In this document: positions 1 through 64,000 of the stretch, piece by piece | Layout: each line of letters begins with the position of its first letter | How positions within the stretch are numbered: position 1 is the first letter of the stretch | Assembly: GCA_965230795.1 (NCBI GenBank) | Contig: OZ246020.1 | Span: 1,554,585 to 1,618,584 of the forward strand | Source of the DNA: Oleiphilaceae bacterium | Lineage (GTDB): Bacteria; Pseudomonadota; Gammaproteobacteria; Pseudomonadales; Oleiphilaceae | DNA: 64,000 nucleotides | Direction: 5' to 3' | Translations under genes and position numbers: made by a program | The notes under the pieces: model-generated | Told to the model about the DNA's origin: nothing | The model's database searches: none | What the model saw: the letters and a program-made list of their open reading frames with translations, nothing else

Positions 1-326
1 GGTTAAACATCTCTACCATTTCCTGTAGCGCTTTGCCGGCAATGACGTGCGCAAAAATCCACTCGAATAGAAGCGTCATAATCAGCCACAGCACTCCGAT
101 GGCAATAGCGACAGGGGAACGCTGTCTGTTGGCGACCATCCAATCAAGACTCAGTCGAGTGATGACTACAATCACCATACTCAAGACGATACCGCTAAGA
201 GGTAGTGCCAGTGATTCTCCCAGATATGGAGTGACTATGAACTCCCTAAGCGCCCCGTTCAGCACCGCGAACACGGCAATCAGTAACCAGATTCCACAGG
301 CCCGCAAGGCAATCGTCCAGCCATAG
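1..326 (-). CDS. hypothetical integral membrane protein, N-terminal part (gene continues past window start)
   Basis: Reverse strand reads ATG at 326-324 -> MSYGWTIALRACGIWLLIAVFAVLNGALREFIVTPYLGESLALPLSGIVLSMVIVVITRL..., hydrophobic TM segments. No stop before position 1. It lies 2 nt downstream of the response-regulator stop, so it is likely the last gene of that operon. The plus-strand ORF 33..326 is its shadow. Confidence 0.4.
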
Positions 327-327
327 C

Positions 328-1020
328 TCATCGGCTAATCTCGAACTTGTAACCGACGCCATAAATGGAGTGAATCAGCTCCTGATCGCTCACGACAGAG
401 TGAATTTTCTGGCGCAGTTTTTTAATGTGGCTGTCGATGGTCCGATCACTGACCACACGATGCTCGCTGTAGATCTGTTGCATCAGTTGTTCCCGATTAA
501 ACAGCCGGCCCGGTTCGCGGGCAAGGGTCGCCAGCAAACGAAACTCGACGGCAGTGAGATCGAGTGCTTGACCTTGCCACCGGGCCTCATATTTGGATTC
601 ATCCAACGATAGAGGCCCTGATTTCGATTCTGTTTGGCGCGCTGCGGAGTGTGTCGAAACGCGACGCAGAATTGCCTGAACCCGCGCGACCACCTCCCGA
701 TAGCTGAAGGGTTTGCAGACGTAATCATCGGCGCCGGCTTCCAGCCCGAGCAGTCGGTCAATTTCTTCTACTCGTGCCGTGGCCATGATGATAGGGATAT
801 CAGAAAAAGTTCTGACTTCACGGCACACGGCCATGCCGTCTTTGCCGGGAAGCATCAGATCCAGAATCATGAGGTCGACAGGGGTCTGTCTGATCCAATC
901 CGCCACCTCCAGACCATTGCCGATAATATGCGTTTGAAAGCCGGCCTGCTTCAGATAGTCGCTCATCAGCTCGGCCAGTTTGGGTTCGTCTTCGACGATT
1001 AGAATGTGTTGTTCCGTCAC
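328..1020 (-). CDS. OmpR-family two-component response regulator (BaeR/CusR/CpxR-like)
   Basis: N-terminal receiver (LIVEDEPKLAELMSDYL...DLMILDLMLPGKDG...DDYVCKPF) and C-terminal winged-helix trans_reg_C (LTAVEFRLLATLAREPGRLFNREQLMQQIY). It follows the kinase gene on the same strand. Confidence 0.9.
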   Translation of the reverse strand: MTEQHILIVEDEPKLAELMSDYLKQAGFQTHIIGNGLEVADWIRQTPVDLMILDLMLPGKDGMAVCREVRTFSDIPIIMATARVEEIDRLLGLEAGADDYVCKPFSYREVVARVQAILRRVSTHSAARQTESKSGPLSLDESKYEARWQGQALDLTAVEFRLLATLAREPGRLFNREQLMQQIYSEHRVVSDRTIDSHIKKLRQKIHSVVSDQELIHSIYGVGYKFEISR

Positions 1021-1094
1021 GAGGAAAGGGTCCGCTTATGAAGTGTCCGGGTCTGTCATTGGTTCCGGCATTGATTCCCTGAAAAAGTGTAGCG

Positions 1095-2822
1095 CTAAAC
1101 CCTGGATAACGGCAGTTCAATATGAATCGCGAGGCCTCCGAGCGAAGACGGCGCAGCATGTATGGTGCCGCCATGGGCGAGGACAATCTGTTTACAAATA
1201 CCCAGCCCCAAACCCGAGCCACCACTTTTACGATTGCGTGAGGCGTCGACCCGAAACAGCGGATCAAAAAGTTTTTCCAGATACCGGCTGGCAACACCCG
1301 GCGCTGAATCATCAATCATTACATGGATTTTTTCCTGATCAGCATCGACCCGGATCCGGATTTGACCGGGTGCATCGGTGTACTTGATGGCATTGGTGAG
1401 CAGATTTCTGATCAGTTGCTTCAATCGGTGAGGGTCCGCCCACACCGGTATCGCCTGACTAGCACTTTCCAGCGTCACGGTGAGTCCCTGGTCAGAGGCC
1501 ACGCTTTCAAAATGGTGGACTTCATGCTCCAGCAAGGCCCGCAGATCAAGCTCGGTCTTCTGATATTGAAGTGCGCCGAGTTCAGCGCTGCTGAATTCAT
1601 ACAGGTCATTGATCAAATGATGCAGATGTTTGATCTCGTCATGGGCAGACTGCAGGTTTTCGGTGCTGGCCGGACGCACACCATCGATCATGGCTTCGAG
1701 CTCGCCACTCGCCACTGACAGCGGTGTTCTGAGTTCATGGGAAATATCAGCAAACCATCGCCTGCGCGTACTTTCGTTTTCTTCCAGTGTTTTAGCCAGT
1801 TCATTGAAGTCGCGACTCAGCTGTCCCAGTTCATCGCTGGATGTCACCTTGAGCCGATGGGAAAATTCACCTTTGGCAACTTGTCGTGTGGCGGTTGCCA
1901 GATGTTTGATACGCCTCAACAAAAGGTAACTCAGGGGAAGGGCCAGGGCGGCAGACAGCAGTAACATCACCAGACTGATGCTGAGAAAGCCGGTTTGCAG
2001 CTCTTCCGCCAGAGCCAGATCAAAATCCTCACTGAGACGATCCGGTGGCGTGAAGGCAAACCAGCCAATTACTGTGTCGCCCTGATCCAGCGTGATGGGG
2101 GTCAGGCGGGTGTCATCATTGTCTGGATCAAACTCACCGACCACCGCCTGCTTCAGCAAATTCAGCACCGCAATGGGAGCCCGGGGTTCAAAAGCGGATG
2201 CATTGTCTGTCGGTTCCGGTCTCGGAGGGCCAAAACCGGGCCTTGCAGAAAAGGGAGACTGTTCTCGCAAGCCTCGTGGTGGCGGGCGTCGGGCCTCACC
2301 TTCGGAAAAACGCCGGGGAGGGGGCGGGCGTCGTGATTCGTCATGGGGTCGAAAGCTGCCTGGAGGTGGCTGCCCCACAGGCGCCGCATTCCGGGCCAGC
2401 CAGTCAATCAGTCGAGGATTGTTTTTGAGAAAGTCCCAGCTACCGTGGTTTTGATAGCCTACGGCCAGCTGCTCAATAATCTGCAAATGCGCCTGGTGTT
2501 CCCGCGTGTTGACGTATTTGAGCAGGCCCTTGTCGACGGTCCACTGAGTGAGCGCGTACATGCCTAGTACCAAGGCAGCGCAACTGCACAAAATAATGAG
2601 AAAGAGTTTGGACTGAATACGCACGCCCGATTTCCAACCGTTTGCCCTGAATGTGTTCGCACTATACGAGACTTCGTTCGCAAATTCATGGCTGCGCTGC
2701 AGCTTCCTCATTTGCTGCACATTTCCACCACAATTGCTGCCCATTTGCCTCGTAGCATTCCCTTCCAGCCACCGGATTGCATCGTGATGATGTGCTGATC
2801 CGGATTTTCGAGACAGCCTCAA
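1095..2822 (-). CDS. sensor histidine kinase (BaeS/CusS-like) with Pro/Arg-rich periplasmic domain
   Basis: Two TM segments; HAMP; HisKA H-box ISHELRTPLSV; HATPase_c G-boxes (DDSAPGV, GGSGLGLGICKQIV). The periplasmic loop carries a low-complexity RRPPPPRRFSEGEARRPPPRGL...PRPEP segment. The true start is probably internal, near MRKLQRSH at about 2708; the long-ORF start is not trusted. Confidence 0.85.
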   Translation of the reverse strand: MRLSRKSGSAHHHDAIRWLEGNATRQMGSNCGGNVQQMRKLQRSHEFANEVSYSANTFRANGWKSGVRIQSKLFLIILCSCAALVLGMYALTQWTVDKGLLKYVNTREHQAHLQIIEQLAVGYQNHGSWDFLKNNPRLIDWLARNAAPVGQPPPGSFRPHDESRRPPPPRRFSEGEARRPPPRGLREQSPFSARPGFGPPRPEPTDNASAFEPRAPIAVLNLLKQAVVGEFDPDNDDTRLTPITLDQGDTVIGWFAFTPPDRLSEDFDLALAEELQTGFLSISLVMLLLSAALALPLSYLLLRRIKHLATATRQVAKGEFSHRLKVTSSDELGQLSRDFNELAKTLEENESTRRRWFADISHELRTPLSVASGELEAMIDGVRPASTENLQSAHDEIKHLHHLINDLYEFSSAELGALQYQKTELDLRALLEHEVHHFESVASDQGLTVTLESASQAIPVWADPHRLKQLIRNLLTNAIKYTDAPGQIRIRVDADQEKIHVMIDDSAPGVASRYLEKLFDPLFRVDASRNRKSGGSGLGLGICKQIVLAHGGTIHAAPSSLGGLAIHIELPLSRV

Positions 2823-2858
2823 GGGGCAACTATCTTTGGTAAATAAGGGGAGTCGATC

Positions 2859-4457
2859 ATGATCACACCACGCGGTTTTTCGCTACTGATTCATGCTACC
2901 AGCCTGGCTTGGTTGATATGCGTCTCAGGCTTGGTCTTTTCCATATCCGGGTGCTCGTCGGGCAGCAGCAATAGCAGCGACAGCGACACACTTGTCGAAT
3001 CCGACGACTCCGGTATGGAGACCGATCCAGATGAGGAGCCCAGTGCTTTGGATCTGGCGCTTCAGGAGATCATTGATGATTTTGGCCTGGCGACGCCGGT
3101 CGCGACCGATCATCTGCCCAGTATTGAAGAGGCGCTTCCGCAACTGGGTATGAAGCTGTTCTATAGCAAGAGTCTGGGGGGCGATTTTGATGCGGCTTGT
3201 GTCAGCTGCCATCACCCGGCATTGGGTGGCGCTGATGGCCTGTCGTTGCCTGTCGGTGTGGATGCATTGAATCCTGATCTGTTGGGCCCCGGGCGTGTGA
3301 ATGAAGAGGGCATCCCGCTGGTACCACGCAATTCACCCACGGTCTTCAACGCCGGTTTGTGGGACACCGGCCTGTTCTGGGACTCAAGGGTTGAGAGTAT
3401 TGGCAAGGAGCCCGCTACGAACGGAGCCGTGTCGGGCATTCGCACCCCGGACAGCGAGTTTCTTGTCGCAGATCCTGATGCCGGTGCCAATCTGGCAGCC
3501 GCGCAGGCCCGTTTTCCGGTCACTTCAGAAACTGAGATGCAGACAGATCGTTTCGAGATCGGTTCGGATAATGACACGGTGCGCGCGCATCTGGCCGCAC
3601 GGATTGGTGATTACGGTGTCGGAGAAGGCGAGTTGGATGAGAACAATTGGCTGGAGGCGTTTCAGGAGGCCTTTGGTGTCTCGGCGGATGCAGAATCCCT
3701 GGTGACCTTTGATGCCATTGCGCAGGCTATCGGTGAATATGAGCGCTCCATGGTGTTTATTGACAGCCCATGGCGGCAGTATCTGGAGGGGGATCTGGAT
3801 GCGCTCAGCGAGGATGCCAAAGCAGGAGCCCTGCTGTTTTTTACTCCGGTGGCCCAGGGTGGAGCAGGTTGCGGAGCCTGCCATAACGGGCCGCTGTTCA
3901 GCGATGGACAGCACCATACACTTGCCTTTCCCCAGGCCGGACCCGGGGCAGGGGATGCCGACAACGATGATTTTGCCCGCGAGCGTGAAACCGGGAACTC
4001 GGATGACCGCTATCGTTTCCGTACTCCTTCGTTGCTGAATATCGCCCAGACAGCTCCCTATGGGCATGCGGGGGTATATGAATCGCTGACTGAGGTGGTG
4101 CGACACTATGTGAATCCGGGACGGGCCGTCAATGACTTTTTTAACTCCGGAGGTTTGTGTGGCAATGCCCAATTTGCCGATGTCGATGATTGCGAGTCAC
4201 TGTACCCGGACAATGAAGCCAACTCGGCTAAAGCGCTTGCCAAACTCCAGCAGGAAATCGATGCCGGTACCACGCGCTTCCAGCCGCCGCGATTGAACAA
4301 TACTGAAGTCGAGCAAGTAGTCGCCTTTCTTGAAGCCCTGAGCGACCCCTGCGTGCCTGACAGGGATTGCCTCGCGCCCTGGATACCCGACACTGCCGAC
4401 ACCGGCCCCGATGGTCAACAGCTGAATGCTGTGAATTCGGTTGGGGATTTTTTGTAG
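2859..4457 (+). CDS. di-haem cytochrome c peroxidase / MauG-family lipoprotein
   Basis: Lipoprotein signal (LVFSISGCSS). Two c-type haem motifs, CVSCHHP and CGACHNG. The overall CCP/MauG fold signature is present (PxxFNxxxxWDGR-like NSPTVFNAGLWDTGLFWDSR; RTPSLLNIAQTAPYGHAG). 532 aa with an N-terminal acidic extension. Confidence 0.8.
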   Translation: MITPRGFSLLIHATSLAWLICVSGLVFSISGCSSGSSNSSDSDTLVESDDSGMETDPDEEPSALDLALQEIIDDFGLATPVATDHLPSIEEALPQLGMKLFYSKSLGGDFDAACVSCHHPALGGADGLSLPVGVDALNPDLLGPGRVNEEGIPLVPRNSPTVFNAGLWDTGLFWDSRVESIGKEPATNGAVSGIRTPDSEFLVADPDAGANLAAAQARFPVTSETEMQTDRFEIGSDNDTVRAHLAARIGDYGVGEGELDENNWLEAFQEAFGVSADAESLVTFDAIAQAIGEYERSMVFIDSPWRQYLEGDLDALSEDAKAGALLFFTPVAQGGAGCGACHNGPLFSDGQHHTLAFPQAGPGAGDADNDDFARERETGNSDDRYRFRTPSLLNIAQTAPYGHAGVYESLTEVVRHYVNPGRAVNDFFNSGGLCGNAQFADVDDCESLYPDNEANSAKALAKLQQEIDAGTTRFQPPRLNNTEVEQVVAFLEALSDPCVPDRDCLAPWIPDTADTGPDGQQLNAVNSVGDFL

Positions 4458-4461
4458 CGCA

Positions 4462-4484
4462 AGACCAGGGATGGTCTTTTTTTA
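4462..4484 (+). terminator. rho-independent terminator after the peroxidase gene
   Basis: Perfect stem AGACCA-ggga-TGGTCT followed by a T7 run (4462-4484), immediately after the stop at 4457. Confidence 0.6.
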
Positions 4485-4845
4485 TGAATACTGGCACAGC
4501 GCCGAATCCGGTGCTTCCTGCAATGACGTTGTCTCAGCTAGTTTATTGACCGGTTGTGACGACGTATCGCGGGGCTCTCTCATACTTGCCCTCAGTACTC
4601 TTCCTCGTTTTGTCTTACATGCAAGCTGGCCTTCTTCCCCGAACTGATCCGTTGTCGATTGCACACCGCTTGGGTCCATTGACTCAGTCTGCATTGTGTA
4701 TTTTTCCTTCCTGCTTTCACTGCTGCCTGCTCCGTTTGAAATAGTAATGAATCGTTACTGATCTATGAAATGCAGATGTAACGAAACATTGCTTTTGTCT
4801 TTTGTTGATTTCATAAAAACTATAAATATCAATTAGTTAAAAAGT

Positions 4846-4861
4846 TGGCACGCCCCTCGCT
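4846..4861 (+). promoter_or_regulatory. candidate sigma54 (-24/-12) promoter upstream of the RiPP precursor gene
   Basis: TGGCACGccccTCGCT: GG at 4847-4848 and GC at 4859-4860 with exact GG-N10-GC spacing. It lies about 95 bp upstream of the ATG at 4957, in an AT-rich intergenic region. An NtrC-family activator is encoded 4 kb downstream. Confidence 0.45.
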
Positions 4862-4956
4862 ATGTCTTAGGTGTATTTAGCAAATCGCTGTCGAAATCGT
4901 CCGATTCCGGGCAGCGGAACATTCAAACCTTTTGGTTAACTATAGAGAGAACGAGT

Positions 4957-5376
4957 ATGAAAAATGCAACTCTTAAAAACACTTTGACTGCCGCTATCGG
5001 TTCATTCGTTGTTACGGGTCTGGCAACTTCCGCCGCTGTTCAGGCCGACTCAAACCCATTTGCCGCGACAGAGCTTAGCAGCGGCTACATGCTGCTGGCC
5101 GAGGGCTCCTGTGGAGAGGGTAAATGTGGTGCCAATGCCACCCTGACCGAGAAAAAATCTGAAGGCGCCTGTGGCGAAGGCAAGTGTGGTGGCGATAGCC
5201 ACTCCAACAAAACCGCGGAAGGTGCCTGTGGTGAGGGCAAATGTGGCGGTGATGAAAAGGCAGCCAGCAAAACCTCTGAAGGCGCGTGTGGTGAAGGAAA
5301 ATGTGGCGGCGATGCGAAACCCGCAGGCAAAACCTCTGAAGGTGCCTGTGGCGAAGGCAAGTGTGGCCACGCCTAA
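4957..5376 (+). CDS. secreted Cys-rich RiPP precursor with five tandem EG[AS]CGEGKCG repeats (bufferin BUF_EGKCG / HvfA-like)
   Basis: Good RBS (agagagaacgagtATG). Sec signal MKNATLKNTLTAAIGSFVVTGLATSAAVQA. Core is 5 x (K)TSEGACGEGKCGGDxxxxxK with 10 Cys, all in an EGxCG context. It is encoded by drifting ~60-nt tandem DNA repeats and followed by DUF692-DUF2063-DoxX. Confidence 0.8.
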   Translation: MKNATLKNTLTAAIGSFVVTGLATSAAVQADSNPFAATELSSGYMLLAEGSCGEGKCGANATLTEKKSEGACGEGKCGGDSHSNKTAEGACGEGKCGGDEKAASKTSEGACGEGKCGGDAKPAGKTSEGACGEGKCGHA

Positions 5377-5480
5377 TCCTCCTTCAACGAATCATGTGGC
5401 GGGTTGCCGCCACATGCGACCCACACATTCGAGGACGCTGCAAGAGTGTCCTGCCATCAGGTTTTTAACCGGAGAATACA

Positions 5481-6386
5481 ATGACTCAATCACGTGATCA
5501 GGCGCATGAATTTACACCGTCAATCAAAGGTGCGGGCCTGGGTTTACGTCGTTCCTTATTGAATCAGCTTTCGAGTGAAGATGTCGCCTCCAGTTCATCA
5601 GATGTGTTGGACTTTTTTGAAGTGGCGCCGGAAAACTGGATCGGTGTCGGCGGACGTTTGGGTCGCCAGCTAAAGGAAATTAGCGAGAAAAAGACAGTGA
5701 TTGCCCATGGATTGTCCTTGTCTGTTGGTGGCATGTCACCCTTGAATATCGAGTTGGTCAAGGACATTAAGCACTTTCTCAATGAACACAATATGCCAGT
5801 TTACAGCGAGCATCTGAGCTACTCGGCGGATGACGGCAACTTGTACGATCTGCTGCCACTGCCATTCACCGGGGAAGCGGTGAAGCACGTATCGGCACGA
5901 ATCCGACAGGTTCAGGACATGCTTGAACGCCGCATCGCCATCGAAAACATTTCTTACTATCTGGATTTGTCCAAAACGGTTGCTGGCCACACCATGACCG
6001 AAGTGGAGTTTATCAATGCGGTCTTGCAGGAGGCTGACTGCGATCTCTTGCTCGACGTCAACAACGTCTATGTGAACAGCCAGAACCATGGCTATGATCC
6101 CTTGCAGTTCCTGGCGCAGCTCAATGCCAAACATGTCTCCTACATTCATGTGGCCGGGCACTATCAGGAAGACGATGGTTTTATCATCGATACCCATGGT
6201 GCCGAGGTGATTGACCCGGTGTGGTCACTGCTGGCGACCGCCTATGAACACTTTGGTGTACTGCCGACCTTGCTGGAACGCGATTTCAATTTGCCGGCCC
6301 TGGCCGATCTGAAAAGCGAACTGGCGATCATCAAAGATCTTCAGGCAGCAGCCTCCGTGCATCAGCAGAAGGGGGTTGCCGCATGA
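5481..6386 (+). CDS. DUF692-family multinuclear non-heme iron oxidase (MNIO; BufB/HvfB/MbnB-like)
   Basis: TIM-barrel DUF692 signature blocks (GLGLRRSL, DFFEVAPENWIGVGG, AHGLSLSVGG, PVYSEHLSYS, HVAGHYQEDDGFIIDTHG). Sits directly downstream of the precursor gene. Confidence 0.9.
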   Translation: MTQSRDQAHEFTPSIKGAGLGLRRSLLNQLSSEDVASSSSDVLDFFEVAPENWIGVGGRLGRQLKEISEKKTVIAHGLSLSVGGMSPLNIELVKDIKHFLNEHNMPVYSEHLSYSADDGNLYDLLPLPFTGEAVKHVSARIRQVQDMLERRIAIENISYYLDLSKTVAGHTMTEVEFINAVLQEADCDLLLDVNNVYVNSQNHGYDPLQFLAQLNAKHVSYIHVAGHYQEDDGFIIDTHGAEVIDPVWSLLATAYEHFGVLPTLLERDFNLPALADLKSELAIIKDLQAAASVHQQKGVAA

Positions 6387-7144
6387 GCGCCTTGAGTTTA
6401 AACCAGTACCAGGAAGATCTGGCACTGTACCTGCGAGACCCTGAAAACAAGGCAATGCCACAACATTTGGATGAGCGACGCGCAGGTGTGTATCGCGATC
6501 TCGTGTTTAACAACATCGAAAGTCAGCTTGCGTCAGCATTTCCGGTGATTCACAGTCTCTACGACAGCGAATCATGGCAAGTTCTGGTTCGTGAATTTTT
6601 GCGAGACTTCCGGGCGCAAACCCCGTATTTCACCCAGCTATCGAAGGAGTTTGTGAGCTTTCTGGCAACCCGGACTGAAGAGGAAACGAATACTGAAAAA
6701 CAGCCGGCCTTCCTGCTGGAACTCGCGCACTACGAGCGTGTGGAAATCGATCTTTTCATGCGCAATGAATCCTATGAACGCAAGGAGCTGGATGATCATG
6801 CCTTAGTGAATGAAGCGCTGGGACTGGTGTCTACCGTCCAGCTTCTGGCCTATGCCTACCCGGTGCACCGCATTGCTCCTGACTATCAACCGCAACAAGC
6901 GCCGGAGTCGCCGACCATGTTGTTGTTATTTCAGGATGAAGAGGGCGAGGTGCGCTTTTTTGAGTTGCAGACTTTGGCCTACGAGCTGGTTTCTGCATTG
7001 GCGGAGGGTAAGCCGGCGACAGGCTTTGCACTTCTTCGGGCTTTGGCAGAACGCTTTCAGCTTCCCTTTACGCCGGCATTTCAGCAGCAGGGCCTGCAAT
7101 TGCTGGCTCAACTTAACCGTTTGAAAGTATTGCGAATTCAGTAA
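6383..7144 (+). CDS. DUF2063-family partner protein of the MNIO (BufC/HvfC-like, precursor recognition)
   Basis: Start overlaps the DUF692 stop (ATGA), indicating translational coupling. The N-terminus (YQEDLALYLRDPENKAMPQHLDERRAGVYRDLVFNNIESQLASAFP) is typical of the DUF2063 putative DNA-binding-like domain found next to DUF692 genes. Confidence 0.8.
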   Translation: MSALSLNQYQEDLALYLRDPENKAMPQHLDERRAGVYRDLVFNNIESQLASAFPVIHSLYDSESWQVLVREFLRDFRAQTPYFTQLSKEFVSFLATRTEEETNTEKQPAFLLELAHYERVEIDLFMRNESYERKELDDHALVNEALGLVSTVQLLAYAYPVHRIAPDYQPQQAPESPTMLLLFQDEEGEVRFFELQTLAYELVSALAEGKPATGFALLRALAERFQLPFTPAFQQQGLQLLAQLNRLKVLRIQ

Positions 7145-7179
7145 CAGGATTCGTCCCACTTATTCTCAGGACTATAATC

Positions 7180-7782
7180 ATGATCACAGCAATTAATCGA
7201 CTACAGGATCTTTTTGATCATTCCAAACGCCTGGATTTTCTGGCACCTCTGCTATTGCGCATTTATCTGGTTCCTGTTTTCTGGATGGCAGGCATTCAGA
7301 AGCTCAGCCATTTTGACAACACCGTAGCCTGGTTCGGGAATGAGGATTGGGGGCTGGGCTTACCCTTTCCGTGGCTGATGGCCGCGCTGGCTGTGGCCGC
7401 TGAGCTTGGCGGTGCCGTGTTGCTGGCCATCGGTCTGGCGACGCGCTGGGTATCGATTCCCATGATGTTCACCATGTTTGTCGCGGCGGTGTCAGTGCAT
7501 TGGCAGAACGGCTGGCTGGCAATCTCTACCGGCTCCGGCGTCTTCGCAACAGAACGGACGGTGGGTGCCATTGAGCGCCTGGAACGTGCCAGAACGATCC
7601 TGCAACAGCATGGCAATTATGAATGGCTAACGGAGCACGGATCCATTGCAATTTTGAATAACGGTATCGAGTTTGCCGCCACCTATTTCATCATGTTGCT
7701 GGCGCTCCTGTTTATTGGTGCGGGACGTTATGTGAGTGCGGATTACTGGATCGCAAAGCGCTTTCGTCGCGCCGTCAACTAG
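7180..7782 (+). CDS. DoxX-family membrane protein
   Basis: Four predicted TM helices. The DoxX-like N-terminus (LAPLLLRIYLVPVFWMAGIQKL) is conserved as the fourth gene of DUF692/DUF2063 operons. Confidence 0.8.
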   Translation: MITAINRLQDLFDHSKRLDFLAPLLLRIYLVPVFWMAGIQKLSHFDNTVAWFGNEDWGLGLPFPWLMAALAVAAELGGAVLLAIGLATRWVSIPMMFTMFVAAVSVHWQNGWLAISTGSGVFATERTVGAIERLERARTILQQHGNYEWLTEHGSIAILNNGIEFAATYFIMLLALLFIGAGRYVSADYWIAKRFRRAVN

Positions 7783-7802
7783 AACATATCAGAGCTAAGG
7801 AC

Positions 7803-9164
7803 GTGCCAGCGATGTCAACTCGTGTTTTCTGCTTGAGGCAGTATACTCTTGATGGCGAACTGATAAACGAACATAAGGCTGATATGACAGCAGACACTTC
7901 TCAAACGGGCGAAGTCCTTTCCAATCTGGATCAGGAAAAAGCCATTGCCTCGCTGGCTGCACTGAGTTATCGGACAGGCGAGCTGGATGACTATTTAAAG
8001 CAGATATGTCAGGCCGTGTTGGATGTGCTGGGCGATGGGGCCGCGGCGGTCACCCTGTATCGCAATGGCAAGAAGAATGTCATTGCCCGGGTGCCGCACA
8101 GTCCAAAAGTCGGAATGCCTCTGGATGTGCATGGCCATCTGTCTACCTTCGTGGTGGAGAGCGGTAAACCGCTGCGGGTGTCCGATGCGATCGCACACCC
8201 GGAATATGGCAATCCACCTGAAGGCTTTTGTTCCTATCTGGGCATTCCATTAAAACTGCCAGACGGCAAAGTGGTAGGCACGCTCTGTTACTTCGATAAA
8301 TCAAAGCGTGATTATGGTACGAAAGATGAGCAGATCGCCAGCCTGTTTGCCGAGCGAATCGCCGTCGCCCTGGATAATTACGAGCTGTATTTGCAGTTGA
8401 AACATCACTCGGAAAATCTGGAAGCGCTTGTTGAAGAGCGCACCCGGGCCTTGATGGCAACGCAGCGGGAACTCATGCAGAAAGAGAAGCTGGCAGCGAT
8501 CGGTGAATTTGCCAGTCATCTGACCCATGAGATTCGTAATCCGCTGGCGACCATCAAATTGGCTCTTGAGTATTTTGAGCGTTTGGAGGATGCGCGCTCG
8601 GCAAAGCGCGCCAGTTTGGCATGTTCGGAAATTTCACGTCTGGAGCGCATGTTAAGTCAGGTACTCAGCTATGCGCGGCCAACCGAATTACATAGCACGG
8701 TCATCAATCTGAGCGAGTTCCTGGATGAGTTTATCGCCACCAACGATGCCATGCTGGCGGAAAAGGATCTGCGCTTTGTCGTTGAAAAAGATGCCAGCCC
8801 TCAGGTCAAAGTGGATGTTGATAAGTTTGCGCAAGTCTTGTTGAATCTGGCATGCAATGCGGTTGAAGCGGCGGGAGCGAAACAGTCGATTACCTGGCGT
8901 CTGGCCGGCACCAAAACGCATGCAGTGCTGAGTATTCATAACGGTGGCGACACCATACCCGAAGACAAGCTCGCTACGATTACCGACGCCTTTGTCAGTT
9001 CCAAAACCAAAGGCACCGGGCTGGGTCTGGCGATTGTGAAAAACCTGGTGGAAACACATCAGGGAGAGCTGGAAATCTGTTCCTCAGAAGCGTCCGGAAC
9101 ACTCGTTACCTTGCGGCTGCCCCGTTGGACCGGAGATCTCAGCCATGAAGAGGGAGCGCGCTGA
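7803..9164 (+). CDS. GAF-domain sensor histidine kinase
   Basis: N-terminal GAF-like region (ALSYRTGELDDYLKQICQAVLDVLGD...). HisKA H-box HLTHEIRNPLATI. HATPase_c (NLACNAVEA, GTGLGLAIVKNLVETHQGEL). No TM segments, so it is cytoplasmic. The start may be the internal ATG near 7885. Confidence 0.85.
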   Translation: MPAMSTRVFCLRQYTLDGELINEHKADMTADTSQTGEVLSNLDQEKAIASLAALSYRTGELDDYLKQICQAVLDVLGDGAAAVTLYRNGKKNVIARVPHSPKVGMPLDVHGHLSTFVVESGKPLRVSDAIAHPEYGNPPEGFCSYLGIPLKLPDGKVVGTLCYFDKSKRDYGTKDEQIASLFAERIAVALDNYELYLQLKHHSENLEALVEERTRALMATQRELMQKEKLAAIGEFASHLTHEIRNPLATIKLALEYFERLEDARSAKRASLACSEISRLERMLSQVLSYARPTELHSTVINLSEFLDEFIATNDAMLAEKDLRFVVEKDASPQVKVDVDKFAQVLLNLACNAVEAAGAKQSITWRLAGTKTHAVLSIHNGGDTIPEDKLATITDAFVSSKTKGTGLGLAIVKNLVETHQGELEICSSEASGTLVTLRLPRWTGDLSHEEGAR

Positions 9165-10526
9165 ATGAATGCTCGCATCTTGCTGGTTGAAGATGAACAG
9201 GCGCTCGCCCAGATGCTATCGATGCATTTTGAGGATGAAGGCCATGAGGTCTTTCATGCCAGCAATCTGGCTGAAGCTCGGGAGTTGGCGGAGCAGCAGC
9301 CAGACTTGATTTTGATGGATCAGGGGCTGCCTGATGGCAAGGGCTATGACCTGTTGTGTGAATTACAGGAGCAGGGAAGCGGTGCCCTGATGATTATGAT
9401 GACGGCGGAGCATGATCTTGAATTGGCAATCGCCGCCATCAAGGCCGGCGCCTTTAACTTCATCCACAAGCCGATAAAAACTGATGAACTCAACCACACG
9501 GTTATTAAAGCTCTTGAGCATCAAAAGCTGTCCCGTCAGGTCGAGGTGCTGAGCGCAAAGGATGATCCTGTTATTAATGAACCACGCTTGCTGGGTAAAA
9601 GTCAGGCCATGCTTGATATCAGCAAGGAAATCGCACTGGTGGCAGACAGTAACACCCGAGTATTGATAACAGGCGAAAGCGGGACCGGTAAGGAACTGAT
9701 TGCCCACGCCATTCATCACCATAGCCAACGGCCAGGGCCGTTTATGGCCATCAACTGTGCGGCCCTGGTGGATAATTTGCTGGAAAGCGAGCTGTTTGGT
9801 CACGAACGCGGCGCCTTTACCGGTGCGACCGACCGCAAGCCCGGCAAGTTTGAACTGGCTGAGAACGGAACCCTGTTTCTGGATGAGGTGGGCGAGATGG
9901 CGCTGCCTCTGCAGGCCAAGTTATTGCGCGTTTTGCAGGAAGGCAACTTTGAGCGGGTAGGAGGGAGTCAGCAGTTGTTCACCAATGCCAGGGTCATTGC
10001 CGCAACCAACCGAAACCTGCCGCAGGAAATCGAAAAAGGGCATTTTCGGGAAGATTTGTATTATCGGCTGAATGCCATGGAGATAAAGCTGCCACCACTT
10101 CGCCAGCGCAGTGAAGATATTCCCAGTCTGGTAGAGGGTTTGCTTGAACGCATCTGTCGGGCCGAAGGCAAAGGGCTGATGCAAATTACCCCTGCGGCGC
10201 TGAGCTTGCTTTTGCAATACAGCTGGCCGGGAAATATCCGAGAGTTGCACAATGTGCTCACCCAGGCCGTCATCCGTGCGCGTAGTCATTTTATTGGTCC
10301 GGGTGAACTGACTATTAAAGGTGATGAGTCGTGCCCGGACGAGGCATTTGTCTCGGAAAACAATGACCCCCTAAGCTTGGCCGACATGGAGGCCCGGCAT
10401 ATTCAGCATGTGCTGAATCACTGTCACGGCAACAAAGCGCAAACGGCCAAGCTACTGGATATTTCTCGACCGGCTCTGGATCGCAAAGTGGATAAGTATG
10501 GACTGGTGGTGGAAAAGGGCTTGTGA
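9165..10526 (+). CDS. sigma54-dependent response regulator (NtrC family)
   Basis: Receiver domain ([14 protein letters not shown]...[14 protein letters not shown]). Sigma54 AAA+ domain ([39 protein letters not shown] motif, arginine finger region). C-terminal Fis-type HTH ([20 protein letters not shown]). The start codon abuts the kinase stop. Confidence 0.9.
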
Positions 10527-10604
10527 CGCCAGTTCCGATTCAAGCGCCCCGAGTCAAAGCTCCGACTAAAGGCCCCATGAACGTTCTGGCAGAACAGGAC
10601 ATAC

Positions 10605-11372
10605 TCACGATGATTTTTTGCCGCTGCGTGGTTTTTTCACTGCGTCTCGGGGCTTTTTCACCACATACAGGGGCAACGAATCAAACAGTGATTTAATGCC
10701 TTCAGACCAGGCCAGACGCAAACGCGCGAAGTCCGGATCATTCTCGTCGACGCGGTAGGTTTCTTTCACCTTGTAGGCATCGTTGCGATAGATCAGGGCA
10801 TCGAGTGGCAAGCCCACCGAGAGGTTACTGCGCAAGGTTGAGTCCATGGAGATCAGTGCACACTGCAGACCTTTTTCCAGGCTGGTGTCGCTGCCCAGTA
10901 CCCGATCCAGAATGGGTTTGCCATACTTGCTTTCACCAATCTGGAAATAGGGAGTGTCGGTTCCGGCCTCAATAAAATTGCCTTCGGGATAGACATGAAA
11001 CAGGCGCACGGCTTCACCTTTGATCTGTCCCGAGACCAGGACATTGCAGCTGAAGTTTACACCCTGGGATTGGCCACTGTCGCGTTTGATGACCTCGCGG
11101 ATGGTATGACCCACCAACGCCGCGACATCAAACAAGCTGGTGGCGTTCATAACATGCCGCTCCGCCTGAGCAATCTGCTGCTCCATCAGGCTGATCACAC
11201 TCTGCGTGGTCGCCAGGTTGCCCGCCGTCTGAATAAAAATGACGCGCTCATCTTCTTTCTCGAAACGATGCAGCTTTTTAAAACTGGCAATATGATCAAC
11301 GCCCGCATTGGTGCGTGAATCCGAGGCCAGTACCAGCCCGTCTGTCAATTTGATGGCAACGCAATAGGTCAT
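10605..11372 (-). CDS. proteasome-type protease, Anbu-like (ancestral beta subunit family)
   Basis: N-terminal MTYCVAIKLTDGLVLASDSRTNAGVD with Thr directly after Met (Ntn-hydrolase nucleophile). Length 255 aa; pattern resembles bacterial Anbu/proteasome beta-like proteins. No HslU or other partner lies adjacent. Confidence 0.55.
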   Translation of the reverse strand: MTYCVAIKLTDGLVLASDSRTNAGVDHIASFKKLHRFEKEDERVIFIQTAGNLATTQSVISLMEQQIAQAERHVMNATSLFDVAALVGHTIREVIKRDSGQSQGVNFSCNVLVSGQIKGEAVRLFHVYPEGNFIEAGTDTPYFQIGESKYGKPILDRVLGSDTSLEKGLQCALISMDSTLRSNLSVGLPLDALIYRNDAYKVKETYRVDENDPDFARLRLAWSEGIKSLFDSLPLYVVKKPRDAVKKPRSGKKSS

Positions 11373-11658
11373 GTTTGAGCCTGCATATTGAAGGACGGTT
11401 TTCCATCCTTATAGCGAATCTGATGTCTGTCTACGGCTGAAGGCTTAAAAGGCGTCGTTGAACAGAATAGCTGGAAACCGAAAATCGATCCCGTCCGCTT
11501 AATATAGCCGTTTGCCGTGGTTGCGGGAAGTGATGCTAGCCAGTTTAGCGGGGACGTAAATCATAGGCCGCGTAGCGTAAATACAGCTTTTGCCAAACAG
11601 GGGATTGAGCATCTTCCGCCATCGCGATATCAACAATTTCTGCTAGCATCACGGATAG

Positions 11659-12345
11659 CTATTTCAGATTGGGGGCGGGGGAGAAGGCTGTATGCATTGG
11701 CCAGGGAGAGATCTTACCGGCTTCTGCAATACTCCCTGATAGCTTCAGTTTTTCGATTTCGAAATGCACCACGGGGGCAACGTCGGCATAGGTTCGAATG
11801 CGATTCGACTTGATCATGCCCAACAGCCTGGCAACATGATTGGAACCACTTATCCAATGGACTTTTTGAGGGTGATTTTCCAGGTAGCTACCTAAGGGTT
11901 CTTGATGGCTGGCGCCATCGACATCACCAATCAGTCCATCGCCCAGGCTTTCCAGGGATTCCAGTCCACTGTAGGTCCACGAATCATTGCGATTGACAAA
12001 AAAAGCCTCGTAAGGCGCCACCAGTGCGGTGTCCGGAAAGATGAAGGACGGTGCGTTCTCCCGGGCTACGGGTAGCAAGCCATGAAGCTTGCCTTCACGC
12101 ACCAGGTCCAGAGCGCGCGCGTAGGAGGAAATGGGCTGAAACTCCACCGAGTAACCCTCAGGTTCGAAAATCTCGCGAGTGAGTTCCACCATAATACCTT
12201 CAATACCATCCTGTTCCACATTGCAGATGAAAGGGCAGTATTCGTAGGTACCGAAGGTCAGTGTTTCTCCCCGGGTGCCACTGGAAAAGGCTAAAAGGGT
12301 GATGAGAAAAAACAGCGCCGCGGATTGAGATGACTTGGTTTCCAT
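11659..12345 (-). CDS. periplasmic solute-binding protein (family 3 / transporter substrate-binding domain-like)
   Basis: Signal peptide (LFFLITLLAFSSGTRG). Approximately 200-aa mature domain with the alpha/beta pattern typical of type 2 periplasmic binding proteins. Family assignment is weak. Confidence 0.45.
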   Translation of the reverse strand: METKSSQSAALFFLITLLAFSSGTRGETLTFGTYEYCPFICNVEQDGIEGIMVELTREIFEPEGYSVEFQPISSYARALDLVREGKLHGLLPVARENAPSFIFPDTALVAPYEAFFVNRNDSWTYSGLESLESLGDGLIGDVDGASHQEPLGSYLENHPQKVHWISGSNHVARLLGMIKSNRIRTYADVAPVVHFEIEKLKLSGSIAEAGKISPWPMHTAFSPAPNLK

Positions 12346-12476
12346 GATGGATCCGTTCGCCTTTCGAGACGATGAAGTATGGCGTCAACAATGCAGCTCA
12401 GTATAGGTTATCAAACAGTCGCCCGCATAGGTCCAAAGTGTTCAGGCCCGAAATACTTAACCTTCCGGGCAGATGT

Positions 12477-13418
12477 CTACGAAGCAAGGGATGTAATTAC
12501 CTGATGATACCAGGGAATACCGATGATCACGTTGAAGGGGAAGGTGATGCCCAGAGAGAGCAGCATAGCGAGCCCGATGTCCGCGTTGGGGATGGCGGTG
12601 CGGATCGCTGCCGGCGCAGCGATGTAGGAAGCACTCGCCGCCAGCGTTGCCAGAATCAGAATCGATCCCTGCGGTAAATCCATGGCGAAGCCGAGCAGGG
12701 CGCCGAGCATGGCCATGGTTGGTGGCGCGATAATGGCAAATACCAGTAGTCGCCACTTTTCCCATGGAATCGGACGCAGGGTTTCGGCGGCCGTCAGCCC
12801 CATTTCGAGAAGGAACAGAGCCAGCACCGCCTTGAAGGCACCGGTCAGTAATTCAGTGACACCCGCGCCGTCCTGGGGGCCATACATCCAGCCGATAATG
12901 ACACCGCCGACCAGCAGAATCACGCCGCGGTTGGTCAGGGTTTCATGCCACAATGCACTGGGTCGCTCAGAGCTGCTCGATGCAGAAAAGCGGCGATAAA
13001 GCATCAATGCGACCAGAATGGCCGGTAGTTCAAGCATCACCAAATAAAGCGTTGTTTGCGGTCCGAACAGGAGTGAGCGGGACTCCACATAGCTCAGCAC
13101 CACCGCGAAAGTCCCGGCGCTGACCGAACCATAGTGCGCAGCAATACTGGCGCTATTGGCCATGGAGAGTCCAGTGGCATAGCGCAGCACCGGGATCAGC
13201 AGTAGCGGCAGTACCGCACCGAGCAGGGCGACGGCCAGTAACTCGCCCGCCAGGGACCAGGACAGACTGCCATGCAGGGCCATTCCGCCTTTCAGACCGA
13301 TGGTAAGCATCAGCAACAGGCTGAGCGTGTCATAGGCCGCTTTCGGAATTTCCAGATCTGATTTCACCAGACCGGCGAGCAGGCCCAGCAGAAAAAACAT
13401 GACAACTATATCCGGCAC
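12477..13418 (-). CDS. polytopic membrane permease (DUF897 / sodium-dependent bicarbonate transporter SbtA-like)
   Basis: 313 aa with about 10 TM helices. The N-terminus (MPDIVVMFFLLGLLAGLVKSDLEIPKAAYDTLSLLLMLTIGLKGG) resembles SbtA-like permeases. It lies downstream of pycAB. Function assignment is tentative. Confidence 0.45.
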   Translation of the reverse strand: MPDIVVMFFLLGLLAGLVKSDLEIPKAAYDTLSLLLMLTIGLKGGMALHGSLSWSLAGELLAVALLGAVLPLLLIPVLRYATGLSMANSASIAAHYGSVSAGTFAVVLSYVESRSLLFGPQTTLYLVMLELPAILVALMLYRRFSASSSSERPSALWHETLTNRGVILLVGGVIIGWMYGPQDGAGVTELLTGAFKAVLALFLLEMGLTAAETLRPIPWEKWRLLVFAIIAPPTMAMLGALLGFAMDLPQGSILILATLAASASYIAAPAAIRTAIPNADIGLAMLLSLGITFPFNVIIGIPWYHQVITSLAS

Positions 13419-13479
13419 AGAATGCCCTCCTGTGTGCAGCGATGATTCACGTGATAACGGTGTCTGAATTCAGACCGTA

Positions 13480-15273
13480 TCAGCCTATTTCCATCAGGAC
13501 TTCTCCTGGCGTCACCCGGTCGCCTTTTTTGACATGAATGGCCTTCACTTCGCCCGCAATGCCGGCATGGATTTCTGTTTCCATTTTCATGGCTTCCGCA
13601 ATCATGACAGCCTGACCGGCTTCTACGGTATCGCCTTCCTCGACCAAGACCTCAACCACGTTGCCGGGCATAGCGGCACTGACATGTCCCGGATCGCTGG
13701 CCCGTTTGCGGCCCTGTTTGGCTTCCGGTTCGTATTCGTTCAGCGATTCAAACACCACTTCTTCCGGCATGCCGTCCAGTGACACGTATAGCTTGCGTTT
13801 GCCGCCGCCAAAATCACCGACACCGGTGATCGCCACTTCGTAGGTTTCGCCGCGTACATCGACGGTAAATTCCGTGGCCATGCCAGTGGATGCGGGTTTA
13901 CCTTCGGGTGTCGGAGGTAGCAGTGGTTCCGGTTGCAGAGTGCCTTCGGCGCGTTGCTTGAGATAGTCGCGCGCCAGATCCGGGAACATGGCGAAGGTCA
14001 GCACATCTTCATCGCCGGTGGCGAGGGAACCTATGTCTTCGCGCAGCTTGTCCAGCTCCGGTTTCAGTGCATCGGCGGGACGTGCGTCGCTGACGGCCTC
14101 ATTGCCGATGGCCTGTTTGCGCAGCGCCTCGTTGATTTCTCCATGAGGTTTGCCGTAGCCACCCTGCAGGTAGCGCTTCACTTCATTAGTGATGGTCTTG
14201 TAGCGTTCACCTGCGAGCACGTTGTATACCGCCTGTGTGCCGACAATCTGTGATGTCGGCGTGACCAGCGGCGGGTAGCCCAGGTCCTTGCGCACAGCAG
14301 GGATCTCGTCGAAGACCTGCTGGATCTTGTCGAGTGCATTCTGCTCCTTGAGCTGATTTGCCAGGTTGGACATCATGCCGCCCGGTACCTGGTTAATCTG
14401 TACCGAAACGTTTTCGCCGGTGAATTCGCTCTCAAACTGGTGATATTTTTTACGAACTTCGCGGAAGTAATCAGCAATCTCCGACAGCAACTCCAGATCC
14501 AGACCCGTGTCCCACTCTGTTCCACGGAAGGCCGCCACCTGGGATTCGGTGGAGGGGTGACTGGTGCCGCCGGAGAATGAAGAAATCGCCGTATCAATGC
14601 GATCGGCTCCCGCTTCAACTGCTTTCATTTGGCATTGCGGCGACAGCCCGGCAGTACTATGACTATGGATGACCAACGGCAGGTCGACCGCATCTTTGAT
14701 GGCTTTGGTCAGTTCATAGGCCGCATAGGGTGTCAGCAATCCGGCCATGTCTTTGATGGCAATGGAATCGGCGCCCATGTCACGCATGTCTTTGGCCTGT
14801 TGTACAAAGAGTTCTGCGGTGTGCACGGGGCTGGTGGTATAACAGATAGTGCCCTGGGCATGCTTGCCGGACTCTTTCACTGCCTTCATGGCAACTTCGA
14901 TATTGCGCAGATCGTTGAGGGCGTCGAATACGCGGAACACGTCGATGCCGTTTTCGGCAGCTTTGGCGACGAAGGCCCTGACGACGTCATCCGCATAATG
15001 GCGATATCCCAGCAGGTTCTGCCCCCGCAATAGCATTTGCAGGCGCGTGTTGGGCAGGGCGGCGCGCAGTTGTCGCAGGCGCTCCCAGGGGTCTTCCTTT
15101 AGGAAGCGCACACAGGCATCGAAGGTCGCGCCTCCCCAGACCTCCATGGACCAATAGCCCACCTTGTCCATCATTTCACAGATGGGAAGCATGTCTTCGG
15201 TACGCATGCGCGTGGCGATCAGTGACTGGTGTGCGTCGCGCAGGGTGAGGTCAGTGACTTGCAGTTTCTTCAT
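13480..15273 (-). CDS. pycB: pyruvate carboxylase subunit B / oxaloacetate decarboxylase alpha-like carboxyltransferase with biotinyl domain
   Basis: N-terminal HMGL-like TIM barrel (DLTLRDAHQSLIATRM...EVWGGATFD). C-terminal biotinyl-lipoyl domain with the AMKMETEI motif. Confidence 0.9.
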   Translation of the reverse strand: MKKLQVTDLTLRDAHQSLIATRMRTEDMLPICEMMDKVGYWSMEVWGGATFDACVRFLKEDPWERLRQLRAALPNTRLQMLLRGQNLLGYRHYADDVVRAFVAKAAENGIDVFRVFDALNDLRNIEVAMKAVKESGKHAQGTICYTTSPVHTAELFVQQAKDMRDMGADSIAIKDMAGLLTPYAAYELTKAIKDAVDLPLVIHSHSTAGLSPQCQMKAVEAGADRIDTAISSFSGGTSHPSTESQVAAFRGTEWDTGLDLELLSEIADYFREVRKKYHQFESEFTGENVSVQINQVPGGMMSNLANQLKEQNALDKIQQVFDEIPAVRKDLGYPPLVTPTSQIVGTQAVYNVLAGERYKTITNEVKRYLQGGYGKPHGEINEALRKQAIGNEAVSDARPADALKPELDKLREDIGSLATGDEDVLTFAMFPDLARDYLKQRAEGTLQPEPLLPPTPEGKPASTGMATEFTVDVRGETYEVAITGVGDFGGGKRKLYVSLDGMPEEVVFESLNEYEPEAKQGRKRASDPGHVSAAMPGNVVEVLVEEGDTVEAGQAVMIAEAMKMETEIHAGIAGEVKAIHVKKGDRVTPGEVLMEIG

Positions 15274-15288
15274 GGTTATCTCTCCTGT

Positions 15289-16701
15289 TTACCAGCCAGC
15301 ATGCGCGGCAATGGCTGTGGCCAGAACCAGTGCAATTTCAGTGGGATGACGTTTGTCGGAATAGCGAAGCAGTTCGGGGTGTTCCGGAACAAAACTGGTG
15401 TTGAATTCGCCTTTCTGGAAATCCGGATGCGCCAGAATTTCCTGATAGTAATTGGCAGTGGTTTGAATGCCGTGCAGGCGCATATCGTCGAGGGCGCGTC
15501 GCCCCCGGGCAATTGCATCGTCCCAATTCAGGGCCCAGACGATCAGCTTCAGGCACATTGAGTCATAGTAGGGCGGGATGTCGTAGCCGGTGAAGATCGC
15601 CGTATCGACGCGCACGCCCGGGCCGCCCGGCGCATAGTAGTGAGTGACCCTTCCAAAGCTGGGAAGAAAATCGTTCTTCGGGTCTTCAGCGTTGATGCGG
15701 AACTGCAAGGCATAGCCCCGGTACTGGATGTCTTCCTGTCGATAACGCAAGGCTTCACCGGCAGCAATGCGCAATTGCTCCTGAACAATGTCAACACCGG
15801 TAATCTGTTCGGTGATGGTGTGCTCGACCTGGACTCGGGTGTTCATTTCCATGAAATAGACTTCGTTACCGGTGAGCAAAAACTCCACCGTACCGGCATT
15901 CTCATAGTCCACGGCTTTGGCGGCACGCACGGCCAGATCACCGATGTACTGGCGTTGTTCCGGTGTCAGCTGCGGGCTGGGTGCGATCTCGATCAGTTTC
16001 TGGTTGCGACGCTGAATGGAGCAGTCGCGCTCGTAGAGATGGATCACATTACCGTGTGAGTCGCCGAGAATCTGGGCTTCGATGTGGCGTGGGTTAACGA
16101 TGCACTTTTCCATGAACACTTCGGCGGAGCCAAAGGCCTTGCTGGCTTCGGAAATAACCCGGGGATAGAGCTGTTTGAGTTCTTCGGCGGAATCACAGCG
16201 GCGAATACCCCGGCCACCGCCGCCCGAGGTGGCTTTGAGCATCACCGGATAGCCAATCTCTTCAGCCAGGGCCAGAGCTTCCTCAACATTTTCCAGATTG
16301 TCATCAGAGCCCGGCGTCACCGGTACACCGGCTGCACGCATGCTTTTGCGGGCCTCGGTTTTGTCGCCCATTTTGCGAATTACTTCGGATTTGGGACCGA
16401 TAAAGACAATGCCTTTCTGTTCACAGAGTTCGGCAAAGTCAGCGTTCTCCGAGAGAAAGCCATAACCGGGATGGATCGCGTCACAGCCGAATTGCTTGGC
16501 CAGACTGACAATGCGCTGGTGGTCCAGATAGGCCAGTGGATCTTCCCCCAGAGAGTGGGATTCATCGGCGCGTTTGACGTGCAGACCGTAGCGGTCCGGT
16601 TCGGTGTAGATGGCGACGGAACGGATATTGGCCTCGGCACAGGCGCGAATAATCCGGACCGCAATTTCACCACGGTTGGCTATGAGTACCTTTTTGAGCA
16701 T
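15289..16701 (-). CDS. pycA: pyruvate carboxylase subunit A (biotin carboxylase)
   Basis: MLKKVLIANRGEIAVRIIRAC...; ATP-grasp and biotin-carboxylase C-terminal blocks (EMNTRVQVEHTITE). Adjacent to pycB on the same strand. Confidence 0.9.
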   Translation of the reverse strand: MLKKVLIANRGEIAVRIIRACAEANIRSVAIYTEPDRYGLHVKRADESHSLGEDPLAYLDHQRIVSLAKQFGCDAIHPGYGFLSENADFAELCEQKGIVFIGPKSEVIRKMGDKTEARKSMRAAGVPVTPGSDDNLENVEEALALAEEIGYPVMLKATSGGGGRGIRRCDSAEELKQLYPRVISEASKAFGSAEVFMEKCIVNPRHIEAQILGDSHGNVIHLYERDCSIQRRNQKLIEIAPSPQLTPEQRQYIGDLAVRAAKAVDYENAGTVEFLLTGNEVYFMEMNTRVQVEHTITEQITGVDIVQEQLRIAAGEALRYRQEDIQYRGYALQFRINAEDPKNDFLPSFGRVTHYYAPGGPGVRVDTAIFTGYDIPPYYDSMCLKLIVWALNWDDAIARGRRALDDMRLHGIQTTANYYQEILAHPDFQKGEFNTSFVPEHPELLRYSDKRHPTEIALVLATAIAAHAGW

Positions 16702-16815
16702 GGATGCGTCCTCCCAACGTCGCTGCAGGGAAGATAGATCAGCATCGATATAATTAAAAATTAATACATTTTATATATACTATAAACAATTACTTATGAT
16801 TCGAGCGTATCACTC

Positions 16816-17781
16816 ATGCCATTAACCGTACAAAAATTGATTCGCCGCCTGACCCTGCGCCAGCTACAGGTATTTCAGGCGGTGTACCAGCAGCAGGGTT
16901 ACGGGAGGGCTGCGGACCTGCTGGGGCTAACGCAGCCTGCCGTGAGTGCCCAGATTAAGCAATTGGAACAAGCCCTGGGTTTGAAGCTGTTTGAGATAGT
17001 CGGTCGCAAGGTTTACTGCACTGCGGCTGGTGAAATGGTGGCAGACAGTGTGGCCATCATTTTTGAGCAGCTACGAGTGTTGCAGAATGATATTCATGCC
17101 CTGGAAGGACAGATTTCCGGCGATCTCAGAATCGCTGCCGTGAATACGGCCCAGTATGTTGTGCCGTATCTGCTCAAGCCCTTCCGTGAGCGCTATCCGG
17201 AAGTGAACATCAGCCTGCACGTGGTCAATCGTGCCAAGGCGATTCAGCGACTCAACGAAAATAAAGATGACCTGGTTGTTATGGGGATCGTGCCGACGGA
17301 ACGACCGCTCACCTCCATCCCTTTTCTGGACAATGAACTGGTGCCGGTGGTCGCGCCCGAGCATACGCTGGCGAAACAGCAGGCGAGTCAGGAGCGCGTG
17401 ACCCTGGCTGACTTTCTTGCCGCCGATGTACTGGTCCGGGAGCCCGGTTCCGGTAGCCGGCTGGCACTGGAACAGCACTGTCATCAGGTGCGCCATACCT
17501 TGCTGCCAGCCATGGAAATCGGCTCCAATGATGCCTTGAAGCATGCCGTGATCGCGGGCCTTGGCGTTGCGGTATTGCCGCGTCTCGGTATTCTGCCGGA
17601 GCTGCGCACTGGTGCGTTGACGGTATTGGATATCGAGGGCTTTCCGCTGCGGCGTTCCTGGTGTCTGGTGTATCCCTCCGGAAAAAGCCCCAGTCCGGCC
17701 AGTCAGCGATTTATCGACTATGTGCAAAGCCATCTTAAGGAGATCAAAAACAGCTTTTCAGAACGGCAGCAGATGGGCTAA
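16816..17781 (+). CDS. LysR-family transcriptional regulator (divergent from pycAB; PycR-like)
   Basis: N-terminal HTH (LRQLQVFQAVYQQQGYGRAADLLGLTQPAVSAQIKQLEQALGLKLF) plus a LysR substrate-binding domain. Divergent AT-rich promoter region at 16702-16815. Confidence 0.9.
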   Translation: MPLTVQKLIRRLTLRQLQVFQAVYQQQGYGRAADLLGLTQPAVSAQIKQLEQALGLKLFEIVGRKVYCTAAGEMVADSVAIIFEQLRVLQNDIHALEGQISGDLRIAAVNTAQYVVPYLLKPFRERYPEVNISLHVVNRAKAIQRLNENKDDLVVMGIVPTERPLTSIPFLDNELVPVVAPEHTLAKQQASQERVTLADFLAADVLVREPGSGSRLALEQHCHQVRHTLLPAMEIGSNDALKHAVIAGLGVAVLPRLGILPELRTGALTVLDIEGFPLRRSWCLVYPSGKSPSPASQRFIDYVQSHLKEIKNSFSERQQMG

Positions 17782-17833
17782 ATTCTGTGATTCCGAAAAC
17801 CCCATAGCTGATCGTTTAGTTAGCGAGACCCAC

Positions 17834-18577
17834 ATGGAACTCTATTCGCTCGAAACCTCTCCCGAGTATATCCACCTGCAGACTGAAATGATCTGGTTGC
17901 AGCAAAGCCTGCATTCCCAGGGCAAGCGTCTGATGATTATTTTCGAAGGGCGTGACACGGCCGGGAAGGGCGGTGCGATCATGCGTTTCGTTCGCTTCCT
18001 GAACCCGCGACACTATCGCGTAGTCGCCTTGTCCAAACCCACCGAGGAAGAGGTCAGACAGTGGTATTTCCAACGTTATATCAGTCACTTGCCTGCTCCC
18101 GGACACATGGCCTTGTTTGATCGCAGCTGGTACAACCGTGCCGTAGTAGAGCCGGTGATGGGTTTTTGCAGTGAGCAGCAGTACCAGCTCTTTTTAAAGC
18201 AGGTGGTGCAGTTGGAGGAAATGCTGACGGAAGATGGCCTGCCCATTGTGAAGTTCTGGTTTTCCATCGATTTCAAAGAGCAGGAGAGCCGATTGCGGGA
18301 GCGCCAGAGTAATCCGCTCAAACAATGGAAACTGAGCACCGTGGATGCTCAGGCGCAGGCGCGTTTCCACGATTTCACCTCTTACAAGGACGCTATGTTT
18401 CAGCACACCTCTACAGACTTCGCTCCCTGGGTGATCGTTAAAGGTGAGGATCGGGATCGTGCGCGGCTGGAGTCCATGCGCTATGTTTTGAACCTGATGG
18501 ATTACGAACGCAAGGGTGAAACCGGCGAAAGGCTGGAGCCGGATGCAGAGGTGTTATCCGTATTCAAAGCGGGATGA
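17834..18577 (+). CDS. ppk2: polyphosphate kinase 2 (PPK2) family protein
   Basis: Walker A GRDTAGKGG, plus the PPK2 lid/Walker B region (LFDRSWYNRAVVEPVMGF). The long-ORF start at 17720 overlaps lysR, so the start was placed at the MELYSLE ATG. Confidence 0.8.
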   Translation: MELYSLETSPEYIHLQTEMIWLQQSLHSQGKRLMIIFEGRDTAGKGGAIMRFVRFLNPRHYRVVALSKPTEEEVRQWYFQRYISHLPAPGHMALFDRSWYNRAVVEPVMGFCSEQQYQLFLKQVVQLEEMLTEDGLPIVKFWFSIDFKEQESRLRERQSNPLKQWKLSTVDAQAQARFHDFTSYKDAMFQHTSTDFAPWVIVKGEDRDRARLESMRYVLNLMDYERKGETGERLEPDAEVLSVFKAG

Positions 18578-18606
18578 TCCGGATGGGTAGATGGCAGTGA
18601 TGCGCG

Positions 18607-19392
18607 ATGACACAGCGAAAGCAGGATAAGATCGGTGCGCCTGAACTAATGCTCAGCTATCGGCCGGGTATTCTGGCCATGCTGGGTCCCATGGCCGATC
18701 TTGACGCGCACCGTCATCATGCCTTGCAGGTCGTATTTCCGCTTTCTCCAATGAGCAGTCTTGAGGTGAATGGCGAAGCGCGGGTCCTGTCTGAAGCCAT
18801 GCTGATTCTCCCCGATACAGCCCATTGTTTTCGCAGTGACCGGGCCGGAGTATTGTTGATCAACGCGGAATCTCAGGCCGCGAGTGAGTTGCTGGAAGGC
18901 TTGGATTCAGGGTCATCGAATTGTTCTGAGGATGCCTCACCAATCTATTGCATTGAATTGCCTGACCGCTTGCATGAGGCCCTGTCCATCGACTCCTTTA
19001 TTGAAAACTTTCTGAGCGCCTATGTTCCCAAGGCCTGCCTCCATTACCACGGTGATGCGCAGTTCGAGGCGCTTTTCGCCACCATTCAGCGGCGTATTGA
19101 AAGTGGACAGCTGATGGAAATTGATCTGGACTGGGCCTGTGCGCAGGTGCATGTATCCCCCGGTCGTTTTATGCACCGTTTTAAGGAACTGACGGGGATT
19201 CCCTGGCGACCCTTTTTGCTTTGGTCCCGACTGCTGTCCGCGGTGTTGCAGTTAAAACATGGGGGGGCACTGACCGAGGTGGCGATGGCAGCCGGCTTTG
19301 CGGACAGCGCGCATTTTTCCCGCACCTTTAAAGCCAATTTCGGCATCACACCCTCAAAGGTGATGCAATACAGCAGGTTTATTCAAGCCTGA
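18607..19392 (+). CDS. AraC-family transcriptional regulator
   Basis: C-terminal double HTH (ACAQVHVSPGRFMHRFKELTGIPWRPFLLWSRLL...SAHFSRTFKANFGITPSKV). Confidence 0.8.
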   Translation: MTQRKQDKIGAPELMLSYRPGILAMLGPMADLDAHRHHALQVVFPLSPMSSLEVNGEARVLSEAMLILPDTAHCFRSDRAGVLLINAESQAASELLEGLDSGSSNCSEDASPIYCIELPDRLHEALSIDSFIENFLSAYVPKACLHYHGDAQFEALFATIQRRIESGQLMEIDLDWACAQVHVSPGRFMHRFKELTGIPWRPFLLWSRLLSAVLQLKHGGALTEVAMAAGFADSAHFSRTFKANFGITPSKVMQYSRFIQA

Positions 19393-19443
19393 CGCAGGTA
19401 TAGTCATATACGCTTCTATCACTGCGAAACAAAGGAGCAAATT

Positions 19444-20196
19444 ATGATGACTGACAAGCATACTCTGCAAGCGACAACCATTCTGGACTACCAGAATCCA
19501 GCCATTCAGGCACTGATCGATTCGCGCAGCTGGCGGGAGCTTGATCCCTATGAGCGGATTGGCGAGGCTTATGACTTTGTGCGCAACGAGATTGTCTTTG
19601 GTTACAACCGCTCGGATGATCTGCCTGCCAGTGAAGTGCTGAAAGATGGCTATGGTCAATGCAATACCAAAGGCAGTCTGTTGATGGCGCTGTTGCGAGC
19701 GCTGGAGATTCCCTGCCGCTTTCATGGCTTTACCATTTTTAATGCCCTGCAAAAGGGAGCGATTCCCGGCTATGTGTTCTGGTTGGCGCCGAAGCGTATT
19801 TTACACAGCTGGGTAGAGATCGAGTGGCAGGGAGAATGGTTGAATCTCGAGGGCTTTATTCTGGATCAGCGCTACCTGAGCTCGGTGCAGCAGCGATTTG
19901 GCAATCGTGATCGAGCCTTTTCCGGCTATGGGATTGCCACCACCTGCTTACAGCAGCCCGAAGTGGAGTGGCAAGGCAAGAACACTTATATCCAGAAGGA
20001 AGGTATTGCTGATGATTTCGGGATCTATGATTCGCCCGATACCTTCTATCGCGAGCACGGTACAAATCTTAGGGGAATTAAACGGCTGGTCTATCGCTAT
20101 CTGATTCGTCATGTGATGAACTGGAATGTGGCGCGTATTCGTAAACAGGTGCCGGAGAGTGGGTCGTCGGGCACAGGTCTCTGTCAGGGTTCCTGA
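19444..20196 (+). CDS. transglutaminase-like cysteine peptidase superfamily protein
   Basis: Cys-containing core GYGQCNTKGSLLMALLRALEIPCRFHGF with downstream His/Asp region. Strong RBS (aaaggagcaaattATG). Confidence 0.7.
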   Translation: MMTDKHTLQATTILDYQNPAIQALIDSRSWRELDPYERIGEAYDFVRNEIVFGYNRSDDLPASEVLKDGYGQCNTKGSLLMALLRALEIPCRFHGFTIFNALQKGAIPGYVFWLAPKRILHSWVEIEWQGEWLNLEGFILDQRYLSSVQQRFGNRDRAFSGYGIATTCLQQPEVEWQGKNTYIQKEGIADDFGIYDSPDTFYREHGTNLRGIKRLVYRYLIRHVMNWNVARIRKQVPESGSSGTGLCQGS

Positions 20197-20272
20197 CGGT
20201 GACAAAACCAGCACGGAACGGGGATCGGCGACTACACTGAATGCGAAGACATAATTGCCAAGGAGCCGCCCG

Positions 20273-20869
20273 GTGCTGACGGAACTGATCAACGACTACC
20301 TCAAACTGCTGTTTATCATGACGCCGTTTTTTGTCCTGTCATCGTTTATCACCATGACGGTGGGGATGGGGGAAACCGCCCGTCGGGGTATCGCCGTCAA
20401 GGTGACCATTGCGGTCTTGCTCGCCTGTTTCGCCATGTTCTTCTTCGGCAAATACATTTTTGAGCTCTTTGGTATTACCCTGGATGCCTTTCGTATTGGT
20501 GCTGGATCCATGCTGTTTCTCAGTGCGGTGTCACTGGTGAATGGCAGTCGGAAAGTCTCGGTGGATAGTGATAATGAAGACATTGCCGTGGTGCCGCTGG
20601 CGATCCCCATTACCGTTGGTCCCGGCGCTATTGGTGTGATGATGGTGATGGGGGCCGAGCCCCGGGAAACCATGTCGTTGCTGGTGTTCTGTATTGCACT
20701 CACCGCCGCCGCCTTCAGTATTGGCGGCATGCTCTGGTCATCCAACTGGCTACAGCGCTATTTGAGCCCACAAAGCCTGTCGGTGATGCAGAAGATCACC
20801 GGGCTCTTTGTCGCTGCCATCGCCGCGCAGATTATCTTTACCGGCATTCGGAATTTTATGCTGCCATAA
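20273..20869 (+). CDS. MarC-family (UPF0056) integral membrane protein
   Basis: Six TM helices. N-terminus LTELINDYLKLLFIMTPFFVLSSF is typical of MarC. Start set at the GTG at 20273, which lies 7 nt after an AAGGAG RBS; the listed 20255 start is TTG. Confidence 0.8.
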   Translation: MLTELINDYLKLLFIMTPFFVLSSFITMTVGMGETARRGIAVKVTIAVLLACFAMFFFGKYIFELFGITLDAFRIGAGSMLFLSAVSLVNGSRKVSVDSDNEDIAVVPLAIPITVGPGAIGVMMVMGAEPRETMSLLVFCIALTAAAFSIGGMLWSSNWLQRYLSPQSLSVMQKITGLFVAAIAAQIIFTGIRNFMLP

Positions 20870-20890
20870 AAGAAAAAATGAAAAACGACT

Positions 20891-23210
20891 TTAAGCCACC
20901 TTGGTCGTACCTCGTTTCTCAGCAGCCTTCTCAATCACCTCGATACGTGCCGGGATGAATTTGTGCCAGGGGGTGCCGGCGAGAAAATCCCGACGCTGGT
21001 TGTCGGTAAATTCATTGGGCGCAAGCCCCAATTGAATGGCTTCGCCATGCTCGTCGGTGTATTGGATACCAGTGCCGTTGGGTAGGGAAACGTGTCCGGG
21101 TTGCATCATGTCGTTCACTTCGATACACACCTCGCCGCTGGCGCGTTCCGTGCTCAGGCGGACAATGTCGCCTGTTTCACTTCCCAGCTTCTCGGCATCT
21201 GCCGGGCTGATCCGCAGGGCTGCATACAGGCCTTTCTTGTGCCAGCGGGGATTGCGCACCGCGGTATTGGCAGTTTCGCTGCGGCGTTCGCCGGCGGACA
21301 AAATAAAGGGGTAGTCGGAGTCGTCCTGATCCAGTCCTTTTTGCAGGCTGTCCAGCTCGGGAATGAGCTCCGGAATATGCAGATTGATGCGCTGGCCGGG
21401 TTGTCGAATGGCCTGCCAGCTTTCTTCAAAATTGCTGCGGGCATAGACCACGCCCGAGGGTGAATTCAAAATCGATTTGAATAGTTTATTGGCTGCTAAT
21501 GGCAATGGGCCGCCAAAACCGGCGCGCTTCGCCGCCTCGGGCGAGGCCTGAATATACATCAGACACAGTCCCCATATGACTGCGGCATTCTCCATGCCTT
21601 GCGGCAGAGTGGGGCCCAATGTGCGGTAAAGCATCACGCTGACATACTTCATGAGTTTGGAAGAGACGGCTGCCTGCGCCATAAACGCGGCGGTAAAGGC
21701 TGGTAAGCCGGCTTTCGCCGCCAGTCGCAAGACACGATAATCCTTGTCACTGAGCTCATCCATGGCTTCGAGCAGACGCGCATTGATTTCCGCCTCCGTT
21801 AAGGTTCCCGCTTTGGGTGGAAACAGTGGATGACGCAGGTGAAAGGCGTTGTCCGGGAATTCCAGATTGAAGAAAGTCGCTTCGGCTTTTTCGAACTGGC
21901 TGGAGCAGGGCAAAACGTAGTCTGCCTCACGCGCGGTTTCCGTCATGGCGACATCGAATACCAGTGAGAAATCCAGTGCACGCATGGCTTCTCGCATACG
22001 TTGGCTGTCGGCAAGGGAATGGAGAGGGTTGCCGCTGTCTACAATCATGGCTCGAAAACGATCGGGGTGATCAGTCAGGATTTCATCGGGAATGACATTG
22101 CAGGGAATCAGACCAATGATAATTTTGGAGCCGGTAACAGGTGAGGTTTTCGAGCGGCTACCGCCACTGCCGCGTTTACCGGTTTCACCTTTGCTGGCTT
22201 TGCCCAGTGACAGGAAGGGTACAAACGCATTGCTGGTGCCGGGTTTGCCGTAGTTGCCGGTGGTCAGCCAGATCAGGCGTTGCAGGTAACTGCCCAGTGT
22301 GGAGTGTCGTGACATTTGCAGGCCCAGGTCTTCAAATACGCTGACCGATGAGGCTTTGGCAATGCGCTCTGCTGCCTTCACCAGTTGAGCAGTGGCGATG
22401 CCGCAAACTTCGGCATAGTGTTCCACATCAATATCACGGAAATGCGCTTCGATGTCTTCAAAGCCTCGGGTATGCTGCGCCATCCAGTCGTGGTCGACCC
22501 AGTCGTTCTGGATCAATATGGCAATCAGTGCTGCCAGCAGCCAGGCGTCGGTGCCGGGTTTCAGTTGCAGGTGGATGTCGGCTTTTTTTGCGGTCTCGCT
22601 GCGGCGCGGATCAATGACAATCATGCTGCGTTGGGGATCTTTCTCGATCTCGCGGATCACGGCACGGGCTCTGGCAAAGCCATGGGATTGCCATGGATTC
22701 TTGCCGAGAAACACGGAGACTTCGGCGTGCTCAAAATCACCGTGAGCACCCGCGGCGAGCATTTTACCGCCCACCCAGAACTCACCGGTTTTTTCCTGGG
22801 CCAGGGCGTTGGAACGATAACGTACGCCCAGTGCTTTCAGTAGCGCGTCGGTATAAGCACCACCAAGGTGATTGCCCTGACCGCCACCGCCATAAAACAG
22901 AATTCGCTCGCCGCCATGTTTGGCCTTCACGGCCTGAAGTTTTTCCGCAACCTCGCGGATGGCTGTGTCCCAGCTCACCGCTTCATAGCTGCCATCGGCC
23001 TTTCGACGCATGGGGGAGCTCAGTCTATCGGCACCATTCTGGTAGTAGTCAATGCGTTGCGCTTTTTCGCAGACATAGCCTTGCGATATCGGGTGCGCCT
23101 TGTCGCCCACTACCTTGTTGATATGGCCGTTTTTGGTTTGCACCTTGAGGCCACAATTGATTGAGCAGAGCATGCAGGCGGTGTGTTGCCATTCGTTGGT
23201 GGTTGCCATG
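20891..23210 (-). CDS. molybdopterin-dependent oxidoreductase (molybdopterin-oxidoreductase Fe4S4 domain at N-terminus)
   Basis: Start placed at MATTNEWQHTACMLCSINCGL (ATG 23210, GGAGG RBS), with a CxxCxxxC Fe-S motif followed by molybdopterin-binding domains. The upstream 86 codons of the long ORF have no RBS and carry odd composition. Confidence 0.85.
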
Positions 23211-23263
23211 ACGAGCCTCCGTGATGGGCTGGGGTAGGGAGATGAAACGGGGACAGATCCGTA

Positions 23264-23275
23264 TATGATGATCAT
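23264..23275. promoter_or_regulatory. 12-bp perfect palindrome CATAATATTATG in the tetR/Mo-oxidoreductase divergent intergenic region (candidate TetR operator)
   Basis: Perfect dyad between divergent starts at 23210 (-) and 23340 (+). Confidence 0.35.
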
Positions 23276-23339
23276 AATATTATGGGTATAATATGAGTCA
23301 AGTATTATCGCATTTTGAATCTCTGGAAAAGGCTGTTCC

Positions 23340-23945
23340 ATGAAAGACAAGCAGCAAAAGAACATACCAGGTGAGCGCAAGCAGGCGGTCGGCACTCGTC
23401 TGACCAAAGCGGCTGCAAGGCAATTGCGTGAGCATGGTCCATCGGGTATTTCGGTCAAGTCGGTCATGGCCCAGGAGGGTATGACGGTCGGGGGCTTCTA
23501 TGCGCATTTTGAAAACAAGGAGGCTTTGGTGATTGCAGCCCTGGAAGAGGCCTTTGCCGAAACCCACAGGCGAGCGCCAACAGAGCCCATTGATCTGAAC
23601 TACCTCAAGGGCTTTCTCAGGAACTATCTCAGTGAGGCCCATCGGGATCATCCCGGTTTTAGTTGTCCTATTGCCAGTTTGGCGACGGATATGCCCCGGG
23701 AGAGTGAGGCGGTGCGGCGTGTGTATCAAAGTGGCCTGCAATCTCTGATCGCCGCACTGTCCAAGGCCTTGCCATTTGACAAGCCGGAGAAGGCGGAGCG
23801 TCTGGCAATGAGCATGGCGGCCACTGCGATTGGAGGGCTGCAACTGGCGCGAGCGGTACCCGATTCTGACTATTCAAAACAGATTCTGGATGACTGTTTG
23901 AATTCCTTGTTTAGCCTGCTCGACAGGGCTATAGGCGATGAGTGA
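23340..23945 (+). CDS. TetR-family transcriptional regulator
   Basis: N-terminal TetR HTH (GTRLTKAAARQLREHGPSGISVKSVMAQEGMTVGGFYAHFENKEAL). Confidence 0.85.
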   Translation: MKDKQQKNIPGERKQAVGTRLTKAAARQLREHGPSGISVKSVMAQEGMTVGGFYAHFENKEALVIAALEEAFAETHRRAPTEPIDLNYLKGFLRNYLSEAHRDHPGFSCPIASLATDMPRESEAVRRVYQSGLQSLIAALSKALPFDKPEKAERLAMSMAATAIGGLQLARAVPDSDYSKQILDDCLNSLFSLLDRAIGDE

Positions 23946-24078
23946 GCTCTGGATCTGCCGAGTGTGATGCTTTTCTCATCACGATGGCTTATCCCCCATT
24001 TGTAGGAGATCTTTTCTGATTTCAGCGGCGTAGCATGTAAAGCCTCAATGCCCCCAAACAAATATAAGGAAGAGGCCC

Positions 24079-25740
24079 ATGCCAACTCAAACCCAAAGGG
24101 ACGCTCAGCGTTCCCGTTCCTCGTTCGTTTCACGTTCTTTGCGCTCGCTGGGCCTCTGTGCTTTGGCGGGCAGCGTGCTCGGTGCCAGCATGTCAGCAAG
24201 CGCTGCACCGGTCGATGCCAGTCATATGACGATTAATGGTGTCTCGCTTCAGTCGTTACTGGATTCAGAAGGACAGGTGCCGACGCCCGCCAGTGTGAAA
24301 CAGAAGTTTCGCTATACCGGTTATGGTCAGACCTGTAGCGATGCCGAGTGGTACATCAAGCTAGACGGTGCCAGCGAATGGGAAAATTTTGATGGCACCA
24401 AGTACGCAGAAAAGGTCATCCATCGCGCCGGTACGCATCAGCTCAAACTGACTGTGGATGGGTATAACAACTGGTTTACCTTCTGCTTTCATGCGGGGGA
24501 ATATTCCGAGACGGTGGTTGATTTGAAAGTCAGCACTCCCGGATATACCCAGACGCAGTATCCCATTATGGTGGTTCCCGGCGTACTGGCCTTTGACAAT
24601 ATCAATCTGCTGTTCGTGAACAACGAGTACTTCTTTGGCGTGGCAGATGCCATTGGCGAGAACTCGGACCAGCAGGTGCATACCTTTGCCCTGAATCCCT
24701 GGGAAGACACCGTTCCCCGCGGAGAAGATCTGGCTGGCCAGATTATCGAAACCATTATTAACTCGGCGCAGGAAGATCATGTTCCTTTTGACAAGGTGAA
24801 TCTGCTTGCGCATAGCCATGGTTCCACGACTGCAAGGGTTGCCATCAACTGGCTGAAGCAGCAGGGGCTGGATAATGTCGCGTCACTGACGACTGTGGCA
24901 GGCCCGCATTACGGCACGCCCACTGCGGATGGCGCCAAGTACGCCATGAATAACTGGGGCTGGACCGGCGACTTGCTGACGATGACGCTGATTCCCGGCT
25001 TTGAGCTTTTGGGCGATATTCTCTCCATTGTCAGCGGTAACCCGGAATACTATGGCGAAGGAGACTTGATGTCGGTGCTGCTCGACTTTACTCAGGAAGG
25101 GATGTACGAGTTTAACCAGGATTACCCCAGTTATGGTTTGCCCCAGGGCGGCAAGTATTACTCCAATGAAATTGCTGATGCGTCGGTGACGACGGATACC
25201 TTCTACGAAGCTTATGGACGCGGCGTCTATGAGGACTGGATTGGCGGAGCCCAGCAGAGCTATGACGTGGTGCAGGCAGATGGCACGGTTGTGACGCAGA
25301 ATCTGGTGATTGGCAATGGTCTCGGGCAGCAAGCAGATATTAACGCTAACGATGCGGTGCAATACTATTCCTTCGGTGGAACAGGTTCCTGGAATACCAT
25401 GCCCATCGCAGCATTGGGAGGTTTCCCCGGCGACTTGCTTGATCCGGTGCTGGCCATATTCAACTCCTTCTATGGCGTGCTTTACAACAACAATCTGAGC
25501 ATTCCTGAGGCGTCGGATTTTCCAGCGGGCTCGCCTGAGTTCATTCCCCATGATGCGTTTATTCCCGAATCCAGCTCGCGCTTTGGTCGATACATTGCCA
25601 CCCATTACTGGAATCACGTGGATGAGCAGAATGCCTTGATGGGTCTGGTGCCCAGTGAAGATCCTGAAGGTAATGCGGTAGCGAGCCCCATCAGTGTTTA
25701 TCGCACCCATGCCAACCGTTTGCAGAAGGCGGGCTTGTAA
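24079..25740 (+). CDS. secreted triacylglycerol lipase (alpha/beta hydrolase, GxSxG)
   Basis: RBS aggaag. Signal peptide (LGLCALAGSVLGASMSASAAP). Nucleophile elbow LLAHSHGS. Followed by a lipase-foldase gene. Confidence 0.8.
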   Translation: MPTQTQRDAQRSRSSFVSRSLRSLGLCALAGSVLGASMSASAAPVDASHMTINGVSLQSLLDSEGQVPTPASVKQKFRYTGYGQTCSDAEWYIKLDGASEWENFDGTKYAEKVIHRAGTHQLKLTVDGYNNWFTFCFHAGEYSETVVDLKVSTPGYTQTQYPIMVVPGVLAFDNINLLFVNNEYFFGVADAIGENSDQQVHTFALNPWEDTVPRGEDLAGQIIETIINSAQEDHVPFDKVNLLAHSHGSTTARVAINWLKQQGLDNVASLTTVAGPHYGTPTADGAKYAMNNWGWTGDLLTMTLIPGFELLGDILSIVSGNPEYYGEGDLMSVLLDFTQEGMYEFNQDYPSYGLPQGGKYYSNEIADASVTTDTFYEAYGRGVYEDWIGGAQQSYDVVQADGTVVTQNLVIGNGLGQQADINANDAVQYYSFGGTGSWNTMPIAALGGFPGDLLDPVLAIFNSFYGVLYNNNLSIPEASDFPAGSPEFIPHDAFIPESSSRFGRYIATHYWNHVDEQNALMGLVPSEDPEGNAVASPISVYRTHANRLQKAGL

Positions 25741-25829
25741 GGTTCCGGTCCTGAGGGATGTCGGCGAGCGTTCCTTGCGCTCGTCGGCGTCATCTATCTG
25801 GCAGTCGCATTAGCAGGAAGACAATCAGC

Positions 25830-26954
25830 ATGACCAAAAAGTGGAATATCGTAGCGATGACCGTCACGGCGAGCCTGGTACTTGCCTTGCTGTGGCAGAA
25901 CGAGCGTGAACGCGCGGCTGAATCTGCAAGGCCATCGGATTCATTGATTCCGGGAGCAATGGCGCCATCGGCCTTGAACTCGGGAGGTGCAGCGGATTCA
26001 GATGTTGTAGCGACCGAGGCTCCTGTTGAGGATGTGCCCTACCAGGGCCCCGCGGACGAGCTGGTTCAGCCGATTCAGATGAGTATGCAGCAGTACTTGA
26101 TGCAGTCAGCTTACGGCGCATTCCCAGCTAGTTTGCAAGGCTCGAGTATTCCGGCCTTGTTCGTGGATGCTTCCGGACAATTGCGAGTGGATAAGACGCT
26201 GTCGCACTTTTTCGAGTATTTTCTCTCTGCTGCTCGGGAAGAAGGACAGGCGCAAGTGCAGGCGCGCATTGAGGAATATCTGGTGCTGGCGCTGCCAGAC
26301 ACAGCCCAGGCGCAGGCATTGGCGTTGATGGATCGATATCTTGATTATCGCTCCCGGCTCAAAGGTTTTGTGCCTTCGGAGCTGGCACAGAATGATGACA
26401 ATCGCTATCTGGCGGAATTGGAGGCGAGTCTTGAAGGTCGTCGGGTCTTGCGTCGAGAGGTGCTTGGAGAGTCTGTCGCGCAGGCGATGTTTGATGAGCA
26501 TGAGCGCTATGAGCACTACAACCTGAACAAGGTGCGGGTGCAACTGGATGACTCGCTGAGTGCTGACCGGCGCGACCGGGAGCTGGCGCAGCTGGAAGAG
26601 TCATTGCCCGCGCACATTCGTGACCGGATTCGTTATCAGCGCGAGAAGGAGAACGTTGAGCGGGAGATTCAGGCTCTGAAGATGCAGGGAAACCGGGATG
26701 ATGAGATCTATGCCCTAAGACGGGATTTTTACGGCGAAACCGTGGCGAAGCGCTGGGCCTTTATGGAGGCACAATCATCCCAATGGCAGGCCCGTGTGTC
26801 CGCCTTTCATCAAAGCAAGGCATCGATCCTTGCCAGCGTCATGTTGACGGAAGAGCAGAAAACTCAACAGATCAATGAACTCAGGGACCGGGAGTTCACC
26901 GAGGAAGAGAAGCTGAAAATGGCCTGGCAAAGTTTGCAGGCCTCTGCCAACTGA
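25830..26954 (+). CDS. lipase-specific foldase / lipase chaperone (Lif family)
   Basis: N-terminal TM anchor (MTKKWNIVAMTVTASLVLALLW), then a long helical domain (RYLDYRSRLKGFVP...LRDREFTEEEKL) typical of Lif. The start was taken at the internal MTKKW ATG, which has an aggaag RBS. Confidence 0.75.
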   Translation: MTKKWNIVAMTVTASLVLALLWQNERERAAESARPSDSLIPGAMAPSALNSGGAADSDVVATEAPVEDVPYQGPADELVQPIQMSMQQYLMQSAYGAFPASLQGSSIPALFVDASGQLRVDKTLSHFFEYFLSAAREEGQAQVQARIEEYLVLALPDTAQAQALALMDRYLDYRSRLKGFVPSELAQNDDNRYLAELEASLEGRRVLRREVLGESVAQAMFDEHERYEHYNLNKVRVQLDDSLSADRRDRELAQLEESLPAHIRDRIRYQREKENVEREIQALKMQGNRDDEIYALRRDFYGETVAKRWAFMEAQSSQWQARVSAFHQSKASILASVMLTEEQKTQQINELRDREFTEEEKLKMAWQSLQASAN

Positions 26955-26959
26955 TTCAC

Positions 26960-27701
26960 TTAGCCTGTGCCGGAGAACAGGCTGCGATAGAGAATCAGCA
27001 GTGCCGCCAGAGAGGAGACGCTGAGTACTGCGGGGCGTATGACCGCCGCTGGCAGGCGTCGATTCAAGTGCCCCGACAGCCAGTAACCCAGTGCAATGCT
27101 GGGTATCAGACTGGCACCCAGAACAAATTCTTCAGGTCCGAATTTGTCTGCCGAATACAGTGCGGTTAACGACAGGATGCCGCCGGGAACAAAGATGGCG
27201 GAAAGCGTGCCCGGCAATCGCGGGCCGCTGACTTTTTGGAACACCAGTGACAGGGGTGGTCCGCCGATGGCAGTAATGGTTCCCATAAACCCGGACAAGG
27301 CTGCGGCCGTGCCGATGTAGGGTGGTCGCGGATCCGGAAATTCCCGCAGCAGGCTGATGCCGACGCTGACCAGTACCAATGTCCCCAGAAACACTCCCAG
27401 CCCCTTTGGCGAGATCCATTCGATCACCAATGCCGCGGCGAAGGTCCCGACGGCGAGCCCTGGAAGCGCCCAGAGAATATCCCGTTTGATGACGGCTTTA
27501 TGATCGCGGAAGACGATCATCAGTGGCAGCAGCATGCCGATCATGATCAGGGGGGCAGGGATAAAACCCGGATAAATCAGATACAAAAGCGGTACGCCAA
27601 ACACGCCGATGCCATAGCCGATGATGCCCTGAACCGTTGAAGCAAGAACAATGACGAGGCTGGCGAGAAGCCAGTCGCTTGCTGAAATCGGAAAGTCCAT
27701 T
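26960..27701 (-). CDS. TauE/SafE-family sulfite/anion exporter membrane protein
   Basis: MDFPISASDWLLASLVIVLASTVQGIIGYGIGVFGVPLL... About 8 TM helices; the duplicated 4-TM repeat pattern of TauE/SafE is present. Confidence 0.75.
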
Positions 27702-27825
27702 CTCGGTGGTGGGGCCTTTTTGTCAGAGTGGTTTGAAAGTTGAGAAGACCTGGGTGAATATACCGGACAGATCAGTCGAGATATTTCCGGACTCTCACAC
27801 AATTTTCACTAATGGTGCCAGCACA

Positions 27826-28536
27826 ATGACGGATCAGCAATCGCTTCCAAAATTTAAACAAACCTACGAAAGAGCCGTGGAGAGAAAGGGGGGGAAGCAG
27901 GCGCTGGAAAAGTTATTACGCACGCCCGATTCGCCGGACGACATTCGCGCTATCCCCGAAGATCGCTTTCTGTCCACCATGACCAAGTGTATTAACCAGG
28001 CGGGATTCAGTTGGAAGGTAATCGAGCAGAAGTGGCCAGAGTTCGAAGAAGCCTTTTTTGGTTTTAAGGTGGATACCCTGAGTTTGTTATCGGATGAGCA
28101 GTGGGAAGCCTATACCCAGGATCGGCGTGTTGTACGCAGCTGGCAGAAGATCAAGGCGCTGAAGGAAAATGTTGCCTGGCTCTACGAAGAAAAGACGGCA
28201 AGGGATGGTATCGCCGAGTTGATTGCGGCCTGGCCGGATGAGGATTACGTGGGCTTGCTGGCTTATCTCAAGAAGCATGGTTCACGCCTGGGTGGAAACA
28301 GCGGTCAGCGTTTTCTGCGCTACATGGGCAAGGACAGTTTTGTGTTGTCAAAGGATGTGGTGACCTGTCTGATCGGCTGTGGTCTGGATCTCAAACCTGA
28401 ACCTTCCAGCAAGCGGGAAATGGAGCTGATTCAGGCTACCTTTAACGCCTGGAAGCAGGAGAGTGGCCGCCCCTTTGTTCAGCTTAGTCAGATAGCGGCC
28501 TTTTCCGTTGGGGATAATGTGGTGGGTTTGGTCTAG
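27826..28536 (+). CDS. DNA-3-methyladenine glycosylase I (Tag)-like protein
   Basis: Core CINQAGFSWKVIEQKWPEFEEAFFGFKVDTLS...GGNSGQRFLRYMGKDSFVL...VVTCL resembles the Tag HhH glycosylase. Start set at MTDQQSL. Confidence 0.6.
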   Translation: MTDQQSLPKFKQTYERAVERKGGKQALEKLLRTPDSPDDIRAIPEDRFLSTMTKCINQAGFSWKVIEQKWPEFEEAFFGFKVDTLSLLSDEQWEAYTQDRRVVRSWQKIKALKENVAWLYEEKTARDGIAELIAAWPDEDYVGLLAYLKKHGSRLGGNSGQRFLRYMGKDSFVLSKDVVTCLIGCGLDLKPEPSSKREMELIQATFNAWKQESGRPFVQLSQIAAFSVGDNVVGLV

Positions 28537-28561
28537 TGATAGCCGGACCTGCTCGGTTATT

Positions 28562-28600
28562 CAGATGGCATTGGATTCTGACTACTTCCTGAGCTATCCA
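28562..28600. repeat. left copy of imperfect ~38-bp direct repeat (displaced 3' end of hxlR); left boundary of island 1
   Basis: AGATGGCATTGGATTCtGACtAcTTCCTGAGCT matches 43883-43920 at about 33 of 37 positions. The right copy encodes the C-terminus ...[12 protein letters not shown] of hxlR, whereas this copy has stops. A GC drop and AT-rich tracts begin here. Confidence 0.6.
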
Positions 28601-28890
28601 GGGGTATCAAGTGTCGAGCTGAATAATTCTGTGTGACTTGTATCGGCTTTTTTTGTTTTGATTGCTTTCCTTTCTGTTTTTTTTGCTAACTTAATTGCGC
28701 TGCTCGCAGCTTTCCAGGGATGAATTGCCTGTCTGAAAACACGGATGTACTTGATCTTGATTTGTTATTTTTAGTTTTCATCGTATTCGGTCATTTTTTA
28801 TAGCGGGTGCTCCCCTTTTATATGTCCAGTAGAATGCGCTCATTAAAAATTACATGTAAAATGTTGAAATATTACATGTAATAAAATATA

Positions 28891-29556
28891 GTGGTTTCCA
28901 TGAAAGCAAAATCATCTGCACATTATCAGCGTGAATATCGCAAACGCCTGCGAGAGCAGGGTTTGGTTAAAAAGGAGGTGTGGATACTTCCGGAAAACGC
29001 GAAGCGCCTTTCTGCCTACGAGAAAGTGCTTCGGTCGCGTGTTTCGGGGGAGTCTGCCCAGTTTGATTTTCAATTAGGAGTGAGTGGAATGAGCAATGAT
29101 TCAGATAGTGTCTTGAAAGCCTGGACGACTGAGGGCTTGTTGGATGCCTTGGGTAAGGAGTCCTTGGTTAGCAGTGGCCAGGCAAGGATAGAATTAATTG
29201 ATGGGTTGGAGTCAACGCTGCTGATCGAGATGAAAGAGTATGGAGACCTTCCTGTATTTCTGACGGTTTCCGGTGAGCAGATTATTGTTGAGGCTGTCAT
29301 GTGGTCAGTGGATGAAGTGACCGATGTGGCCGCATTTAACGATGCGATTCTGCGGACTCATAAATTTTTTCCTTTATCCACAATCAGTTTGGACAAGGTC
29401 GGTGAAGAAGGAGATTACTATCACATGTTCGGGGCGTTGAGCTCGACATCTCTGCTCTCCAACGTGGTGTTTGAAATTGAAGTTTTGGCAAGCAACGTAA
29501 TTCAGGCAACAGAAGCTTATAGTGAGTTTTTGTCCGTCCCTGTGGCCGCTAACTGA
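28891..29556 (+). CDS. hypothetical protein, first gene of the PspA-flotillin cluster (possibly DUF2170/YjfI-like)
   Basis: 221 aa, acidic, no TM. It directly precedes a PspA-like gene, as yjfI precedes yjfJ in E. coli. The basic N-terminus (HYQREYRKRLREQGLVKKEV) could bind nucleic acid. Confidence 0.45.
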   Translation: MVSMKAKSSAHYQREYRKRLREQGLVKKEVWILPENAKRLSAYEKVLRSRVSGESAQFDFQLGVSGMSNDSDSVLKAWTTEGLLDALGKESLVSSGQARIELIDGLESTLLIEMKEYGDLPVFLTVSGEQIIVEAVMWSVDEVTDVAAFNDAILRTHKFFPLSTISLDKVGEEGDYYHMFGALSSTSLLSNVVFEIEVLASNVIQATEAYSEFLSVPVAAN

Positions 29557-29574
29557 TAGCGAAGGAGTGATTAA

Positions 29575-30267
29575 ATGAATATATGGGCGAAAATGATGAC
29601 TGCGCTTCGTGGAGGTGTTAACGAGGCGGGTGAGGCTCTGGTGGACAGTCAGGCCCTAAGGATTCTGGACCAGGAAGTTCGTGAGGCTTCGCAGGCTTTA
29701 CAGGATTCCAAGAACAGCTTGGCTGAGATTATGGCTCGTCAAAAGGTCGCCGAAGAGAAGTGTGCGTCCTTTAAAAAACAGATCAAAGAACACGAGGGTT
29801 ATGCTATCAAAGCGCTCGAGAAGGCGGACGAGAGGCTGGCTCGTGAAGTGGCAGAAAAAATTGCTGATTTGGAAAGCCAGTGTAGTCAAGAGCAGGAGTC
29901 TGCTGATGGCTTTGCTGCAAGTGCAGAGAAGATGCGAATGGCCATCAAGCAAACAGAGCGTAACCTTAAGCGTTTGAAGCAACAGGTTGATACGGTCAAA
30001 GCCACTGAGAATGTTCAGCGGGCGCAGGCAGCAGTGGCTGAGCGTCACAGTGGCTCGCACTCAAAAATGAGGACAGCAATGGATTCACTTGATCGGATCA
30101 AAGATAAACAAGCGCTGAAGGCAGCGCAGATGGCTGCGGCGAGTGAGTTGGCAGAACAGACCTCCGACGTCTCGCTGCAGGCGAAACTTGAAGAAGCTGG
30201 CATCGCTGGAAGTGGCAGTAGTGCCGACGATATTCTGGAGCGCTTGAAGAGCAAAGCTTCTAAATAA
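29575..30267 (+). CDS. PspA/IM30-family protein (ESCRT-III superfamily)
   Basis: MNIWAKMMTALRGGVNEAGEALVDSQALRILDQEVREASQALQDSKNSLAEIMARQKVAEEK... An all-helical coiled-coil of 230 aa typical of PspA/YjfJ. Confidence 0.8.
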   Translation: MNIWAKMMTALRGGVNEAGEALVDSQALRILDQEVREASQALQDSKNSLAEIMARQKVAEEKCASFKKQIKEHEGYAIKALEKADERLAREVAEKIADLESQCSQEQESADGFAASAEKMRMAIKQTERNLKRLKQQVDTVKATENVQRAQAAVAERHSGSHSKMRTAMDSLDRIKDKQALKAAQMAAASELAEQTSDVSLQAKLEEAGIAGSGSSADDILERLKSKASK

Positions 30268-30298
30268 AACGTGAAAAATCAATAAGGAGGAGTCGGGA

Positions 30299-30988
30299 AT
30301 GTTTGCGATATTTTTGATGGATGACATGGATCCGTTTTACCAGAACATTGCGTCATTTCCGACTGTAATTTTTACCTTTCTATTATTGCTCGTCGTGCTT
30401 TACTGGTTGGTGGCAGTTTTGGGATTGATAGACATCGATGTGCTCGATTTTGATATACCTGAAGCAGATGGAATGGACATCAATCCAGATACGGGCTTGA
30501 CTAATGCCAACGTGCTGGCCGGGCTCATGCTGCGTTTTGGACTTCATGGTGTTCCGGTAACGATTATTCTGTCGTTCATCGCGTTATTTGGCTGGTTTGT
30601 TTGTTACTACGCAGTTCATTTTCTCATGGGGATCATTCCGGAGGGCTTGCTCGCTTTTCTGGCGGGTATCCCGGTTTTTTTTGCATCCCTTTATGTTTCA
30701 GTAATGGTAACGGCATTAGTAATCAAACCGCTGCGGCCACTTTTCAGCAAGGCGTCTCAAGACACCTTGAAAAGGGTACTGGGTCAGACGGCGATCGTTC
30801 GTACCTCGCGTGTTGACAATAATTTTGGGGAAGCAATTCTCGAGGATGGTGGCGCTGGTTTACTTCTCAAAGTGAGAACGATTGGCGAGACAACTTTCTC
30901 AAGGGGAGACAGGGTTGTGCTGCTTGAATATGACAAAGAAAAAAATACTTACCGTGTAATTTCTGAAGAAGAATTTGCCGGTAGCTAA
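30299..30988 (+). CDS. NfeD-like membrane protein (YqiJ/YuaF-like, flotillin partner)
   Basis: Four or five TM helices, then a C-terminal OB-fold NfeD domain (GQTAIVRTSRVDNNFGEAILEDGGAGLLLKVRTIGETTFSRGDRVVLLEYDKEKNTYRV). It immediately precedes the flotillin gene. Confidence 0.7.
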   Translation: MFAIFLMDDMDPFYQNIASFPTVIFTFLLLLVVLYWLVAVLGLIDIDVLDFDIPEADGMDINPDTGLTNANVLAGLMLRFGLHGVPVTIILSFIALFGWFVCYYAVHFLMGIIPEGLLAFLAGIPVFFASLYVSVMVTALVIKPLRPLFSKASQDTLKRVLGQTAIVRTSRVDNNFGEAILEDGGAGLLLKVRTIGETTFSRGDRVVLLEYDKEKNTYRVISEEEFAGS

Positions 30989-31025
30989 CAATCAAAAAAT
31001 TTAATCTGGTAATGGAGTAACCGTT

Positions 31026-32975
31026 ATGACCGAGAGTTTGCCGTTGTTGATGCCTATTCTATTTGGCGTCGGAATTTTCTTTATCATTTTGATGGGGTTG
31101 GCCGCGCTCTTCAAAGCTTTCTATATCAAGGTAGAGCAGGGCACAGCCCTTATCGTAAACGACATGTCGTCGAAACCGAAAGTGCATTTCACCGGCGCAC
31201 TGGTATATCCGATCATTTACAAAAAAGAGTTGATGCGCATTTCGCTTATCACTCTGGAAATAGATCGTCGAGGCAAAGATGGTTTGATCTGCGCAGACAA
31301 TATGCGAGCGGATATCACTGTCGCATTCTATCTGCGGGTGAATGAAACCGCTGAGGACGTTTTAAAGGTTGCCAAATCAATCGGTTCAAGTCGTGCTTCC
31401 GATAAAGACGCGGTCAATGAGCTTTTTAACGCGAAGTTTTCTGAAGCCTTGAAGTCGGTTGGTAAGCAGGTTGAATTTGTCCAGCTGTTTGAAAACAGGC
31501 AAAAGCTGAGAGATTCAATTGTTGAGTGTATTGGCAACGATCTGAATGGTTATGTTCTTGAGGATGTGGCCATTGATTATCTGGAGCAAACACCCAAGTC
31601 CGCTCTGGATCCTCACAATATTCTTGATGCGGAAGGTATTCGCAAGATTACAGAGCTCACCGCCACACAAAATGTACAAACCAACAATTATGAGCGAGAT
31701 GAAGAACTCGCCATCAAGAAAAAGAACGTTGAGACAGTGGAAGCGATGTTATCACTGGAGCGTCAGCAGGCAGATGCGGAAGCCAAACAGGAGCGTGAGA
31801 TCGCTACGTTGCGTGCGCGCGAAGAAGCTGAAACCAAGAAAGTCCAGGAGGAGCAGCGCAAGATTGCAGAGGAAACCACAATCAAGGTGGAGCAGGAGTT
31901 GCAAGTTGCTGCAGAGAACCAGAAGCGGGAAATCGAAGTTGCGGAACAGAATCGTCTTCGCGCCGTCGCGATTGAAGAAGAAAAAGTGGTTCGTGCTAGA
32001 GATCTGGAAGTCGTCGACAGGGAGCGTCAGGTTGAGCTGGACAAAATCGCCGCTGAAAAAGCCCTGGAGGTTGAAAAGAAAGAAATTGCCAACGTTATCC
32101 GTGAGCGAGTTGCAGTAGACAAAACGGTTGCGGTTGAAGAGGAGCGTATAAAAGAAGTACGTGAAGTCTCAGAGGCAGATCGACAGAAGCAAACGCAGGT
32201 GCTGGCTGCGGAGGCTGCGGCTGAAGAAGATAAAGTCAAGCAAGTAAAAGCCGCAGAGGCAGAGGAAATCGCGGCGAAACACAAAGCAGTCGAGATCACG
32301 ACGATTGCTCAGGCGGAGCTCGAGGAAGCAGCCAAAAAAGCGGATGCGAAGAAGAAATTGGCCGAGGGTACACAGGCAGAAAGGGCCGCGCCAGGCTTGG
32401 CTGAAGCAAAAGTACAGGAAGCGAAAGCGGCTGCCCTGGAGAAAGAAGGACGTGCTGAAGCGGAAGTTATAAGAGCCAAAGGTGATGCAGAGGCGGATGC
32501 CTTGTCTGGTACAGGTAAGGCGCAGGCAGATGTGACCGCAGCACAGGGTGACGCTGAAGCACAAGCGGCCAGACAGTTAGGTCTCGCAAACGCAGAAGTT
32601 ACTCGTGAGCAGTTTAAAGCGGAAGCCGATGGTTTGGTTGAAAAGTTTGAGGCCATGAACACGATGAGTGAGGATGCTCGAGAGCACGAAGAGTACCGAA
32701 TGGGACTGGAGACTGCGCTGAAAGAGGCATTGGCATCTATCGAGGCTGGTAAAGATATCGCTAAAGAAAATGCCGAAGTGCTTGCCGTGGCCCTGCAGAA
32801 GGCGAAGATTGATATCGTTGGTGGTGAAGATCACTTCTTCGATAATTTCGCCAAGTCACTTTCAATTGGTAAGGCGGTAGATGGTCTGGCCGGTAAGAGT
32901 GATACGATTCAGTCACTGATCGATAGGGTGATTAGCGGCAAGAAGCCGACGGTTGTGGACGCAGAAAACGACTAG
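31026..32975 (+). CDS. flotillin-like SPFH/band-7 protein (FloT/YqiK-like) with long EA-rich coiled-coil
   Basis: N-terminal TM hairpin; SPFH domain (QGTALIVNDMSSKPKVHFTGALVYPIIYKKELMRISLITLEIDRRGKDGLICADNMRADITVAFYLRV). Extended flotillin E/A repeats follow (AEAKQEREIATLRAREEAETKK...). Confidence 0.85.
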   Translation: MTESLPLLMPILFGVGIFFIILMGLAALFKAFYIKVEQGTALIVNDMSSKPKVHFTGALVYPIIYKKELMRISLITLEIDRRGKDGLICADNMRADITVAFYLRVNETAEDVLKVAKSIGSSRASDKDAVNELFNAKFSEALKSVGKQVEFVQLFENRQKLRDSIVECIGNDLNGYVLEDVAIDYLEQTPKSALDPHNILDAEGIRKITELTATQNVQTNNYERDEELAIKKKNVETVEAMLSLERQQADAEAKQEREIATLRAREEAETKKVQEEQRKIAEETTIKVEQELQVAAENQKREIEVAEQNRLRAVAIEEEKVVRARDLEVVDRERQVELDKIAAEKALEVEKKEIANVIRERVAVDKTVAVEEERIKEVREVSEADRQKQTQVLAAEAAAEEDKVKQVKAAEAEEIAAKHKAVEITTIAQAELEEAAKKADAKKKLAEGTQAERAAPGLAEAKVQEAKAAALEKEGRAEAEVIRAKGDAEADALSGTGKAQADVTAAQGDAEAQAARQLGLANAEVTREQFKAEADGLVEKFEAMNTMSEDAREHEEYRMGLETALKEALASIEAGKDIAKENAEVLAVALQKAKIDIVGGEDHFFDNFAKSLSIGKAVDGLAGKSDTIQSLIDRVISGKKPTVVDAEND

Positions 32976-33065
32976 GGGTAATCCTCCTGAACTGTCCGAA
33001 TGGCAAGTTGGGTGTCTTTGAGATTCTCGACTTGTTTCCACCATCGTTAAAAAAGGAAAAAGTTC

Positions 33066-36000
33066 ATGGAACAGCATGATCTGTCGGCTGACAATGGAGC
33101 CAATTTAGTTGATCAAGCCGTTGCAGAAGGTGGTGCTTACGAAGTAATCCGCAAGCGCCTGGTTCAACAAAGCAAGCAGTTGTCAGATGTTACCTCTGCG
33201 TTAAATGCCGGTCGCCTGAATGAGTTCGGCAGTTCGGACATGGAAGTGATCGGTCGAGTACGGGTGCGTACCGAGAATAACTGCATCGCCAGGGATATTG
33301 TTCAGGTGGGGCCTCACCTGCTGTTCGGATATAACGTTTTCATCGGATTGAAAAAAGAAACTGCGGTTAGTGATGTATTTGCTCTTTTTGATGTCAAACA
33401 GACGGAGCAGGGTTTTGATCTCGAATCTGTCGACTTGGATAATTCTTTCCTGGCACATCCGGGGTTCGTCAACGACTTTGATGAACTGTATCGCTATTAC
33501 AAAAATACGCGCTTAATCCAGTTGCGGGTCAAGGACGGAAAGCTGCTCGCGGGTTTCCAGATTGGTGAGCGTCTCAGTGATGTGCGGGTTTTTCGCTGGG
33601 CTTTGTCTCCTGATGGCCAGGTTGAATATATTGACAATCGTGGTGAAAGGGATCTTGAGTTACCTTCACCCTACGATTTTGAATGGACGTTTACAACAAG
33701 GGATGACAGCGTTCAGGGGCGCCATCCCCATATTAATGTGCTCGATACGGTTTTTGTTGAGACCACTGATGGCGATTTGACCATTAAGGTAGAAAATAAC
33801 ACGGAAAATGGTCTAGGGATTTATAGCGAGCCTGTGGAAGACAAAACCCAATCTTTGGATGATGCCCAGATTGCCTATGCGAGCGTAGGCGGATTGATAC
33901 TTCTGAAGATAAGACCCTATCGGGAGGAGGCTTGGCGTTATCTTATTTTTAACACTGTCACTCAGGAAGTCGTGCGACAGGATGCGATTGGTGAATCATG
34001 CGTCCAGTTACCTGAGGATCACGGCATCATTTTCCCAGGCGGTTATTATTTGCAGTCGGGTGAGAAGAAGGCGTTTGATGATGGTGTGACGGGGCTTAAA
34101 TTCAAAAGAGTGCTGCGGTCTCCCAACGGCGAGGACGTGTTATACGTCTTTTACCAACCGGAAGAGGGTATGGTCGGTCTTTTCGCCTACAACCTGATCG
34201 AAAAGCAATTACAGAATCCGGTTTATGGACACGGCTATGCCTTGGCAGAGGACGGTAGCCTGGTTATTTTTCAAGCTGAGGAAGAACCAACCAGAGTGCA
34301 TCCCATGCAGATCTGGAAAACCCCGTATGAGAGTGTGGAGCATGCGAGTAAAGCTCCTCCAAGTCAGACGTTTTTCGGGCGTATCGGTAACGCAGAGCTG
34401 GTTCGTGGAATCTCCGATCTCTACAGTATTTGTCGTCTGGTCGACAATCAGTCAGTGTCGCTGCGGCAATACGAAGAGCTAAGCAGAGCGGCGAAAAAAA
34501 TCTTCGATGATCATTACTGGTTGGAGGAGGCTGAGACCAGTAAGATCGCTTCATGTGTCAGGGATATATGTGCTACTTCGGAGCTGGTCATTGATGAGTT
34601 TGAGAAGGTTGAGAGCATTCGGGAACAGTCTGCCAAAACCATGTCTGAAGCTTTTCACGATCAGGAGACGCTGCTCGCCGAAGCGCGGCCCGATAACTGG
34701 GAGCTTGCAGAAGAGTATGTGGATGCGTTGAGCAAAGTGCGTAAACAGCGCGGTCATTTGGTGGGTATCAAATCGCTGCGCTACATCGATGTTGCGCGCA
34801 TCGAGGCGATGGAGAATGAGCTGACAGAGAGGGAGCATGAGCTCACGCAGGCGACGGTTGAGTTTCTGTCTGATGAAAAAGCCCTTAATCCCTATCATGA
34901 AAAAATTGCGGGTCTCCAGGCCGATATTGATAAATCCGAGACCAAGGCTGAGTTGTCCCCGTTAATCGAGGCCGTTGAAAAAACTGCCGCGGGTCTGGAT
35001 CTGCTCTCGGAAATCATGGGGGCACTTAAGGTAGATGATGCGACTGTTCGAACTCGCATCATTGATGCTGTCACTGAGGTTTACGCAAAGCTAAACCAAA
35101 CTAAAGCCGCTGCAACGCGGAAGAGCAAATCTCTTGGTTCGTCGGAAGCGGTTGCCCAGTTTTCTGCTCAGTTCAAACTTTTTTCACAGACCATTGCCAA
35201 TGCACTTGGGGTTTCCAACACTCCTGAAAAGTGCGATGAACAGTTATCGCGCCTGTTAATTCAACTAGAGGAATTTGAAAGTCAATTCAGTGATCATGAC
35301 CAGTTTCTCGCGGACATCATGGAGAAGCGGGAAGAGGTCTATGAATCCTTCGAATCCCATAAACAGCAACTCTTGGATGAGCGACAGCGCAAGGCTCAGA
35401 CCCTGGCCGATGCGGCAAACCGTATTCTGGGCAACATAGAAAAGCGCTCGCTGAAGTTCACCGAGAAAGACGATTTAAATACCTATTTCGCTTCAGATGC
35501 CCTGGTTATCAAAGTGCGCGAGCTGGTTTCTGAATTGCGGAATTTGGACAATGCAGTCAAAGCTGACGATTTGGAATCTCGTTTCAAGGCGATCAAAGAA
35601 CAGTCACTACGATCCCTGCGCGACAAAACAGAGATCTATGAGGCGGGTGGAAATGTCATCAAGTTGGGGCCTAGACATCGCTTTTCCGTGAATACCCAAG
35701 ACCTGGATCTTACCATCATTCCACGTAATGGGATTCTCAATATCCACCTGACCGGTACGGATTATTTTGAAGCTATTCATTATTCAGAACTGATGCAGCT
35801 CAAAGACTATTGGGACATGTCGCTCGAGTCTGAAACATCAGCAGTGTATCGTAGTGAGTACCTGGCATATCGTGTCATAGAGGCAGCACAGAACAACCAG
35901 CAGGGATTGAGCATGCCAGCTTTGATGCAGTCTATCAAAGATGATGAGTTTTCGGGCCTGGTGAAGGACTTTGCTGCCCCGCGCTATAAGGAAGGCTACG

Positions 36001-38468
36001 AAAAAGGCATTCACGATTATGATGCGACCTTGATACTAAAAGCCTTGCTGCCTTCTTTGCATATGGCAGAGCTGTTGAAGTATGACTCGACAAGCAGAGC
36101 CGTGGCACAGGTTTTCTGGTCCCACACGACTCGAGCTATAAAGGATAACAAAGATCGAAGAGTCCATGACCAATCCGCAGATGTCTGGTTGAAAACAGCC
36201 GTGACGTGGCCAGTCCGTGCCCGAGCTGCTATGCAGCTGAATAGCAGTCTGTCCAGTCGTAAAGCTGTAGATCTGTTGGCTCAGGAGATTCTTGATTACC
36301 TCAAGTCGTTTTTAGAAAAACATCCAATCGAAATTCCGAATCATACTATTAGACAGGCTGCTTACTATCTGGTTGACGAGTATGGTCGGGACGACTTTGC
36401 GTTCGTTACAAGTCAGTATGGTTTGGATTTGGTAGAAGAGCTGAAGCGCAGCACGAATGACTTAGCCTGGAATACCTTTGTAGCTTCTCTGCGTGAACTG
36501 GATTCAAACCCTGCCGAAAAGTGGAAAGTCGCTGAGGCTTGGCTGCAGGCGATGGTCGATTCGTTGCCACAAGACAACGAAACTCAGGCTAAGAAAGGTC
36601 GTTATCTTGCCGAGGCGATAGCTCTTCTTGTTGAGCCTGATAGCGTTCCGCGCCGGACCAGCAATGTGGAGCTTGAACTGCTTGTCGAAGGCTTGCTTGG
36701 CGAGCATGCTCGCATATCCAAACAGCGTATGGCTGTCGGAGTTGACGATTTTCTGTCCCGGATGAAACATCATTGTGAGGAAGTAATACCGGCCTATCAG
36801 CACTATCTTCGTACCCGTCAGGAGGTCATCTCAAAAGAGAGAGAGGCTTTGAGGCTGGAAGAGTTCAAAGCGCGGCCACTAAGTTCATTTGTACGCAACC
36901 GCTTGATCAATGAATCCTATCTTCCCTTGATCGGCGATAATCTGGCTAAACAAATGGGAACGGTCGGAGAAAACAAACGATCCGATTTGATGGGTCTGCT
37001 AATGATGATTTCGCCACCAGGTTATGGCAAAACGACATTGATGGAGTATGTCGCCAATCGCCTGGGCTTGATTTTCATGAAGATCAATTGCCCTTCCTTG
37101 GGGCATGATGTGTTGTCTCTGGACCCCCAGCAGGCTCCGAACGCAACGGCAAGACAAGAGCTCGAAAAGCTCAACCTGGCGCTGGAGATGGGAAATAATG
37201 TGATGCTTTATCTGGATGATATTCAGCATACTCATCCAGAATTTCTGCAGAAATTTATCTCCCTGTGTGATGGCACCAGACGTATTGAAGGTGTCTGGAA
37301 AGGGAAAACCAAAACCTATGATATGCGCGGACGCAAGTTCTGTGTGGTAATGGCAGGTAATCCCTACACGGAATCTGGTGAAGCCTTCAAAGTACCCGAC
37401 ATGCTGGCAAACCGGGCAGATATCTACAACCTTGGCGATATTCTAGGCGGCATGGATGAACAGTTTGCGCTCAGTTATGTGGAGAATGCTCTGACTTCAA
37501 ATGCTGTATTGGCGCCTCTTGCAGTCAGGGAAATGGGGGATGTTTACAAACTGATTGATATGGCAAAGGGCAAAGAAATTGCAACCACTGATCTGAGCCA
37601 CCAATACAGCGGTGCTGAAATTAGTGAAATCACAGAAGTTTTGAAAAAGATGTTTGTGATTCAGGACGTGGTTCTCAAGATCAATAAACAATACATAGCA
37701 TCCGCTGCTCAAAACGATAAGTACCGGACTGAACCCAGCTTCAAGTTACAGGGCAGCTATCGCAATATGAACAAAATGAGTGAGAAGCTTTCGGCTGTCA
37801 TGAACGATGCAGAGCTTATGCAGATGATTGAAGATCATTATCTAGGGGAAGCCCAGCTGCTGACTTCAGGCGCAGAAGATAATCTTTTGAAGCTTGCTGA
37901 ATTGCGCGGAAATATGACAGATGAGCAGTCAGCCCGCTGGCAAGAAATCAAACGTGATTTTCTTCGTGATAAAGCTATGGGAGGCGATAGCGCTGATGTG
38001 GGAGCAAAAGTCGTCGCTCAGCTCGTAGACATCGTAAGTGGACTGCGAGATCTCAAGGCTGTCGCGCAAGAGGCGGTTGAACGTGGTGACACAAAAGACG
38101 CGGAACAGGTGAATGAGACTCCGCGGCAGGACATGCTAACCCTGGAGCAGCTTTCTCGAGAAATGGACAAACTGGTTGGTGCTCTAAAGAGCCACCGACC
38201 AAACGTGGAAGTGGTAAACCAGCCGGTACCCGGCATCGACAAGATTCTTTCTGTATTGGCAGATTCCATTGAGCATAGTTTGATGCCCGTTGTTAAGAGC
38301 ATGGACAAGAAGCTCGATATTGATTTGCGAACGCATTACAAGTTGAGAGATGTGTCTGAACAGCTGAGGAATCTTGAGCATGCTATAGGGCTTGAGGATC
38401 ACAAGTCCGGAACAAGTTCTCTGCGCACGGATACGGAAGATTCGGATCTCCAAAGCCGGGAAGAATAG
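33066..38468 (+). CDS. giant (1800 aa) multidomain protein with AAA+ ATPase of the AAA_5 (MoxR/dynein/McrB-like) type near the C-terminal third
   Basis: RBS aaaaggaaaaagttcATG. Walker A MMISPPGYGKTTLMEYV; Walker B VMLYLDDIQHTHPEF; sensor/arginine region FCVVMAGNPYTESGEAFKVPDMLANRADIYNL. The N-terminal ~450 aa are a beta-rich globular region, followed by about 700 aa of helical and coiled-coil sequence. No TM segments. Confidence 0.7.
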   Translation: MEQHDLSADNGANLVDQAVAEGGAYEVIRKRLVQQSKQLSDVTSALNAGRLNEFGSSDMEVIGRVRVRTENNCIARDIVQVGPHLLFGYNVFIGLKKETAVSDVFALFDVKQTEQGFDLESVDLDNSFLAHPGFVNDFDELYRYYKNTRLIQLRVKDGKLLAGFQIGERLSDVRVFRWALSPDGQVEYIDNRGERDLELPSPYDFEWTFTTRDDSVQGRHPHINVLDTVFVETTDGDLTIKVENNTENGLGIYSEPVEDKTQSLDDAQIAYASVGGLILLKIRPYREEAWRYLIFNTVTQEVVRQDAIGESCVQLPEDHGIIFPGGYYLQSGEKKAFDDGVTGLKFKRVLRSPNGEDVLYVFYQPEEGMVGLFAYNLIEKQLQNPVYGHGYALAEDGSLVIFQAEEEPTRVHPMQIWKTPYESVEHASKAPPSQTFFGRIGNAELVRGISDLYSICRLVDNQSVSLRQYEELSRAAKKIFDDHYWLEEAETSKIASCVRDICATSELVIDEFEKVESIREQSAKTMSEAFHDQETLLAEARPDNWELAEEYVDALSKVRKQRGHLVGIKSLRYIDVARIEAMENELTEREHELTQATVEFLSDEKALNPYHEKIAGLQADIDKSETKAELSPLIEAVEKTAAGLDLLSEIMGALKVDDATVRTRIIDAVTEVYAKLNQTKAAATRKSKSLGSSEAVAQFSAQFKLFSQTIANALGVSNTPEKCDEQLSRLLIQLEEFESQFSDHDQFLADIMEKREEVYESFESHKQQLLDERQRKAQTLADAANRILGNIEKRSLKFTEKDDLNTYFASDALVIKVRELVSELRNLDNAVKADDLESRFKAIKEQSLRSLRDKTEIYEAGGNVIKLGPRHRFSVNTQDLDLTIIPRNGILNIHLTGTDYFEAIHYSELMQLKDYWDMSLESETSAVYRSEYLAYRVIEAAQNNQQGLSMPALMQSIKDDEFSGLVKDFAAPRYKEGYEKGIHDYDATLILKALLPSLHMAELLKYDSTSRAVAQVFWSHTTRAIKDNKDRRVHDQSADVWLKTAVTWPVRARAAMQLNSSLSSRKAVDLLAQEILDYLKSFLEKHPIEIPNHTIRQAAYYLVDEYGRDDFAFVTSQYGLDLVEELKRSTNDLAWNTFVASLRELDSNPAEKWKVAEAWLQAMVDSLPQDNETQAKKGRYLAEAIALLVEPDSVPRRTSNVELELLVEGLLGEHARISKQRMAVGVDDFLSRMKHHCEEVIPAYQHYLRTRQEVISKEREALRLEEFKARPLSSFVRNRLINESYLPLIGDNLAKQMGTVGENKRSDLMGLLMMISPPGYGKTTLMEYVANRLGLIFMKINCPSLGHDVLSLDPQQAPNATARQELEKLNLALEMGNNVMLYLDDIQHTHPEFLQKFISLCDGTRRIEGVWKGKTKTYDMRGRKFCVVMAGNPYTESGEAFKVPDMLANRADIYNLGDILGGMDEQFALSYVENALTSNAVLAPLAVREMGDVYKLIDMAKGKEIATTDLSHQYSGAEISEITEVLKKMFVIQDVVLKINKQYIASAAQNDKYRTEPSFKLQGSYRNMNKMSEKLSAVMNDAELMQMIEDHYLGEAQLLTSGAEDNLLKLAELRGNMTDEQSARWQEIKRDFLRDKAMGGDSADVGAKVVAQLVDIVSGLRDLKAVAQEAVERGDTKDAEQVNETPRQDMLTLEQLSREMDKLVGALKSHRPNVEVVNQPVPGIDKILSVLADSIEHSLMPVVKSMDKKLDIDLRTHYKLRDVSEQLRNLEHAIGLEDHKSGTSSLRTDTEDSDLQSREE

Positions 38469-38479
38469 GGCATTCCAGA

Positions 38480-39073
38480 ATGTTCCCCGGTCTTTGGCTC
38501 AAATTCAGGCTGCTCATTTGTTTGTTAGCGGTCATGATTGGGGTTCATGCGGTGAATATGACGCTGGACGGACAGCTTATTCAATACGGGATTATTCCAA
38601 GGTCAGAGGAACATTGGTTTCATGTGTTCATCTCACCTTTCATTCATGTTGATCACGTTCATTTGCTTAACAATTTGTTCGGGCTGGCAATATTCAGCGT
38701 TCTTTGCCTAATGCGTTCGGTAGGACTGTATATCCTCTGCAGTATTTTTGTTATCACCTCAACAGGTTTATTGGTGTGGTTGTTCGCTCGCAGCGCCATT
38801 CACCTTGGTGCTAGTGGTTGGATATTTGGTTTATGGAGTTTTGCCATTGCGATTGCCTGGTTTGATCGGAAATTGATAAACATTGTTTCCAGTTTTCTGG
38901 TGGTCTTTTTATATGGGGGGATGATTTACGGCGTATTGCCTAGTGATCCAAATGTTTCTTTTGAAGCTCATCTTTTTGGCGCTTTGTCAGGTGCGTTGTT
39001 TGCATTTTTTTATTCAGTGTATGTGAAAGCCACGCGGCGTTCTCAATCACGGTCTTCAGTGGCGGGGAACTGA
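38480..39073 (+). CDS. rhomboid-family intramembrane serine protease
   Basis: Six TM helices; catalytic GxSG (IHLGASGWIFGL) in TM4 and His (AHLFGALSGALFAFF) in TM6. Confidence 0.75.
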   Translation: MFPGLWLKFRLLICLLAVMIGVHAVNMTLDGQLIQYGIIPRSEEHWFHVFISPFIHVDHVHLLNNLFGLAIFSVLCLMRSVGLYILCSIFVITSTGLLVWLFARSAIHLGASGWIFGLWSFAIAIAWFDRKLINIVSSFLVVFLYGGMIYGVLPSDPNVSFEAHLFGALSGALFAFFYSVYVKATRRSQSRSSVAGN

Positions 39074-39075
39074 AA

Positions 39076-39924
39076 GTGCTTGCTTGGCTGATTGAAAAGA
39101 TAAAAGACTATTCCTCGTTCACCGATTCCAAGGTGATCATTCAGTGGCAGGCTGGATGGTCTGACTTTTTGAGTGAAACGGTAACGTTTTATCGAACGCT
39201 AGACTCCGAGGACAAGAGAGTGTTCGAGGAACGCGCTCGACTGTTTCTGGAAACCACGACTATTGAAGCTGGACAGTTTGAAGTGAGTGATGAAGATCGC
39301 TTGCTGGTTGCGTCGAGTGCGGTGATTCCTGTTTGGGGTTTTCCGGATTGGCATTACTTTAATGTCAGTAAGGTGTTTCTATTGCCTGCATCGTTTAACG
39401 AGCGTTTCGAATGTGGTCAGCCCGATTCTGTGATCACCGGAATGGTGGGTAGCGGCCCTATGTCGGGAAAGCTTGCTCTGAGCCGTGCTGCTTTGCATCA
39501 GGGTTTCAAGAATGACGAGGACAAGCACAACGTGGGCATTCATGAGTTTGTGCATCTGGTGGACATGGCCGATGGCGATTGCGATGGGTTCCCGGAGCGG
39601 CTTAAGAAATATGCCTACTCGATTCCATGGTTTGAGCTTGTAGAGAAGAAAATTAGCGGGATCGAGACGCGTCGTAGCAATATTCGCGACTATGGTGCTA
39701 CCAACAAAGCAGAGTTTTTGGCCGTCGCATCAGAGTACTTTTTTGAACGGCCCGAAATGATGCAGAAAAAGCATCCTGAGCTTTATCAGGCACTGTCCGA
39801 TTTCTACCAACAGGATGTAATGCGAATTGCTTTGGATATCAGGCCCAGAAAGAAGGCTACTTGTCCATGTGGGAGCGGTAAGAAATATAAACACTGTTGC
39901 ATGAAAAAAATTCAGCGCAAGTAA
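39076..39924 (+). CDS. MtfA-like zinc metallopeptidase (peptidase M90) fused to C-terminal SEC-C zinc-binding motif
   Basis: HExxH (GIHEFVHLVDMADGDCDGFPE) and an MtfA-type C-terminal block (AEFLAVASEYFFERPE...LYQALSDFYQQD). The final residues CPCGSGKKYKHCCMKK are a canonical SEC-C motif. GTG start directly after the rhomboid stop. Confidence 0.8.
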   Translation: MLAWLIEKIKDYSSFTDSKVIIQWQAGWSDFLSETVTFYRTLDSEDKRVFEERARLFLETTTIEAGQFEVSDEDRLLVASSAVIPVWGFPDWHYFNVSKVFLLPASFNERFECGQPDSVITGMVGSGPMSGKLALSRAALHQGFKNDEDKHNVGIHEFVHLVDMADGDCDGFPERLKKYAYSIPWFELVEKKISGIETRRSNIRDYGATNKAEFLAVASEYFFERPEMMQKKHPELYQALSDFYQQDVMRIALDIRPRKKATCPCGSGKKYKHCCMKKIQRK

Positions 39925-39956
39925 TGGTGGCAACAAATACTCTAAAGGAGACGGTG

Positions 39957-40502
39957 ATGAAATGTCCCCAATGCAAAGGTTATGAGCTTGAGCCGAAAGA
40001 ACTGGAGCCAGGTCTGATTGTTGGTGCCTGTTCGAAATGTAATGGTACCTTGGTATCACTGATGAACTATCGCTATTGGGCGGATCAGCAGGGCAGTCAC
40101 GCGTTAGCTGAGCCGCTCGAAAACGATGACGTATCGGAAGCTGAAGATAATGCAAAGGCTCAGGTCTGTCCCAAATGTGCCAAGTTGATGACAAAGTTTC
40201 AGATCGGTGCGGAATCTTCGAACCGCTTGGACCTTTGTACGGGATGTGATGAGGCATGGCTCGATAAGGGTGAATGGAAGTTATTGAAGCAACTGGATCT
40301 GGCAGATAAATTGCCCTCAATTTTTACCGACGCCTGGCAACGTAATATCCGGTTGGCGAGGCAGGAAAAACTGCACAAGCGACGATACGAAAAATTGTTG
40401 GGAACTGATGACTTCACAAAACTGAATGAATTCAAACAATGGCTCGAACTGCATCCTGAAAGAGAACAAATTAAGCAGTATTTGATAACGAAACTGGATT
40501 AG
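39957..40502 (+). CDS. double zinc-ribbon protein
   Basis: CPQCKG...CSKCNG and CPKCAK...CTGCDE pairs, each CxxC-N17-18-CxxC, with a helical C-terminus. Start at the ATG 6 nt after AAGGAG. Confidence 0.55.
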   Translation: MKCPQCKGYELEPKELEPGLIVGACSKCNGTLVSLMNYRYWADQQGSHALAEPLENDDVSEAEDNAKAQVCPKCAKLMTKFQIGAESSNRLDLCTGCDEAWLDKGEWKLLKQLDLADKLPSIFTDAWQRNIRLARQEKLHKRRYEKLLGTDDFTKLNEFKQWLELHPEREQIKQYLITKLD

Positions 40503-40524
40503 CGGATTAAACAGGCAAAGCGAA

Positions 40525-40821
40525 ATGATTGAACTCAGAGAGTGGGTGTCTGCCATCATTTTCTGTACGGGCGTTGCAGGTATCTGTGTGCTTGTTGCCA
40601 ACGAACTGACTTGGTCACTTGTTTGGGCTAGCGTACTGTGCTTTGTATTGGCTTATTTGATCTGGCCAAGCAAAAGGAAAGGGCAGCGGCATGATGACAA
40701 TCGGTTGGCTGACATACTCGAAATACTGATTGAGTTTCCCATGGAGCTTTTTAGTTGGTTGATTCGCTTTTTGGGACGTCTTCTCGGCAGCAAAGGCGAA
40801 GGTATCGATATTGACATTTAA
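40525..40821 (+). CDS. small two-TM membrane protein
   Basis: 98 aa with two hydrophobic helices, between the zinc-ribbon and PLD genes on the same strand. Confidence 0.35.
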   Translation: MIELREWVSAIIFCTGVAGICVLVANELTWSLVWASVLCFVLAYLIWPSKRKGQRHDDNRLADILEILIEFPMELFSWLIRFLGRLLGSKGEGIDIDI

Positions 40822-40838
40822 AAGGATCATTCTGCGTT

Positions 40839-41537
40839 TTGAGTAAACATACGAGAATTGAAGAGTTCCTTTGCGTTTCGTTTGAAGATTTCAAGCTCTC
40901 CCAGGGCGAGAAATATTCGTTGAGAGAGCTTTTGGATAACTTGGGAGACAATGAGCTGTTGTCGTTTGCCCGTAATAAGGCCTTTGATTTATATCGGGAG
41001 TACCATATTGCCGAGTCTGGGGATTCTCTGCAGGGTCTCAACTGGTTGGAGAAAGTTATCAAAACGATCGATAACGTCAGGCTAAACAGCATCGAGTCCA
41101 ACTCTTACGCGTATTTTAGTCCAGGTCCTGAATGCGCCAGGCAGATCATCAACTGCTTGCATGGCGCAAGAGAAACCATTGATATATGCGTGTTTACGAT
41201 CTCCGACAATCATATTACTGACGCGATTCTATCAGCACACGAGACTGGGAAGAGTGTTCGCATCGTGAGTGATAATGATAAAGCAAAAGATAGTGGCTCC
41301 GATATTTACTATCTGGCTGAAAAAGGTGTGCCGGTCCGGCTAGATAAAAGTCCCTACCATATGCATCATAAGTTCGCGATTTTTGACCAAAATCTGCTGA
41401 TCAATGGCAGCTTTAATTGGACTCGAAGTGCCACCATGAAGAACGAAGAAAATATAACCGTTCTGCATGATTCAGGCTTGATCGGCTCTTTTTTATCTTC
41501 CTTTGAGGAATTGTGGTCAGAGTCGAAAGATATATAG
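40839..41537 (+). CDS. phospholipase D-like (single HKD motif, Nuc/endonuclease-type) protein
   Basis: HMHHKFAIFDQNLLINGSFNWTRSA is a canonical HxK(x)4D(x)6GSxN motif present in one copy (dimeric Nuc-like). The listed start is TTG; the real start is uncertain. Confidence 0.7.
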   Translation: MSKHTRIEEFLCVSFEDFKLSQGEKYSLRELLDNLGDNELLSFARNKAFDLYREYHIAESGDSLQGLNWLEKVIKTIDNVRLNSIESNSYAYFSPGPECARQIINCLHGARETIDICVFTISDNHITDAILSAHETGKSVRIVSDNDKAKDSGSDIYYLAEKGVPVRLDKSPYHMHHKFAIFDQNLLINGSFNWTRSATMKNEENITVLHDSGLIGSFLSSFEELWSESKDI

Positions 41538-41561
41538 ATCGACCTGTACAAGGGAGCGTAT

Positions 41562-41831
41562 ATGAAAACCAAATTGACTCTAATTGTTTTATTGGTCGCG
41601 TTACTATCTGGATGCGACAAAATAAACCGGGCTAGCCGCACTATGGATACAGTGCTTGGTGGTGATTTCAAAGTCTACGTGTTGGGGATCGATAAACCAT
41701 TTGTCGTCAACAATGGAAAAGTAACGTCGATACCGGAAAAGGGTTACTACGTTTTTTACCCGGTGATCGATGGTAGGGAACGCTTGGTACAATCCCCCAT
41801 TCAGATTACGACCATTGTAAAAATGGACTAA
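41562..41831 (+). CDS. small lipoprotein
   Basis: Lipobox LLVALLSGCDK; 89 aa. Confidence 0.5.
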   Translation: MKTKLTLIVLLVALLSGCDKINRASRTMDTVLGGDFKVYVLGIDKPFVVNNGKVTSIPEKGYYVFYPVIDGRERLVQSPIQITTIVKMD

Positions 41832-41893
41832 TGTAAGTCACCGGGAACGTGTATGATCTTGTCGTATGTCTTGCTCAAAAGAGAATTCCTAAA

Positions 41894-42484
41894 TTATGGG
41901 TTCATCTCTTTTTGACTGGTTTTATATTGTTCTACCGGAATGATCCGGTACCCGTCTGCAATGTCTTTAATCAATACACCCATGTTGCTAATTTTCTTCA
42001 TGCTGTAAATGTATGCGATCAGAAGCACCAGAGCCAATATGCATAGCCCCGCAATGGAAATGACTATCCACAGTTCAATTTTGGAAACTAGCGGAGATAT
42101 CGTTTCTTCTTTTATCTGAGCTAGTGAGTTTTGCAGTATCTTTGCAGCGGGTTTTTCAGTCTCTCTGATTGTGTTGGGAAGATTGTGTATTGTTGCATTG
42201 AGCTGCTTGCTGATGGCACCAACTTTATCCGCAAGTTCATTGATCAGTAAAAGTTGTTCGGGTGAACGGTCTCCCAGGTCTGCGGATATAGTGTTCAATG
42301 CTGTAGCAAGTTCATTGGTCGCTTTCCTGAGAATCACTCCGGATTCTTTGAGTTCCTTTATCTCGATATGGATCGATACGTATTTAGCTTCATCGTTTCC
42401 TTCGATCATGTTGCCATTACTTTCCGCTATAGAGCTGATGGATACAAAAGTCAGCGCTACCAGCATCAGGTGTTTCTTGATCAT
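41894..42484 (-). CDS. hypothetical exported protein with C-terminal TM anchor
   Basis: Signal peptide, helical periplasmic region, and a C-terminal TM (ELWIVISIAGLCILALVLLIAYIY). Confidence 0.4.
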   Translation of the reverse strand: MIKKHLMLVALTFVSISSIAESNGNMIEGNDEAKYVSIHIEIKELKESGVILRKATNELATALNTISADLGDRSPEQLLLINELADKVGAISKQLNATIHNLPNTIRETEKPAAKILQNSLAQIKEETISPLVSKIELWIVISIAGLCILALVLLIAYIYSMKKISNMGVLIKDIADGYRIIPVEQYKTSQKEMNP

Positions 42485-42501
42485 TGAGAATGCTCCGTTG
42501 T

Positions 42502-43662
42502 TTACGCTGGATTGAAAGAGCGGGAATCATCGACCGTTATTGTGCCTAGTGCTGGCGTGGAAAGGTCTAAACCTTCGCTGATTGAGGCGGCATAAACCGC
42601 TTCGTTCACTTTATAGACTGATCCCATTAAGTGTTTCCGTATTTTGGCCGTAACTTTGGTGTTGGGGATGCGCTCTAGGTAAATCCAAAGCGTATATTCG
42701 AGAGCGAAATCTCCCGCATTGGTCATTGCCCATTCGAAGCCTCGACTGGAGTTAACAGTTATGTCGGGCTTCTCCTTGCTGGCCTTCTGGGCCTGAGTGA
42801 ACATACGATCAACTCGCGAGGTGAATGCCATTAGTTGCTTACTTCTTTCTTCTTTGCTTTGACCTTCAAATGTTGGGTAGCCGATTTTGTATTTGAGAGC
42901 CTGGCGAATACCATCTGTACTGGCAATGCGACTCAAGTTGTCGATCTTATTGCGAATAAACTGGTTGTTACGTATCAGCGTTCTGTGATTGTTTCTTACG
43001 TCATACAGAATGACATAGATAAGTGTCACTTTGCTGATAACGTATTCGTCGGGATGGCCATCAACAAGAACGACATCGCCATCTACCAGCATTTCGGTAT
43101 TGAGAATAATGAGCCCGCTAATGATATCTGGTGCCCAAATGCTGCTGGTAAAGGCGAGAAAAGCGAAGACGATACCGAAAATTCCGGTTGTTTCCAGCAT
43201 GCTGTCAGCACCCCATATTTTTATCAGGGTGTATATCGTCGTAAGTACGATGACCATCAATAGAATGATGTCGACCAGACGACTGCTGTAACTGTCCAAA
43301 TACATGGTAGTGCCATCAAGGCTTTTTTCTATTCCGAAGCGTTTGCGCGACAGGTAGCAGCAAAGGCTATAAGCGAACAAACCGCCATACACTGTCATCA
43401 GGCTGAGGCCCACACGGATGAAGTAATGCTCGTAGCTTTTGTTCAGGCCCAGAAAAGTGAGATCGATGGCGTGGAGAATTAATACCAGAATATTAAGAGC
43501 TCTGAAGATACTGACTTTGGTCTCGTTTTCCTTGTCAGGATCGATGAGTCTCACGATAGGGCGAGCGCAAACCAGCAAGCCAATATTCAGGAGAAATACT
43601 GTGAGGTGCAGCAGCCATTGAGTATGACTCAGAGAAGGCAGAAAATCGGTAAGTGTATCCAA
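42502..43662 (-). CDS. MscS-family mechanosensitive channel
   Basis: N-terminal TM helices plus the MscS pore/beta domain (GIVFAFLAFTSSIWAPDIISGLIILNTEMLVDGDVVLVDGHPDEYVISKVTLIYVILYDVRNNHRTLIRNNQFIRN). Confidence 0.8.
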   Translation of the reverse strand: MDTLTDFLPSLSHTQWLLHLTVFLLNIGLLVCARPIVRLIDPDKENETKVSIFRALNILVLILHAIDLTFLGLNKSYEHYFIRVGLSLMTVYGGLFAYSLCCYLSRKRFGIEKSLDGTTMYLDSYSSRLVDIILLMVIVLTTIYTLIKIWGADSMLETTGIFGIVFAFLAFTSSIWAPDIISGLIILNTEMLVDGDVVLVDGHPDEYVISKVTLIYVILYDVRNNHRTLIRNNQFIRNKIDNLSRIASTDGIRQALKYKIGYPTFEGQSKEERSKQLMAFTSRVDRMFTQAQKASKEKPDITVNSSRGFEWAMTNAGDFALEYTLWIYLERIPNTKVTAKIRKHLMGSVYKVNEAVYAASISEGLDLSTPALGTITVDDSRSFNPA

Positions 43663-43880
43663 AACTTCAAAGCTCCTTGTTTTTGTAAATCACAGTATTC
43701 CTTTTGGAAGCTGGGCGCAGTAGTGAGTAAGGTCCTGCATGTCCCGCTGTCTTTATCATTACCCGTTTACTCTTGCATCGTTGAGACATAGCGCTTTTAA
43801 AAGTCGATAAACAAGGTGATATCGAAGGCTGGTTTTGGTTTATCTAAATTAGACAAAAACGCTAGACCACAAAAATTATC

Positions 43881-44237
43881 TTAGATGGCATTGGATTCCG
43901 ACCATTCCCTGAGCTGCTCCAAAATGTCGAGGGCGGAGCGACCGAAGTCGCTTAATTCGTAGGTGACGGCCACAGGTCGCTCGTTGATGACTTTTCGAAT
44001 CACCATGTTTCTGGCTTCCAGTTCTTTCAGACGCTGATCAATCATTTTCTTGCTGGCGCCGCCCAGCATGCGGGTCAGATCATTGAATCGCACCGGTCCG
44101 TCTTTGAGGTGATAGATGATGGAGCCGGTCCACTTACCGCCGATAATGCGCATACCACGCTCGACCGAGCAGGGTTCCATGCAGGCGTTCAAAACTTTTT
44201 TTCGTCCTTTACTATCTGTTTCTACTCGAGATTTCAA
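43881..44237 (-). CDS. HxlR-family transcriptional regulator
   Basis: [36 protein letters not shown]...; winged-helix HxlR signature. Divergent from mdaB. Confidence 0.85.
43883..43920. repeat. right copy of ~38-bp direct repeat (functional 3' end of hxlR); right boundary of island 1
   Basis: See 28562-28600. It lies inside the last 13 codons of hxlR. Confidence 0.6.
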
Positions 44238-44254
44238 CGAAATTCCCTCATAAG

Positions 44255-44267
44255 TAACCAGGTTACC
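44255..44267. promoter_or_regulatory. 13-bp perfect palindrome GTAACCaGGTTAC in the hxlR-mdaB divergent region (candidate HxlR operator)
   Basis: Inverted repeat with a 1-nt spacer. A second GGTAACC...GGTTGAC half-site pair lies about 35 bp downstream. Confidence 0.35.
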
Positions 44268-44358
44268 AAAAGTATACTAATTGATTTAGATCTACAGGTA
44301 ACCAAAATATACCACTGGTTGACGAGATATTCCATGTTCAATAATCGAGGACAATCTA

Positions 44359-44942
44359 TGAGTAACATTCTGATCATCAACGCCCACCATCACTATCCCT
44401 TTTCCGAAGGCAAGCTGAATGCGGCGCTCGTTAATACGGCGCAGGAACTGTTGAAAGCCTCGGGGCACTCGACGCGGTTGGTGACGATTGATGAGGGCTG
44501 GCAAGTGGAACAGGAGCTGGAAAATCATCGCTGGGCGGATGTGGTGCTGTTGCAGACGCCGGTGAACTGGATGGGGGTTCCGTGGACCTTCAAGAAGTAC
44601 ATGGATGAAGTCTATACCGCAGGGATGGATGGGACGCTGTGCCACGGTGATGGCCGTAACTCGGATTCGCCCAAACAAAATTACGGCACCGGTGGCACCT
44701 TGAAGGGTAAGAAGTACATGTTGTCACTGACCTTTAACGCGCCGGAAGAAGCATTTAACGATCCACAGGAATATCTGTTTCAGGGTAAGAGTGTGGATGA
44801 TCTGTTTTTTCCCATGCATATGAATTTCCGCTTTTTCAATATGGAAGCGCTGGAGACTTTCGTCTGCTACGACGTGATGAAAAACGCGGATACGGAAAAC
44901 GACATGAAGCGTTTTGCTGGTCACCTTCAAGCGCACTTTTAA
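44359..44942 (+). CDS. mdaB: MdaB-type NAD(P)H:quinone oxidoreductase (flavodoxin-like fold)
   Basis: [24 protein letters not shown]...[27 protein letters not shown]...[22 protein letters not shown] aligns along its length with E. coli MdaB. The ATG at 44359 has a gagg RBS; the upstream ORF extension is rejected. Confidence 0.85.
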
Positions 44943-45026
44943 TTCCAGAAGGGATAGCGGCTCAGCATCTGTGAGCCGGATTGAGAGCAAGTCTGAATAA
45001 CATTTGAAGACCAACAGGACATTTAG

Positions 45027-45583
45027 ATGTTTACCTACCATGGTTTGAATTCTGCCCCGGAGCAATCCCGACCACTTGTCGAGCAGTCACTAAAAGGCTT
45101 CGGGATGTTGCCCAATCTGCACAGGATTCTGGCGGAAGCACCGGCCACCTATCAGGCCTATATCACAACATTTGAGCTGTTTATGAAGCAGACAACACTC
45201 AGCCCATTGGAGCAGCAGGTGGTATTCATGACTGCCAATTTTGAAAACAACTGCCATTACTGTGTGCCAGGACATACCGGATGATGCACGCGGGTAAGAT
45301 GCCGGAAGCCGTCATTGAAGCACTTCGGGAGGGGACACCAATATCGGACGAGAAATTACAGGCTCTGCATGATTTTGCCAAAGCCCTGCTGGACCAACGT
45401 GGTCATATCGGAGATGACAAGCTTCAAGCATTCTTAGATGCCGGCTACAGCAAGCGACAGGCTTTGGAAGTATTGACCGGTCTGGCCGCGAAACTCATTT
45501 CCAGCTTCACCAATGCCCTGGCGCATACGAAGCCGGACCAGGTATTTCAGCAATATGCCTGCACGCATCCGAGTGAGCGATAA
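45027..45583 (+). pseudogene. AhpD-like carboxymuconolactone decarboxylase family gene interrupted by a frameshift near 45280
   Basis: Two abutting ORFs (45027-45284 ending ...NCHYCVPGHTG*, and 45281-45583 starting MMHAGKMPEAVIEALREG) together reconstitute one AhpD-fold protein with its Cys-x-x-Cys/His motif. They are 1 nt out of frame. Confidence 0.55.
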
Positions 45584-46002
45584 CAGATCATCTGTTGGCA
45601 GGCAACGAGAAGAGTAGGGTGATGAGCGATACAACACCAATGCGATGGGCTGGAAGCTGGTATCCCAATTATTGTACCGCAAATTGCAATGGCGACCAGT
45701 TATCGGAAGCGCTGCAATCCAACGCCCACTTTTTCTATGATCGGAGGGTAGTCGATATTGATGACGAGCTGCCGAAACGGGGGTGAAGGACAAGCGGGGA
45801 TGTGGGCATCCATATCCTTGAGATAAGTACTGCTTGAACTATTTGTACGGTAACTGTGGTAACACCAGGAAACTTGAACTTGATCAAAACAGAATTTCTT
45901 TCACTTTTGTAACATAAGGCCCGCTTGCAGTTGGCTCCGCTATTCGGTGTCTAAAGGACGAGCAATAACAATAACCAGGATGACCGAATGTAAGGGGAGA
46001 TT

Positions 46003-46845
46003 ATGCGGTTCCTATTCCTTTCTTTTTTTATGCCTTTCTTTTTTGCTCTGACTGCCTGTAGCGGTGGTGGAGGCGGGAGCTCAGACAACAGTAATGCAGT
46101 GAAAACTGATACCGCTGTGCGCTTCCAGGGGCCGGCAAATGAACCGGCATTGATCCAGCAAAATTTTACATACAACGATATGCCCGTAGAGCTGAACTCT
46201 CGCACGCTGGGCTTTATTTATGATCAGGAAAGAAGGTCTTTGAGTTTTGAAGCGGATAAATCGGGTACGGTTGCCATTGTCCTGTCGAGCGACGCGGAAG
46301 ACTTGGATCTGGAAATCACGTCGTTTGATCTACAGAAATACAGCTATTCCTTCACTTCCGATGAAGCAGTGGTGTTTGAGGCAAAAGCGGGCACTGTATA
46401 CAGCATCGTGATTACATCATTTAATGGCGGGGGTAATTATTCGCTAAAGGTCGTACAAGGTAATCGAGAATCGTTAGGTTTGCGCGACAACGAGTTATAT
46501 GTACTTGCTTCGGGTAATGGAGAAGAGTCCTGTATATACGGTGATGGAAGAAGAGAAGTCTACCCATTCATTGCAACCTACGACTATATCTTCAATTTAG
46601 AAACGGGAGCGCTAAGGTTCTATTCAGAAGTATTGGACTATGATGTCGAACCGGAAGGCACCTTCGAGTATTACGGGTGGAGTGAGTATCCGGAATCTTT
46701 GCAGGGTTACAGGCTATATCAATACGCCGCTGAGCAGGGGTTTCATGGGCAGGAATTCTGGGTTTACTCTTATGATGGAGCAGTGCCGGAGGAGACAGTA
46801 GAGTGCATGGGTGAGGCATCATTTTCCGCCGACACCTTGCTCTGA
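46003..46845 (+). CDS. hypothetical lipoprotein (Gly-rich linker, beta-rich domain)
   Basis: Lipobox FFALTACSGGGGGSS; 280 aa; no recognisable catalytic motif. Confidence 0.45.
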   Translation: MRFLFLSFFMPFFFALTACSGGGGGSSDNSNAVKTDTAVRFQGPANEPALIQQNFTYNDMPVELNSRTLGFIYDQERRSLSFEADKSGTVAIVLSSDAEDLDLEITSFDLQKYSYSFTSDEAVVFEAKAGTVYSIVITSFNGGGNYSLKVVQGNRESLGLRDNELYVLASGNGEESCIYGDGRREVYPFIATYDYIFNLETGALRFYSEVLDYDVEPEGTFEYYGWSEYPESLQGYRLYQYAAEQGFHGQEFWVYSYDGAVPEETVECMGEASFSADTLL

Positions 46846-46930
46846 CAATCCGTCGATAATCAAGCCTAGCCGGGAGGTTGTGCAAAGTAGCTAGTTCGTT
46901 GCTTCGATTGCTACCATCCACTCTTGCGAC

Positions 46931-46984
46931 AAGCCCCGAACGGTATACGAGGCTTATTTTGTTCTTGGTAGCAAGGGGCGGATT
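46931..46984 (-). repeat. att-like repeat copy A: 35-nt tRNA 3'-flank plus 19 nt of tRNA-Met 3' end (CCA-acceptor-T stem)
   Basis: Matches 47171-47224 at 53 of 54 positions, then diverges. Confidence 0.55.
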
Positions 46985-47205
46985 ACTCGGGTCTGTGACC
47001 ATCGCCCTTCGGGCCATCGTCACTGCGTTCCGATGTTGTCTCGCAGTCTTTAAAATCAAGACTGCTCGGCTCGAACACTCCGGCCGAGAATCGTAGATTT
47101 TCGTCGTTCGACTGCACGTAAAGCTTTGCTTTGCTTTACAGGCGTTTGTCTAACCCTTCGTCGGTTCTCATCCGCATGCAAAAACAAAAAAGCCCCGTAC
47201 GGTAT

Positions 47206-47251
47206 ACGAGGCTTATTTTGTTCTTGGTAGCAAGGGGCGGATTCGAACCGC
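47206..47251 (-). repeat. att repeat copy B: 46-nt 3' fragment of tRNA-Met(CAU), running from anticodon loop to CCA, followed on the minus strand by a hairpin plus T-run terminator
   Basis: Reverse complement CTCATAATGCTGGGGTCGGCGGTTCGAATCCGCCCCTTGCTACCA contains anticodon loop CUCAUAA, T-arm GGCGG-TTCGAAT-CCGCC, and an acceptor 3' strand with A73-CCA. No matching 5' half is adjacent. It is identical to 54309-54354. Confidence 0.7.
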
Positions 47252-47578
47252 CGACCCCAGCATTATGAGTTTTAATTTGAAAACATAACTTTTTGATATT
47301 TATAGTTTTAGGTTGTGGCGATCGTACCAACTAACTGGAACTTACAGCAACGAGCTGCAGCGCTAACCCGCAAAATTCACGCATGAATTTGGGAATCCTC
47401 TTGGTTCTATAATTAAGATATCGAGTTATTCCTTGATATAAATCCTAGAAGCTTTTTTCTGTTGTTTTGACACCTGAGAAAATCATCTTTTTTGAAGTGT
47501 GCCAATTACTTGGTTGGTCTATCCATTGATCGGTCATATCCATACTTCGCTCTCGACTAGGGCATTGTAAACGAAGTG

Positions 47579-48082
47579 CTAAAACCGATAACTCATTGCC
47601 ACCTGGATACCATCTTCTTTAGGAGCGACTCTGACTTTTTTAGAGTTGATCTTTTTCCCTGTAATCTTTTCGATCGCCCATGAAGTTATAGCCATTCCAT
47701 GCCAATAGACCATGTTCTTTTGGAAACGCTCACGTTTGGAGTATTTAGGCTTCTTGAGCTCCCAGGCATTGTATTGGGCCATACTTAAAAACGATGTTCC
47801 CATTATTATGCTCTGTGTTTCGTTCTCGCCCGCGGCAAAGGCGAGAGGAGAGAGTAGGGTGCATACCCAACCGTAACCCTCTGGATGAGAGGCTGCCGAG
47901 GCAGCGTTGGCGGCTATGATCCCCTCCATTAGCGTGAACCCCAGTATGGCTTGTGGCAGGGAGAGTTCTTGCTTTTCTTGTCCGTTCGCCCAAGACGATG
48001 AACCAAAGAAAATCACCACAATAAGAAAAATATGTTTCATACAGACCTCATGAGAGTGTGAGACCCGGTGTTGCGGCCTCAC
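47579..48082 (-). CDS. hypothetical secreted protein
   Basis: Signal peptide (IFLIVVIFFGSSSWANG); 167 aa. Confidence 0.4.
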   Translation of the reverse strand: MRPQHRVSHSHEVCMKHIFLIVVIFFGSSSWANGQEKQELSLPQAILGFTLMEGIIAANAASAASHPEGYGWVCTLLSPLAFAAGENETQSIIMGTSFLSMAQYNAWELKKPKYSKRERFQKNMVYWHGMAITSWAIEKITGKKINSKKVRVAPKEDGIQVAMSYRF

Positions 48083-48094
48083 AATTAGATGTTT

Positions 48095-48790
48095 TCAAGA
48101 AGGGAGACGGGATTTGTGCTTCAGCCGCTCAAGGACAGCTTGTGCATCATGTTTTCCAGAGCGTATACCGGCCGATTTGACGCGTTGGTCCAAATCTTCT
48201 CCTTCGAGAGATTGGTCCACAGCGAGTAGCGCGTTGTTCAATGTTTGGTTTCGATGCTGTCGCTCTTGAATCGAACGAAGAGATTCATTGAGTTCAGTCA
48301 AAGCGCCATTTAAGCCCACCTGGCTTTTGCCATAGTTAAAACCAGATAATCGTTGCATCTCATTTGCCTTCAAAAGAACAAGATGTTGCTGATGGTTCCG
48401 GGTGACTCTGACCGCGTTCTTCAGATCTTTCTCTGTCCGATCTTCTAGAGCGTGAAGCTGCGAAAGTCGGTTTCTCATACTGCCAAGCGCGTCTTCGTCT
48501 TCAGCGATTTGCTCTGCCAAGGCATGGGCGAGCTCTGTGTCTTTCTCCAGCGCTTCCAGAGTTTGGGATTCGCGTCTTACGATTTCTGCCTCCTTTTCCT
48601 CTATTGAATCTTGTACGAGCGATATATCCGCTTTAATAGATGCCAGGTAATGTTTGCTCTGTTTGATCAGCGCTAAGGTCTCCCGTATTTCCTGCTCGAA
48701 GATCGGTATATCATTTCGGTTAATGAGCTCACGGACGGGCTCTTCCACTTTAGTTCGCATTAACAGTCTGAGTTTTGAATAGGTCGTCAT
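48095..48790 (-). CDS. PspA/IM30-family protein (second paralog, island-borne)
   Basis: 231-aa helical protein. The N-terminus (MTTYSKLRLLMRTKVEEPVRELINRNDIPIFEQEIRETLALIKQ) and overall heptad pattern match PspA/LiaH. Confidence 0.7.
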   Translation of the reverse strand: MTTYSKLRLLMRTKVEEPVRELINRNDIPIFEQEIRETLALIKQSKHYLASIKADISLVQDSIEEKEAEIVRRESQTLEALEKDTELAHALAEQIAEDEDALGSMRNRLSQLHALEDRTEKDLKNAVRVTRNHQQHLVLLKANEMQRLSGFNYGKSQVGLNGALTELNESLRSIQERQHRNQTLNNALLAVDQSLEGEDLDQRVKSAGIRSGKHDAQAVLERLKHKSRLPS

Positions 48791-48793
48791 GGT

Positions 48794-49063
48794 TTACTCC
48801 GAATACTCTTTCATTAGTTGTTGGGCTTTAGCATCTGAGATGCGGTTAATGAGTCTCTCGCTCTCGTGCTGATCACGCATGGTCTTTGATAGGGTGATTG
48901 TGCTGCTGACAAGGAACAGTGCACACAAGGAAAAATAGGCCTTGACGATAAAGTCGATCGGGCTCAGAACTATACCGCCCAGCATCGCGCATAAAGCGAT
49001 AGCGAAAGATGCTTTGACGAAGAACAGCCATCCGGCTGAATTGCTTTGGATTTGTTCGTTCAT
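48794..49063 (-). CDS. YiaA/YiaB-like two-helix membrane protein
   Basis: MNEQIQSNSAGWLFFVKASFAIALCAMLGGIVLSPIDFIVKAYFSLCALFLVSSTITLSKTMRDQHE has two TM helices with the YiaAB-type pattern. It lies 4 nt downstream of pspA-like. The start was chosen at the internal MNEQ. Confidence 0.5.
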   Translation of the reverse strand: MNEQIQSNSAGWLFFVKASFAIALCAMLGGIVLSPIDFIVKAYFSLCALFLVSSTITLSKTMRDQHESERLINRISDAKAQQLMKEYSE

Positions 49064-49197
49064 GGTTGTGTTGTCTCCTCTAATTGACAGGTTTAAGGTA
49101 TTTATATGCAGGACGTAATCCAACAAAAAGGAAAAATGGAGCGCTAGAAGCTACAATAGGTATTGAAATACGATACCTATGAGGCGATGAAGACAAT

Positions 49198-49947
49198 ATG
49201 GCGCAAACGACGACGATGCTCCGGGCATTAAAGCGTCTTCTTAAGCGACACGGCTACCGGTATTCAGATGTAGCGAATACGCTCAAAATCAGTGAATCAC
49301 GCGTGAAATACCTTTTTTCTCAGGAAGACTTTTCACTTAGACGCATAGACGCGATCTGTCAGATGATGGGGATAGAAATGAGTGATGTATTTGCCGAGAT
49401 GAGAGAGTCGGAACAGATCAAGTCACTCACTATGGAACAAGAAAGAGAACTAGTTTCAGACACGTCCCTATTGCTTGTGGCGAATAGTGTCCTGAATCTA
49501 TGGAGCTTCGAAGACATTGTTGGCACCTACAATTTTGAAGAAGCAGAGTTGATTCAGCATCTAGCGAAACTAGACCGTCTTAAGCTGATTCATTTGTTGC
49601 CAAAGAATCGAATCAAGCTACTTGTGGGACGCAATTTTAGTTGGATAAAGAATGGACCTATCAATCAGTTCTTTGAGGAGCAAGTGAGAAAAGAGTTCTT
49701 TGATTCGCGTTTCAACGGGCCGGGAGAGAAACGCATGTTTTTGGTAGGGATGCTTTCCAGAGAATCGAATGCCATTTTTCAGAGGAAATTGAACAACCTC
49801 TCTGATGAATTTCATTCGTTGCACTATGAGGATGAAAAGCTACCCGTATCCGAACGTTTTGGAACCAGTGTTGTTGTGGGTATGAGGCTATGGGAGCCTG
49901 CGGAATTTGAAGCGCGAAGGAAAAATAAAGATGTTCGTGAATTCTGA
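49198..49947 (+). CDS. HTH (XRE/Cro-like) domain transcriptional regulator
   Basis: N-terminal HTH (LKRHGYRYSDVANTLKISESRVKYLFSQEDFSLRRIDAICQMMGI) plus a 170-aa C-terminal domain. Divergent from the pspA-like operon. Confidence 0.5.
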   Translation: MAQTTTMLRALKRLLKRHGYRYSDVANTLKISESRVKYLFSQEDFSLRRIDAICQMMGIEMSDVFAEMRESEQIKSLTMEQERELVSDTSLLLVANSVLNLWSFEDIVGTYNFEEAELIQHLAKLDRLKLIHLLPKNRIKLLVGRNFSWIKNGPINQFFEEQVRKEFFDSRFNGPGEKRMFLVGMLSRESNAIFQRKLNNLSDEFHSLHYEDEKLPVSERFGTSVVVGMRLWEPAEFEARRKNKDVREF

Positions 49948-50153
49948 CTCAATAGTTGCGCAAGATCTGTTGGTACATGTCGTGACTATAAATTTGTAGA
50001 AGCTTTTTTAGTCAGCAGTTGAAAGACTTTGAGCGAGTAATTTGACCGTTTGGTTTTTCCATTTTGAACTCCGACACAAGAGCGAAAACGCGAAAGTGCT
50101 AATCTTCTTCATGATATTTTTGTCGGAAAACTGAAGCGGGAGTTTAGCAAAAC

Positions 50154-50915
50154 GTGAACAAGGGAATCGCAAATCTGATAAGGATCATTGTTTTTTTGGT
50201 GTTTGCCTGGGGATCAACGTTGGCCTATGCGTCAAGCGAAAAGGGTGCAGACTCTGAGACGGAAACCGATCGAGCTGAAGCATTGGCTAACAAAAAAGCC
50301 TCGCTGGAAAAGCAGTACGGAGCGCACGCAAATAAGGTTTCCAAAGAGTTTGTTTTGGAGCGTGATCAGGAGGGCATGAAAGGTTATTGCCGAACGAACA
50401 CGAAGTCTGGCTTTAAATACTGCAAAATTGAGGCATTGTTGGAGACAACGGTAGACGAATTGATGGGCATCAACACCGATCCTGAAGGCCTTAAGGAATG
50501 GATGACTACCGTGGCGTATTCTAATCAGATCGAGAGGCTGAGCGATACCAACTATGTGAATCATCTCCGCTATGATGTTCCATGGCCATTCCAAGACAGA
50601 GAGTCGGCGACCCGTTCCATTATCAAAGGATTCGGTAATGGAGGAAAAAGAATCGAATTCAAAACAGTCAAAAATGCCATCGATGTTTTGCCGAATAACG
50701 TGGAAATGGAGTTGGTCATCGGCTACTGGCAGTTTGAGCCAGTAGATCAAGGAGTGGTCAATGTTGAATATGCAACAATGGTAAATCCTGGGGGAAATCT
50801 AGAACCGATTTTCTACAATCTCGAGGCATTGAATATTGCCTGGGAGACCATGAAAGGGTTGAAGCGAGTGATTGACAGCGGAAAGTATAAGAATCAGAGA
50901 TTGGTTCGAAAGTAA
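50154..50915 (+). CDS. exported START/SRPBCC-like lipid-binding domain protein
   Basis: Signal peptide, then about 200 aa with a START-like pattern (YCRTNTKSGFKYCKIEALLETTVDELMGINTDPEGLKEWMTT...RYDVPWPFQDRESATRS). GTG start. Confidence 0.4.
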   Translation: MNKGIANLIRIIVFLVFAWGSTLAYASSEKGADSETETDRAEALANKKASLEKQYGAHANKVSKEFVLERDQEGMKGYCRTNTKSGFKYCKIEALLETTVDELMGINTDPEGLKEWMTTVAYSNQIERLSDTNYVNHLRYDVPWPFQDRESATRSIIKGFGNGGKRIEFKTVKNAIDVLPNNVEMELVIGYWQFEPVDQGVVNVEYATMVNPGGNLEPIFYNLEALNIAWETMKGLKRVIDSGKYKNQRLVRK

Positions 50916-51018
50916 TTTGTTTTTTGAACGTTTGTAATGACCTAGAGAACATACACACAACCGTATAGCACATTCAATAGTTTTACTCTGCACGCATTGC
51001 AGTTGAGGCTTCCATTAA

Positions 51019-51603
51019 TTAAAGATCTTCGATATTTTTTCTTAACTCAATCAGCTGATCAAATAGTTCCTCTCTGAGACATAGAGCTTTTGACTTTAGA
51101 TCTTGCAATTCTTTTGTGTTCTCAAGGTCAACCGGATTAATCGGCGCGAGGGCTTTCCGAATGTGTTCAAATTTGTCAATGACGGGAGGTGAAAAATAGA
51201 CTCTTACATACGCACCATATTTGCTAATACCAGCACTTAAAGCACGGGCGTCGGCCGCCAGCTTTTGAATTTGCGATTCCGAGCGGTCAGGCGAATTCTT
51301 GATTAGAATAATTTTCTCACAATGATCTATAAACTGGGAAATTGTGGCGATTAGTTCAGAGGAAGATTCGATTTTTTTGTCAAAATATTTACTGCTTTGT
51401 TCGCTCTCAAATTTGAGTTGCCAATATTGGTAGTTTAAAACACCTAGTACCATCCCCGTGAATAGAACTAGGATTGATTTTTCGATCAACATTTTGCCGA
51501 TTTCGTAAAATCTTTCATCTGATTCGGAAAGCAGATCCGCAAACCTGTAAATTTGCGTTTTTATTCTAGAAAATTGAGCGTTTACCCTGTCAAATAGTGT
51601 CAT
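51019..51603 (-). CDS. hypothetical protein
   Basis: 194-aa ORF with one TM helix; no recognisable motif. Confidence 0.35.
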   Translation of the reverse strand: MTLFDRVNAQFSRIKTQIYRFADLLSESDERFYEIGKMLIEKSILVLFTGMVLGVLNYQYWQLKFESEQSSKYFDKKIESSSELIATISQFIDHCEKIILIKNSPDRSESQIQKLAADARALSAGISKYGAYVRVYFSPPVIDKFEHIRKALAPINPVDLENTKELQDLKSKALCLREELFDQLIELRKNIEDL

Positions 51604-51773
51604 ACTGGTTTCTCAATTCTGTTTTGTTTGACCATCAAAAAATGATGACATTAGTGTTTTTCATTTAATCCAGTTATCCAAGAATATACAGATATACCGT
51701 GACCTCCCCCCGAAAAATAGAACCATGACATGGATGAGATTTCCGGTTACTTTAGCCAAAAGGAAATCTCAAT

Positions 51774-52040
51774 ATGAAGAAAAAGCGTTACACAGAAGAA
51801 CAGATCATTGGTGCGATCAAAGAGCATGAGTCGGGCGTAAAAGTTGACGACATATGCCGCCGTATGAATATCTCCACGGGCACGTTTTACAACTGGCGGT
51901 CCAAGTATGCCGGCCTGGAAGTGAACGAAGCCAAGCGATTAAAAGAGCTGGAAACGGAGAATAACAAGCTCAAGAAACTGCTCGCGGAGAAGCTCTTAGA
52001 GAACGAGGCCATGAAAGATGTGCTCTCAAAAAAGTGGTAA
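51774..52040 (+). CDS. IS3-family transposase OrfA (HTH, leucine zipper)
   Basis: MKKKRYTEEQIIGAIKEHESGVKV...FYNWRSKYAGLEVNEAKRLKELETENNKLKKLLAEK. Confidence 0.85.
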   Translation: MKKKRYTEEQIIGAIKEHESGVKVDDICRRMNISTGTFYNWRSKYAGLEVNEAKRLKELETENNKLKKLLAEKLLENEAMKDVLSKKW

Positions 52041-52852
52041 AGCCTGCGAGCCGTAAAGGCATTGCGACTCATCTGGTCTCGGTACATCGACTGAGCGAGC
52101 GGCGCGCTTGTTGGCTTGCGAGTATTAGCCGAACAGCCTATCGCTATAACCCGATACCGCGGACGGATCAAGCGCTCAGAGCACGTTTGATTGAGCTTGC
52201 AGGCAAACATCAGGGACTCGGTTATGAGATGCTGCATGGCATGCTCAGGAACGAAGGACTCGTCATCAACGAGAAGCGCACCTATCGGCTTTACAAGGAG
52301 GAAAACCTTCAGCTACGTATCCGCAAGAGAAAGAAGCTGAAACGACCACGACAGCCTATCATGGTTCCGATTTACCCTAATGTCCGCTGGTCGATGGATT
52401 TTGTTTCAGACCAGCTTAGCAACGGGCGAAGGTTTCGCGTGCTGAATGTAAAAGACGATTATTCAAAGGAACTCATTGGTCAGCTGACAGCGTACTCGAT
52501 TTCTGGCCAGCAGGTTGCCAGGTTCCTTGATCAGCTCATCGACCAACGTGCAGCACCGGACCAAATCACGTGTGATAACGGGACCGAGTTTACCTGCAAG
52601 GCGATGTTCTTCTGGCAGAAAGAATCAGGGGTAAAGCTGGCATTTATCCAGCCAGGAAAGCCAACACAAAATGCGTTTGTAGAAAGCTTGAACGGAAAAT
52701 TTAGAAACGAGTGTCTCAACAGGCATTGGTTTCGGAGCTTGGACGAAGCGAAAGAAATCATCGATGAGTGGCGACACCATTACAACCATGAGCGACCACA
52801 TAGCGCTCTAAATTTTATGCCTCCGGCAGTGTTTGCAGCGAGGGCAGCATGA
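52034..52852 (+). CDS. IS3-family transposase OrfB (DDE integrase core), expressed by -1 frameshift from orfA
   Basis: rve domain (WSMDFVSDQL...ITCDNGTEFTC...YNHERPHSAL). In the -1 frame relative to orfA, downstream of AAAAAAG. Confidence 0.85.
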   Translation: MVKPASRKGIATHLVSVHRLSERRACWLASISRTAYRYNPIPRTDQALRARLIELAGKHQGLGYEMLHGMLRNEGLVINEKRTYRLYKEENLQLRIRKRKKLKRPRQPIMVPIYPNVRWSMDFVSDQLSNGRRFRVLNVKDDYSKELIGQLTAYSISGQQVARFLDQLIDQRAAPDQITCDNGTEFTCKAMFFWQKESGVKLAFIQPGKPTQNAFVESLNGKFRNECLNRHWFRSLDEAKEIIDEWRHHYNHERPHSALNFMPPAVFAARAA

Positions 52853-52930
52853 TGGAAATTTCATCCAAAGCGTGGTTCTAAACAGGGGTGGAGGTCAAGT
52901 GGTGCCCAAGTAAAGCGGGAAGTCGAAATA

Positions 52931-53292
52931 TGAAGCATTCTAATTTAGCTCCCAGAATACTTCGGGTTCGCGATGCCAGAAATTACTGTGGGATGTGCGA
53001 GCGATTGTTTAATCGGCTAATTAGGCCCTATCTCACTGAAATTGTGATCGGAATTCAGGGCGTTGGTTTTGATCGTATTGAATTGGATTGCGTACTGGAG
53101 GATTATATTCAGCGGTACGGTCGCCCTCCTAAAGCGAGACTTGAGGAGAACGACAAATGCAGAAAAGAAAACAAGCAATTGCTGGCCTATACAAAAGGAA
53201 AGGTGTCTGGCACATCGACAAAACGATTGGTGGAGTCAGAATTTGCGAAAGCGCTAGAACGAGTAAAAAGGAAGAGGCCGAACGTTTCTTAG
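52931..53292 (+). CDS. putative AlpA/excisionase-like small DNA-binding protein (overlaps integrase start; extent uncertain)
   Basis: LRVRDARNYCGMCERLFNRLIRPYLTEIVIGIQGVGFDRIELDCVLEDYI resembles AlpA/Xis-type HTH proteins and sits immediately upstream of int. The 3' 135 nt overlap int in another frame. Confidence 0.35.
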
Positions 53293-54281
53293 CAAAACGG
53301 ATGGAAGAGCATCGTCTGGCAAGCGTTTATGGTGTGCGTCCCAAGCGGGTGTTCAGGCAGGCTGCGACATACTATTTGAATGAGCATGCTCACAAGAAGA
53401 GTATTGATCGTGATGCCCAAGACTTGAAGTTGCTTGATCCTTGGATAGGTGAACTTGAACTTCCGAAAATCCATGATGGAACGCTTAAAGCATTCATCGA
53501 CGAAAGGAAAAAGCAGGGAGTAAAGTCTCTTACCGTTAGGCGAAGTCTAGCCGTGGTTCGAAGGATACTAAACCTAGCTGCGATGAAGTGGAGAGACGAA
53601 TACGGTTTGACTTGGTTGGAAGCTCCGCCGATGCTGACTTTTCCTGATTGGGGGGATAGGAGAGAGCCTCACCCGATCACATGGGAAGAGCAAACATTAT
53701 TCTTCGAAGCTCTGCCAGAGCATCTTCGTGAGATGTGTTTGTATAAGGTGAACACTGGCTGCAGGGAGCAAGAAGTGTGTCAGCTTCGTTGGGATTGGGA
53801 GTTTGAGATTCCAGAGTTAAACACATCTGTGTTCGTGCTTCCGGGCTCGTTAACTAAGAATAACAAGGAGCGTGTTGTGGTTCTTAACTCGGTCGCTCGG
53901 GCCGTCATTAATCGACAGCGAGGTAAACATCCGGACCGGGTGTTTACCTATAAGGGAAGGCCCACCAATTCCATGAAGAATTCAAGTTGGAAACGAATTC
54001 GGAGTGAGCTGGGTTTGGAGGCGGTGAGATTACACGATCTTCGCCATACGGCAGGTCGCCGGTTAAGGGCGGCAGGGGTTTCTCTGGAGACCCGTAAAGA
54101 TATATTGGGACATGAGGGTGGCAATATCACCACGCACTATTCGATGCCTGAAATTCAGGAGTTGATTGATGCGGTGGAGAAGATTGCATTTGAGCCAAAG
54201 CACTCAACGCCATCCCTTCGAGTAATTCGTATCGGGGGAATGTCCCGCAAAACTCCCGCAAGGGAAATAAAAAAGGCCTAG
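53157..54281 (+). CDS. int: tyrosine site-specific integrase (phage/P4-type)
   Basis: N-terminal arm-binding-like GLYKRKGVWHID. Catalytic region (HDLRHTAGRRLRAAGVSLETRKDILGHEGGNITTHYS) with the R...HxxR...Y arrangement. Its 3' end lies 27 bp from the tRNA-Met att repeat. Confidence 0.9.
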   Translation: MQKRKQAIAGLYKRKGVWHIDKTIGGVRICESARTSKKEEAERFLAKRMEEHRLASVYGVRPKRVFRQAATYYLNEHAHKKSIDRDAQDLKLLDPWIGELELPKIHDGTLKAFIDERKKQGVKSLTVRRSLAVVRRILNLAAMKWRDEYGLTWLEAPPMLTFPDWGDRREPHPITWEEQTLFFEALPEHLREMCLYKVNTGCREQEVCQLRWDWEFEIPELNTSVFVLPGSLTKNNKERVVVLNSVARAVINRQRGKHPDRVFTYKGRPTNSMKNSSWKRIRSELGLEAVRLHDLRHTAGRRLRAAGVSLETRKDILGHEGGNITTHYSMPEIQELIDAVEKIAFEPKHSTPSLRVIRIGGMSRKTPAREIKKA

Positions 54282-54308
54282 CCGAATGGGCTAAGCCTTT
54301 GAATCTCG

Positions 54309-54354
54309 TGGTAGCAAGGGGCGGATTCGAACCGCCGACCCCAGCATTATGAGT
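54309..54354 (-). repeat. att repeat copy C: 46-nt tRNA-Met(CAU) 3' fragment identical to 47206-47251
   Basis: Exact 46-nt identity with copy B; flanks differ on both sides; adjacent to the int 3' end. Confidence 0.7.
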
Positions 54355-54548
54355 AACACGGGTCTACGTAAGTAGTTGATTTATATAAAGCGGGATGCCG
54401 CGAACCATACCAACTATCAACAACTAACGATAACCGCACATAACAAAATCACGCAGAATTAACGCAAGAGGTTTTAGCGCGAAGCATCGTTACAGGCGAA
54501 TGCAGTGCCGCGGAATGAGTTAAGCATCAGAGCCATGTTAGGTTTTAT

Positions 54549-55022
54549 TTAAGTCGCCCAGAAAATTTCTTGTAGATCTATATCTAAATCCGCATCCCTC
54601 GGTCGATCATTTACTGTTCCAGTAAATATAATCTTAGAGCCTACTTTCAGTTGATGAAGCAGTTTTAAGACCTGAGGCTCTTTGACATGTAAATCTATAA
54701 CCGTGTCGTCGGATATGACCTTTATTTTGTGATCAGACAAAGGGCTCTGTTCTTCGTATATAGCAGCCTTCCATGTAACGTTTTTTCCATTAAATTTTGC
54801 TGGTTCTCTGACGTTCTTTCTAATCAACTCAGGACTTAGCTCACTAAACTTAACTTGGCTAATATCCTTCAAGAGAATATGTTCTCCTATAACAAAGTGA
54901 CGAATTTCAGATATAGACGAAATCAAGCTTCCAGTACCAATGATAATGCCTGCAATCAATGCCACGGCCGCGATCGGTTTTATATTTAGCAACCGATTTA
55001 CCATCTGTTCCTTTTTATCCAT
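54549..55022 (-). CDS. hypothetical membrane-anchored protein
   Basis: N-terminal TM (IAAVALIAGIIIGTGSLIS), 157 aa. Confidence 0.4.
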   Translation of the reverse strand: MDKKEQMVNRLLNIKPIAAVALIAGIIIGTGSLISSISEIRHFVIGEHILLKDISQVKFSELSPELIRKNVREPAKFNGKNVTWKAAIYEEQSPLSDHKIKVISDDTVIDLHVKEPQVLKLLHQLKVGSKIIFTGTVNDRPRDADLDIDLQEIFWAT

Positions 55023-55137
55023 AAGTAAAATCCCTCTTAGTCTGTTATCGAAACCAATAACTCCTAGCTTATAGGAGCATCATAAAAAGCCCGGAGCGTA
55101 GGCGATTCCTGTGCAGCCAATTGTTAGATTGCATATC

Positions 55138-55255
55138 TGACCTCCATCCCGGTTTAGAACCACGCTTTGGATGAAATTTCCATCAAGCTGCCTTGGCTGC
55201 GAACACAGCCGGAGGCAAAAAATTAGAGAGCTGTGCGGACCCGCATGCAGGGTGT
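55138..55255 (-). mobile_element. remnant of the right end (about 118 bp) of an IS3-family element related to the IS at 51700-52897
   Basis: TGACCTCCATCCCGGTTTAGAACCACGCTTTGGATGAAATTTCCATCAAGCTGCC...CCGGAGGCAAAAAATTAGAG is about 85% identical to the reverse complement of 52780-52897 (IRR plus the orfB 3' end), truncated. Confidence 0.6.
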
Positions 55256-55292
55256 TGTGGGGACCGGGGGCTAGATACCCCCGGTTACCCGA

Positions 55293-56162
55293 TTAACACG
55301 GCAGCAGAGCCGCCAAACCGGAAAGGAATGGCGTGAAAACAGTAATGTGTGAAGATATATTTTGCATGAAGTCCTTGTATACTTCCGAAAAATTACCATT
55401 CTCATGCGCAACTGCCAACGCCTGCGTATTATCTATAAGCTTTTGCGAATCTTCATCTCGAAGCCCAGCAGATTTAATAGCCTGGATCATTTCACTGAAA
55501 ATTTCAGGTTCATTGTAAGACTGACTAACTGTAGCAGTAGCATTATCTGAATTGATATTAATGCTTGATCCTGAGACCCCTGATACGTTGATCGTTTGCT
55601 GTTTATCACCCATGATTTCGATTCCATTTTCTAGTTTGTATAGATTGCTAGACTTGAGTAAGTTTAATGTAACTCTTATTGCCGCCAGAACTTTCTCTTG
55701 CTTTTTAAAAAGATGATACATTTGGTCGACAGACCAAAGCCTAACGTCATTCTTTTTACAAACTTCTACGGCTATGTCAGGTATTTGTTCATCGTAATTG
55801 CCAAATACCCAAGTACCATCAAATCCTTCAACTACAGAAGTCAACGTGGGGAACCTGCTGAAGTCATAGTTTATTTCAGCCAATGTTCCTTCCATATAGA
55901 TAGCCATATCACGCCCTGTACTATATAGGGCTTCAACTTTGTATCTTTCCGTATGCGGAACTCTAGATATAAATCTGAAATCTTCCTGATTCTTGAGGTG
56001 ACTCCAGAACTTGTTGTGCTCTGAAAACTCCTTAGAAAACGACAGCAATCTGGCTATATATGAAGACACTTCTTCAAAGTCTTTTCTGATTTCCAATTCA
56101 TGCCTCAAATTTCGTATTAGTGTTAACAGTGTGTTTAACGGACCCTTCGGTCCGCTAAACAC
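55293..56162 (-). CDS. hypothetical protein (start uncertain; N-terminal codons overlap a palindromic repeat)
   Basis: 289-aa ORF with no recognisable motif. The first ~12 codons are encoded by the 42-bp repeat element, so the true start is probably downstream. Confidence 0.35.
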   Translation of the reverse strand: MFSGPKGPLNTLLTLIRNLRHELEIRKDFEEVSSYIARLLSFSKEFSEHNKFWSHLKNQEDFRFISRVPHTERYKVEALYSTGRDMAIYMEGTLAEINYDFSRFPTLTSVVEGFDGTWVFGNYDEQIPDIAVEVCKKNDVRLWSVDQMYHLFKKQEKVLAAIRVTLNLLKSSNLYKLENGIEIMGDKQQTINVSGVSGSSININSDNATATVSQSYNEPEIFSEMIQAIKSAGLRDEDSQKLIDNTQALAVAHENGNFSEVYKDFMQNISSHITVFTPFLSGLAALLPC

Positions 56163-56165
56163 TTT
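56124..56165. repeat. 42-bp palindromic repeat element, copy 1 (14-bp stem, CTTC loop)
   Basis: TAACAGTGTGTTTAACGGACCCTTCGGTCCGCTAAACACTTT is identical to 58262-58303. The stem GTGTTTAACGGACC/GGTCCGCTAAACAC has one mismatch and is followed here by a T5 run. Confidence 0.6.
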
Positions 56166-57352
56166 TTAGGAGCTGCTTGGCTTCTGATATGAACACTTTT
56201 ACATTCCACAAAAGCTTTACACCTTTCCAGTAAGTTGTAGTCAAATAACTCAGGTTTTCCTGAACTTCCCTTTAAGAGGGTGATTAGCTCCCGGAAGTCT
56301 AACAAATTGAAAAAGGCACCGGTTGATTGAATGGCATCAATGAGCAGGTTCTCTACTTCACTCCAGTCACCTGAGTGATGCAACTCTGTTACCAATACAA
56401 TGCAGTGGGGAGCGTTTTCCCTCTCGATATTAAGCTCGTTTCCTTCCGCATCAAAGATTGCATCCCCTCTGGCAATAGCTTTGTAAGCTCCGACCAGCTG
56501 ACCAATGGCTTTCTTAGCCTGTTTTTGAACACCAAGCACTCTCCTTTCTAGGCTTCTATCTAAACCCATCCTTAGTATAGATAAGTCCTTAGCTTCAATC
56601 AGAAAGCTGCCATATTGGTAAAAAGCAAGCACATCTGTAAGCTCTCGTGTCTTTTCCCCTATTTTTACCTGTGGGCTCTTGTATAAGGTTAATGGAAAAA
56701 CAGATTCAAGTGATGCCCATATAGCCCTTTCAAAGATTTCACCTTCTTCTGGCTCATTTAGAACTACAGAATGACTTTCTCGAAAGCCAATGAAAGTATT
56801 ATTGTTAATTCTCCAAGGCTCGATGCTTAAAGATATTGTTGAGAATGGAATTTCTACAGCATTAGGGCACGTTCTTGTTTTGTCAGTAGAATAATCAAAA
56901 CAGTCTAATGACAAGGAGCATGCGTTATCAAAACTGCCCACGTACAATGCTTCTATATCACCGAGTAATTTTTTTGCTCTATCTGAATCACTATCTGTGA
57001 CTGAGACGTTACTCCAGGCAACACATACATCCATTTCATTAAAAAGAAAAACTGGCGAGGATCTCGCTTCCAGAAACTGCTCTATAGCTTGATGCTCCTC
57101 TTCATGTCGCACTGCACCAGATATGAATAATGCAGCATCAGGAATATCAAAAATTCGAATTCCTGAACACAGGTAGGAGTCTTTCAAACCAAATATAATT
57201 TCTGCACTACATCCTTCCAAGAGGGCCTTTATTGATGGTGTTGGTGCTTTTATTAATATTGCTATCTCTCTCCCATCATTTGCAGGAACAACCCATAGAG
57301 AGGCCGCCTCTGAACGCATTTCTTTATGAACTCTTTCACTTGGCATATGCAT
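56135..57352 (-). CDS. hypothetical protein (405 aa)
   Basis: Long ORF with lower-GC codon usage consistent with island cargo; no recognisable catalytic motif. Confidence 0.4.
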   Translation of the reverse strand: MHMPSERVHKEMRSEAASLWVVPANDGREIAILIKAPTPSIKALLEGCSAEIIFGLKDSYLCSGIRIFDIPDAALFISGAVRHEEEHQAIEQFLEARSSPVFLFNEMDVCVAWSNVSVTDSDSDRAKKLLGDIEALYVGSFDNACSLSLDCFDYSTDKTRTCPNAVEIPFSTISLSIEPWRINNNTFIGFRESHSVVLNEPEEGEIFERAIWASLESVFPLTLYKSPQVKIGEKTRELTDVLAFYQYGSFLIEAKDLSILRMGLDRSLERRVLGVQKQAKKAIGQLVGAYKAIARGDAIFDAEGNELNIERENAPHCIVLVTELHHSGDWSEVENLLIDAIQSTGAFFNLLDFRELITLLKGSSGKPELFDYNLLERCKAFVECKSVHIRSQAAPKKCLADRRVR

Positions 57353-57431
57353 GCAACTGATGGGCTCCTAACGCCCGCATTTGCGGCTAGCTTGAAGCGC
57401 AGCGTAAAGCCAGTCAGACAACATGCGTTTG

Positions 57432-58241
57432 TTAGGCATTTTCTATCTTATTTCTCGGAATAAATCTTAATTCGATATCAGCAGGACACCGATCAGTTTT
57501 CTTCTTCATCATGTGCTTAACTTTTGAAAGTTCTGCCTCATCAAAATAGTAAACCACTGCGAGAATTAGCTTGAATTTTGACTCAAAGAATCTATCGGCA
57601 ATGACTGCCTGATACAAAATCCTATCTAGAATCATCATTAAGGAATGCGGGGTTCTGAGAGCCTTAACCTCCAAGAAGGTAAATTTACCGGAAGGTGCTT
57701 GTAAAAATGCGTCAAAGTTTGCTTCAGTTTCGCCAATACCAACATTATTTTCTGCTTCAACTTTTAGTTCCGCTGCAATTTTATTTATAACTGCACTTTC
57801 TATATTCTTGAGCTCTTCTCGGAATTCACGATGTGATTGCTGGCGTGTCTCTCTTTCAGAGTCATCTGGGCTACGACTTTCTTGTTGAGGTCTAGAATTG
57901 TTTTCTGTAGTAGTTTCACCAAGGGATTCGGAAACTTCTTTTTCAAGCTTTTCCTCTTGCTCTTCAGGCGAGAGGGTTCTTAAAAAAGATTTGTCATCTT
58001 TGAAGTCGCCTGGTGCGTAGAGTTTTCCATGATGATTAGTCACTAATTTATAAAAAGTAATCAGCACTAAAATCGGGAAAACCACAATAAAAATAATTAT
58101 TGGCCATCTCTCAGCCACAGTAAGCTTATCTGCTGCTGAATCCAATAACAGGCTAGCAAAGCCATAAATCAGAGATATGAATAATGCAATGATTCCCAGC
58201 GGGTTTCTTGCAAAATCCTTAGCTCCTTTTAGAAAATCCAT
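57432..58241 (-). CDS. hypothetical membrane protein (two N-terminal TM helices, acidic/charged C-terminal domain)
   Basis: LGIIALFISLIYGFASLLL and WPIIIFIVVFPILVLITFY TM segments, then a charged helical region. Confidence 0.4.
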   Translation of the reverse strand: MDFLKGAKDFARNPLGIIALFISLIYGFASLLLDSAADKLTVAERWPIIIFIVVFPILVLITFYKLVTNHHGKLYAPGDFKDDKSFLRTLSPEEQEEKLEKEVSESLGETTTENNSRPQQESRSPDDSERETRQQSHREFREELKNIESAVINKIAAELKVEAENNVGIGETEANFDAFLQAPSGKFTFLEVKALRTPHSLMMILDRILYQAVIADRFFESKFKLILAVVYYFDEAELSKVKHMMKKKTDRCPADIELRFIPRNKIENA

Positions 58242-58261
58242 ACTTTAATCCTAGTGATGCC

Positions 58262-58303
58262 TAACAGTGTGTTTAACGGACCCTTCGGTCCGCTAAACAC
58301 TTT
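58262..58303. repeat. 42-bp palindromic repeat element, copy 2
   Basis: Identical to 56124-56165; lies just upstream of the minus-strand gene start at 58241. Confidence 0.6.
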
Positions 58304-58561
58304 ATCTACGTTTTTCTCAGTTTAAGTTATTCTCAATATTATCAGGTGTTTATCCAAGCCGGTGAAACATTCATCATTGGAAAAGGCGGACCCTTTTAAA
58401 AAGATGTAGTACAAACAAAGCTACTGACGCAAATGCGATACGAAATACTGCCTGCTTCTCGATTAGGTGCGTTTTGTCACAGTGTTTGGGTGACCTATGC
58501 AAAGGACTTCCATCTATCAGCTTGATAGGGTGGAGAACCACAAATCAAATGGAGATTGATC

Positions 58562-58759
58562 ATGGAACACGGAAAGCTCGCACTCACTCGAAAACCCAAT
58601 CAAACCGTTTCTCTTCAATACAAAGACGAGACCGGCACCCTTCAAGAAATCACTGTTGCTATTAGCGATGTTCGCGGTAACCAGATCCGCATGGATATTG
58701 ATGCTCCGAAATCTGTGACGATTTTGCGCGGAGAGTTGCTAGAGCGTCAGCTGACTTAA
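58562..58759 (+). CDS. CsrA-family RNA-binding protein homolog (island-encoded)
   Basis: MEHGKLALTRKPNQTVSL...ITVAISDVRGNQIRMDIDAPKSVTILRGEL parallels CsrA ([48 protein letters not shown]). GGAGA RBS 6 nt upstream. Confidence 0.6.
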   Translation: MEHGKLALTRKPNQTVSLQYKDETGTLQEITVAISDVRGNQIRMDIDAPKSVTILRGELLERQLT

Positions 58760-58937
58760 CACTTTAGTCAACGCAAGAAAAATTGCCCTAAAATTAAGTG
58801 CTTATCCGTGAAGAGGTATTCACTTTTACGGCACGGATCGTGCCTCTTGTGCTCTCGCAGGGAAAATTGCCGTAGGATGCTGGCCTGACCATCTTTGTTT
58901 TCCTTGTACCAATAATTAAAAACAGGGAGTACAAAAG

Positions 58938-59612
58938 ATGAAAAAAACCTTCATAGCGCTTGCGCTAATTCTTCAAGCCTCGTTTTCTCATGCGATCATA
59001 ATTGATGGGAAGGAATGGCGGCACTTAATGCCCGACCCAACGTTTACGATACCTGGTGCCTACGGCTTTACTTGGAATGACTATGACGAATCGTTCAGCT
59101 CTGTAACCGGTCACTGTGAAGCAAACGATTGTATTGTTCGGGGCATTGATTACACCGGCTGGATATGGGCATCAATAGCGGAAGTAGATGCATTCATAAC
59201 AACTTTCTATCCTGAAGGTGGATACTTCAGCGATACCGTTAGTTATGTTAATGCACCAGATGCTTCATTTCATGCCCTGCAAGCCGAAGATGTTGTCGGA
59301 AATACTTTCGAGTCAACATACGCCGGTGATGGGTTGCCGGACAAAGGACTTTTTATTAGTTCCGGACTTACTCGAGACACGAGCCCTACAGACTCAAACG
59401 TTGGTGGACGAGTGCAGGTGAGCGCATATTTTCATCCTCTAGATGGAACTGCGCATTCACAAAAACAATACGGGTATGTACCGAAAGACATGCCAGTAGA
59501 TTCTATCGGAGCATGGTTTTACAAGCCGGTAGACGTACCTGAACCGGGTATGGTTTCTTTGTTCTTGTTAGGTTTGCTTGCCACTCGATCTATTCGAAAA
59601 AGAATGGTCTAG
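58938..59612 (+). CDS. PEP-CTERM sorting-domain secreted protein
   Basis: Signal peptide (ALALILQASFSHA). The C-terminus VPEPGMVSLFLLGLLATRSIRKR is a PEP motif plus TM plus basic tail, the exosortase recognition signal. Confidence 0.7.
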   Translation: MKKTFIALALILQASFSHAIIIDGKEWRHLMPDPTFTIPGAYGFTWNDYDESFSSVTGHCEANDCIVRGIDYTGWIWASIAEVDAFITTFYPEGGYFSDTVSYVNAPDASFHALQAEDVVGNTFESTYAGDGLPDKGLFISSGLTRDTSPTDSNVGGRVQVSAYFHPLDGTAHSQKQYGYVPKDMPVDSIGAWFYKPVDVPEPGMVSLFLLGLLATRSIRKRMV

Positions 59613-59728
59613 GGAATTGTTAACCCTTTGTATCGAACCATTTCCAGGTCAGGCTAATGGGAAGGGGTTGGTGCAGAGGGAAGAGCGAGTAGAAAGGCGG
59701 GTGATCGGTCGGTTGTCCGCCTTTTGCG

Positions 59729-60187
59729 TTAGAGCGCTTTACGGACAACGGCATAGAGCCATACTAACGGTAATAGAACCAGACATCCGGCGAGAACCAG
59801 CAGAGAAAGCATTGTCAGAGCGATATCGTTGCCTCGTCGATATCGAGCCCTACGTTCCCATTCATAAGCCTTCCTGCAGTGATCTCGGCCATCTAATGGT
59901 CTAAAGGTTTCATTGATGATCTTCTCGAGAACAAGCCAATATGGATTCGCCTTTGTCATCGCGAAATAGCCAACCCGGGCGCTGATTGTTGCCTGGTAAT
60001 GACCTCCCACCAATGCGTTTCCTAAACGGTCCAGATTAAGCAGAATCATAACCAATGACTCAGACGAAAAAACGGCGAGCAGAGCCCGCCACAGGTTGTT
60101 TTTGTACATGCCCATTACCTCACTAAGAGTAGAAATTAACGGTTTCGATATCGCTAGTTGCGCCAGTGAACTCTGGATTAAAGCCAA
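59729..60187 (-). CDS. hypothetical small protein with C-terminal TM (phage tail-region associated)
   Basis: 152 aa with a C-terminal hydrophobic helix (LTMLSLLVLAGCLVLLPLVWLYAVV); directly downstream of the J-like gene. Confidence 0.35.
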   Translation of the reverse strand: MALIQSSLAQLAISKPLISTLSEVMGMYKNNLWRALLAVFSSESLVMILLNLDRLGNALVGGHYQATISARVGYFAMTKANPYWLVLEKIINETFRPLDGRDHCRKAYEWERRARYRRGNDIALTMLSLLVLAGCLVLLPLVWLYAVVRKAL

Positions 60188-63053
60188 TGTCGTTTTGGGT
60201 AAATATGTAAACGGTTAAATCGTCGCCAGACAGGTACAAAGGCGCGCCTATTTGGGAACGCTTGACCGTGCGGTTACCACTGCCTCCAGAACTAGTTCCA
60301 GTGATAAATAGCTTTTCAAAGGGATGGTTGGATGTCGTGTCGCCTTCAAACGCGATAGTTAACGTGCTTGCCTGGTTCGTATAGATTCCTGCGAGAGTGG
60401 CACCTCCAACCGATGTATTGGACAGAGTGCCATTTGCACCGTCTGAGTGTGATGCGGTAGTTGCGCCAACTCTGTCATTCCCACCAGAGGTCCACTCAGC
60501 AAGCGTCACGCTGACAGAATCTGATGTTGCCTGGGAAAGCCTCAGATAGATTCCGCCATTTCCACCAGGTGATAGTTGTGAGCCAAAGAGCGAACCAACG
60601 TCATATACCAATCTCCACCGATCTCCCAGCACATCTTGTTGGCCGCTGCTATTTTGCGTGATGCTCTGCCAAGGGTCTGAGGTATTCCAGCGATACTCGA
60701 CGCCCTCAATAATGTTGGGATCCAGCATGCTGGTAAATGCCAGGTAAAGCTGTGTTGCGCCATCCCCAATCGCATAACACTGAGCCAGGGTGGCACCAAA
60801 GATACTTGTCGCGGATAGAGTCCCTTGAGGCGGTGACTTGTCGTCATTTGTATCATCACCAAGGAAGGTGACATAGTTGTTTGTTGTAAACGCGCCATGG
60901 AATTTCGATGTGAAAATCCCAGATCTGGTGATCGTATCGCTAACAATATCGACAAGCTGCAACGTTCCGCCTGGTGTAGCGGAAACTGTGGCGATCGCCG
61001 CATTTACGCTGTAGTTTCGGCTGTCATCCCTTGCTTTGACGAAAAAAATGGCCTCTGATGCCGGCGTAAATCCAAGGTAGTATTTGCTGTGGCTGACCAA
61101 TCCGGAGTGCAGTTTGACGGCGTCTTCCCAGGTTGCGTCAGTATTGTCCGCATAGCGCACTTCGAACCCAGCCAAATCCAAAGGCTCGTTTTCATAGGTC
61201 CATTCGAGCACGCCATTGTTGAACGTCAGTGAGGAAACGTCGGGTGGTGCAGCAGCTTTTCCTTCGATCAGCACATTGGATTCAGTAATCCAGTCCGAGA
61301 CCCATCCAATGTTATTGACGCCGCGCACTCTGAAATCATAGGTATCCGGTACGATATCTTCGTAGCGATATTCGCTGGAAGGAAAGCCGCCATCCAGAAC
61401 GATCCAGTTTGAATCTGCAGAGAGCTTGTATTGAATCTCGTATTCCTGGAGACGATCAGCCGGTTCTGTAAATGAAATGATGGCCCTGGTCTTGATCGCA
61501 TTACCGTTGTTTGTGCTGTAGAGCTCTTCGGTAATCGACAAGGTAAGAGGCGGGACCGGACTGGGATTGGGCAAGTTAACTGCCGGTGGTGGTGTTACTT
61601 CCTTGGCTTCGCCCAGGGACCAATCGTATATCGCACTGGCGTCTTCCTGGAGCTGAACGGCAATGCCGCCTTCCAGGCTCAGACCAACGTCCAGAACAAT
61701 GTATGTTTTATTTCCCAAGGGGCCGATATCGAGGTTGATTCGCTGTCCTGCCTGCAGTTTCCATGCTCGGAATTTAAAGCTAGCCACCATTGAAAGACCA
61801 TACCGACTGCGCTCAATCTCGATCTTGGCCAGTCGCTGGCATTGATAAGGGGAATCGACGAAATTGAGATCAAGGTTGCGGCTCAGTGTTTCCTTATCGT
61901 CAGTTACATAAGTGGAGACAGAGAACTCCGGGAACTCCGTTCGCTCGAAGCTGGTACCATCGATGTAGACGCCACGAATGGTGTTGATACGACCGTGTTT
62001 TGATGACGAGGGGCTAAATGATATGCCGCCAATGAGATCTGACTCAGTGAACGAATCGACCGGAGTGGTGTATTTAGCCGGGATGATTCGCCACATGCCC
62101 TGGCTACAATTGATCAGTGCGCCTCCGGATTTCCTCAGCTCTTCCAGGTGTTCAAGTGGCGCCCGGTCGATTGATAGCACTCCGGCCACGGTAAATCGTT
62201 TTTCATCGGGACTTGAGGCGACAGTAGGGACGGTTTCGTCATCGTAGTCTGCCGAATCTTCAAAGCTCTGCATGTTGATTTCCGCGTCAGGGATATTCAT
62301 GCCATCGACATGGCGCATGTAATCCAGCACACACAGGCTGTAATTATCGGTATAGCCGGTGCTGTCGTCCCTTGGATCGTAGATATCGTCTTTGCCATCA
62401 AGCTCGACAGTGATTTGAGGAATACCACTGCGATACTCGTCTCGATCATATTTGAGGCGTAAGTAAAGATAGGTGCAGCCGGTGAGGGCATGGTCGACGG
62501 TCCAGCTGGCGGGAGCGTAATCAGTAATCTCGGTCGGTGCAGAGGTACCTCCATTAACCACGCCAACAGCGTAAAGGAGGCTCGGTTTATTCGCAGTGAA
62601 TACCTGGACAGGCTTACCGATAGAAGCACCTGCTACCGATTCACCGTTGAAATAGATGTTGTGTATCTCCCGGCAGGGATGGTTTGCCAGTAAGACAATC
62701 AGGTGGAGAAATTTGTCGTTGCTTCCACTGCTCTCAAGATAAACGACTGTACCGCCTTTCTTCACATGACCATACACAATCTCTCGACTTGCAATCGTGT
62801 TCCTGGCTGTTTGAAGTCGATCCTCAAAGACCGGGCTTGTTTGATCCGGTTTGTACTTCTCTCTCCAATACCCGAGATCATATTTATTGGATTGACCAAG
62901 GGTTATGAGTCCGAGACCGCCTTTAAATGCGTCTTCGACCAGGCCTCCGATGGCATCCAGAGGATTGTGGAAGATACTGTCAACGGTATCGCTAACCCAA
63001 TCTACTGCGTCCTCGACAATGTCCTTCACATCGTCAATTGGATTCCAGCCCAT
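60123..63053 (-). CDS. phage tail host-specificity protein (lambda J-like central tail fibre), 976 aa
   Basis: Region YSLCVLDYMRHVDGMNIPDAEIN parallels lambda J (NMAWCLWDMLTHPRYGMG). FN3-like beta repeats; large size; tail-gene context on the same strand. Confidence 0.6.
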   Translation of the reverse strand: MGWNPIDDVKDIVEDAVDWVSDTVDSIFHNPLDAIGGLVEDAFKGGLGLITLGQSNKYDLGYWREKYKPDQTSPVFEDRLQTARNTIASREIVYGHVKKGGTVVYLESSGSNDKFLHLIVLLANHPCREIHNIYFNGESVAGASIGKPVQVFTANKPSLLYAVGVVNGGTSAPTEITDYAPASWTVDHALTGCTYLYLRLKYDRDEYRSGIPQITVELDGKDDIYDPRDDSTGYTDNYSLCVLDYMRHVDGMNIPDAEINMQSFEDSADYDDETVPTVASSPDEKRFTVAGVLSIDRAPLEHLEELRKSGGALINCSQGMWRIIPAKYTTPVDSFTESDLIGGISFSPSSSKHGRINTIRGVYIDGTSFERTEFPEFSVSTYVTDDKETLSRNLDLNFVDSPYQCQRLAKIEIERSRYGLSMVASFKFRAWKLQAGQRINLDIGPLGNKTYIVLDVGLSLEGGIAVQLQEDASAIYDWSLGEAKEVTPPPAVNLPNPSPVPPLTLSITEELYSTNNGNAIKTRAIISFTEPADRLQEYEIQYKLSADSNWIVLDGGFPSSEYRYEDIVPDTYDFRVRGVNNIGWVSDWITESNVLIEGKAAAPPDVSSLTFNNGVLEWTYENEPLDLAGFEVRYADNTDATWEDAVKLHSGLVSHSKYYLGFTPASEAIFFVKARDDSRNYSVNAAIATVSATPGGTLQLVDIVSDTITRSGIFTSKFHGAFTTNNYVTFLGDDTNDDKSPPQGTLSATSIFGATLAQCYAIGDGATQLYLAFTSMLDPNIIEGVEYRWNTSDPWQSITQNSSGQQDVLGDRWRLVYDVGSLFGSQLSPGGNGGIYLRLSQATSDSVSVTLAEWTSGGNDRVGATTASHSDGANGTLSNTSVGGATLAGIYTNQASTLTIAFEGDTTSNHPFEKLFITGTSSGGSGNRTVKRSQIGAPLYLSGDDLTVYIFTQNDIGFNPEFTGATSDIETVNFYS

Positions 63054-63631
63054 TACTTGTTTACCTCAAACCATTTAGCTGCCGGCCAAATCACTTCCTT
63101 GTTGGCAATCGATTCCACAAAGTCGAATCCTTTGTCGGATGGGTAACTCACTTGCTGGTCCTGCTTCGTGTAGCGTCTTACCTTTGGCCGGTTCCAAAGC
63201 ACTAGGCGATCATTCAATGTCAGGCTGATTGAAGACGTTCTTCCGTAGGTGATATCGAGTGACGCAATGAGTCCATCAAAGTGGAGAATAGGATCGCCTA
63301 TGATGTTGTCACTCTCATCCAGAATGGCGATGTAAACCAATCCTCGCCGGTTCAGATAGTTCTCGCCTAGAATGGCTGCTACAAGCGTCTGATTGACCCC
63401 GGACAGGGAAATAGAAATTGATGCAGGGTCGAGCTGTGTTGATTCCTGAACCGCTCCAACACGTCCCAGATTTCCAAGACCTACGAAGGTTTTTGAATCA
63501 ACCACATAGTTTTTGAGAGCACCATTGAATGCGATCGTACCGCTATCCATTTGGATCTCGACCATATACATAAATCGGACGGTAGGATCAGATAGCGCTG
63601 CGAGCGTATCGGCATGAATCGTTCTAGACAT
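63053..63631 (-). CDS. putative phage tail/baseplate-associated protein
   Basis: 192-aa ORF whose stop overlaps the J-like gene start (ATGA-type coupling). Confidence 0.4.
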   Translation of the reverse strand: MSRTIHADTLAALSDPTVRFMYMVEIQMDSGTIAFNGALKNYVVDSKTFVGLGNLGRVGAVQESTQLDPASISISLSGVNQTLVAAILGENYLNRRGLVYIAILDESDNIIGDPILHFDGLIASLDITYGRTSSISLTLNDRLVLWNRPKVRRYTKQDQQVSYPSDKGFDFVESIANKEVIWPAAKWFEVNK

Positions 63632-64000
63632 TCAGGGCCTCAATACAATCGAAGGTCACGCTATAAACGTTTGCTTGGGACAGCTGAAATTGCGCTTGGG
63701 AGTCGTTCACGAGGCGCATCACACAGGCAGGACGATTAACCGTTAAAGGGTCAGAATTCGGCGGAGAGTCATTGAGATTTGGTGAAAAGATGAGCGTGCA
63801 GTTTCCTGAGCCATCTGTCACAGCATCCTCAGATAGCATTTTGAGCTCATCATTCACACCGAACCAGTCGCCAGCCTGAAGAACGGTTGAATTGATTCCC
63901 CAGCCATCGGTGACCAGAGTTCCACCGGTTTGACTGGCACCATTTACAGATCCGACCGGCGTGAGTGAGGATGCGGAGTCAGTCGGTGACAAATAGAAAC
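63624..64000 (-). CDS. phage tail-region protein, C-terminal part (gene start beyond window end)
   Basis: ORF open to the window edge on the minus strand, overlapping the downstream gene start by 8 nt. Confidence 0.3.
   Translation of the reverse strand, partial: FYLSPTDSASSLTPVGSVNGASQTGGTLVTDGWGINSTVLQAGDWFGVNDELKMLSEDAVTDGSGNCTLIFSPNLNDSPPNSDPLTVNRPACVMRLVNDSQAQFQLSQANVYSVTFDCIEALNV

Follow-up and report, generated by a model that had tools for sequence, protein, structure and literature searches.

An HvfABCX-type RiPP operon of a gammaproteobacterium with a putative sigma-54 promoter and a linked two-component system

Characterised relatives and the present locus

Published surveys put the number of EGKCG/hvf-type gene clusters at anywhere from 2,000 to upwards of 20,000. 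The oxazolin operon of nontypeable Haemophilus influenzae has the gene order hvfA-hvfB-hvfC-hvfX (PMC11252979; 10.64898/2026.06.05.730506; 10.64898/2026.07.17.739211), as does the locus described here, and in both cases the precursor has two-Cys xEGxCGEGKCG cassettes, alongside a Sec signal that here is a predicted one. Oxazolin carries three AEGKCGEGKCG motifs with 6 Cys and binds ~1 Cu(I) per pair (PMC11252979). For oxazolin/HvfA, and for EGKCG peptides generally, the modification has been reassigned to 5-thiooxazole (10.64898/2026.06.05.730506; 10.1101/2025.11.18.689057).

Bulbicupramide, encoded by mmrABC in marine Microbulbifer, is likewise made from EGKCG two-Cys cassettes, with 5-8 Cys depending on the strain; the peptide loses 4 H per Cys and 8 H per cassette, and the product chelates copper (PMC12538549). 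Its cluster consists of mmrA-C only, the flanking ORFs having been judged uninvolved. Fontiphorin (fonABC, Fontimonas thermophila) and gonophorin (Neisseria gonorrhoeae) belong to the Lys-Cys group 'captophorins', in which a multinuclear non-haem iron oxidase (MNIO) and a 3DEE-like DUF2063 partner, as found here, convert EGKCG repeats into 5-thiooxazoles with absorbance at ~305 nm, yielding copper-binding products (10.1101/2025.11.18.689057). The bufferins Buf1 (DUF2282) and Buf2 of Caulobacter vibrioides share with our locus the enzyme superfamily and its partner, a Sec signal (predicted in ours) and a DoxX gene, which is dispensable in Caulobacter, and they protect against copper stress (PMC11626156; PMC12452194). 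However, bufferin precursors are folded non-repeat domains rather than cassette repeats, and their regulation relies on the ECF sigma factor SigF, with NrsF as the anti-sigma factor, not on sigma-54. Finally, in the methanobactin system (mbnABC) an MNIO also oxidises Cys of a ribosomal peptide to copper ligands; this system differs in its oxazolone/thioamide chemistry, its partner MbnC, its short peptide with a cleaved leader and its dedicated export and TonB uptake genes.

Here we describe a locus within a 64-kb stretch of DNA (the window). We read it as an HvfABCX-type (oxazolin / Buf_EGKCG / 'captophorin') RiPP operon, proposed to make a copper buffer for the cell envelope and to form a six-gene unit regulated through sigma-54; to this joint reading we give a probability of roughly 0.8. 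The locus is a real yet ordinary member of a very common type of bacterial cluster that turns the Cys of small, exported peptides with repeats into copper-binding rings. It adds little on the peptide family, already known from thousands of catalogued genomes and with four members characterised biochemically. The only feature that is less familiar is a conserved regulator gene pair that, with a sigma-54 promoter, appears to control the operon, and the question on which the locus bears is what EGKCG-type operons respond to, and hence what they are for.

Compared with oxazolin, the precursor has five cassettes with 10 Cys instead of three with 6, and Ser or Ala instead of Lys before the first Cys of a cassette. 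It is also without the N-terminal disulfide Cys pair that aids processing of H. influenzae HvfA. The operon has a sigma-54 two-component system attached, and its host, a free-living gammaproteobacterium of marine or saline habitats, is no pathogen. A marine gammaproteobacterial host is shared with bulbicupramide, whereas the attached DoxX gene and two-component system are not. Fontiphorin has a different repeat layout (seven sites in FonA) and different regulators.

Table 1. Features of the locus (positions within the window; majority identity is that over 9 loci)
Feature	Position	Strand	Evidence or remarks
Candidate enhancer site 1 (UAS), imperfect palindrome GTAATGAATCGTTAC	4744-4758		majority identity 0.87
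Candidate enhancer site 2 (UAS), GTAACGAAACATTGC, centre 34 bp from site 1	4778-4792		majority identity 0.90
Conserved A/T-rich block, TATCAATTAGTTA then AAAAAG	4827-4845		majority identity 0.89, 9 loci
Putative sigma-54-type -24/-12 promoter TGGCACgccccTCGCT	4846-4861	+	GG 4847-4848, GC 4859-4860; majority identity 0.92
Conserved block overlapping or closely following the predicted transcription start	4864-4890	+	majority identity 0.88 versus 0.57 for 4891-4956
hvfA-type precursor, 139 aa	4957-5376	+	ORF, HMM, homologues
Predicted signal peptide of hvfA, aa 1-30	4957-5046	+	hand analysis
Leader NPFAATELSSGYM (NPFxxTELSSGYM), aa 33-45	5053-5091	+	homologue conservation
Five EG[S/A]CGEGKCG cassettes, span 5101-5367	5101-5130, 5161-5190, 5218-5247, 5278-5307, 5338-5367	+	
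Strong hairpin CATGTGGCGG-GTTG-CCGCCACATG between hvfA and hvfB	5393-5416	+	
hvfB, MNIO (formerly DUF692), 301 aa	5481-6386	+	PF05114 E=6.7e-100; NF003818
hvfC, DUF2063 partner with RRE-like C-terminal domain, 253 aa	6383-7144	+	PF09836 E=1.3e-21, PF22106 E=6.1e-21
hvfX, DoxX-family membrane protein, 200 aa	7180-7782	+	PF07681 E=1.3e-22; hydrophobic segments
Soluble GAF-HisKA-HATPase histidine kinase	7812-9164	+	Pfam domains
NtrC-type sigma-54-dependent response regulator: receiver, AAA+ with GAFTGA, Fis-type HTH	9165-10526	+	PF00072, PF00158 E=4.7e-69, PF02954

Precursor, enzymes and proposed chemistry

The original prediction, drawn from the letters of this DNA, had placed a bufferin/HvfA-class operon at 4846-7782. 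All of its elements were found where it had located them, and PF05114, PF09836 and PF07681 all match. The class assignment holds because three curated NCBIfam models score above their trusted cut-offs (HvfB against NF003818, 404.7 bits, cut-off 360; HvfC against NF050145, 239.5 bits, cut-off 142; HvfX against NF050144, 239.8 bits, cut-off 80), as does the HvfA-family domain model on the precursor (NF050137, KCGExKCG_twice; 82.3 bits, E=1.4e-23, cut-off 19.5, 4 matched stretches). The precursor falls below the H. influenzae HvfA equivalog model NF050188 (75.9 bits, cut-off 95) and, judged by its sequence, is a family member and not an orthologue-level equivalent of H. influenzae HvfA. HvfB falls below the models for BufB (NF050167, 265.9 bits, cut-off 310) and MbnB (TIGR04159, 39.3 bits, cut-off 325). 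The gene order A-B-C-X is seen again in related loci that have an hvfA gene.

In line with the predicted Sec-type signal, the n, h and c regions of a signal peptide can be fitted by hand to the N-terminus of the precursor: in this heuristic reading residues 1-11 have a charge of +2, residues 12-27 are hydrophobic and an AxA-type cleavage site lies between VQA and DS. This layout is common to homologues, 1162 of which were recovered at E<=0.001, and the leader motif NPFxxTELSSGYM is present in 111 of the best 120 of these 1162. The predicted five repeats with 10 Cys are likewise there, spaced 20/19/20/20 residues apart and with every Cys inside a cassette; Tandem Repeats Finder describes the repeat as 3.5 copies of period 60 with 76% matches. 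The synonymous drift noted earlier was also recovered: pairwise comparison of the 10-codon cassette core gives 46 synonymous versus 4 non-synonymous codon differences, which places the cassettes under purifying selection, and all 4 of the latter are Ser versus Ala in cassette 1. On the other hand, the repeat is not 'unusually regular', as had been claimed: regular cassettes are usual in this family, whose defining trait is the two-Cys cassette (PMC12452194, PMC12538549). At least five strict cassettes occur in 7 of the best 120 of the 1162 homologues. Cassette number within the clade runs from three to six, five being towards the top of what the closest homologues have, and this range offers a natural test of copper stoichiometry per cassette.

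Some source annotations label homologues 'uncharacterized low-complexity protein' and three further frames are open over the repeat, as one would expect if the hvfA ORF were a low-complexity artefact and no gene. That reading is refuted by the HMM match, the number of homologues with their conserved predicted signal peptide and leader, the synonymous-only drift and the constant place of the ORF ahead of hvfB, and we give it practically no chance. The further ORFs, at 5050-5370 and 5085-5360 on the minus strand and 5171-5497 on the plus strand, are frame shadows of hvfA.

HvfB matches PDB 3BWW, the crystallised H. somni enzyme that is 72% identical to H. influenzae HvfB, at E=3.6e-75. Its motifs HGLSLS, SEHLS, IEN, LDVNN, IHVAGH, DTHG and LERD can be aligned to those of 3BWW and MbnB, and the metal-ligand motifs comprise H76, H111, E155, D192/N195, H223, D237/H239 and E266. 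Judged by motif, with no direct alignment, the D-x-x-N and D-x-H of the present HvfB match residues N175, D242 and H244 of the H. influenzae protein. These conserved site-3 residues are essential in the H. influenzae enzyme (10.64898/2026.07.17.739211). HvfC matches PDB 3DEE at E=1e-8, and the hvfB stop and hvfC start codons overlap in ATGA (6383-6386), consistent with the translational coupling that had been proposed.

The steps of biosynthesis and copper binding set out here are all taken over from characterised relatives. HvfA would be synthesised in the cytoplasm and probably held by HvfC via its RRE-like domain, with the conserved NPFxxTELSSGYM segment as a candidate contact. With O2, HvfB would oxidise each cassette Cys by four electrons, jointly with the carbonyl of the residue before it, giving a 5-thiooxazole that should absorb at ~302-305 nm, with 4 H lost per Cys at up to 10 sites (~40 Da in total). 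The original prediction had left the choice between oxazolone/thioamide and thiooxazole groups; the latter is the current assignment, and the former has given way to 5-thiooxazole. After Sec export of the modified, unfolded peptide and cleavage of the signal after VQA30, the product would be a 109-residue Gly/Ala/Glu/Lys-rich peptide, periplasmic or secreted, that may bind ~1 Cu(I) per two-Cys cassette, or ~five per peptide, and so buffer envelope copper. HvfX (DoxX) would act as an accessory membrane protein. Across EGKCG-type clusters the DoxX-family gene is frequent, not obligatory.

Five of the 10 precursor Cys are preceded by Ser or Ala and not by the canonical Lys, and the case for their modification draws on the tolerance of a different enzyme: FonBC accepts Ala for Lys before Cys (10.1101/2025.11.18.689057), which supports modification of the EG[A/S]CG sites too. 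Alternatively, only the five Lys-Cys (EGKCG) sites might be converted, with the EG[S/A]CG Cys remaining thiols or disulfides and the product bearing five heterocycles, not ten. Of 388 cassettes, 384 have Lys before the second Cys, and the residue before the first Cys varies (K 322, S 49, A 14), so the enzymes may read the two sites differently, and FonBC turnover does depend on flanking residues. However, FonBC fully tolerates Ala, Arg or Thr before Cys; purifying selection acts on the S/A residue, its Cys and the adjoining Gly just as it does on the KCG site; and MmrA and HvfA are modified at both Cys in every cassette. We thus consider a five-heterocycle product quite improbable and favour modification of both Cys per cassette. 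The alternation of Ser/Ala-Cys and Lys-Cys within one substrate is a natural test of enzyme site selectivity.

Control region, regulatory genes and function

Nine loci with differing upstream genes share a footprint upstream of hvfA, made up of two palindromes, an A/T-rich block and TGGCAC-N5-TCGCT; majority identity is 0.87-0.92 in these motifs versus 0.56-0.64 in the spacers. Compared with TGGCAC-N5-TTGCW, the promoter has one mismatch, the -12 element being TCGC rather than TTGC, and TGGCA and TCGCTAT are invariant across the 9 loci. Transcription would be expected to start near 4871. No sigma-70-like promoter was found on the plus strand, and the conserved block that follows the sigma-54-type promoter has no Rfam match. 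The start coordinate of the original prediction, 4846, coincides with this promoter, an element absent from that prediction. Within the window the pattern GTAAYGNNNCRTTRC occurs only at the two candidate enhancer sites, the first of which forms an arm of a 19-nt inverted repeat. Only one sigma-54 site with 1 mismatch is both intergenic and correctly oriented; the pair lies 54-102 bp upstream of this site and is co-conserved with it. Since TATCAATTAGTTA fits the IHF consensus WATCAANNNNTTR, we infer a possible IHF site in the A/T-rich block. The block is close to the -24 element, and the IHF-like match is imperfect in orthologues, several having TTCAA for ATCAA.

The longest ORF of the kinase gene begins at GTG 7803; its start is probably ATG 7812, because orthologues begin M-x-x-TRVF. 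No transmembrane segment was found in the kinase, and its GAF domain is nearly invariant among 11 orthologues, with three invariant Cys. The regulator gene abuts the kinase stop codon and its product has a Walker A motif at aa 170 and an intact GAFTGA at aa 216; where related loci carry the regulator, it is 79-84% identical. A gap of ~20-30 nt separates hvfX from the kinase gene, with no terminator-like site found between them on the plus strand. When we searched with the kinase only, all 11 close relatives recovered lay directly 3' of hvfABCX in differing upstream neighbourhoods, and in all 11 the kinase and an NtrC-type activator follow hvfX. In a more distant locus hvfX and the kinase-regulator pair are still linked despite a transposase insertion; more distant Hvf loci (HvfB 48-58% identical) are without this two-component system. 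The unit does not end at 7782, as had been proposed: the conserved unit continues through the two-component system, probably to 10526.

Our proposal for regulation is built on synteny and footprinting. The six genes would be transcribed as one unit from the sigma-54 promoter, which the co-encoded NtrC-type regulator, bound at the two palindromes, would activate after phosphorylation by the soluble GAF kinase on a cytoplasmic signal. The link between regulator and operon is correlative, and we infer it from these two lines of evidence. Conversely, the kinase and regulator could be mere neighbours that control other genes, with hvf driven by a different activator or promoter. Consistent with this, sites with 2 mismatches to the sigma-54 consensus occur at chance level (44 versus 40 expected), and in Logan contig L030 a related kinase stands without hvfX and without the sigma-54 regulator. 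Against it stand the linkage in 11 of 11 close kinase relatives despite their differing upstream neighbourhoods, the short terminator-free gap after hvfX and the co-conservation with the sigma-54 site of the sole 15-bp palindrome pair of its kind in the window. We therefore regard independent neighbours as unlikely and retain the model of a dedicated regulatory pair. With its own conserved sensor-regulator pair and a clean sigma-54 footprint, the locus makes the inducing signal directly testable.

More speculatively, the GAF kinase of this clade might be a dedicated cytoplasmic sensor that turns on a thiooxazole metallophore operon via sigma-54, responding to Cu(I) itself or else to a redox or gas cue; as a specific claim we consider this quite improbable. 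In sequence the GAF domain most resembles the haem-binding GAF domains of DevS type, apparently without their haem histidine. If the idea is true, the kinase would give EGKCG-type peptide operons their first defined sensory input and might represent a novel type of metal or redox sensor.

The physiological role of EGKCG peptides is debated, with buffering and acquisition as the alternatives. Given the same biosynthesis, the product here could be a chalkophore for copper uptake, or a protectant against another stress (soft metal, oxidants, sulfide), rather than a copper buffer. The function of oxazolin is itself openly debated and hvf expression is tied to oxidative stress (PMC11252979). Furthermore, the input here is a cytoplasmic GAF kinase and not a periplasmic copper sensor of the CopRS/CusRS type, and the solved relative nearest to this kinase in sequence is DevS, a haem redox/gas sensor (E=5e-7). 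However, the genes flanking the operon include no TonB-dependent receptor, no MbnT/MbnE-like uptake gene and no exporter. Cu(I) binding is known from characterised relatives, and protection from copper excess from bufferins. A role other than buffering is thus somewhat unlikely in our estimate, and envelope copper buffering stays the preferred function.

The hvfA-hvfB intergenic hairpin

The hvfA-hvfB intergenic region folds at -40.5 kcal/mol (z = -3.97). A terminator-like hairpin is present at the equivalent place in one related locus (L013) and absent in another (L015), and the feature is therefore not universal. The hairpin may be a partial terminator or an mRNA stabiliser and, placed 3' of hvfA, may raise the ratio of precursor to enzyme.

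The precursor, its enzymes and their relatives

The MNIO, DUF2063 and DoxX proteins encoded downstream of the precursor gene pass the NCBIfam models for HvfB (404.7 bits against a trusted cut-off of 360), HvfC (239.5 against 142) and HvfX (239.8 against 80), and the precursor itself reaches 82.3 bits on the family domain model NF050137 (NCBIfam cut-off 19.5). This upholds the original prediction of a bufferin/HvfA-class operon, and the three Pfam profiles that it had named for the DUF692, DUF2063 and DoxX proteins all match as well (Table). The anticipated coupling of the DUF692 and DUF2063 genes takes the form of an ATGA at 6383-6386, in which the MNIO stop overlaps the DUF2063 start, with the DoxX gene coming next. 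With 75.9 bits against an NCBIfam cut-off of 95, the precursor does not pass the equivalog model for H. influenzae HvfA, and the MNIO lies below the NCBIfam cut-offs of both the bufferin BufB and the methanobactin MbnB models. HvfB aligns to the crystallised Histophilus somni MNIO 3BWW (E=3.6e-75), as well as to MbnB structures, and retains the metal-ligand motifs H76, H111, E155, D192/N195, H223, D237/H239 and E266. Among these are the D-x-x-N and D-x-H residues, the counterparts of N175, D242 and H244, which are essential in H. influenzae HvfB (10.64898/2026.07.17.739211).

Table. Features of the hvf locus and its neighbourhood, in window coordinates
Feature	Position	Strand	Remarks
OmpR-type response regulator and HAMP histidine kinase	328-2822	-	Divergent from MauG-like gene
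MauG/MbnH-like di-haem cytochrome c peroxidase	2859-4457	+	Lipoprotein-type signal (…SISGC), two CxxCH motifs
Two 15-bp imperfect palindromes	4744-4758, 4778-4792		Conserved in 9 loci
A/T-rich block, IHF-like match	4827-4845		Conserved in 9 loci
TGGCAC-N5-TCGCT	4846-4861		Conserved in 9 loci
Further block right after the -12 element	4864-4890		0.88 majority identity, 9 loci
hvfA-type precursor	4957-5376	+	ORF, 139 aa
Hairpin 3' of hvfA	5393-5416		10-bp stem; intergenic fold z = -3.97
MNIO (DUF692), hvfB	5481-6386	+	PF05114 E=6.7e-100
DUF2063 plus NGO1945_C, hvfC	6383-7144	+	PF09836 E=1.3e-21, PF22106 E=6.1e-21
DoxX, hvfX	7180-7782	+	PF07681 E=1.3e-22
Kinase	7812-9164	+	GAF-HisKA-HATPase
Sigma-54 regulator	9165-10526	+	NtrC-type
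Proteasome-subunit-like gene	10605-11372	-	255 aa, PF00227

The precursor opens with MKNATLKNTLT, a basic n-region of net charge +2, followed by a 16-residue hydrophobic stretch and the end VQA|DS; by a heuristic hand reading, this n/h/c layout looks like the usual one for a Sec signal cut by signal peptidase I. The segment after the signal is NPFAATELSSGYM; among the top 120 of 1162 precursor homologues (E<=0.001), 111 share its pattern NPFxxx[LM]xx[GS]Y. The remainder consists of five EG[S/A]CGEGKCG cassettes spaced by 20, 19, 20 and 20 residues and joined by variable, Lys/Thr/Ser-rich linkers, with all ten Cys of the precursor inside the cassettes, just as the five two-Cys repeats had been described. 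Tandem Repeats Finder reports the hvfA repeat with a 60-nt period, 3.5 copies and 76% matches. When the ten cassette codons are compared pairwise over the five copies, 46 synonymous changes stand against 4 non-synonymous ones, all four being Ser/Ala differences in cassette 1, which bears out the synonymous drift described earlier and its reading as selection on the peptide. The remaining ORFs across the repeat are frame shadows, and a six-frame scan found no second precursor in the window.

What did not hold was the view of the fivefold repeat as unusually regular. Cassettes were counted in the same 120 best homologues, where the strict number peaks at three to four and seven of the 120 carry five or six; precursors of the immediate clade have three, five or six. 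Five regular cassettes are thus at the upper end of the range seen in the closest homologues, yet not unusual. Of the 388 cassettes in this set, 384 have Lys ahead of the second Cys. Ahead of the first Cys, 322 have Lys, 49 Ser and 14 Ala, so that the S/A form seen here is a minority sub-type and no novelty.

H. influenzae HvfA has three AEGKCGEGKCG motifs, all six Cys of which are modified by HvfBC, and in the product each pair of modified residues binds about one Cu(I) (PMC11252979). In Microbulbifer MmrA, which shares the two-Cys cassettes of the precursor here, each Cys loses 4 H, and the peptide chelates copper (PMC12538549). The family modification was first named oxazolone/thioamide and has since been reassigned to 5-thiooxazole (10.64898/2026.06.05.730506; 10.1101/2025.11.18.689057); of the groups originally proposed for relatives, the thiooxazole survives and the oxazolone/thioamide does not. 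Since FonBC takes Ala, Arg or Thr before Cys (10.1101/2025.11.18.689057), all ten Cys of the precursor are likely modified. By analogy with the characterised relatives, cytoplasmic HvfBC would oxidise up to ten Cys to 5-thiooxazoles, and the peptide would be exported by Sec and bind about 5 Cu(I). The same relatives place the locus in a well-described and very populous class, and the evidence supports its being an uncharacterised new member. A scan of GTDB representatives contained no HvfB relative above 58% identity; the related hvf loci stem from sediment and other environmental metagenomes. Searched as a housekeeping marker, a conserved biotin carboxylase points to marine or saline Gammaproteobacteria as the group of the host, with Saccharospirillum as the nearest named match (87%) and Marinobacter, Methylophaga and Reinekea next.

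A two-component system and a putative sigma-54 promoter

The original prediction ended the operon with hvfX at 7782. The genes up to that point stand, but the boundary probably falls short, as the unit that we infer also includes the kinase and regulator genes. The kinase gene lies on the plus strand some 20-30 nt 3' of hvfX with no terminator-like site between them on that strand, and the regulator start abuts the kinase stop codon. The kinase has no hydrophobic segment. In the regulator the GAFTGA loop is intact, and a Walker A motif and a Fis-type HTH are present.

A metagenome scan with the kinase as the sole query returned 11 close relatives (72-85% identity). In each of them hvfX is the gene just before the kinase, with the whole hvfABCX set present where the contig extends that far, and a sigma-54 regulator is found next to the kinase in every relative whose contig continues. 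The neighbourhoods upstream of hvfA vary among the related loci. The association is kept in the more distant locus L029 (kinase ~50%, regulator 67% and HvfX 65% identical), where the kinase is split and three inserted genes, one a transposase, separate the kinase-regulator pair from hvfX. The hvfX-kinase linkage does not hold in one Logan contig, L030, and the two-component system is absent from Hvf loci with an HvfB 48-58% identical. A search for GAF-domain proteins gave four proteins only and missed known close relatives, and so tells little about distribution.

The kinase GAF domain (7812-8420) is almost invariant over the 11 orthologues, with whole proteins about 70% identical, and contains three invariant Cys. 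Of the proteins with a solved structure, M. tuberculosis DevS comes nearest to it in sequence, through its haem-binding GAF-A domain (E=5e-7). The DevS 'YHP' segment, which holds the proximal His, is aligned to a gap in the kinase query.

Upstream of hvfA, majority identity over nine loci is 0.87-0.92 in the conserved blocks versus 0.56-0.64 in the spacers, the surrounding DNA being otherwise poorly conserved, and the palindrome pattern has no other occurrence in the window. As judged from sequence, the layout is that of a classical enhancer-dependent sigma-54 promoter. The block following the -12 element is conserved as strongly as the promoter, and might represent the region of the transcription start, an element of the 5'-UTR or a second operator. 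Taken together with the gene order, the layout leads us to infer a single six-gene unit governed by its own regulator; the operon would probably be run by a sigma-54 circuit under a dedicated soluble GAF kinase.

Such regulation is mentioned for the EGKCG-type family neither in the surveys consulted nor in the results of text searches, and the one report that a literature search on sigma-54 and DUF692 turned up, on genome mining, is unrelated. Buf1 is regulated by an ECF sigma/anti-sigma pair (PMC11626156; PMC12452194), whereas the locus here has a putative sigma-54 regulator instead. The bufferin-family survey included an unrelated neighbour gene in a cluster only at a distance of 10 bp or less, and a kinase of this kind would therefore have been left out. 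The regulatory module is the sole part of the locus that adds to published knowledge. A second sigma-54-like match with one mismatch, TGGCACGTCCTTAGCT, occupies 7793-7808 (minus strand) in the gap from hvfX to the kinase gene; no gene plausibly lies downstream of it, and it is probably due to chance.

Hairpins, neighbouring genes and the rest of the window

The hairpin after hvfA was rejected as a conserved feature: a terminator-like hairpin occupies the same site in the related metagenome locus L013, L015 has none, and in L003 and L007 the hairpin check found nothing significant after hvfA. It might possibly set the precursor-to-enzyme ratio. An Rfam scan of 4400-7900 returned no match at E<=1.

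The MauG/MbnH-like gene lies just upstream of the hvf promoter, has terminator-like hairpins of its own at 4419-4478, and encodes a protein that does not reach the cut-off of either the MbnH or the MauG model. Given these terminators and its absence from all related hvf loci, it was rejected as part of the system and is probably unrelated. The divergent two-component pair is closest to BaeR/BaeS (envelope stress); as a candidate copper sensor it was discarded, being below the heavy-metal and BaeSR cut-offs and unlinked in relatives. The proteasome-subunit-like gene and the regulator gene are convergent, and the product of the former has no NCBIfam match at E<=1e-10.

Two of the related loci from long-read assemblies are damaged. 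In L016 (10001-12728), hvfB and hvfC are split and the C-terminal tail of hvfA is aberrant, which are frameshifts or assembly errors; L029 (437-7932) is the second.

Further along the window, GC drops from ~0.55 to 0.47 at ~28 kb. A plus-strand cluster at 28891-39924 encodes DUF2170, PspA/IM30, two proteins without a Pfam match (229 and 649 aa), an 1800-aa DUF3686/DUF7902/AAA ATPase (33066-38468) and, at its end, a rhomboid protease and an M90 peptidase with a SEC-C motif. The low-GC stretch 40000-63600 (0.40-0.50) contains a PLD-like nuclease-family gene (40839-41537), a phage-type integrase (53157-54281) and several large ORFs without a Pfam match, e.g. one of 976 aa (60123-63053, minus strand), and looks like one or more genomic islands.

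Follow-up and report, generated by a model that had tools for sequence, protein, structure and literature searches.

A putative sigma-54/enhancer circuit joining a soluble GAF kinase and an NtrC-type activator to an hvf-type RiPP operon

Described regulators and the composition of the locus

For the bufferin, oxazolin and captophorin family of RiPPs, the regulators described in the literature searched are ECF sigma factors, BvgAS, LysR and CopRS/PhoB-type proteins only. ECF sigma control of bufferin/hvf operons is documented for SigF-NrsF in Caulobacter and Cupriavidus and for RpoE2 in H. influenzae (PMC11626156, PMC11252979, PMC12452194), and the regulators found beside MNIO-PME1 (captophorin) clusters are LysR (22.9%), NrsF (14.1%), and PhoB and CopS-like proteins (~8.5% each) (Table S1, 10.1101/2025.11.18.689057). 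Neither a sigma-54 activator nor a GAF kinase is present in that Table S1 or in the BGC survey PMC12452194. A search of full texts and supplements found no account of sigma-54/enhancer-binding protein (EBP) regulation of bufferin, oxazolin or captophorin clusters, in line with the remark in the sequence-only reading that it knew of no description of such control for this RiPP class. The inducers of oxazolin/bufferin-type peptides outside the ECF-sigma systems are a stated open question (PMC11252979 discussion; 10.1101/2025.11.18.689057).

The locus examined here lies in a 64-kb stretch of Oleiphilaceae DNA, referred to as the window. Two terminator-like hairpins on the + strand (4419-4443 and 4461-4478), both with a T-run after them, lie after an upstream MauG/MbnH-like gene and form the upstream boundary of the transcription unit. 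The first gene, also on the + strand as are those that follow, encodes an hvfA-type precursor (4957..5376; NF050137, 82.3 bits vs a cut-off of 19.5) with a Sec-type signal peptide and five EG(S/A)CGEGKCG repeats containing 10 Cys, and it scores below the strict HvfA equivalog NF050188 (75.9 vs 95). It precedes hvfB, encoding the MNIO (DUF692) maturase (5481..6386; PF05114, E = 6.7e-100; NF003818, 404.7 vs a cut-off of 360), hvfC, encoding the DUF2063/NGO1945_C partner protein (6383..7144; NF050145, 239.5 vs 142), and hvfX, encoding a DoxX family membrane protein (7180..7782; NF050144, 239.8 vs 80). The EGKCG-repeat precursor with its signal peptide, together with HvfB, HvfC and HvfX/DoxX, places the locus among HvfA/oxazolin (captophorin, MNIO-PME1) clusters. 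The ECF-controlled bufferin/hvf operons likewise combine a precursor, an MNIO, a DUF2063 protein and DoxX for copper-binding peptides, but their control rests on a sigma factor of another kind and an anti-sigma sensor, whereas the window carries a kinase/EBP pair and has no ECF sigma or anti-sigma gene beside the operon. The operon's neighbours are the MauG-like gene, a BaeSR-like two-component system and the GAF kinase/EBP pair. No RNA family was found in the whole window (Rfam), and rpoN was not found among its larger open reading frames. The stretch between hvfA and hvfB contains stable hairpins (z = -4.5), which were dropped from the mechanism because other lineages do not conserve them.

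Directly after hvfX, with a gap of 20-29 nt and no terminator, begins a gene for a GAF-HisKA-HATPase_c sensor kinase (7812..9164, + strand, with an alternative GTG start at 7803). With a highest 19-aa Kyte-Doolittle mean of 1.31, the kinase lacks any transmembrane-like segment and is therefore predicted to be soluble, in agreement with the cytoplasmic GAF-domain histidine kinase that had been proposed to follow doxX. The next gene (9165..10526, + strand) encodes an enhancer-binding response regulator with a receiver domain (REC), a sigma-54 AAA+ domain, an AAA lid and HTH_8 (PF00072, PF00158 at E = 4.7e-69, PF25601 and PF02954). The motifs DQGLPD at residue 52, GESGTGKE at 170, GAFTGA at 216 and DEVGE at 240 identify it as a group I (NtrC-type) bacterial EBP, and the domains and motifs confirm that a complete NtrC-family activator stands next to the kinase. 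It falls below the NCBIfam cut-off of every named EBP equivalog tried (AtoC, NtrC, ZraR, LuxO, GlrR and others), with AtoC scoring best at 435/714, followed by NtrC at 382/559 and ZraR at 338/760, and from these scores it is assigned to an unnamed EBP subfamily. Among its database relatives, some of which are labelled AtoC by JGI, bit scores fall from 610 to 540 at ~62% identity, a drop that we read as the edge of the orthologue group.

Comparison with well-described sigma-54 two-component systems gives both likenesses and differences. The glnAp2-NtrB/NtrC system likewise pairs a soluble cytoplasmic kinase with a REC-AAA+-HTH activator, but NtrB has a PAS domain with PII input whereas the window kinase has a GAF domain, and the window activator fails the NtrC equivalog cut-off. 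In the ZraSR-ZraP system, as is proposed here, a sigma-54 two-component system turns on a periplasmic metal-binding product, and the closest solved kinase core to the window kinase is that of ZraS (9jfj, E = 1.1e-46). ZraS sits in the membrane and senses through a periplasmic domain, unlike the soluble GAF kinase of the window, and the window proteins score far under the equivalog cut-offs for ZraS and ZraR (163 vs 479 and 338 vs 760, respectively). AtoS and AtoC are the top-scoring NCBIfam models for the kinase and activator, but AtoS (165 vs 646), like AtoC (435 vs 714), stays well short of its cut-off, and AtoSC serves acetoacetate genes whereas the window context is unrelated. The CopRS/PhoB-type systems and LysR proteins near captophorin clusters are OmpR/PhoB- or LysR-type sigma-70 regulators, unlike the EBP of the window.

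The predicted promoter and its upstream palindromes

The putative -24/-12 element before hvfA is TGGCACGCCCCTCGCT (4846..4861, + strand), with a predicted start at ~4871 (+/-2). Positions 4846-4860 read TGGCACGCCCCTCGC, in which GG occupies 4847-4848 and GC occupies 4859-4860, giving exact GG-N10-GC spacing, and the precursor ATG (4957) lies 97 nt downstream of the promoter GC. The sequence-only reading had described a near-consensus TGGCACG-N4-TCGC about 95 bp upstream of the ATG in an AT-rich leader, and both points hold: GC content is 0.34-0.35 over 4675-4899 vs 0.50-0.59 in the flanking genes. Compared with TGGCACG-N4-TTGCW, TGGCACGCCCCTCGCT agrees at 11/12 core positions, the lone deviation being T to C at -14. 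E. coli has the same change upstream of glnA, in a sequence of the form AAAGTTGGCAC-N5-TCGCT that was confirmed in 5426/5426 genomes and that we take to be the promoter glnAp2; TCGC as the -12 variant and an upstream AAAGT are common to this sequence and the window.

Taken alone, the -24/-12 motif is only marginally beyond chance (p ~0.07 in the window). Counting both strands, 0.07 exact matches to the pattern originally noted are expected in a 64-kb window, 7/100 shuffled windows contain at least one exact match, and a search that tolerates one mismatch shows no enrichment in the window (2 found vs 2.8 expected). What makes the motif significant is where it lies and that other lineages conserve it. 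A minus-strand sigma-54-like match at 7793-7808 was rejected as being at chance level. A simple, crude scan found no sigma-70-like site on the + strand over 4300-10800.

Enhancer repeats had been suggested for 4750-4840, and two 15-bp palindromes were found there or close by. Candidate site 1, GTAATGAATCGTTAC (4744..4758), matches the palindrome GTAAYGAWTCRTTAC perfectly and is centred at ~-120 from the predicted start, and candidate site 2, GTAACGAAACATTGC (4778..4792), which begins 34 bp after site 1, has 2 mismatches and is centred at ~-86. These are the only two matches to GTAAYGAWTCRTTAC with up to two mismatches in the 64 kb, vs 0.26 expected, a within-window statistic that is post hoc since these very sequences supplied the pattern. 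The arrangement resembles that of glnAp2, which likewise has two tandem activator sites, spaced by ~32-34 bp, some 100 bp before the -24/-12 element; the NtrC sites of glnAp2 are at -140/-108. The candidate enhancer GTAAYGAWTCRTTAC is unlike the NtrC site, and the target here is a RiPP operon. Between the palindromes and the promoter, an A/T block of the form CAA-N4-TTAAAAGT (4828..4845, + strand) is conserved in alignments and abuts the -24 element. In the window its TATCAATTAGTTA fits the IHF core WATCAANNNNTTR, but an IHF-site reading of 4828-4840 is given only as a side remark, as IHF sites are not typically centred so close to the start (near -37).

Conservation with the kinase/activator pair

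Genomic context was obtained in 12 look-ups, out of ~45 activator orthologue clusters at >=62% identity (P0122-P0166). The six-gene order hvfA-hvfB-hvfC-hvfX-kinase-activator recurs with unrelated flanks in L013/14, L017, L018-20, L022-25, L033 and L038/39, with activators 67-81% identical to that of the window where sequenced. The pattern TTAAAAGTTGGCA[C/T][G/A]-N4-TCGC is kept 58-96 nt before the ATG in all pair-bearing lineages with upstream DNA (the window, L013, L022, L033, L038 and a truncated L021). The spacers in these six lineages are CCCC, CGCT, CTAA, CTAC, GCGT and GCTT, with GG and GC invariant. The palindrome pair is found at -117 to -120 and -85/-86 in 6/6 lineages, the window included, and the 5'UTR varies from 48 to 86 nt although the distance from palindromes to promoter is fixed. 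Owing to the relatedness of the lineages that carry the pair, these co-occurrence counts are not independent events. The cassette is known from a clade of modest size, made up of marine gammaproteobacteria that are for the most part uncultured.

Among the 467 kb of retrieved loci, an exact promoter match stands together with a palindrome only at hvf loci that bear the kinase and activator. In 323 kb of other loci there are one stray promoter-like and four stray palindrome-like matches, never paired, and both elements are absent from ~13 hvf loci without the pair. Single-protein scans of genome and metagenome contigs gave distant hvf loci only, at <=60% identity, and these were used as negative controls only. 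The predicted elements follow the activator and not MNIO similarity, being present in L038, whose MNIO is 61% identical to that of the window, and absent from L034 (69%) and L036 (66%). L036 is an hvf locus without the pair, with an ECF sigma/anti-sigma pair in its place.

These comparisons bear on whether the -24/-12 match is a chance occurrence or a non-promoter conserved block, with an unrecognised promoter of the sigma-70 or ECF type serving the operon. The marginal statistics of the motif by itself, the crudeness of the sigma-70 scan, the ECF type of L036 and ECF sigma control as the documented norm in the family (PMC11626156, PMC11252979) would all allow such a reading. It is nevertheless very improbable, as the conservation is exactly of the bipartite sigma-54 kind (fixed GG and GC, a free spacer and a fixed distance to the palindromes), the conserved pattern is restricted to loci with the GAFTGA activator, and the window operon is not flanked by ECF genes.

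A second alternative accepts the sigma-54 promoter and assigns it to another EBP, or the palindromes to another factor, with the adjacent pair serving a different target. Such an arrangement is suggested by L040, where an orthologous kinase/activator pair (activator 66% identical) sits away from hvfABC with no target promoter found near it, and by L038, where a second GAF-EBP gene lies just upstream of the cassette. Against this, the hvf operon is the sole neighbour conserved with the pair in six genomic contexts, and the extra EBP of L038 is missing from the remaining lineages. HvfC, formerly annotated as DNA-binding, occurs in all hvf loci, whereas the palindromes are confined to those bearing the activator. 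We consider this alternative unlikely, if somewhat less so than a chance match.

The proposed circuit and the GAF sensor

The comparative evidence, namely the conserved promoter, the paired palindromes and their absence where the pair is lacking, supports the proposal that the adjacent activator controls the RiPP operon through sigma-54. The promoter assignment draws on the GG-N10-GC spacing, the conserved elements with a free spacer, and a GAFTGA activator with candidate sites at ~-120 and ~-86, within the ~80-150 bp expected for upstream activator sites. With good confidence, the hvf cassette with its kinase and activator would constitute one regulatory unit expressed from the single predicted promoter at 4846-4861, with its start at ~4871. 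The best reading is a self-contained sigma-54/enhancer circuit in the style of glnAp2-NtrBC. In this circuit, the soluble kinase would detect a cytoplasmic cue via its Cys-rich GAF domain and would pass a phosphate to the activator's receiver domain. The activator would then assemble on the two GTAAYGAWTCRTTAC palindromes and reach over the AT-rich, probably bent, spacer toward the promoter, where ATP and its GAFTGA loop would open the sigma-54 closed complex.

The circuit is probably positively autoregulated, because the kinase and activator genes follow hvfX in the window with almost no gap and no terminator. If the pair were expressed solely from the sigma-54 promoter, a basal promoter would still be needed, and none was identified for the supply of kinase and activator. 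Control may instead be mixed, with the sigma-54 promoter inducing hvfA-X and the kinase and activator also having a weak constitutive promoter of their own, so that the pair is not purely autoregulated. The logical need for a basal supply of the regulators and the hvfX-kinase gaps of ~60-190 nt in L017, L018, L022 and L033 point in this direction; the short gap in the window, the overlap of the genes in L013 and the lack of a + strand sigma-70-like site in the window or in the L017 gap point the other way. Mixed control is a serious contender, with a probability a little under even.

Returning to the self-contained circuit, no part of the kinase is better conserved within the hvf-linked clade than the GAF domain, with C66, H107, C140 and C159 invariant, and Cys159 is kept even in relatives of 35-47% identity. 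The loop that holds Cys140 corresponds, by alignment, to the region of DosS/DevS that ligates haem. A structure model of the domain (pLDDT 77.7; one good model out of five) matches generic GAF domains, including those of PtsP, fRMsr, DosS/DosT and phytochromes, and points to no one ligand. When the GAF domain by itself served as query, a word-indexed search found 2 proteins only. We tentatively suggest a portable sense-and-respond module, in which a GAF domain with Cys66, His107, Cys140 and Cys159 in a cytoplasmic kinase might sense intracellular Cu(I), thiol/oxidant stress or haem/gas and, through sigma-54, switch on a copper-binding thiooxazole peptide of the periplasm.

The scope of the finding is limited: its known members belong to the modest clade described above, and neither the RiPP class nor the regulatory logic is new by itself. 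The cassette supplies a defined predicted promoter, a 15-bp candidate operator and a dedicated soluble sensor, parts that could serve to activate silent hvf-type clusters. It also indicates that one RiPP core (hvfABCX) is coupled in related bacteria to different modules, either sigma-54/EBP or ECF sigma. If the reading of the cassette as a portable sensing module is true, it would represent the first sigma-54-dependent RiPP metallophore circuit together with a new GAF sensing chemistry.

A candidate sigma-54 promoter and its operon

The stretch at 4846-4861 reads TGGCACGCCCCTCGCT, with GG at 4847-4848 and GC at 4859-4860 at a spacing of exactly 10 nt, and agrees with the near-consensus GG-N10-GC element that the sequence-only reading had placed in an AT-rich leader. 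The GC dinucleotide lies 97 nt 5′ of the precursor ATG (4957), and the element falls inside a 480-nt intergenic gap in which GC content drops to 0.34-0.35 versus 0.50-0.59 in the neighbouring genes. Terminator-like hairpins (4419-4478) close the upstream gene, and a simple scan of 4300-10800 detected no sigma-70-like site on the plus strand. A conserved CAA-N4-TTAAAAGT block directly abuts the -24 element; its copy in the window fits the IHF core consensus, with a centre near -37 that is unusually close for IHF. The motif alone is barely beyond chance in the window, as the originally proposed pattern has an expectation of 0.07 exact matches per window and turns up at least once in 7 of 100 shuffles, and the one-mismatch version shows no enrichment in the window. 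The case for a promoter rests on comparison with related loci. A sigma-54-like TGGCACGTCCTTAGCT on the minus strand at the hvfX-kinase junction (7793-7808), directed antisense into hvfX, is probably a chance match, since about 2.8 such matches are expected with one mismatch allowed.

Six co-directional genes lie 3′ of the element. The precursor is a 139-aa protein with a signal peptide, five EG(S/A)CGEGKCG repeats and an HvfA-family domain (82 bits against a cut-off of 19.5), followed by the HvfB maturase (MNIO, DUF692; score 405, cut-off 360), HvfC (240, cut-off 142) and HvfX/DoxX (240, cut-off 80). The kinase (7812-9164, plus strand) has GAF-HisKA-HATPase domains, lacks any hydrophobic segment (its highest mean hydropathy over 19 aa is 1.31) and is therefore soluble. 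The activator (9165-10526, plus strand) combines REC, sigma-54 AAA+ and HTH_8 domains with DQGLPD at 52, GESGTGKE at 170, GAFTGA at 216 and DEVGE at 240, so that domains, motifs and hydropathy bear out the earlier description of a cytoplasmic GAF kinase and a full NtrC-family activator after doxX. Read-through from hvfX into the kinase gene, and hence positive autoregulation, is likely because in the window only 20-29 nt, with no terminator, separate hvfX from the start of the kinase gene, and because the two genes overlap in the related locus L013. Alternatively, kinase and activator may have a separate basal promoter, as favoured by the hvfX-kinase gaps of 60-190 nt in other lineages; the short gap and the overlap speak for read-through. 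Two stable hairpins between precursor and hvfB (5388-5452, MFE -40.5 kcal/mol, z = -4.5) could set the precursor:enzyme ratio; a comparable structure is absent in five related loci (L017, L021, L022, L033, L038) and weak in L013.

Directly upstream of the operon is a gene for a MauG/MbnH-like di-haem cytochrome c peroxidase (2859-4457, plus strand; PF03150), whose product reaches the cut-off of neither TIGR03981 nor TIGR04039, the MbnH family model, and divergent from it is a BaeS/BaeR-like two-component system (1095-2822 and 328-1020, both minus strand). The other cassette lineages do not share these neighbours. Elsewhere in the window (28891-38468, 48095-48790, 53157-54281) genes for DUF2170, PspA/IM30, an 1800-aa DUF3686 ATPase and two proteins that match no Pfam family are clustered, and further along come another PspA-like gene and an integrase of phage type.

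Conserved promoter and paired palindromes across cassette lineages

HvfB and the activator served as queries in protein searches for related loci, and the genomic context of the hits was then looked up. The identical six-gene order occurs in the marine metagenome loci L013/L014, L017, L018-20, L022-25 and L033 and in L038/L039 (‘Gammaproteobacteria bacterium 45_16_T64’), with activators 67-81% identical to that of the window. The flanking genes differ in every lineage, so that the six genes move together as one cassette. Upstream DNA was compared for the window, L013, L021, L022, L033 and L038, of which L021 ends inside hvfC, so that kinase and activator are unseen. All six regions carry TTAAAAGTTGGCA[C/T][G/A]-N4-TCGC[T/A] 58-96 nt upstream of the precursor ATG, with GG and GC invariant and the spacer free (CCCC, CGCT, CTAA, CTAC, GCGT, GCTT), as one would expect if a bipartite sigma-54 element were conserved.

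The search for enhancer repeats at 4750-4840 that the sequence-only reading called for yielded a candidate enhancer (UAS) pair, GTAATGAATCGTTAC (4744-4758) and GTAACGAAACATTGC (4778-4792), fitting the 15-bp palindrome GTAAYGAWTCRTTAC. At up to two mismatches these are its only matches in 64 kb, against 0.26 expected. The pair recurs in every other lineage, with the sites in one orientation or the other, as a palindrome should be; relative to the predicted start, their centres fall at -117 to -120 and at -85/-86. The 5′UTR varies from 48 to 86 nt while these distances hold. In the fetched loci, 467 kb in all, an exact match to the promoter pattern is paired with a UAS only upstream of these precursors, and the other 323 kb hold one stray promoter-like and four stray UAS-like matches, none paired. 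Three lineages, L021 (6394-6410), L022 (4098-4114) and L033 (~3733-3749), have an additional GTAATGAATTAAA resembling half of the palindrome, some 10-30 nt 3′ of the predicted start. This third copy, which the window and L013 lack, may serve the activator as an auxiliary site or as a repressive one.

Loci lacking the pair and more distant activators

About 13 hvf loci without the kinase/activator pair (L002, L003, L005-8, L026-31, L034, L036/37) served as negative controls, and in these neither the palindromes nor a similarly placed -24/-12 match of similar quality occurs. L038 has the pair and both elements although its MNIO shares only 61% identity with that of the window, and L034 (69%) and L036 (65-66%) have neither. 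The presence of the predicted promoter and UAS elements thus tracks the activator and not how closely the MNIOs are related. In L036/37, genes for an ECF sigma factor and a zf-HC2 anti-sigma factor lie directly 5′ of hvf in place of the pair (L036 4773-5638, L037 3805-4670); the putative regulatory module is swapped on the same RiPP core.

The Methylococcales-like locus L040 (1-1500 and 5775-8350 region) has an orthologous pair away from hvfABC, with an activator 66% identical, about 4 kb from msrA/msrB and then an HvfX-like DoxX (63% identical to HvfX). No target promoter was found near the pair at that locus, and the proximity of msrA/msrB is a hint of a link to oxidative stress. Activators that come next in relatedness (at most 58% identity) have other genomic contexts; the nearest outgroup (L042, 1-8383; 57%) lies beside a CusB/CzcB-type RND metal-efflux operon and a stand-alone receiver protein.

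Proposed circuit and its place among known regulators

Taken together, the comparison of promoter, UAS and negative-control loci makes the sigma-54 control by the adjacent activator that was originally proposed very probable at the level of comparative genomics. A signal would be sensed by the GAF domain, the kinase would phosphorylate the activator, and the activator would oligomerise on both palindromes and drive ATP-dependent opening of the sigma-54 complex, with transcription from near 4871. In the hvf-linked clade, no part of the kinase, its core included, is as well conserved as the GAF domain, with C66, H107, C140 and C159 invariant, and only C159 (in GTLCYF) is still invariant in single-GAF kinases of 35-47% identity. 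A three-sequence AlphaFold model (pLDDT 77.7) gives generic GAF-fold matches, and the only sequence-detectable solved relatives are the GAF of an HD-GYP protein and the haem-binding GAF-A of DosS/DevS. C140 aligns to the DosS/DevS loop carrying the haem histidine of DosS, and thiol, metal or haem-based sensing may be regarded as a lead, not a result.

The NtrC sites of glnAp2 lie at -140/-108. The hvf cassette shares with glnAp2-NtrBC a soluble kinase, a REC-AAA+-HTH activator, an AT-rich spacer and, some 100 bp upstream, two activator sites at a spacing of about 34 bp. The -24/-12 elements also have the same AAAGTTGGCAC-N5-TCGCT form, a sequence found about 60 nt 5′ of glnA in 5426 of 5426 complete E. 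coli genomes; it is the promoter glnAp2.

Regulation described for bufferin, oxazolin and captophorin clusters involves SigF-NrsF and BvgAS (PMC11626156), a link of expression to RpoE2 in H. influenzae (PMC11252979), and LysR (22.9%), NrsF (14.1%) and PhoB and CopS-like proteins (~8.5% each) encoded beside captophorin clusters (Table S1, 10.1101/2025.11.18.689057). For oxazolin clusters a BGC survey gives nothing but core genes, and it uses a 10-bp intergenic rule (PMC12452194), by which the window kinase would have been excluded. The texts and supplements searched make no mention of sigma-54, GAF or enhancer-binding proteins for bufferin, oxazolin or captophorin clusters; the one paper containing both ‘sigma-54’ and ‘DUF692’ concerns unrelated clusters. 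With the predicted circuit of the hvf cassette, a RiPP cluster already known would be regulated in a new way, by a circuit of known type; the finding is of moderate surprise, useful and directly testable.

Follow-up and report, generated by a model that had tools for sequence, protein, structure and literature searches.

The window, a 64,000-nucleotide stretch of contig OZ246020.1 from an Oleiphilaceae bacterium, contains a 15.3 kb block of low GC3 made up of 11 close-set plus-strand genes (28900–41831; intergenic gaps of 2–90 bp) and two genes convergent to them. A preliminary description had placed the open reading frames correctly; it counted nine genes, however, where there are 11, among them those for a 98-aa two-transmembrane (TM) protein and an 89-aa lipoprotein, and began the run at GTG 28891, whereas the first gene starts at ATG 28900. 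The first five genes and a later phospholipase D-superfamily (PLD) gene are orthologues of Pseudomonas aeruginosa bacABCDEF. The gene names are used below on that basis, and the biochemical functions attached to them are predicted by homology only. Of a set of 82 related loci, the 69 whose flanks were complete were used to count co-occurrence.

Core and accessory genes

The product of bacA (28900–29556, plus strand) comprises an N-terminal basic, helix-loop-helix-like domain of about 46 aa with putative DNA-binding function, a disordered linker, and a DUF2170/CesT-like chaperone domain (Pfam DUF2170, 1.1e-50). It scores 303.5 bits against the NCBIfam BacA equivalog (cut-off 300), and its AF2 model matches the BacA crystal structure 8Q8O (E 3.5e-16, TMt 0.97, 51% identity). 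The N-terminal domain is modelled with only moderate confidence and gives weak matches to the MazE-like family PF11455 in 13 of 21 members, all sub-threshold. Adjoining bacA, as in 53 of the 69 loci, is bacB (29575–30267, plus strand), encoding a PspA/IM30 protein of the ESCRT-III superfamily (Pfam PspA_IM30, 3.6e-48).

The next gene, bacC (30299–30988, plus strand), encodes a membrane protein of the NfeD type that resembles YqiJ and YuaF and has an OB-like domain at its C terminus. After it, bacD (31026–32975, plus strand) encodes a flotillin-like protein with a TM segment, an SPFH/band-7 domain, and a long EA-rich coiled coil. Neither protein has a Pfam or NCBIfam match even at E<=10, nor a PDB sequence match. 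The labels "NfeD-like" and "flotillin", the latter given earlier to this 649-aa protein, stand through profile comparison with E. coli YqiJ (hhalign 84%, E 7.6e-6) and YqiK (99.9%, E 9.6e-34, 404 columns), and only through it.

The giant protein BacE (33066–38468, plus strand; 1800 aa) combines DUF3686 (residues 39–484), DUF7902 (605–688), a long helical middle, and one AAA+ module (approximately 1300–1480), the Pfam matches being to DUF3686, DUF7902, and AAA/AAA_5. The AAA_5 model covered positions 2–125 of 139, and hence the "AAA_5-type" label proposed earlier is plausible. Walker A (GYGKT), Walker B (DD rather than DE), N1432, and R1450 are invariant in 75 sequences, and more than 6370 relatives were found at E<=1e-10. 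The Pfam description of PF12458 (DUF3686) and the source and NCBI annotations call such proteins a "DNA repair ATPase", and a cluster for DNA metabolism with the PLD protein as its nuclease could be built upon weak RuvB-like Walker A matches and a sub-threshold resemblance of that protein to the nuclease NucT. The name is without backing in the searchable literature, though, the RuvB similarity spans only some 43 residues around the P-loop, and the constant partners in every locus are membrane proteins, the flotillin and the YqiJ-like protein; a repair function is therefore highly improbable.

The PLD gene bacF (40839–41537, plus strand) encodes a cytoplasmic single-HKD phosphodiesterase with an N-terminal domain of about 100 aa (Pfam PLDc_2, 6.9e-28); its catalytic motif reads HHKFAIFD...GSFN in translation. 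Matches to NucT and DrmC are sub-threshold, and the substrate could be DNA or phospholipid, so that BacF could be a nuclease.

Between bacE and bacF lie four plus-strand accessory genes. The first encodes a rhomboid intramembrane serine protease (38480–39073; Pfam Rhomboid, 1.1e-18) with intact HxxxN, GASG, and H motifs. The second, starting 2 bp past the rhomboid stop, encodes an M90 (MtfA-like) zinc metallopeptidase (39076–39924) with an HEFVH motif and a C-terminal SEC-C zinc motif (Pfam M90, 8e-59; SEC-C, 1.4e-7). A double zinc-ribbon protein follows (39957–40502, most likely starting at ATG 39957), in which two CxxC pairs occur twice and the C-terminal domain is helical (Pfam Zn_ribbon_TFIIB, 3.1e-7). 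The fourth is the 98-aa two-TM protein, TM98 (40525–40821), which matches no family and has a weak homologue at the same position in locus L004. For the DUF protein, PspA/IM30, rhomboid, M90/SEC-C, zinc-ribbon, and PLD genes, Pfam matches thus agree with the initial assignments, as do motifs read in the translations of the last four.

The final plus-strand gene encodes the predicted 89-aa lipoprotein (41562–41831; LSGC lipobox), which has no homologue in the 82 loci. Two minus-strand genes are convergent to the operon. One encodes a protein of 196 aa (41894–42484) that carries a signal peptide, a coiled coil, and, at its C terminus, a TM segment; no homologue of it was found in the compared loci. 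The other encodes an MscS-like membrane protein of divergent sequence (42502–43662). Described at first as an MscS channel, this protein scores 17.4 bits with Pfam MS_channel_2nd, for which the cut-off is 20.2, and aligns in register with E. coli MscS at E 0.19 (hhalign), a weak match. Homologues with 49–64% identity adjoin the ATPase gene in L008, L015, L059, and L069.

Edges and composition of the block

The block is bracketed by an imperfect direct repeat of the 3′ end of hxlR, 33–35 bp long rather than the 38 bp first given. The right copy (43881–43915, minus strand) is the true end of hxlR (43881–44237; host-like GC3 of 0.68), and the left copy (28563–28597, minus strand) is a degenerate duplicate of its last 11 or so codons and stop, with an in-frame TAG. 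Positions 28563–28595 and 43883–43915 match at 29 of 33 sites (around 35 bp with the stop codon); about 1e-4 pairs this good would be expected by chance in the window. The two copies mark the left and right edges of an inserted block. As first reported, composition differs from the surroundings: GC is 0.467 within the block and 0.541 to its left, and GC3 is 0.46–0.53 within it as against 0.62–0.68 in the flanking tag and hxlR. Low overall GC runs on to about 59 kb because more mobile elements follow.

No integrase lies inside the block, and no empty insertion site was found in relatives. The direct repeat and the change in GC3 at either edge support the earlier view that the block is inserted cargo; it was probably acquired horizontally, and in this genome the module would have entered between tag and hxlR.

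The region upstream of bacA

Upstream of bacA lie two TTACATGTAA palindromes that flank the −35 element and fill the promoter spacer. This candidate dual operator (28848–28883, plus strand) consists of AATTACATGTAAAA at 28848–28861 and TATTACATGTAATA at 28870–28883, 22 bp apart from start to start. Pairs of ACATGT spaced 21–26 bp apart occur 49 times in 1.9 Mb from the 82 loci; 48 fall within 120 bp 5′ of bacA, and the remaining pair is upstream of a truncated bacA. They are present in 43 of 47 loci, and the palindrome pair is specific to bacA upstream regions and kept in effectively all bacA loci.

Overlapped by the operator is a predicted sigma70-type promoter (28864–28892, plus strand), TTGAAA-17-TATAGT, the best promoter-like site (10/12) in 28400–44300; the same −35/−10 layout recurs in 42 loci when upstream regions are aligned. 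Its −10 element lies so close to ATG 28900, with its end 7 nt upstream, that the mRNA should be leaderless or nearly so. The P. aeruginosa authors proposed a sigma54 rather than a sigma70 promoter; between 28480 and 29921, no sigma54 −24/−12 site with three or fewer mismatches was found.

The operator covaries with the conserved N-terminal domain of BacA, a domain missing from the crystal structure: in a Lysobacter-type variant the operator is altered, and L076 has neither operator nor domain. In P. aeruginosa, loss of bacA raises the levels of the other Bac proteins, indicating negative control by BacA. From these sequences, we infer a strongly conserved repressor-type control site ahead of the operon that has not been reported before. 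BacA dimers may bind the two palindromes through the basic N-terminal domain and thereby occlude the promoter, although a regulator other than BacA could bind there instead. The CesT-like domain of BacA would bind the PspA-like BacB; therefore, it is proposed, recruitment of BacB to damaged membrane would shift the BacA–BacB balance and derepress the operon.

Linkage across loci and relation to the Bac operon

The neighbourhood is a single conserved functional one. Flotillin is linked in 69 of the 69 full loci and the YqiJ-like gene in 68, making the triad with the ATPase essentially universal; PspA (53) and BacA (51) are present in about 75%, followed by rhomboid (33), PLD (28), and zinc ribbon (19), while M90/SEC-C and MscS-like genes are rare. 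Gene order is identical to that in Pseudomonas loci L029–L042, including P. paraeruginosa L039, where the PLD gene is directly 3′ of the ATPase gene.

It might be held that only bacABCDE(F) forms a functional unit, with the rhomboid, M90/SEC-C, zinc-ribbon, TM98, lipoprotein, coiled-coil, and MscS-like genes as passengers or unrelated neighbours. M90 occurs in just 2 of the 69 loci (besides L089/L090 and the window itself), TM98 in one other locus, and the lipoprotein and coiled-coil protein in none; moreover, 10 of the 69 have no linked BacA, PspA, rhomboid, M90, zinc ribbon, PLD, or MscS-like gene. Such a restricted unit is nonetheless unlikely. Linkage of the rhomboid, PLD, and zinc-ribbon genes is far above chance and is kept despite changes in gene order: in L046 and L073 the rhomboid gene is found upstream, and in L015 and L059 it lies on the opposite strand. 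M90 follows rhomboid in five other loci (some three to four independent genomes), with short overlaps between the called genes: it occupies the same rhomboid–M90–zinc-ribbon slot in L001–L003 and comes after rhomboid in L089/L090. MscS-like homologues lie directly 3′ of the ATPase gene in three other genomes, and all the accessory genes here share one repeat-bounded insert. The M90/SEC-C, TM98, lipoprotein, and coiled-coil genes are rare or unique and so may be passengers.

The preliminary description knew of no system coupling these genes and suggested an abortive-infection module. In P. aeruginosa, however, the core is known as the bacABCDEF operon, whose co-transcribed genes encode a DUF2170 protein, a PspA protein, YqiJ-like and flotillin-like proteins, a giant ATPase, and a PLD protein; its mutants show defects in swarming, biofilm formation, virulence, and the production of rhamnolipid (PMC2587700, PMC10948618). 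An anti-phage island, with the proteases and PLD nuclease as effectors and the ATPase as sensor or motor, would accord with a variable low-GC region adjoining integrative elements, accessory genes that differ between loci, a PLD protein weakly resembling DrmC, DpdK, and NucT, and the up-regulation of PA3728–PA3732 on lytic phage infection of P. aeruginosa. It is nevertheless quite improbable: PADLOC matched no system or component beyond the generic PLD fold and the SEC-C motif, and the ATPase (52–80% identical across orders) and the still more conserved flotillin are unlike arms-race genes. Elsewhere the cluster has core chromosomal contexts, beside dnaA-dnaN-recF-gyrB in Teredinibacter and, in many species of Pseudomonas, at a shared position followed by recJ-like and other common genes. 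Induction of the P. aeruginosa operon by hyperosmotic shock, together with the biofilm and virulence phenotypes, fits an envelope-stress response.

The block thus probably belongs, in extended form, to the Bac operon family (CesT/DUF2170, PspA, YqiJ-like, flotillin, DUF3686 AAA+, with or without PLD), serving in cytoplasmic-membrane stress and maintenance rather than defence; of the two roles first suggested, membrane remodelling or membrane stress is the better reading. BacB would polymerise at the inner leaflet, BacC and BacD would form an NfeD/SPFH cage-type microdomain, and BacE would use ATP to assemble, remodel, or recycle both assemblies. Within the BacC/BacD microdomain, the two proteases (rhomboid and M90/SEC-C) and the PLD protein may target membrane proteins or lipids, and the MscS-like channel may link the module to tension and osmotic stress.

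This operon class, comprising CesT/DUF2170, PspA, YqiJ-like, band-7/flotillin, and novel AAA+ genes with or without PLD, was defined comparatively by Ravi and colleagues in 2024, who had also already put forward the ESCRT-III/Vps4 analogy (PMC11237479). No rhomboid linkage to the Bac operon was found in the searchable literature, which likewise does not cover the accessory set of rhomboid, M90/SEC-C, double zinc-ribbon, small TM, and MscS-like proteins. The proposed BacA–BacB control would follow a logic like that of PspA and PspF, but without PspF or sigma54, and compared with the bac operon of Pseudomonas and its relatives, the cluster in the window adds protease genes.

Gene content of the cluster and its relation to the Bac operon

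The block of genes between tag and hxlR is an extended form of an operon that is known computationally and, in part, experimentally, and is not a new kind of system. The preliminary description had held that no described system couples these genes; for the core this is wrong, as they correspond to bacABCDEF of Pseudomonas aeruginosa and to an operon class reported by Ravi et al. (2024; mSystems, PMC11237479). The open reading frames it listed are present at the coordinates it gave, but with a 98-residue protein with two transmembrane segments (TM98) and an 89-residue lipoprotein the same-strand run comprises 11 genes instead of nine, with gaps of 2–90 bp. Co-transcription of the cluster is predicted from these gaps together with a single strong promoter-like site.

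Pfam matches bear out most of the domain calls, all on the plus strand. The bacA orthologue (28891/28900–29556) matches DUF2170 and is followed after 18 bp by the bacB orthologue (29575–30267), which matches PspA_IM30 (E = 3.6e-48). The giant ATPase of 1800 residues (33066–38468) carries DUF3686 (residues 39–484), DUF7902 (605–688), and an AAA module (approximately 1312–1435) matching Pfam AAA, AAA_22, and AAA_5. Downstream lie the rhomboid gene (38480–39073; Rhomboid), a gene for a peptidase with a SEC-C motif (39076–39924; Peptidase_M90 and SEC-C), the double zinc-ribbon gene (39897/39957–40502; zinc ribbon), and the bacF orthologue (40839–41537; PLDc_2). Catalytic motifs are complete in translation for the rhomboid (HxxxN, GASG, and H), the M90 peptidase (HEFVH), and the phospholipase D (PLD)-type protein (HHKFAIFD...GSFN).

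The calls of a 229-residue NfeD-like protein and a 649-residue flotillin fared differently: neither has direct Pfam or NCBIfam support, even at E ≤ 10, but profile comparison relates the flotillin to YqiK and the NfeD-like protein probably to YqiJ. The Pfam models Band_7 and Flot do not match the flotillin-like protein, and neither YqiJ_N, YqiJ_OB, and NfeD nor any PDB entry matches the YqiJ-like protein; sequence and profile searches of the PDB with both gave chance matches only. Profiles built from 25–26 orthologues were therefore aligned by hhalign with the products of yqiJ–yqiK from E. coli MG1655. The flotillin-like family aligns with YqiK at 99.9% probability (E = 9.6e-34; 404 columns, YqiK residues 18–439) and the YqiJ-like protein with YqiJ at 84% (E = 7.6e-6; 140 columns). 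As a control, E. coli YqiK matches Band_7/Flot and YqiJ matches YqiJ_N/YqiJ_OB in the same Pfam search. By its predicted layout of an N-terminal transmembrane segment followed by a Band-7/SPFH domain and a coiled coil, the BacD orthologue belongs to the SPFH/flotillin family. The YqiJ-like protein may belong to the NfeD/YqiJ family, which is marked by a multi-TM N terminus and a C-terminal OB-fold. The call of an MscS channel for one of the convergent genes found weak support: at 17.4 bits the protein stays below the Pfam cut-off of 20.2, a PDB profile search gave no significant match, and the hhalign comparison with E. coli MscS, although in register, has an E of 0.19 and is likewise not significant. 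Rfam and ARAGORN detected no RNA genes between 28 and 60 kb.

Identity with the Bac proteins is apparent along the whole core. [quoted passage not shown] Relative to Pseudomonas loci, BacC is 42%–48% and BacD 63%–66% identical by tblastn, with the giant ATPase at 56%–58% and the PLD protein at 44%–50%. Counterparts of BacA, BacB, the BacC–BacD pair, and BacE with BacF are all found in the window cluster, and the six proteins agree in order and strand with those of P. aeruginosa (PA3732–PA3727; PA14_16140–16200). The window differs in adding five genes between or after bacE and bacF (rhomboid, M90/SEC-C, zinc ribbon, TM98, and lipoprotein), whereas in Pseudomonas paraeruginosa (locus L039) the PLD gene directly follows that of the ATPase, without the five intercalated in the window. 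The window operon is then followed by two convergent membrane genes, and the whole lies on a probable insert, repeat-bounded and of low GC3, in a marine gammaproteobacterium to which Oleiphilus/Oleiphilaceae are the nearest named relatives. The rhomboid, which many other Pseudomonas species possess, is missing from P. aeruginosa itself.

PA3729–PA3732 were defined by Macé et al. (2008), who found the PspA-like protein PA3731 to be induced by hyperosmotic shock and a PA3731 mutant to be defective in biofilm formation, swarming, rhamnolipid production, and virulence. Wallart et al. (2024) demonstrated by RT-PCR in PA14 that bacABCDEF is a six-gene operon, solved the structure of BacA, and observed by proteomics that the remaining Bac proteins accumulate to excess when bacA is mutated. 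Lytic phage infection also up-regulates PA3728–PA3732. The class that Ravi et al. describe explicitly—CesT/Tir–PspA, band-7/flotillin, a novel AAA+ protein, and YqiJ/YuaF, with an optional HKD phospholipase D—has exactly this architecture, and those authors already proposed ESCRT-like, ATP-dependent remodelling. Abbreviated operons of flotillin and YqiJ, in some cases with the ATPase, appear in the same work, and the form with all three is likewise widespread. Neither the rhomboid nor M90/SEC-C is mentioned in its main text and one supplementary file, and the parts of that source covered here are likewise silent on an MscS-like partner, on the operator, and on the N-terminal domain of BacA. 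Linkage to the rhomboid is also absent from the searched literature combining flotillin, rhomboid, and PspA. What the present analysis adds is a set of recurrent partners (rhomboid, zinc ribbon, M90, and MscS-like), a conserved operator and promoter, and an overlooked N-terminal domain of BacA.

A putative operator and the N-terminal domain of BacA

Two perfect TTACATGTAA palindromes lie upstream of bacA, at 28850–28859 and 28872–28881. In an alignment of upstream regions, the same layout recurred at first pass in 42 of 54 bacA loci: T-A-T-T-ACATGT-A/G-A-T-A occurs twice at a distance of 21–26 bp (mode 22). A TTGAC-like −35 element separates the copies, a TAnnnT −10 element comes right after the second, and the ATG lies about 7 nt further on. 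P. paraeruginosa L039, which is close to P. aeruginosa, shows this dual palindrome and promoter as in the window. A scan of 1.9 Mb returned 49 pairs of this kind in total, 48 of them no more than 120 bp upstream of a BacA N terminus (43 of 47 loci) and the last upstream of a truncated bacA. In the remaining four of the 47 loci, two ACATGT cores are present but differently spaced. The operator is altered in a Lysobacter-type clade whose BacA N terminus is divergent, where a single copy occupies the spacer and a half-site overlies the ATG, and the sole BacA without the N-terminal domain (locus L076) has no operator. The operator is conserved across Cellvibrionaceae, Pseudomonas, Arenicella, Lysobacter, and Lampropedia.

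The best sigma70-like site in the whole 16 kb (TTGAAA-17-TATAGT, 28864–28892) coincides with this arrangement, as the operator pair flanks the −35 element and fills the promoter spacer (28848–28892). No sigma54 site (TGGCAC-N5-TTGCW, up to three mismatches) occurs upstream of bacA within 28480–29921.

The N-terminal 46 or so residues of BacA (28900–29040) are strongly conserved (KSSAHYQREYRKRLREQGLVKKEVWILPENAKxL..EK.LR). This basic domain is modelled by AlphaFold2 as a helix-loop-helix followed by a disordered linker, and 13 of 21 members show a weak, in all cases sub-threshold, likeness to PF11455 (‘MazE-like antitoxin’). The crystallised BacA (8Q8O) comprises 138–139 residues and lacks it, and PA3732 was described in 2008 as a 16 kDa protein; both sizes indicate that the conserved domain is missing from these forms, so that it fell outside earlier work.

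Given also that Bac proteins are reported to over-accumulate in the bacA mutant, the palindromes, promoter, and N-terminal domain make autorepression the simplest model, in which BacA would bind a putative operator overlapping a nearly leaderless sigma70 promoter. A regulator other than BacA could also bind the palindromes. The autorepression model is a precise regulatory hypothesis and departs from the proposal of a sigma54 promoter made for P. aeruginosa.

Conservation, probable insertion, and neighbouring elements

The ATPase family is very large, with more than 6370 clusters at E ≤ 1e-10 among 8000 candidates scored. Eighty loci were fetched with the ATPase as anchor, all window proteins were mapped onto them, and linkage was counted in the 69 with full flanks. 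The flotillin is linked in all 69 and the YqiJ-like protein in 68, followed by PspA (53), BacA (51), the rhomboid (33), PLD (28), and the double zinc ribbon (19). The MscS-like protein is linked in four and M90/SEC-C in two; the window has M90/SEC-C as well, and so do L089 and L090, where it follows the rhomboid. [quoted passage not shown] Teredinibacter sp. KSP-S5-2 (L001) retains the nine-gene order of the window minus PLD. The neighbourhood of the cluster differs from genome to genome. That the accessory genes are mere passengers appears unlikely on these counts; the window adds evidence for proteases, both intramembrane and peripheral, and for mechanosensitive-channel-like proteins as partners that recur.

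Some further observations concern these loci. The Teredinibacter cluster lies directly downstream of dnaA–dnaN–recF–gyrB, the replication origin region (L001:1–5489). In the closest metagenomic relatives, L089 and L090 (BacA 75% identical), where M90 again follows the rhomboid, the gene just before bacA, in the same orientation, encodes a canonical MscS with all three Pfam MscS domains (L089:8389–9237 and L090:4412–5260). A conserved protein of about 79 residues (MSExRDYLEMxFRSIxCFAxDGxLDxxEL...RDGVIDxNExRVL) occurs in 18 bac loci, for example at L001:17288–17524 and L030:9610–9849; its gene follows that of the flotillin, ATPase, or zinc-ribbon protein, and it is absent from the window.

The preliminary description also considered the cluster as a candidate defence system. 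PADLOC-DB v2 assembles no system here and returns generic matches only (PLD to DrmC, MkoC, and DpdK; the SEC-C tail to E2 models; coiled coil to JetC), and the high conservation, core chromosomal contexts, and stress phenotypes all speak against a dedicated defence system, which we consider very improbable.

The suggestion of horizontal acquisition was right in spirit. The direct repeat is real (28563–28595 and 43883–43915; 29 of 33 positions identical), with a chance expectation of about 1e-4 for such a pair. Its right copy consists of the last 11 codons and stop of hxlR on the minus strand, and its left copy is a degenerate duplicate of that end with an in-frame stop. GC3 is 0.62–0.68 in tauE, tag, and hxlR and 0.46–0.53 in all 13 genes between the repeats, and this departure from both flanks supports insertion between tag and hxlR. 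No integrase or transposase is encoded within 28598–43880, and no empty site was found in relatives, since the closest Tag homologues (83% and 78% identity) have another gene, not hxlR, downstream of tag. Beyond the block, overall GC stays low as far as about 59 kb, owing to further mobile elements.

An integrative element of 7.1 kb (47222–54354) lies between 49-nt direct repeats, each a 3′ fragment of a tRNA-Met-like gene; its genes encode a tyrosine integrase (53157–54281), an IS3-type transposase (52034–52852), a Cro/C1 helix-turn-helix protein (49198–49947), and a second PspA/IM30 homologue on the minus strand (48095–48790; E = 1.3e-9). The tRNA 3′-end fragment is present in three copies (46931–46984, 47190–47243, and 54274–54327), and across the whole window neither ARAGORN nor Rfam detected a complete gene for a tRNA or tmRNA, which together suggests tandem or decayed integrations. 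Inverted repeats of 87 nt (52811–52897 and 55138–55224; 91% complementary) enclose 2.2 kb with the integrase gene. Further on, a perfect 42-nt direct repeat (56124–56165 and 58262–58303; spaced 2138 bp) holds a small GC-rich hairpin in each copy, in an AT-rich region of open reading frames without assigned function.

The giant ATPase, a proposed machine, and known systems

Walker A (GYGKT), Walker B (hhhDD), N1432, and several arginines, R1450 included, are invariant in 75 sequences of the giant ATPase, so it is probably an active enzyme. Its match to Pfam AAA_5, the model of dynein-related/MoxR-like ATPases (E = 2e-5), covers model positions 2–125 of 139. Alignments by hhalign to E. coli RavA (8%), McrB (61%), RuvB (95%), and FtsH (88%) are all short and limited to the P-loop stretch, as are the PDB profile matches; those to classical AAA proteins, by either search, span about 35 residues around Walker A. 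An AlphaFold2 model of the C-terminal 576 residues, made with 10 close homologues, was too poor for a fold search (pLDDT 49). The annotation ‘DNA repair ATPase’ that the family carries was dropped, having no support in the searched literature. A DNA-repair role for the ATPase or its cluster, against which the partners at the locus also argue, is extremely improbable.

We regard a Bac-type membrane stress and maintenance operon as the probable explanation of the cluster, and the membrane-remodelling reading offered earlier was right in spirit. BacE would act as an AAA+ machine servicing the PspA-like BacB and a BacC/BacD scaffold of NfeD–SPFH type; the rhomboid, M90, and PLD hydrolases and the MscS-like channel would be accessory modules, reminiscent of HflKC–FtsH and SLP2–PARL–YME1L; and repression by BacA could be relieved through its interaction with BacB (PspA). 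A more elaborate version joins three proposals: that BacA is a bifunctional repressor-chaperone whose uncrystallised N-terminal domain sits on the deeply conserved dual TTACATGTAA operator of the leaderless sigma70 promoter and which is titrated by BacB, that in bacteria BacE takes the functional role of Vps4 on assemblies of PspA and flotillin, and that in the extended variant a flotillin cage organises a rhomboid–M90–PLD hub in the manner of SLP2–PARL–YME1L. That all three hold jointly is doubtful.

The operon shares with the classical Psp system (PspF–PspABC, sigma54) its PspA/IM30 effector, induction by osmotic stress and phage, and probably negative feedback through a PspA-binding regulator. 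The block nevertheless encodes no PspF, PspB, or PspC, and no sigma54 −24/−12 site was detected upstream of bacA; its promoter is of sigma70 type with palindromic operators, and as putative regulator it has a CesT-like protein that bears a small N-terminal domain.

The YqiJ–flotillin pair appears homologous to YqiJ–YqiK of E. coli and YuaF–FloT of Bacillus subtilis (hhalign 84% and 99.9%) and is likewise adjacent and in the same order. Its proteins, however, have diverged beyond the reach of the Pfam models Band_7, Flot, and YqiJ, and in bac loci the giant ATPase, missing from the corresponding locus of E. coli and B. subtilis, always comes after the pair.

With the SPFH protease hubs HflK/C–FtsH and mitochondrial SLP2–PARL–YME1L (the latter from Wai et al. 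2016, as cited in PMC8624314), the cluster has in common an SPFH scaffold accompanied by an AAA+ machine, a rhomboid, and a zinc metalloprotease. The AAA+ protein here, however, has no protease domain, the metalloprotease is of family M90 and not M41, and the hub is in this case a predicted complex.

As in ESCRT-III/Vps4, a polymer of the ESCRT-III superfamily (PspA) is encoded beside an AAA+ ATPase. Pfam finds no MIT or Vps4 domain in the window ATPase, no pore-loop motif of the classical clade was detected, and its 1800 residues include an N-terminal DUF3686 region that Ravi et al. report as beta-propeller repeats; the likeness of BacE to Vps4 is one of functional analogy and not of membership. 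A 2025 review (PMC7619361) notes that a Vps4-like ATPase appears to be absent from bacteria and that the regulation of PspA polymerisation is open. Against this background the Bac-type operon, very widespread with more than 6000 protein clusters of its ATPase, stands as the clearest candidate for an ATP-driven PspA/SPFH machine.
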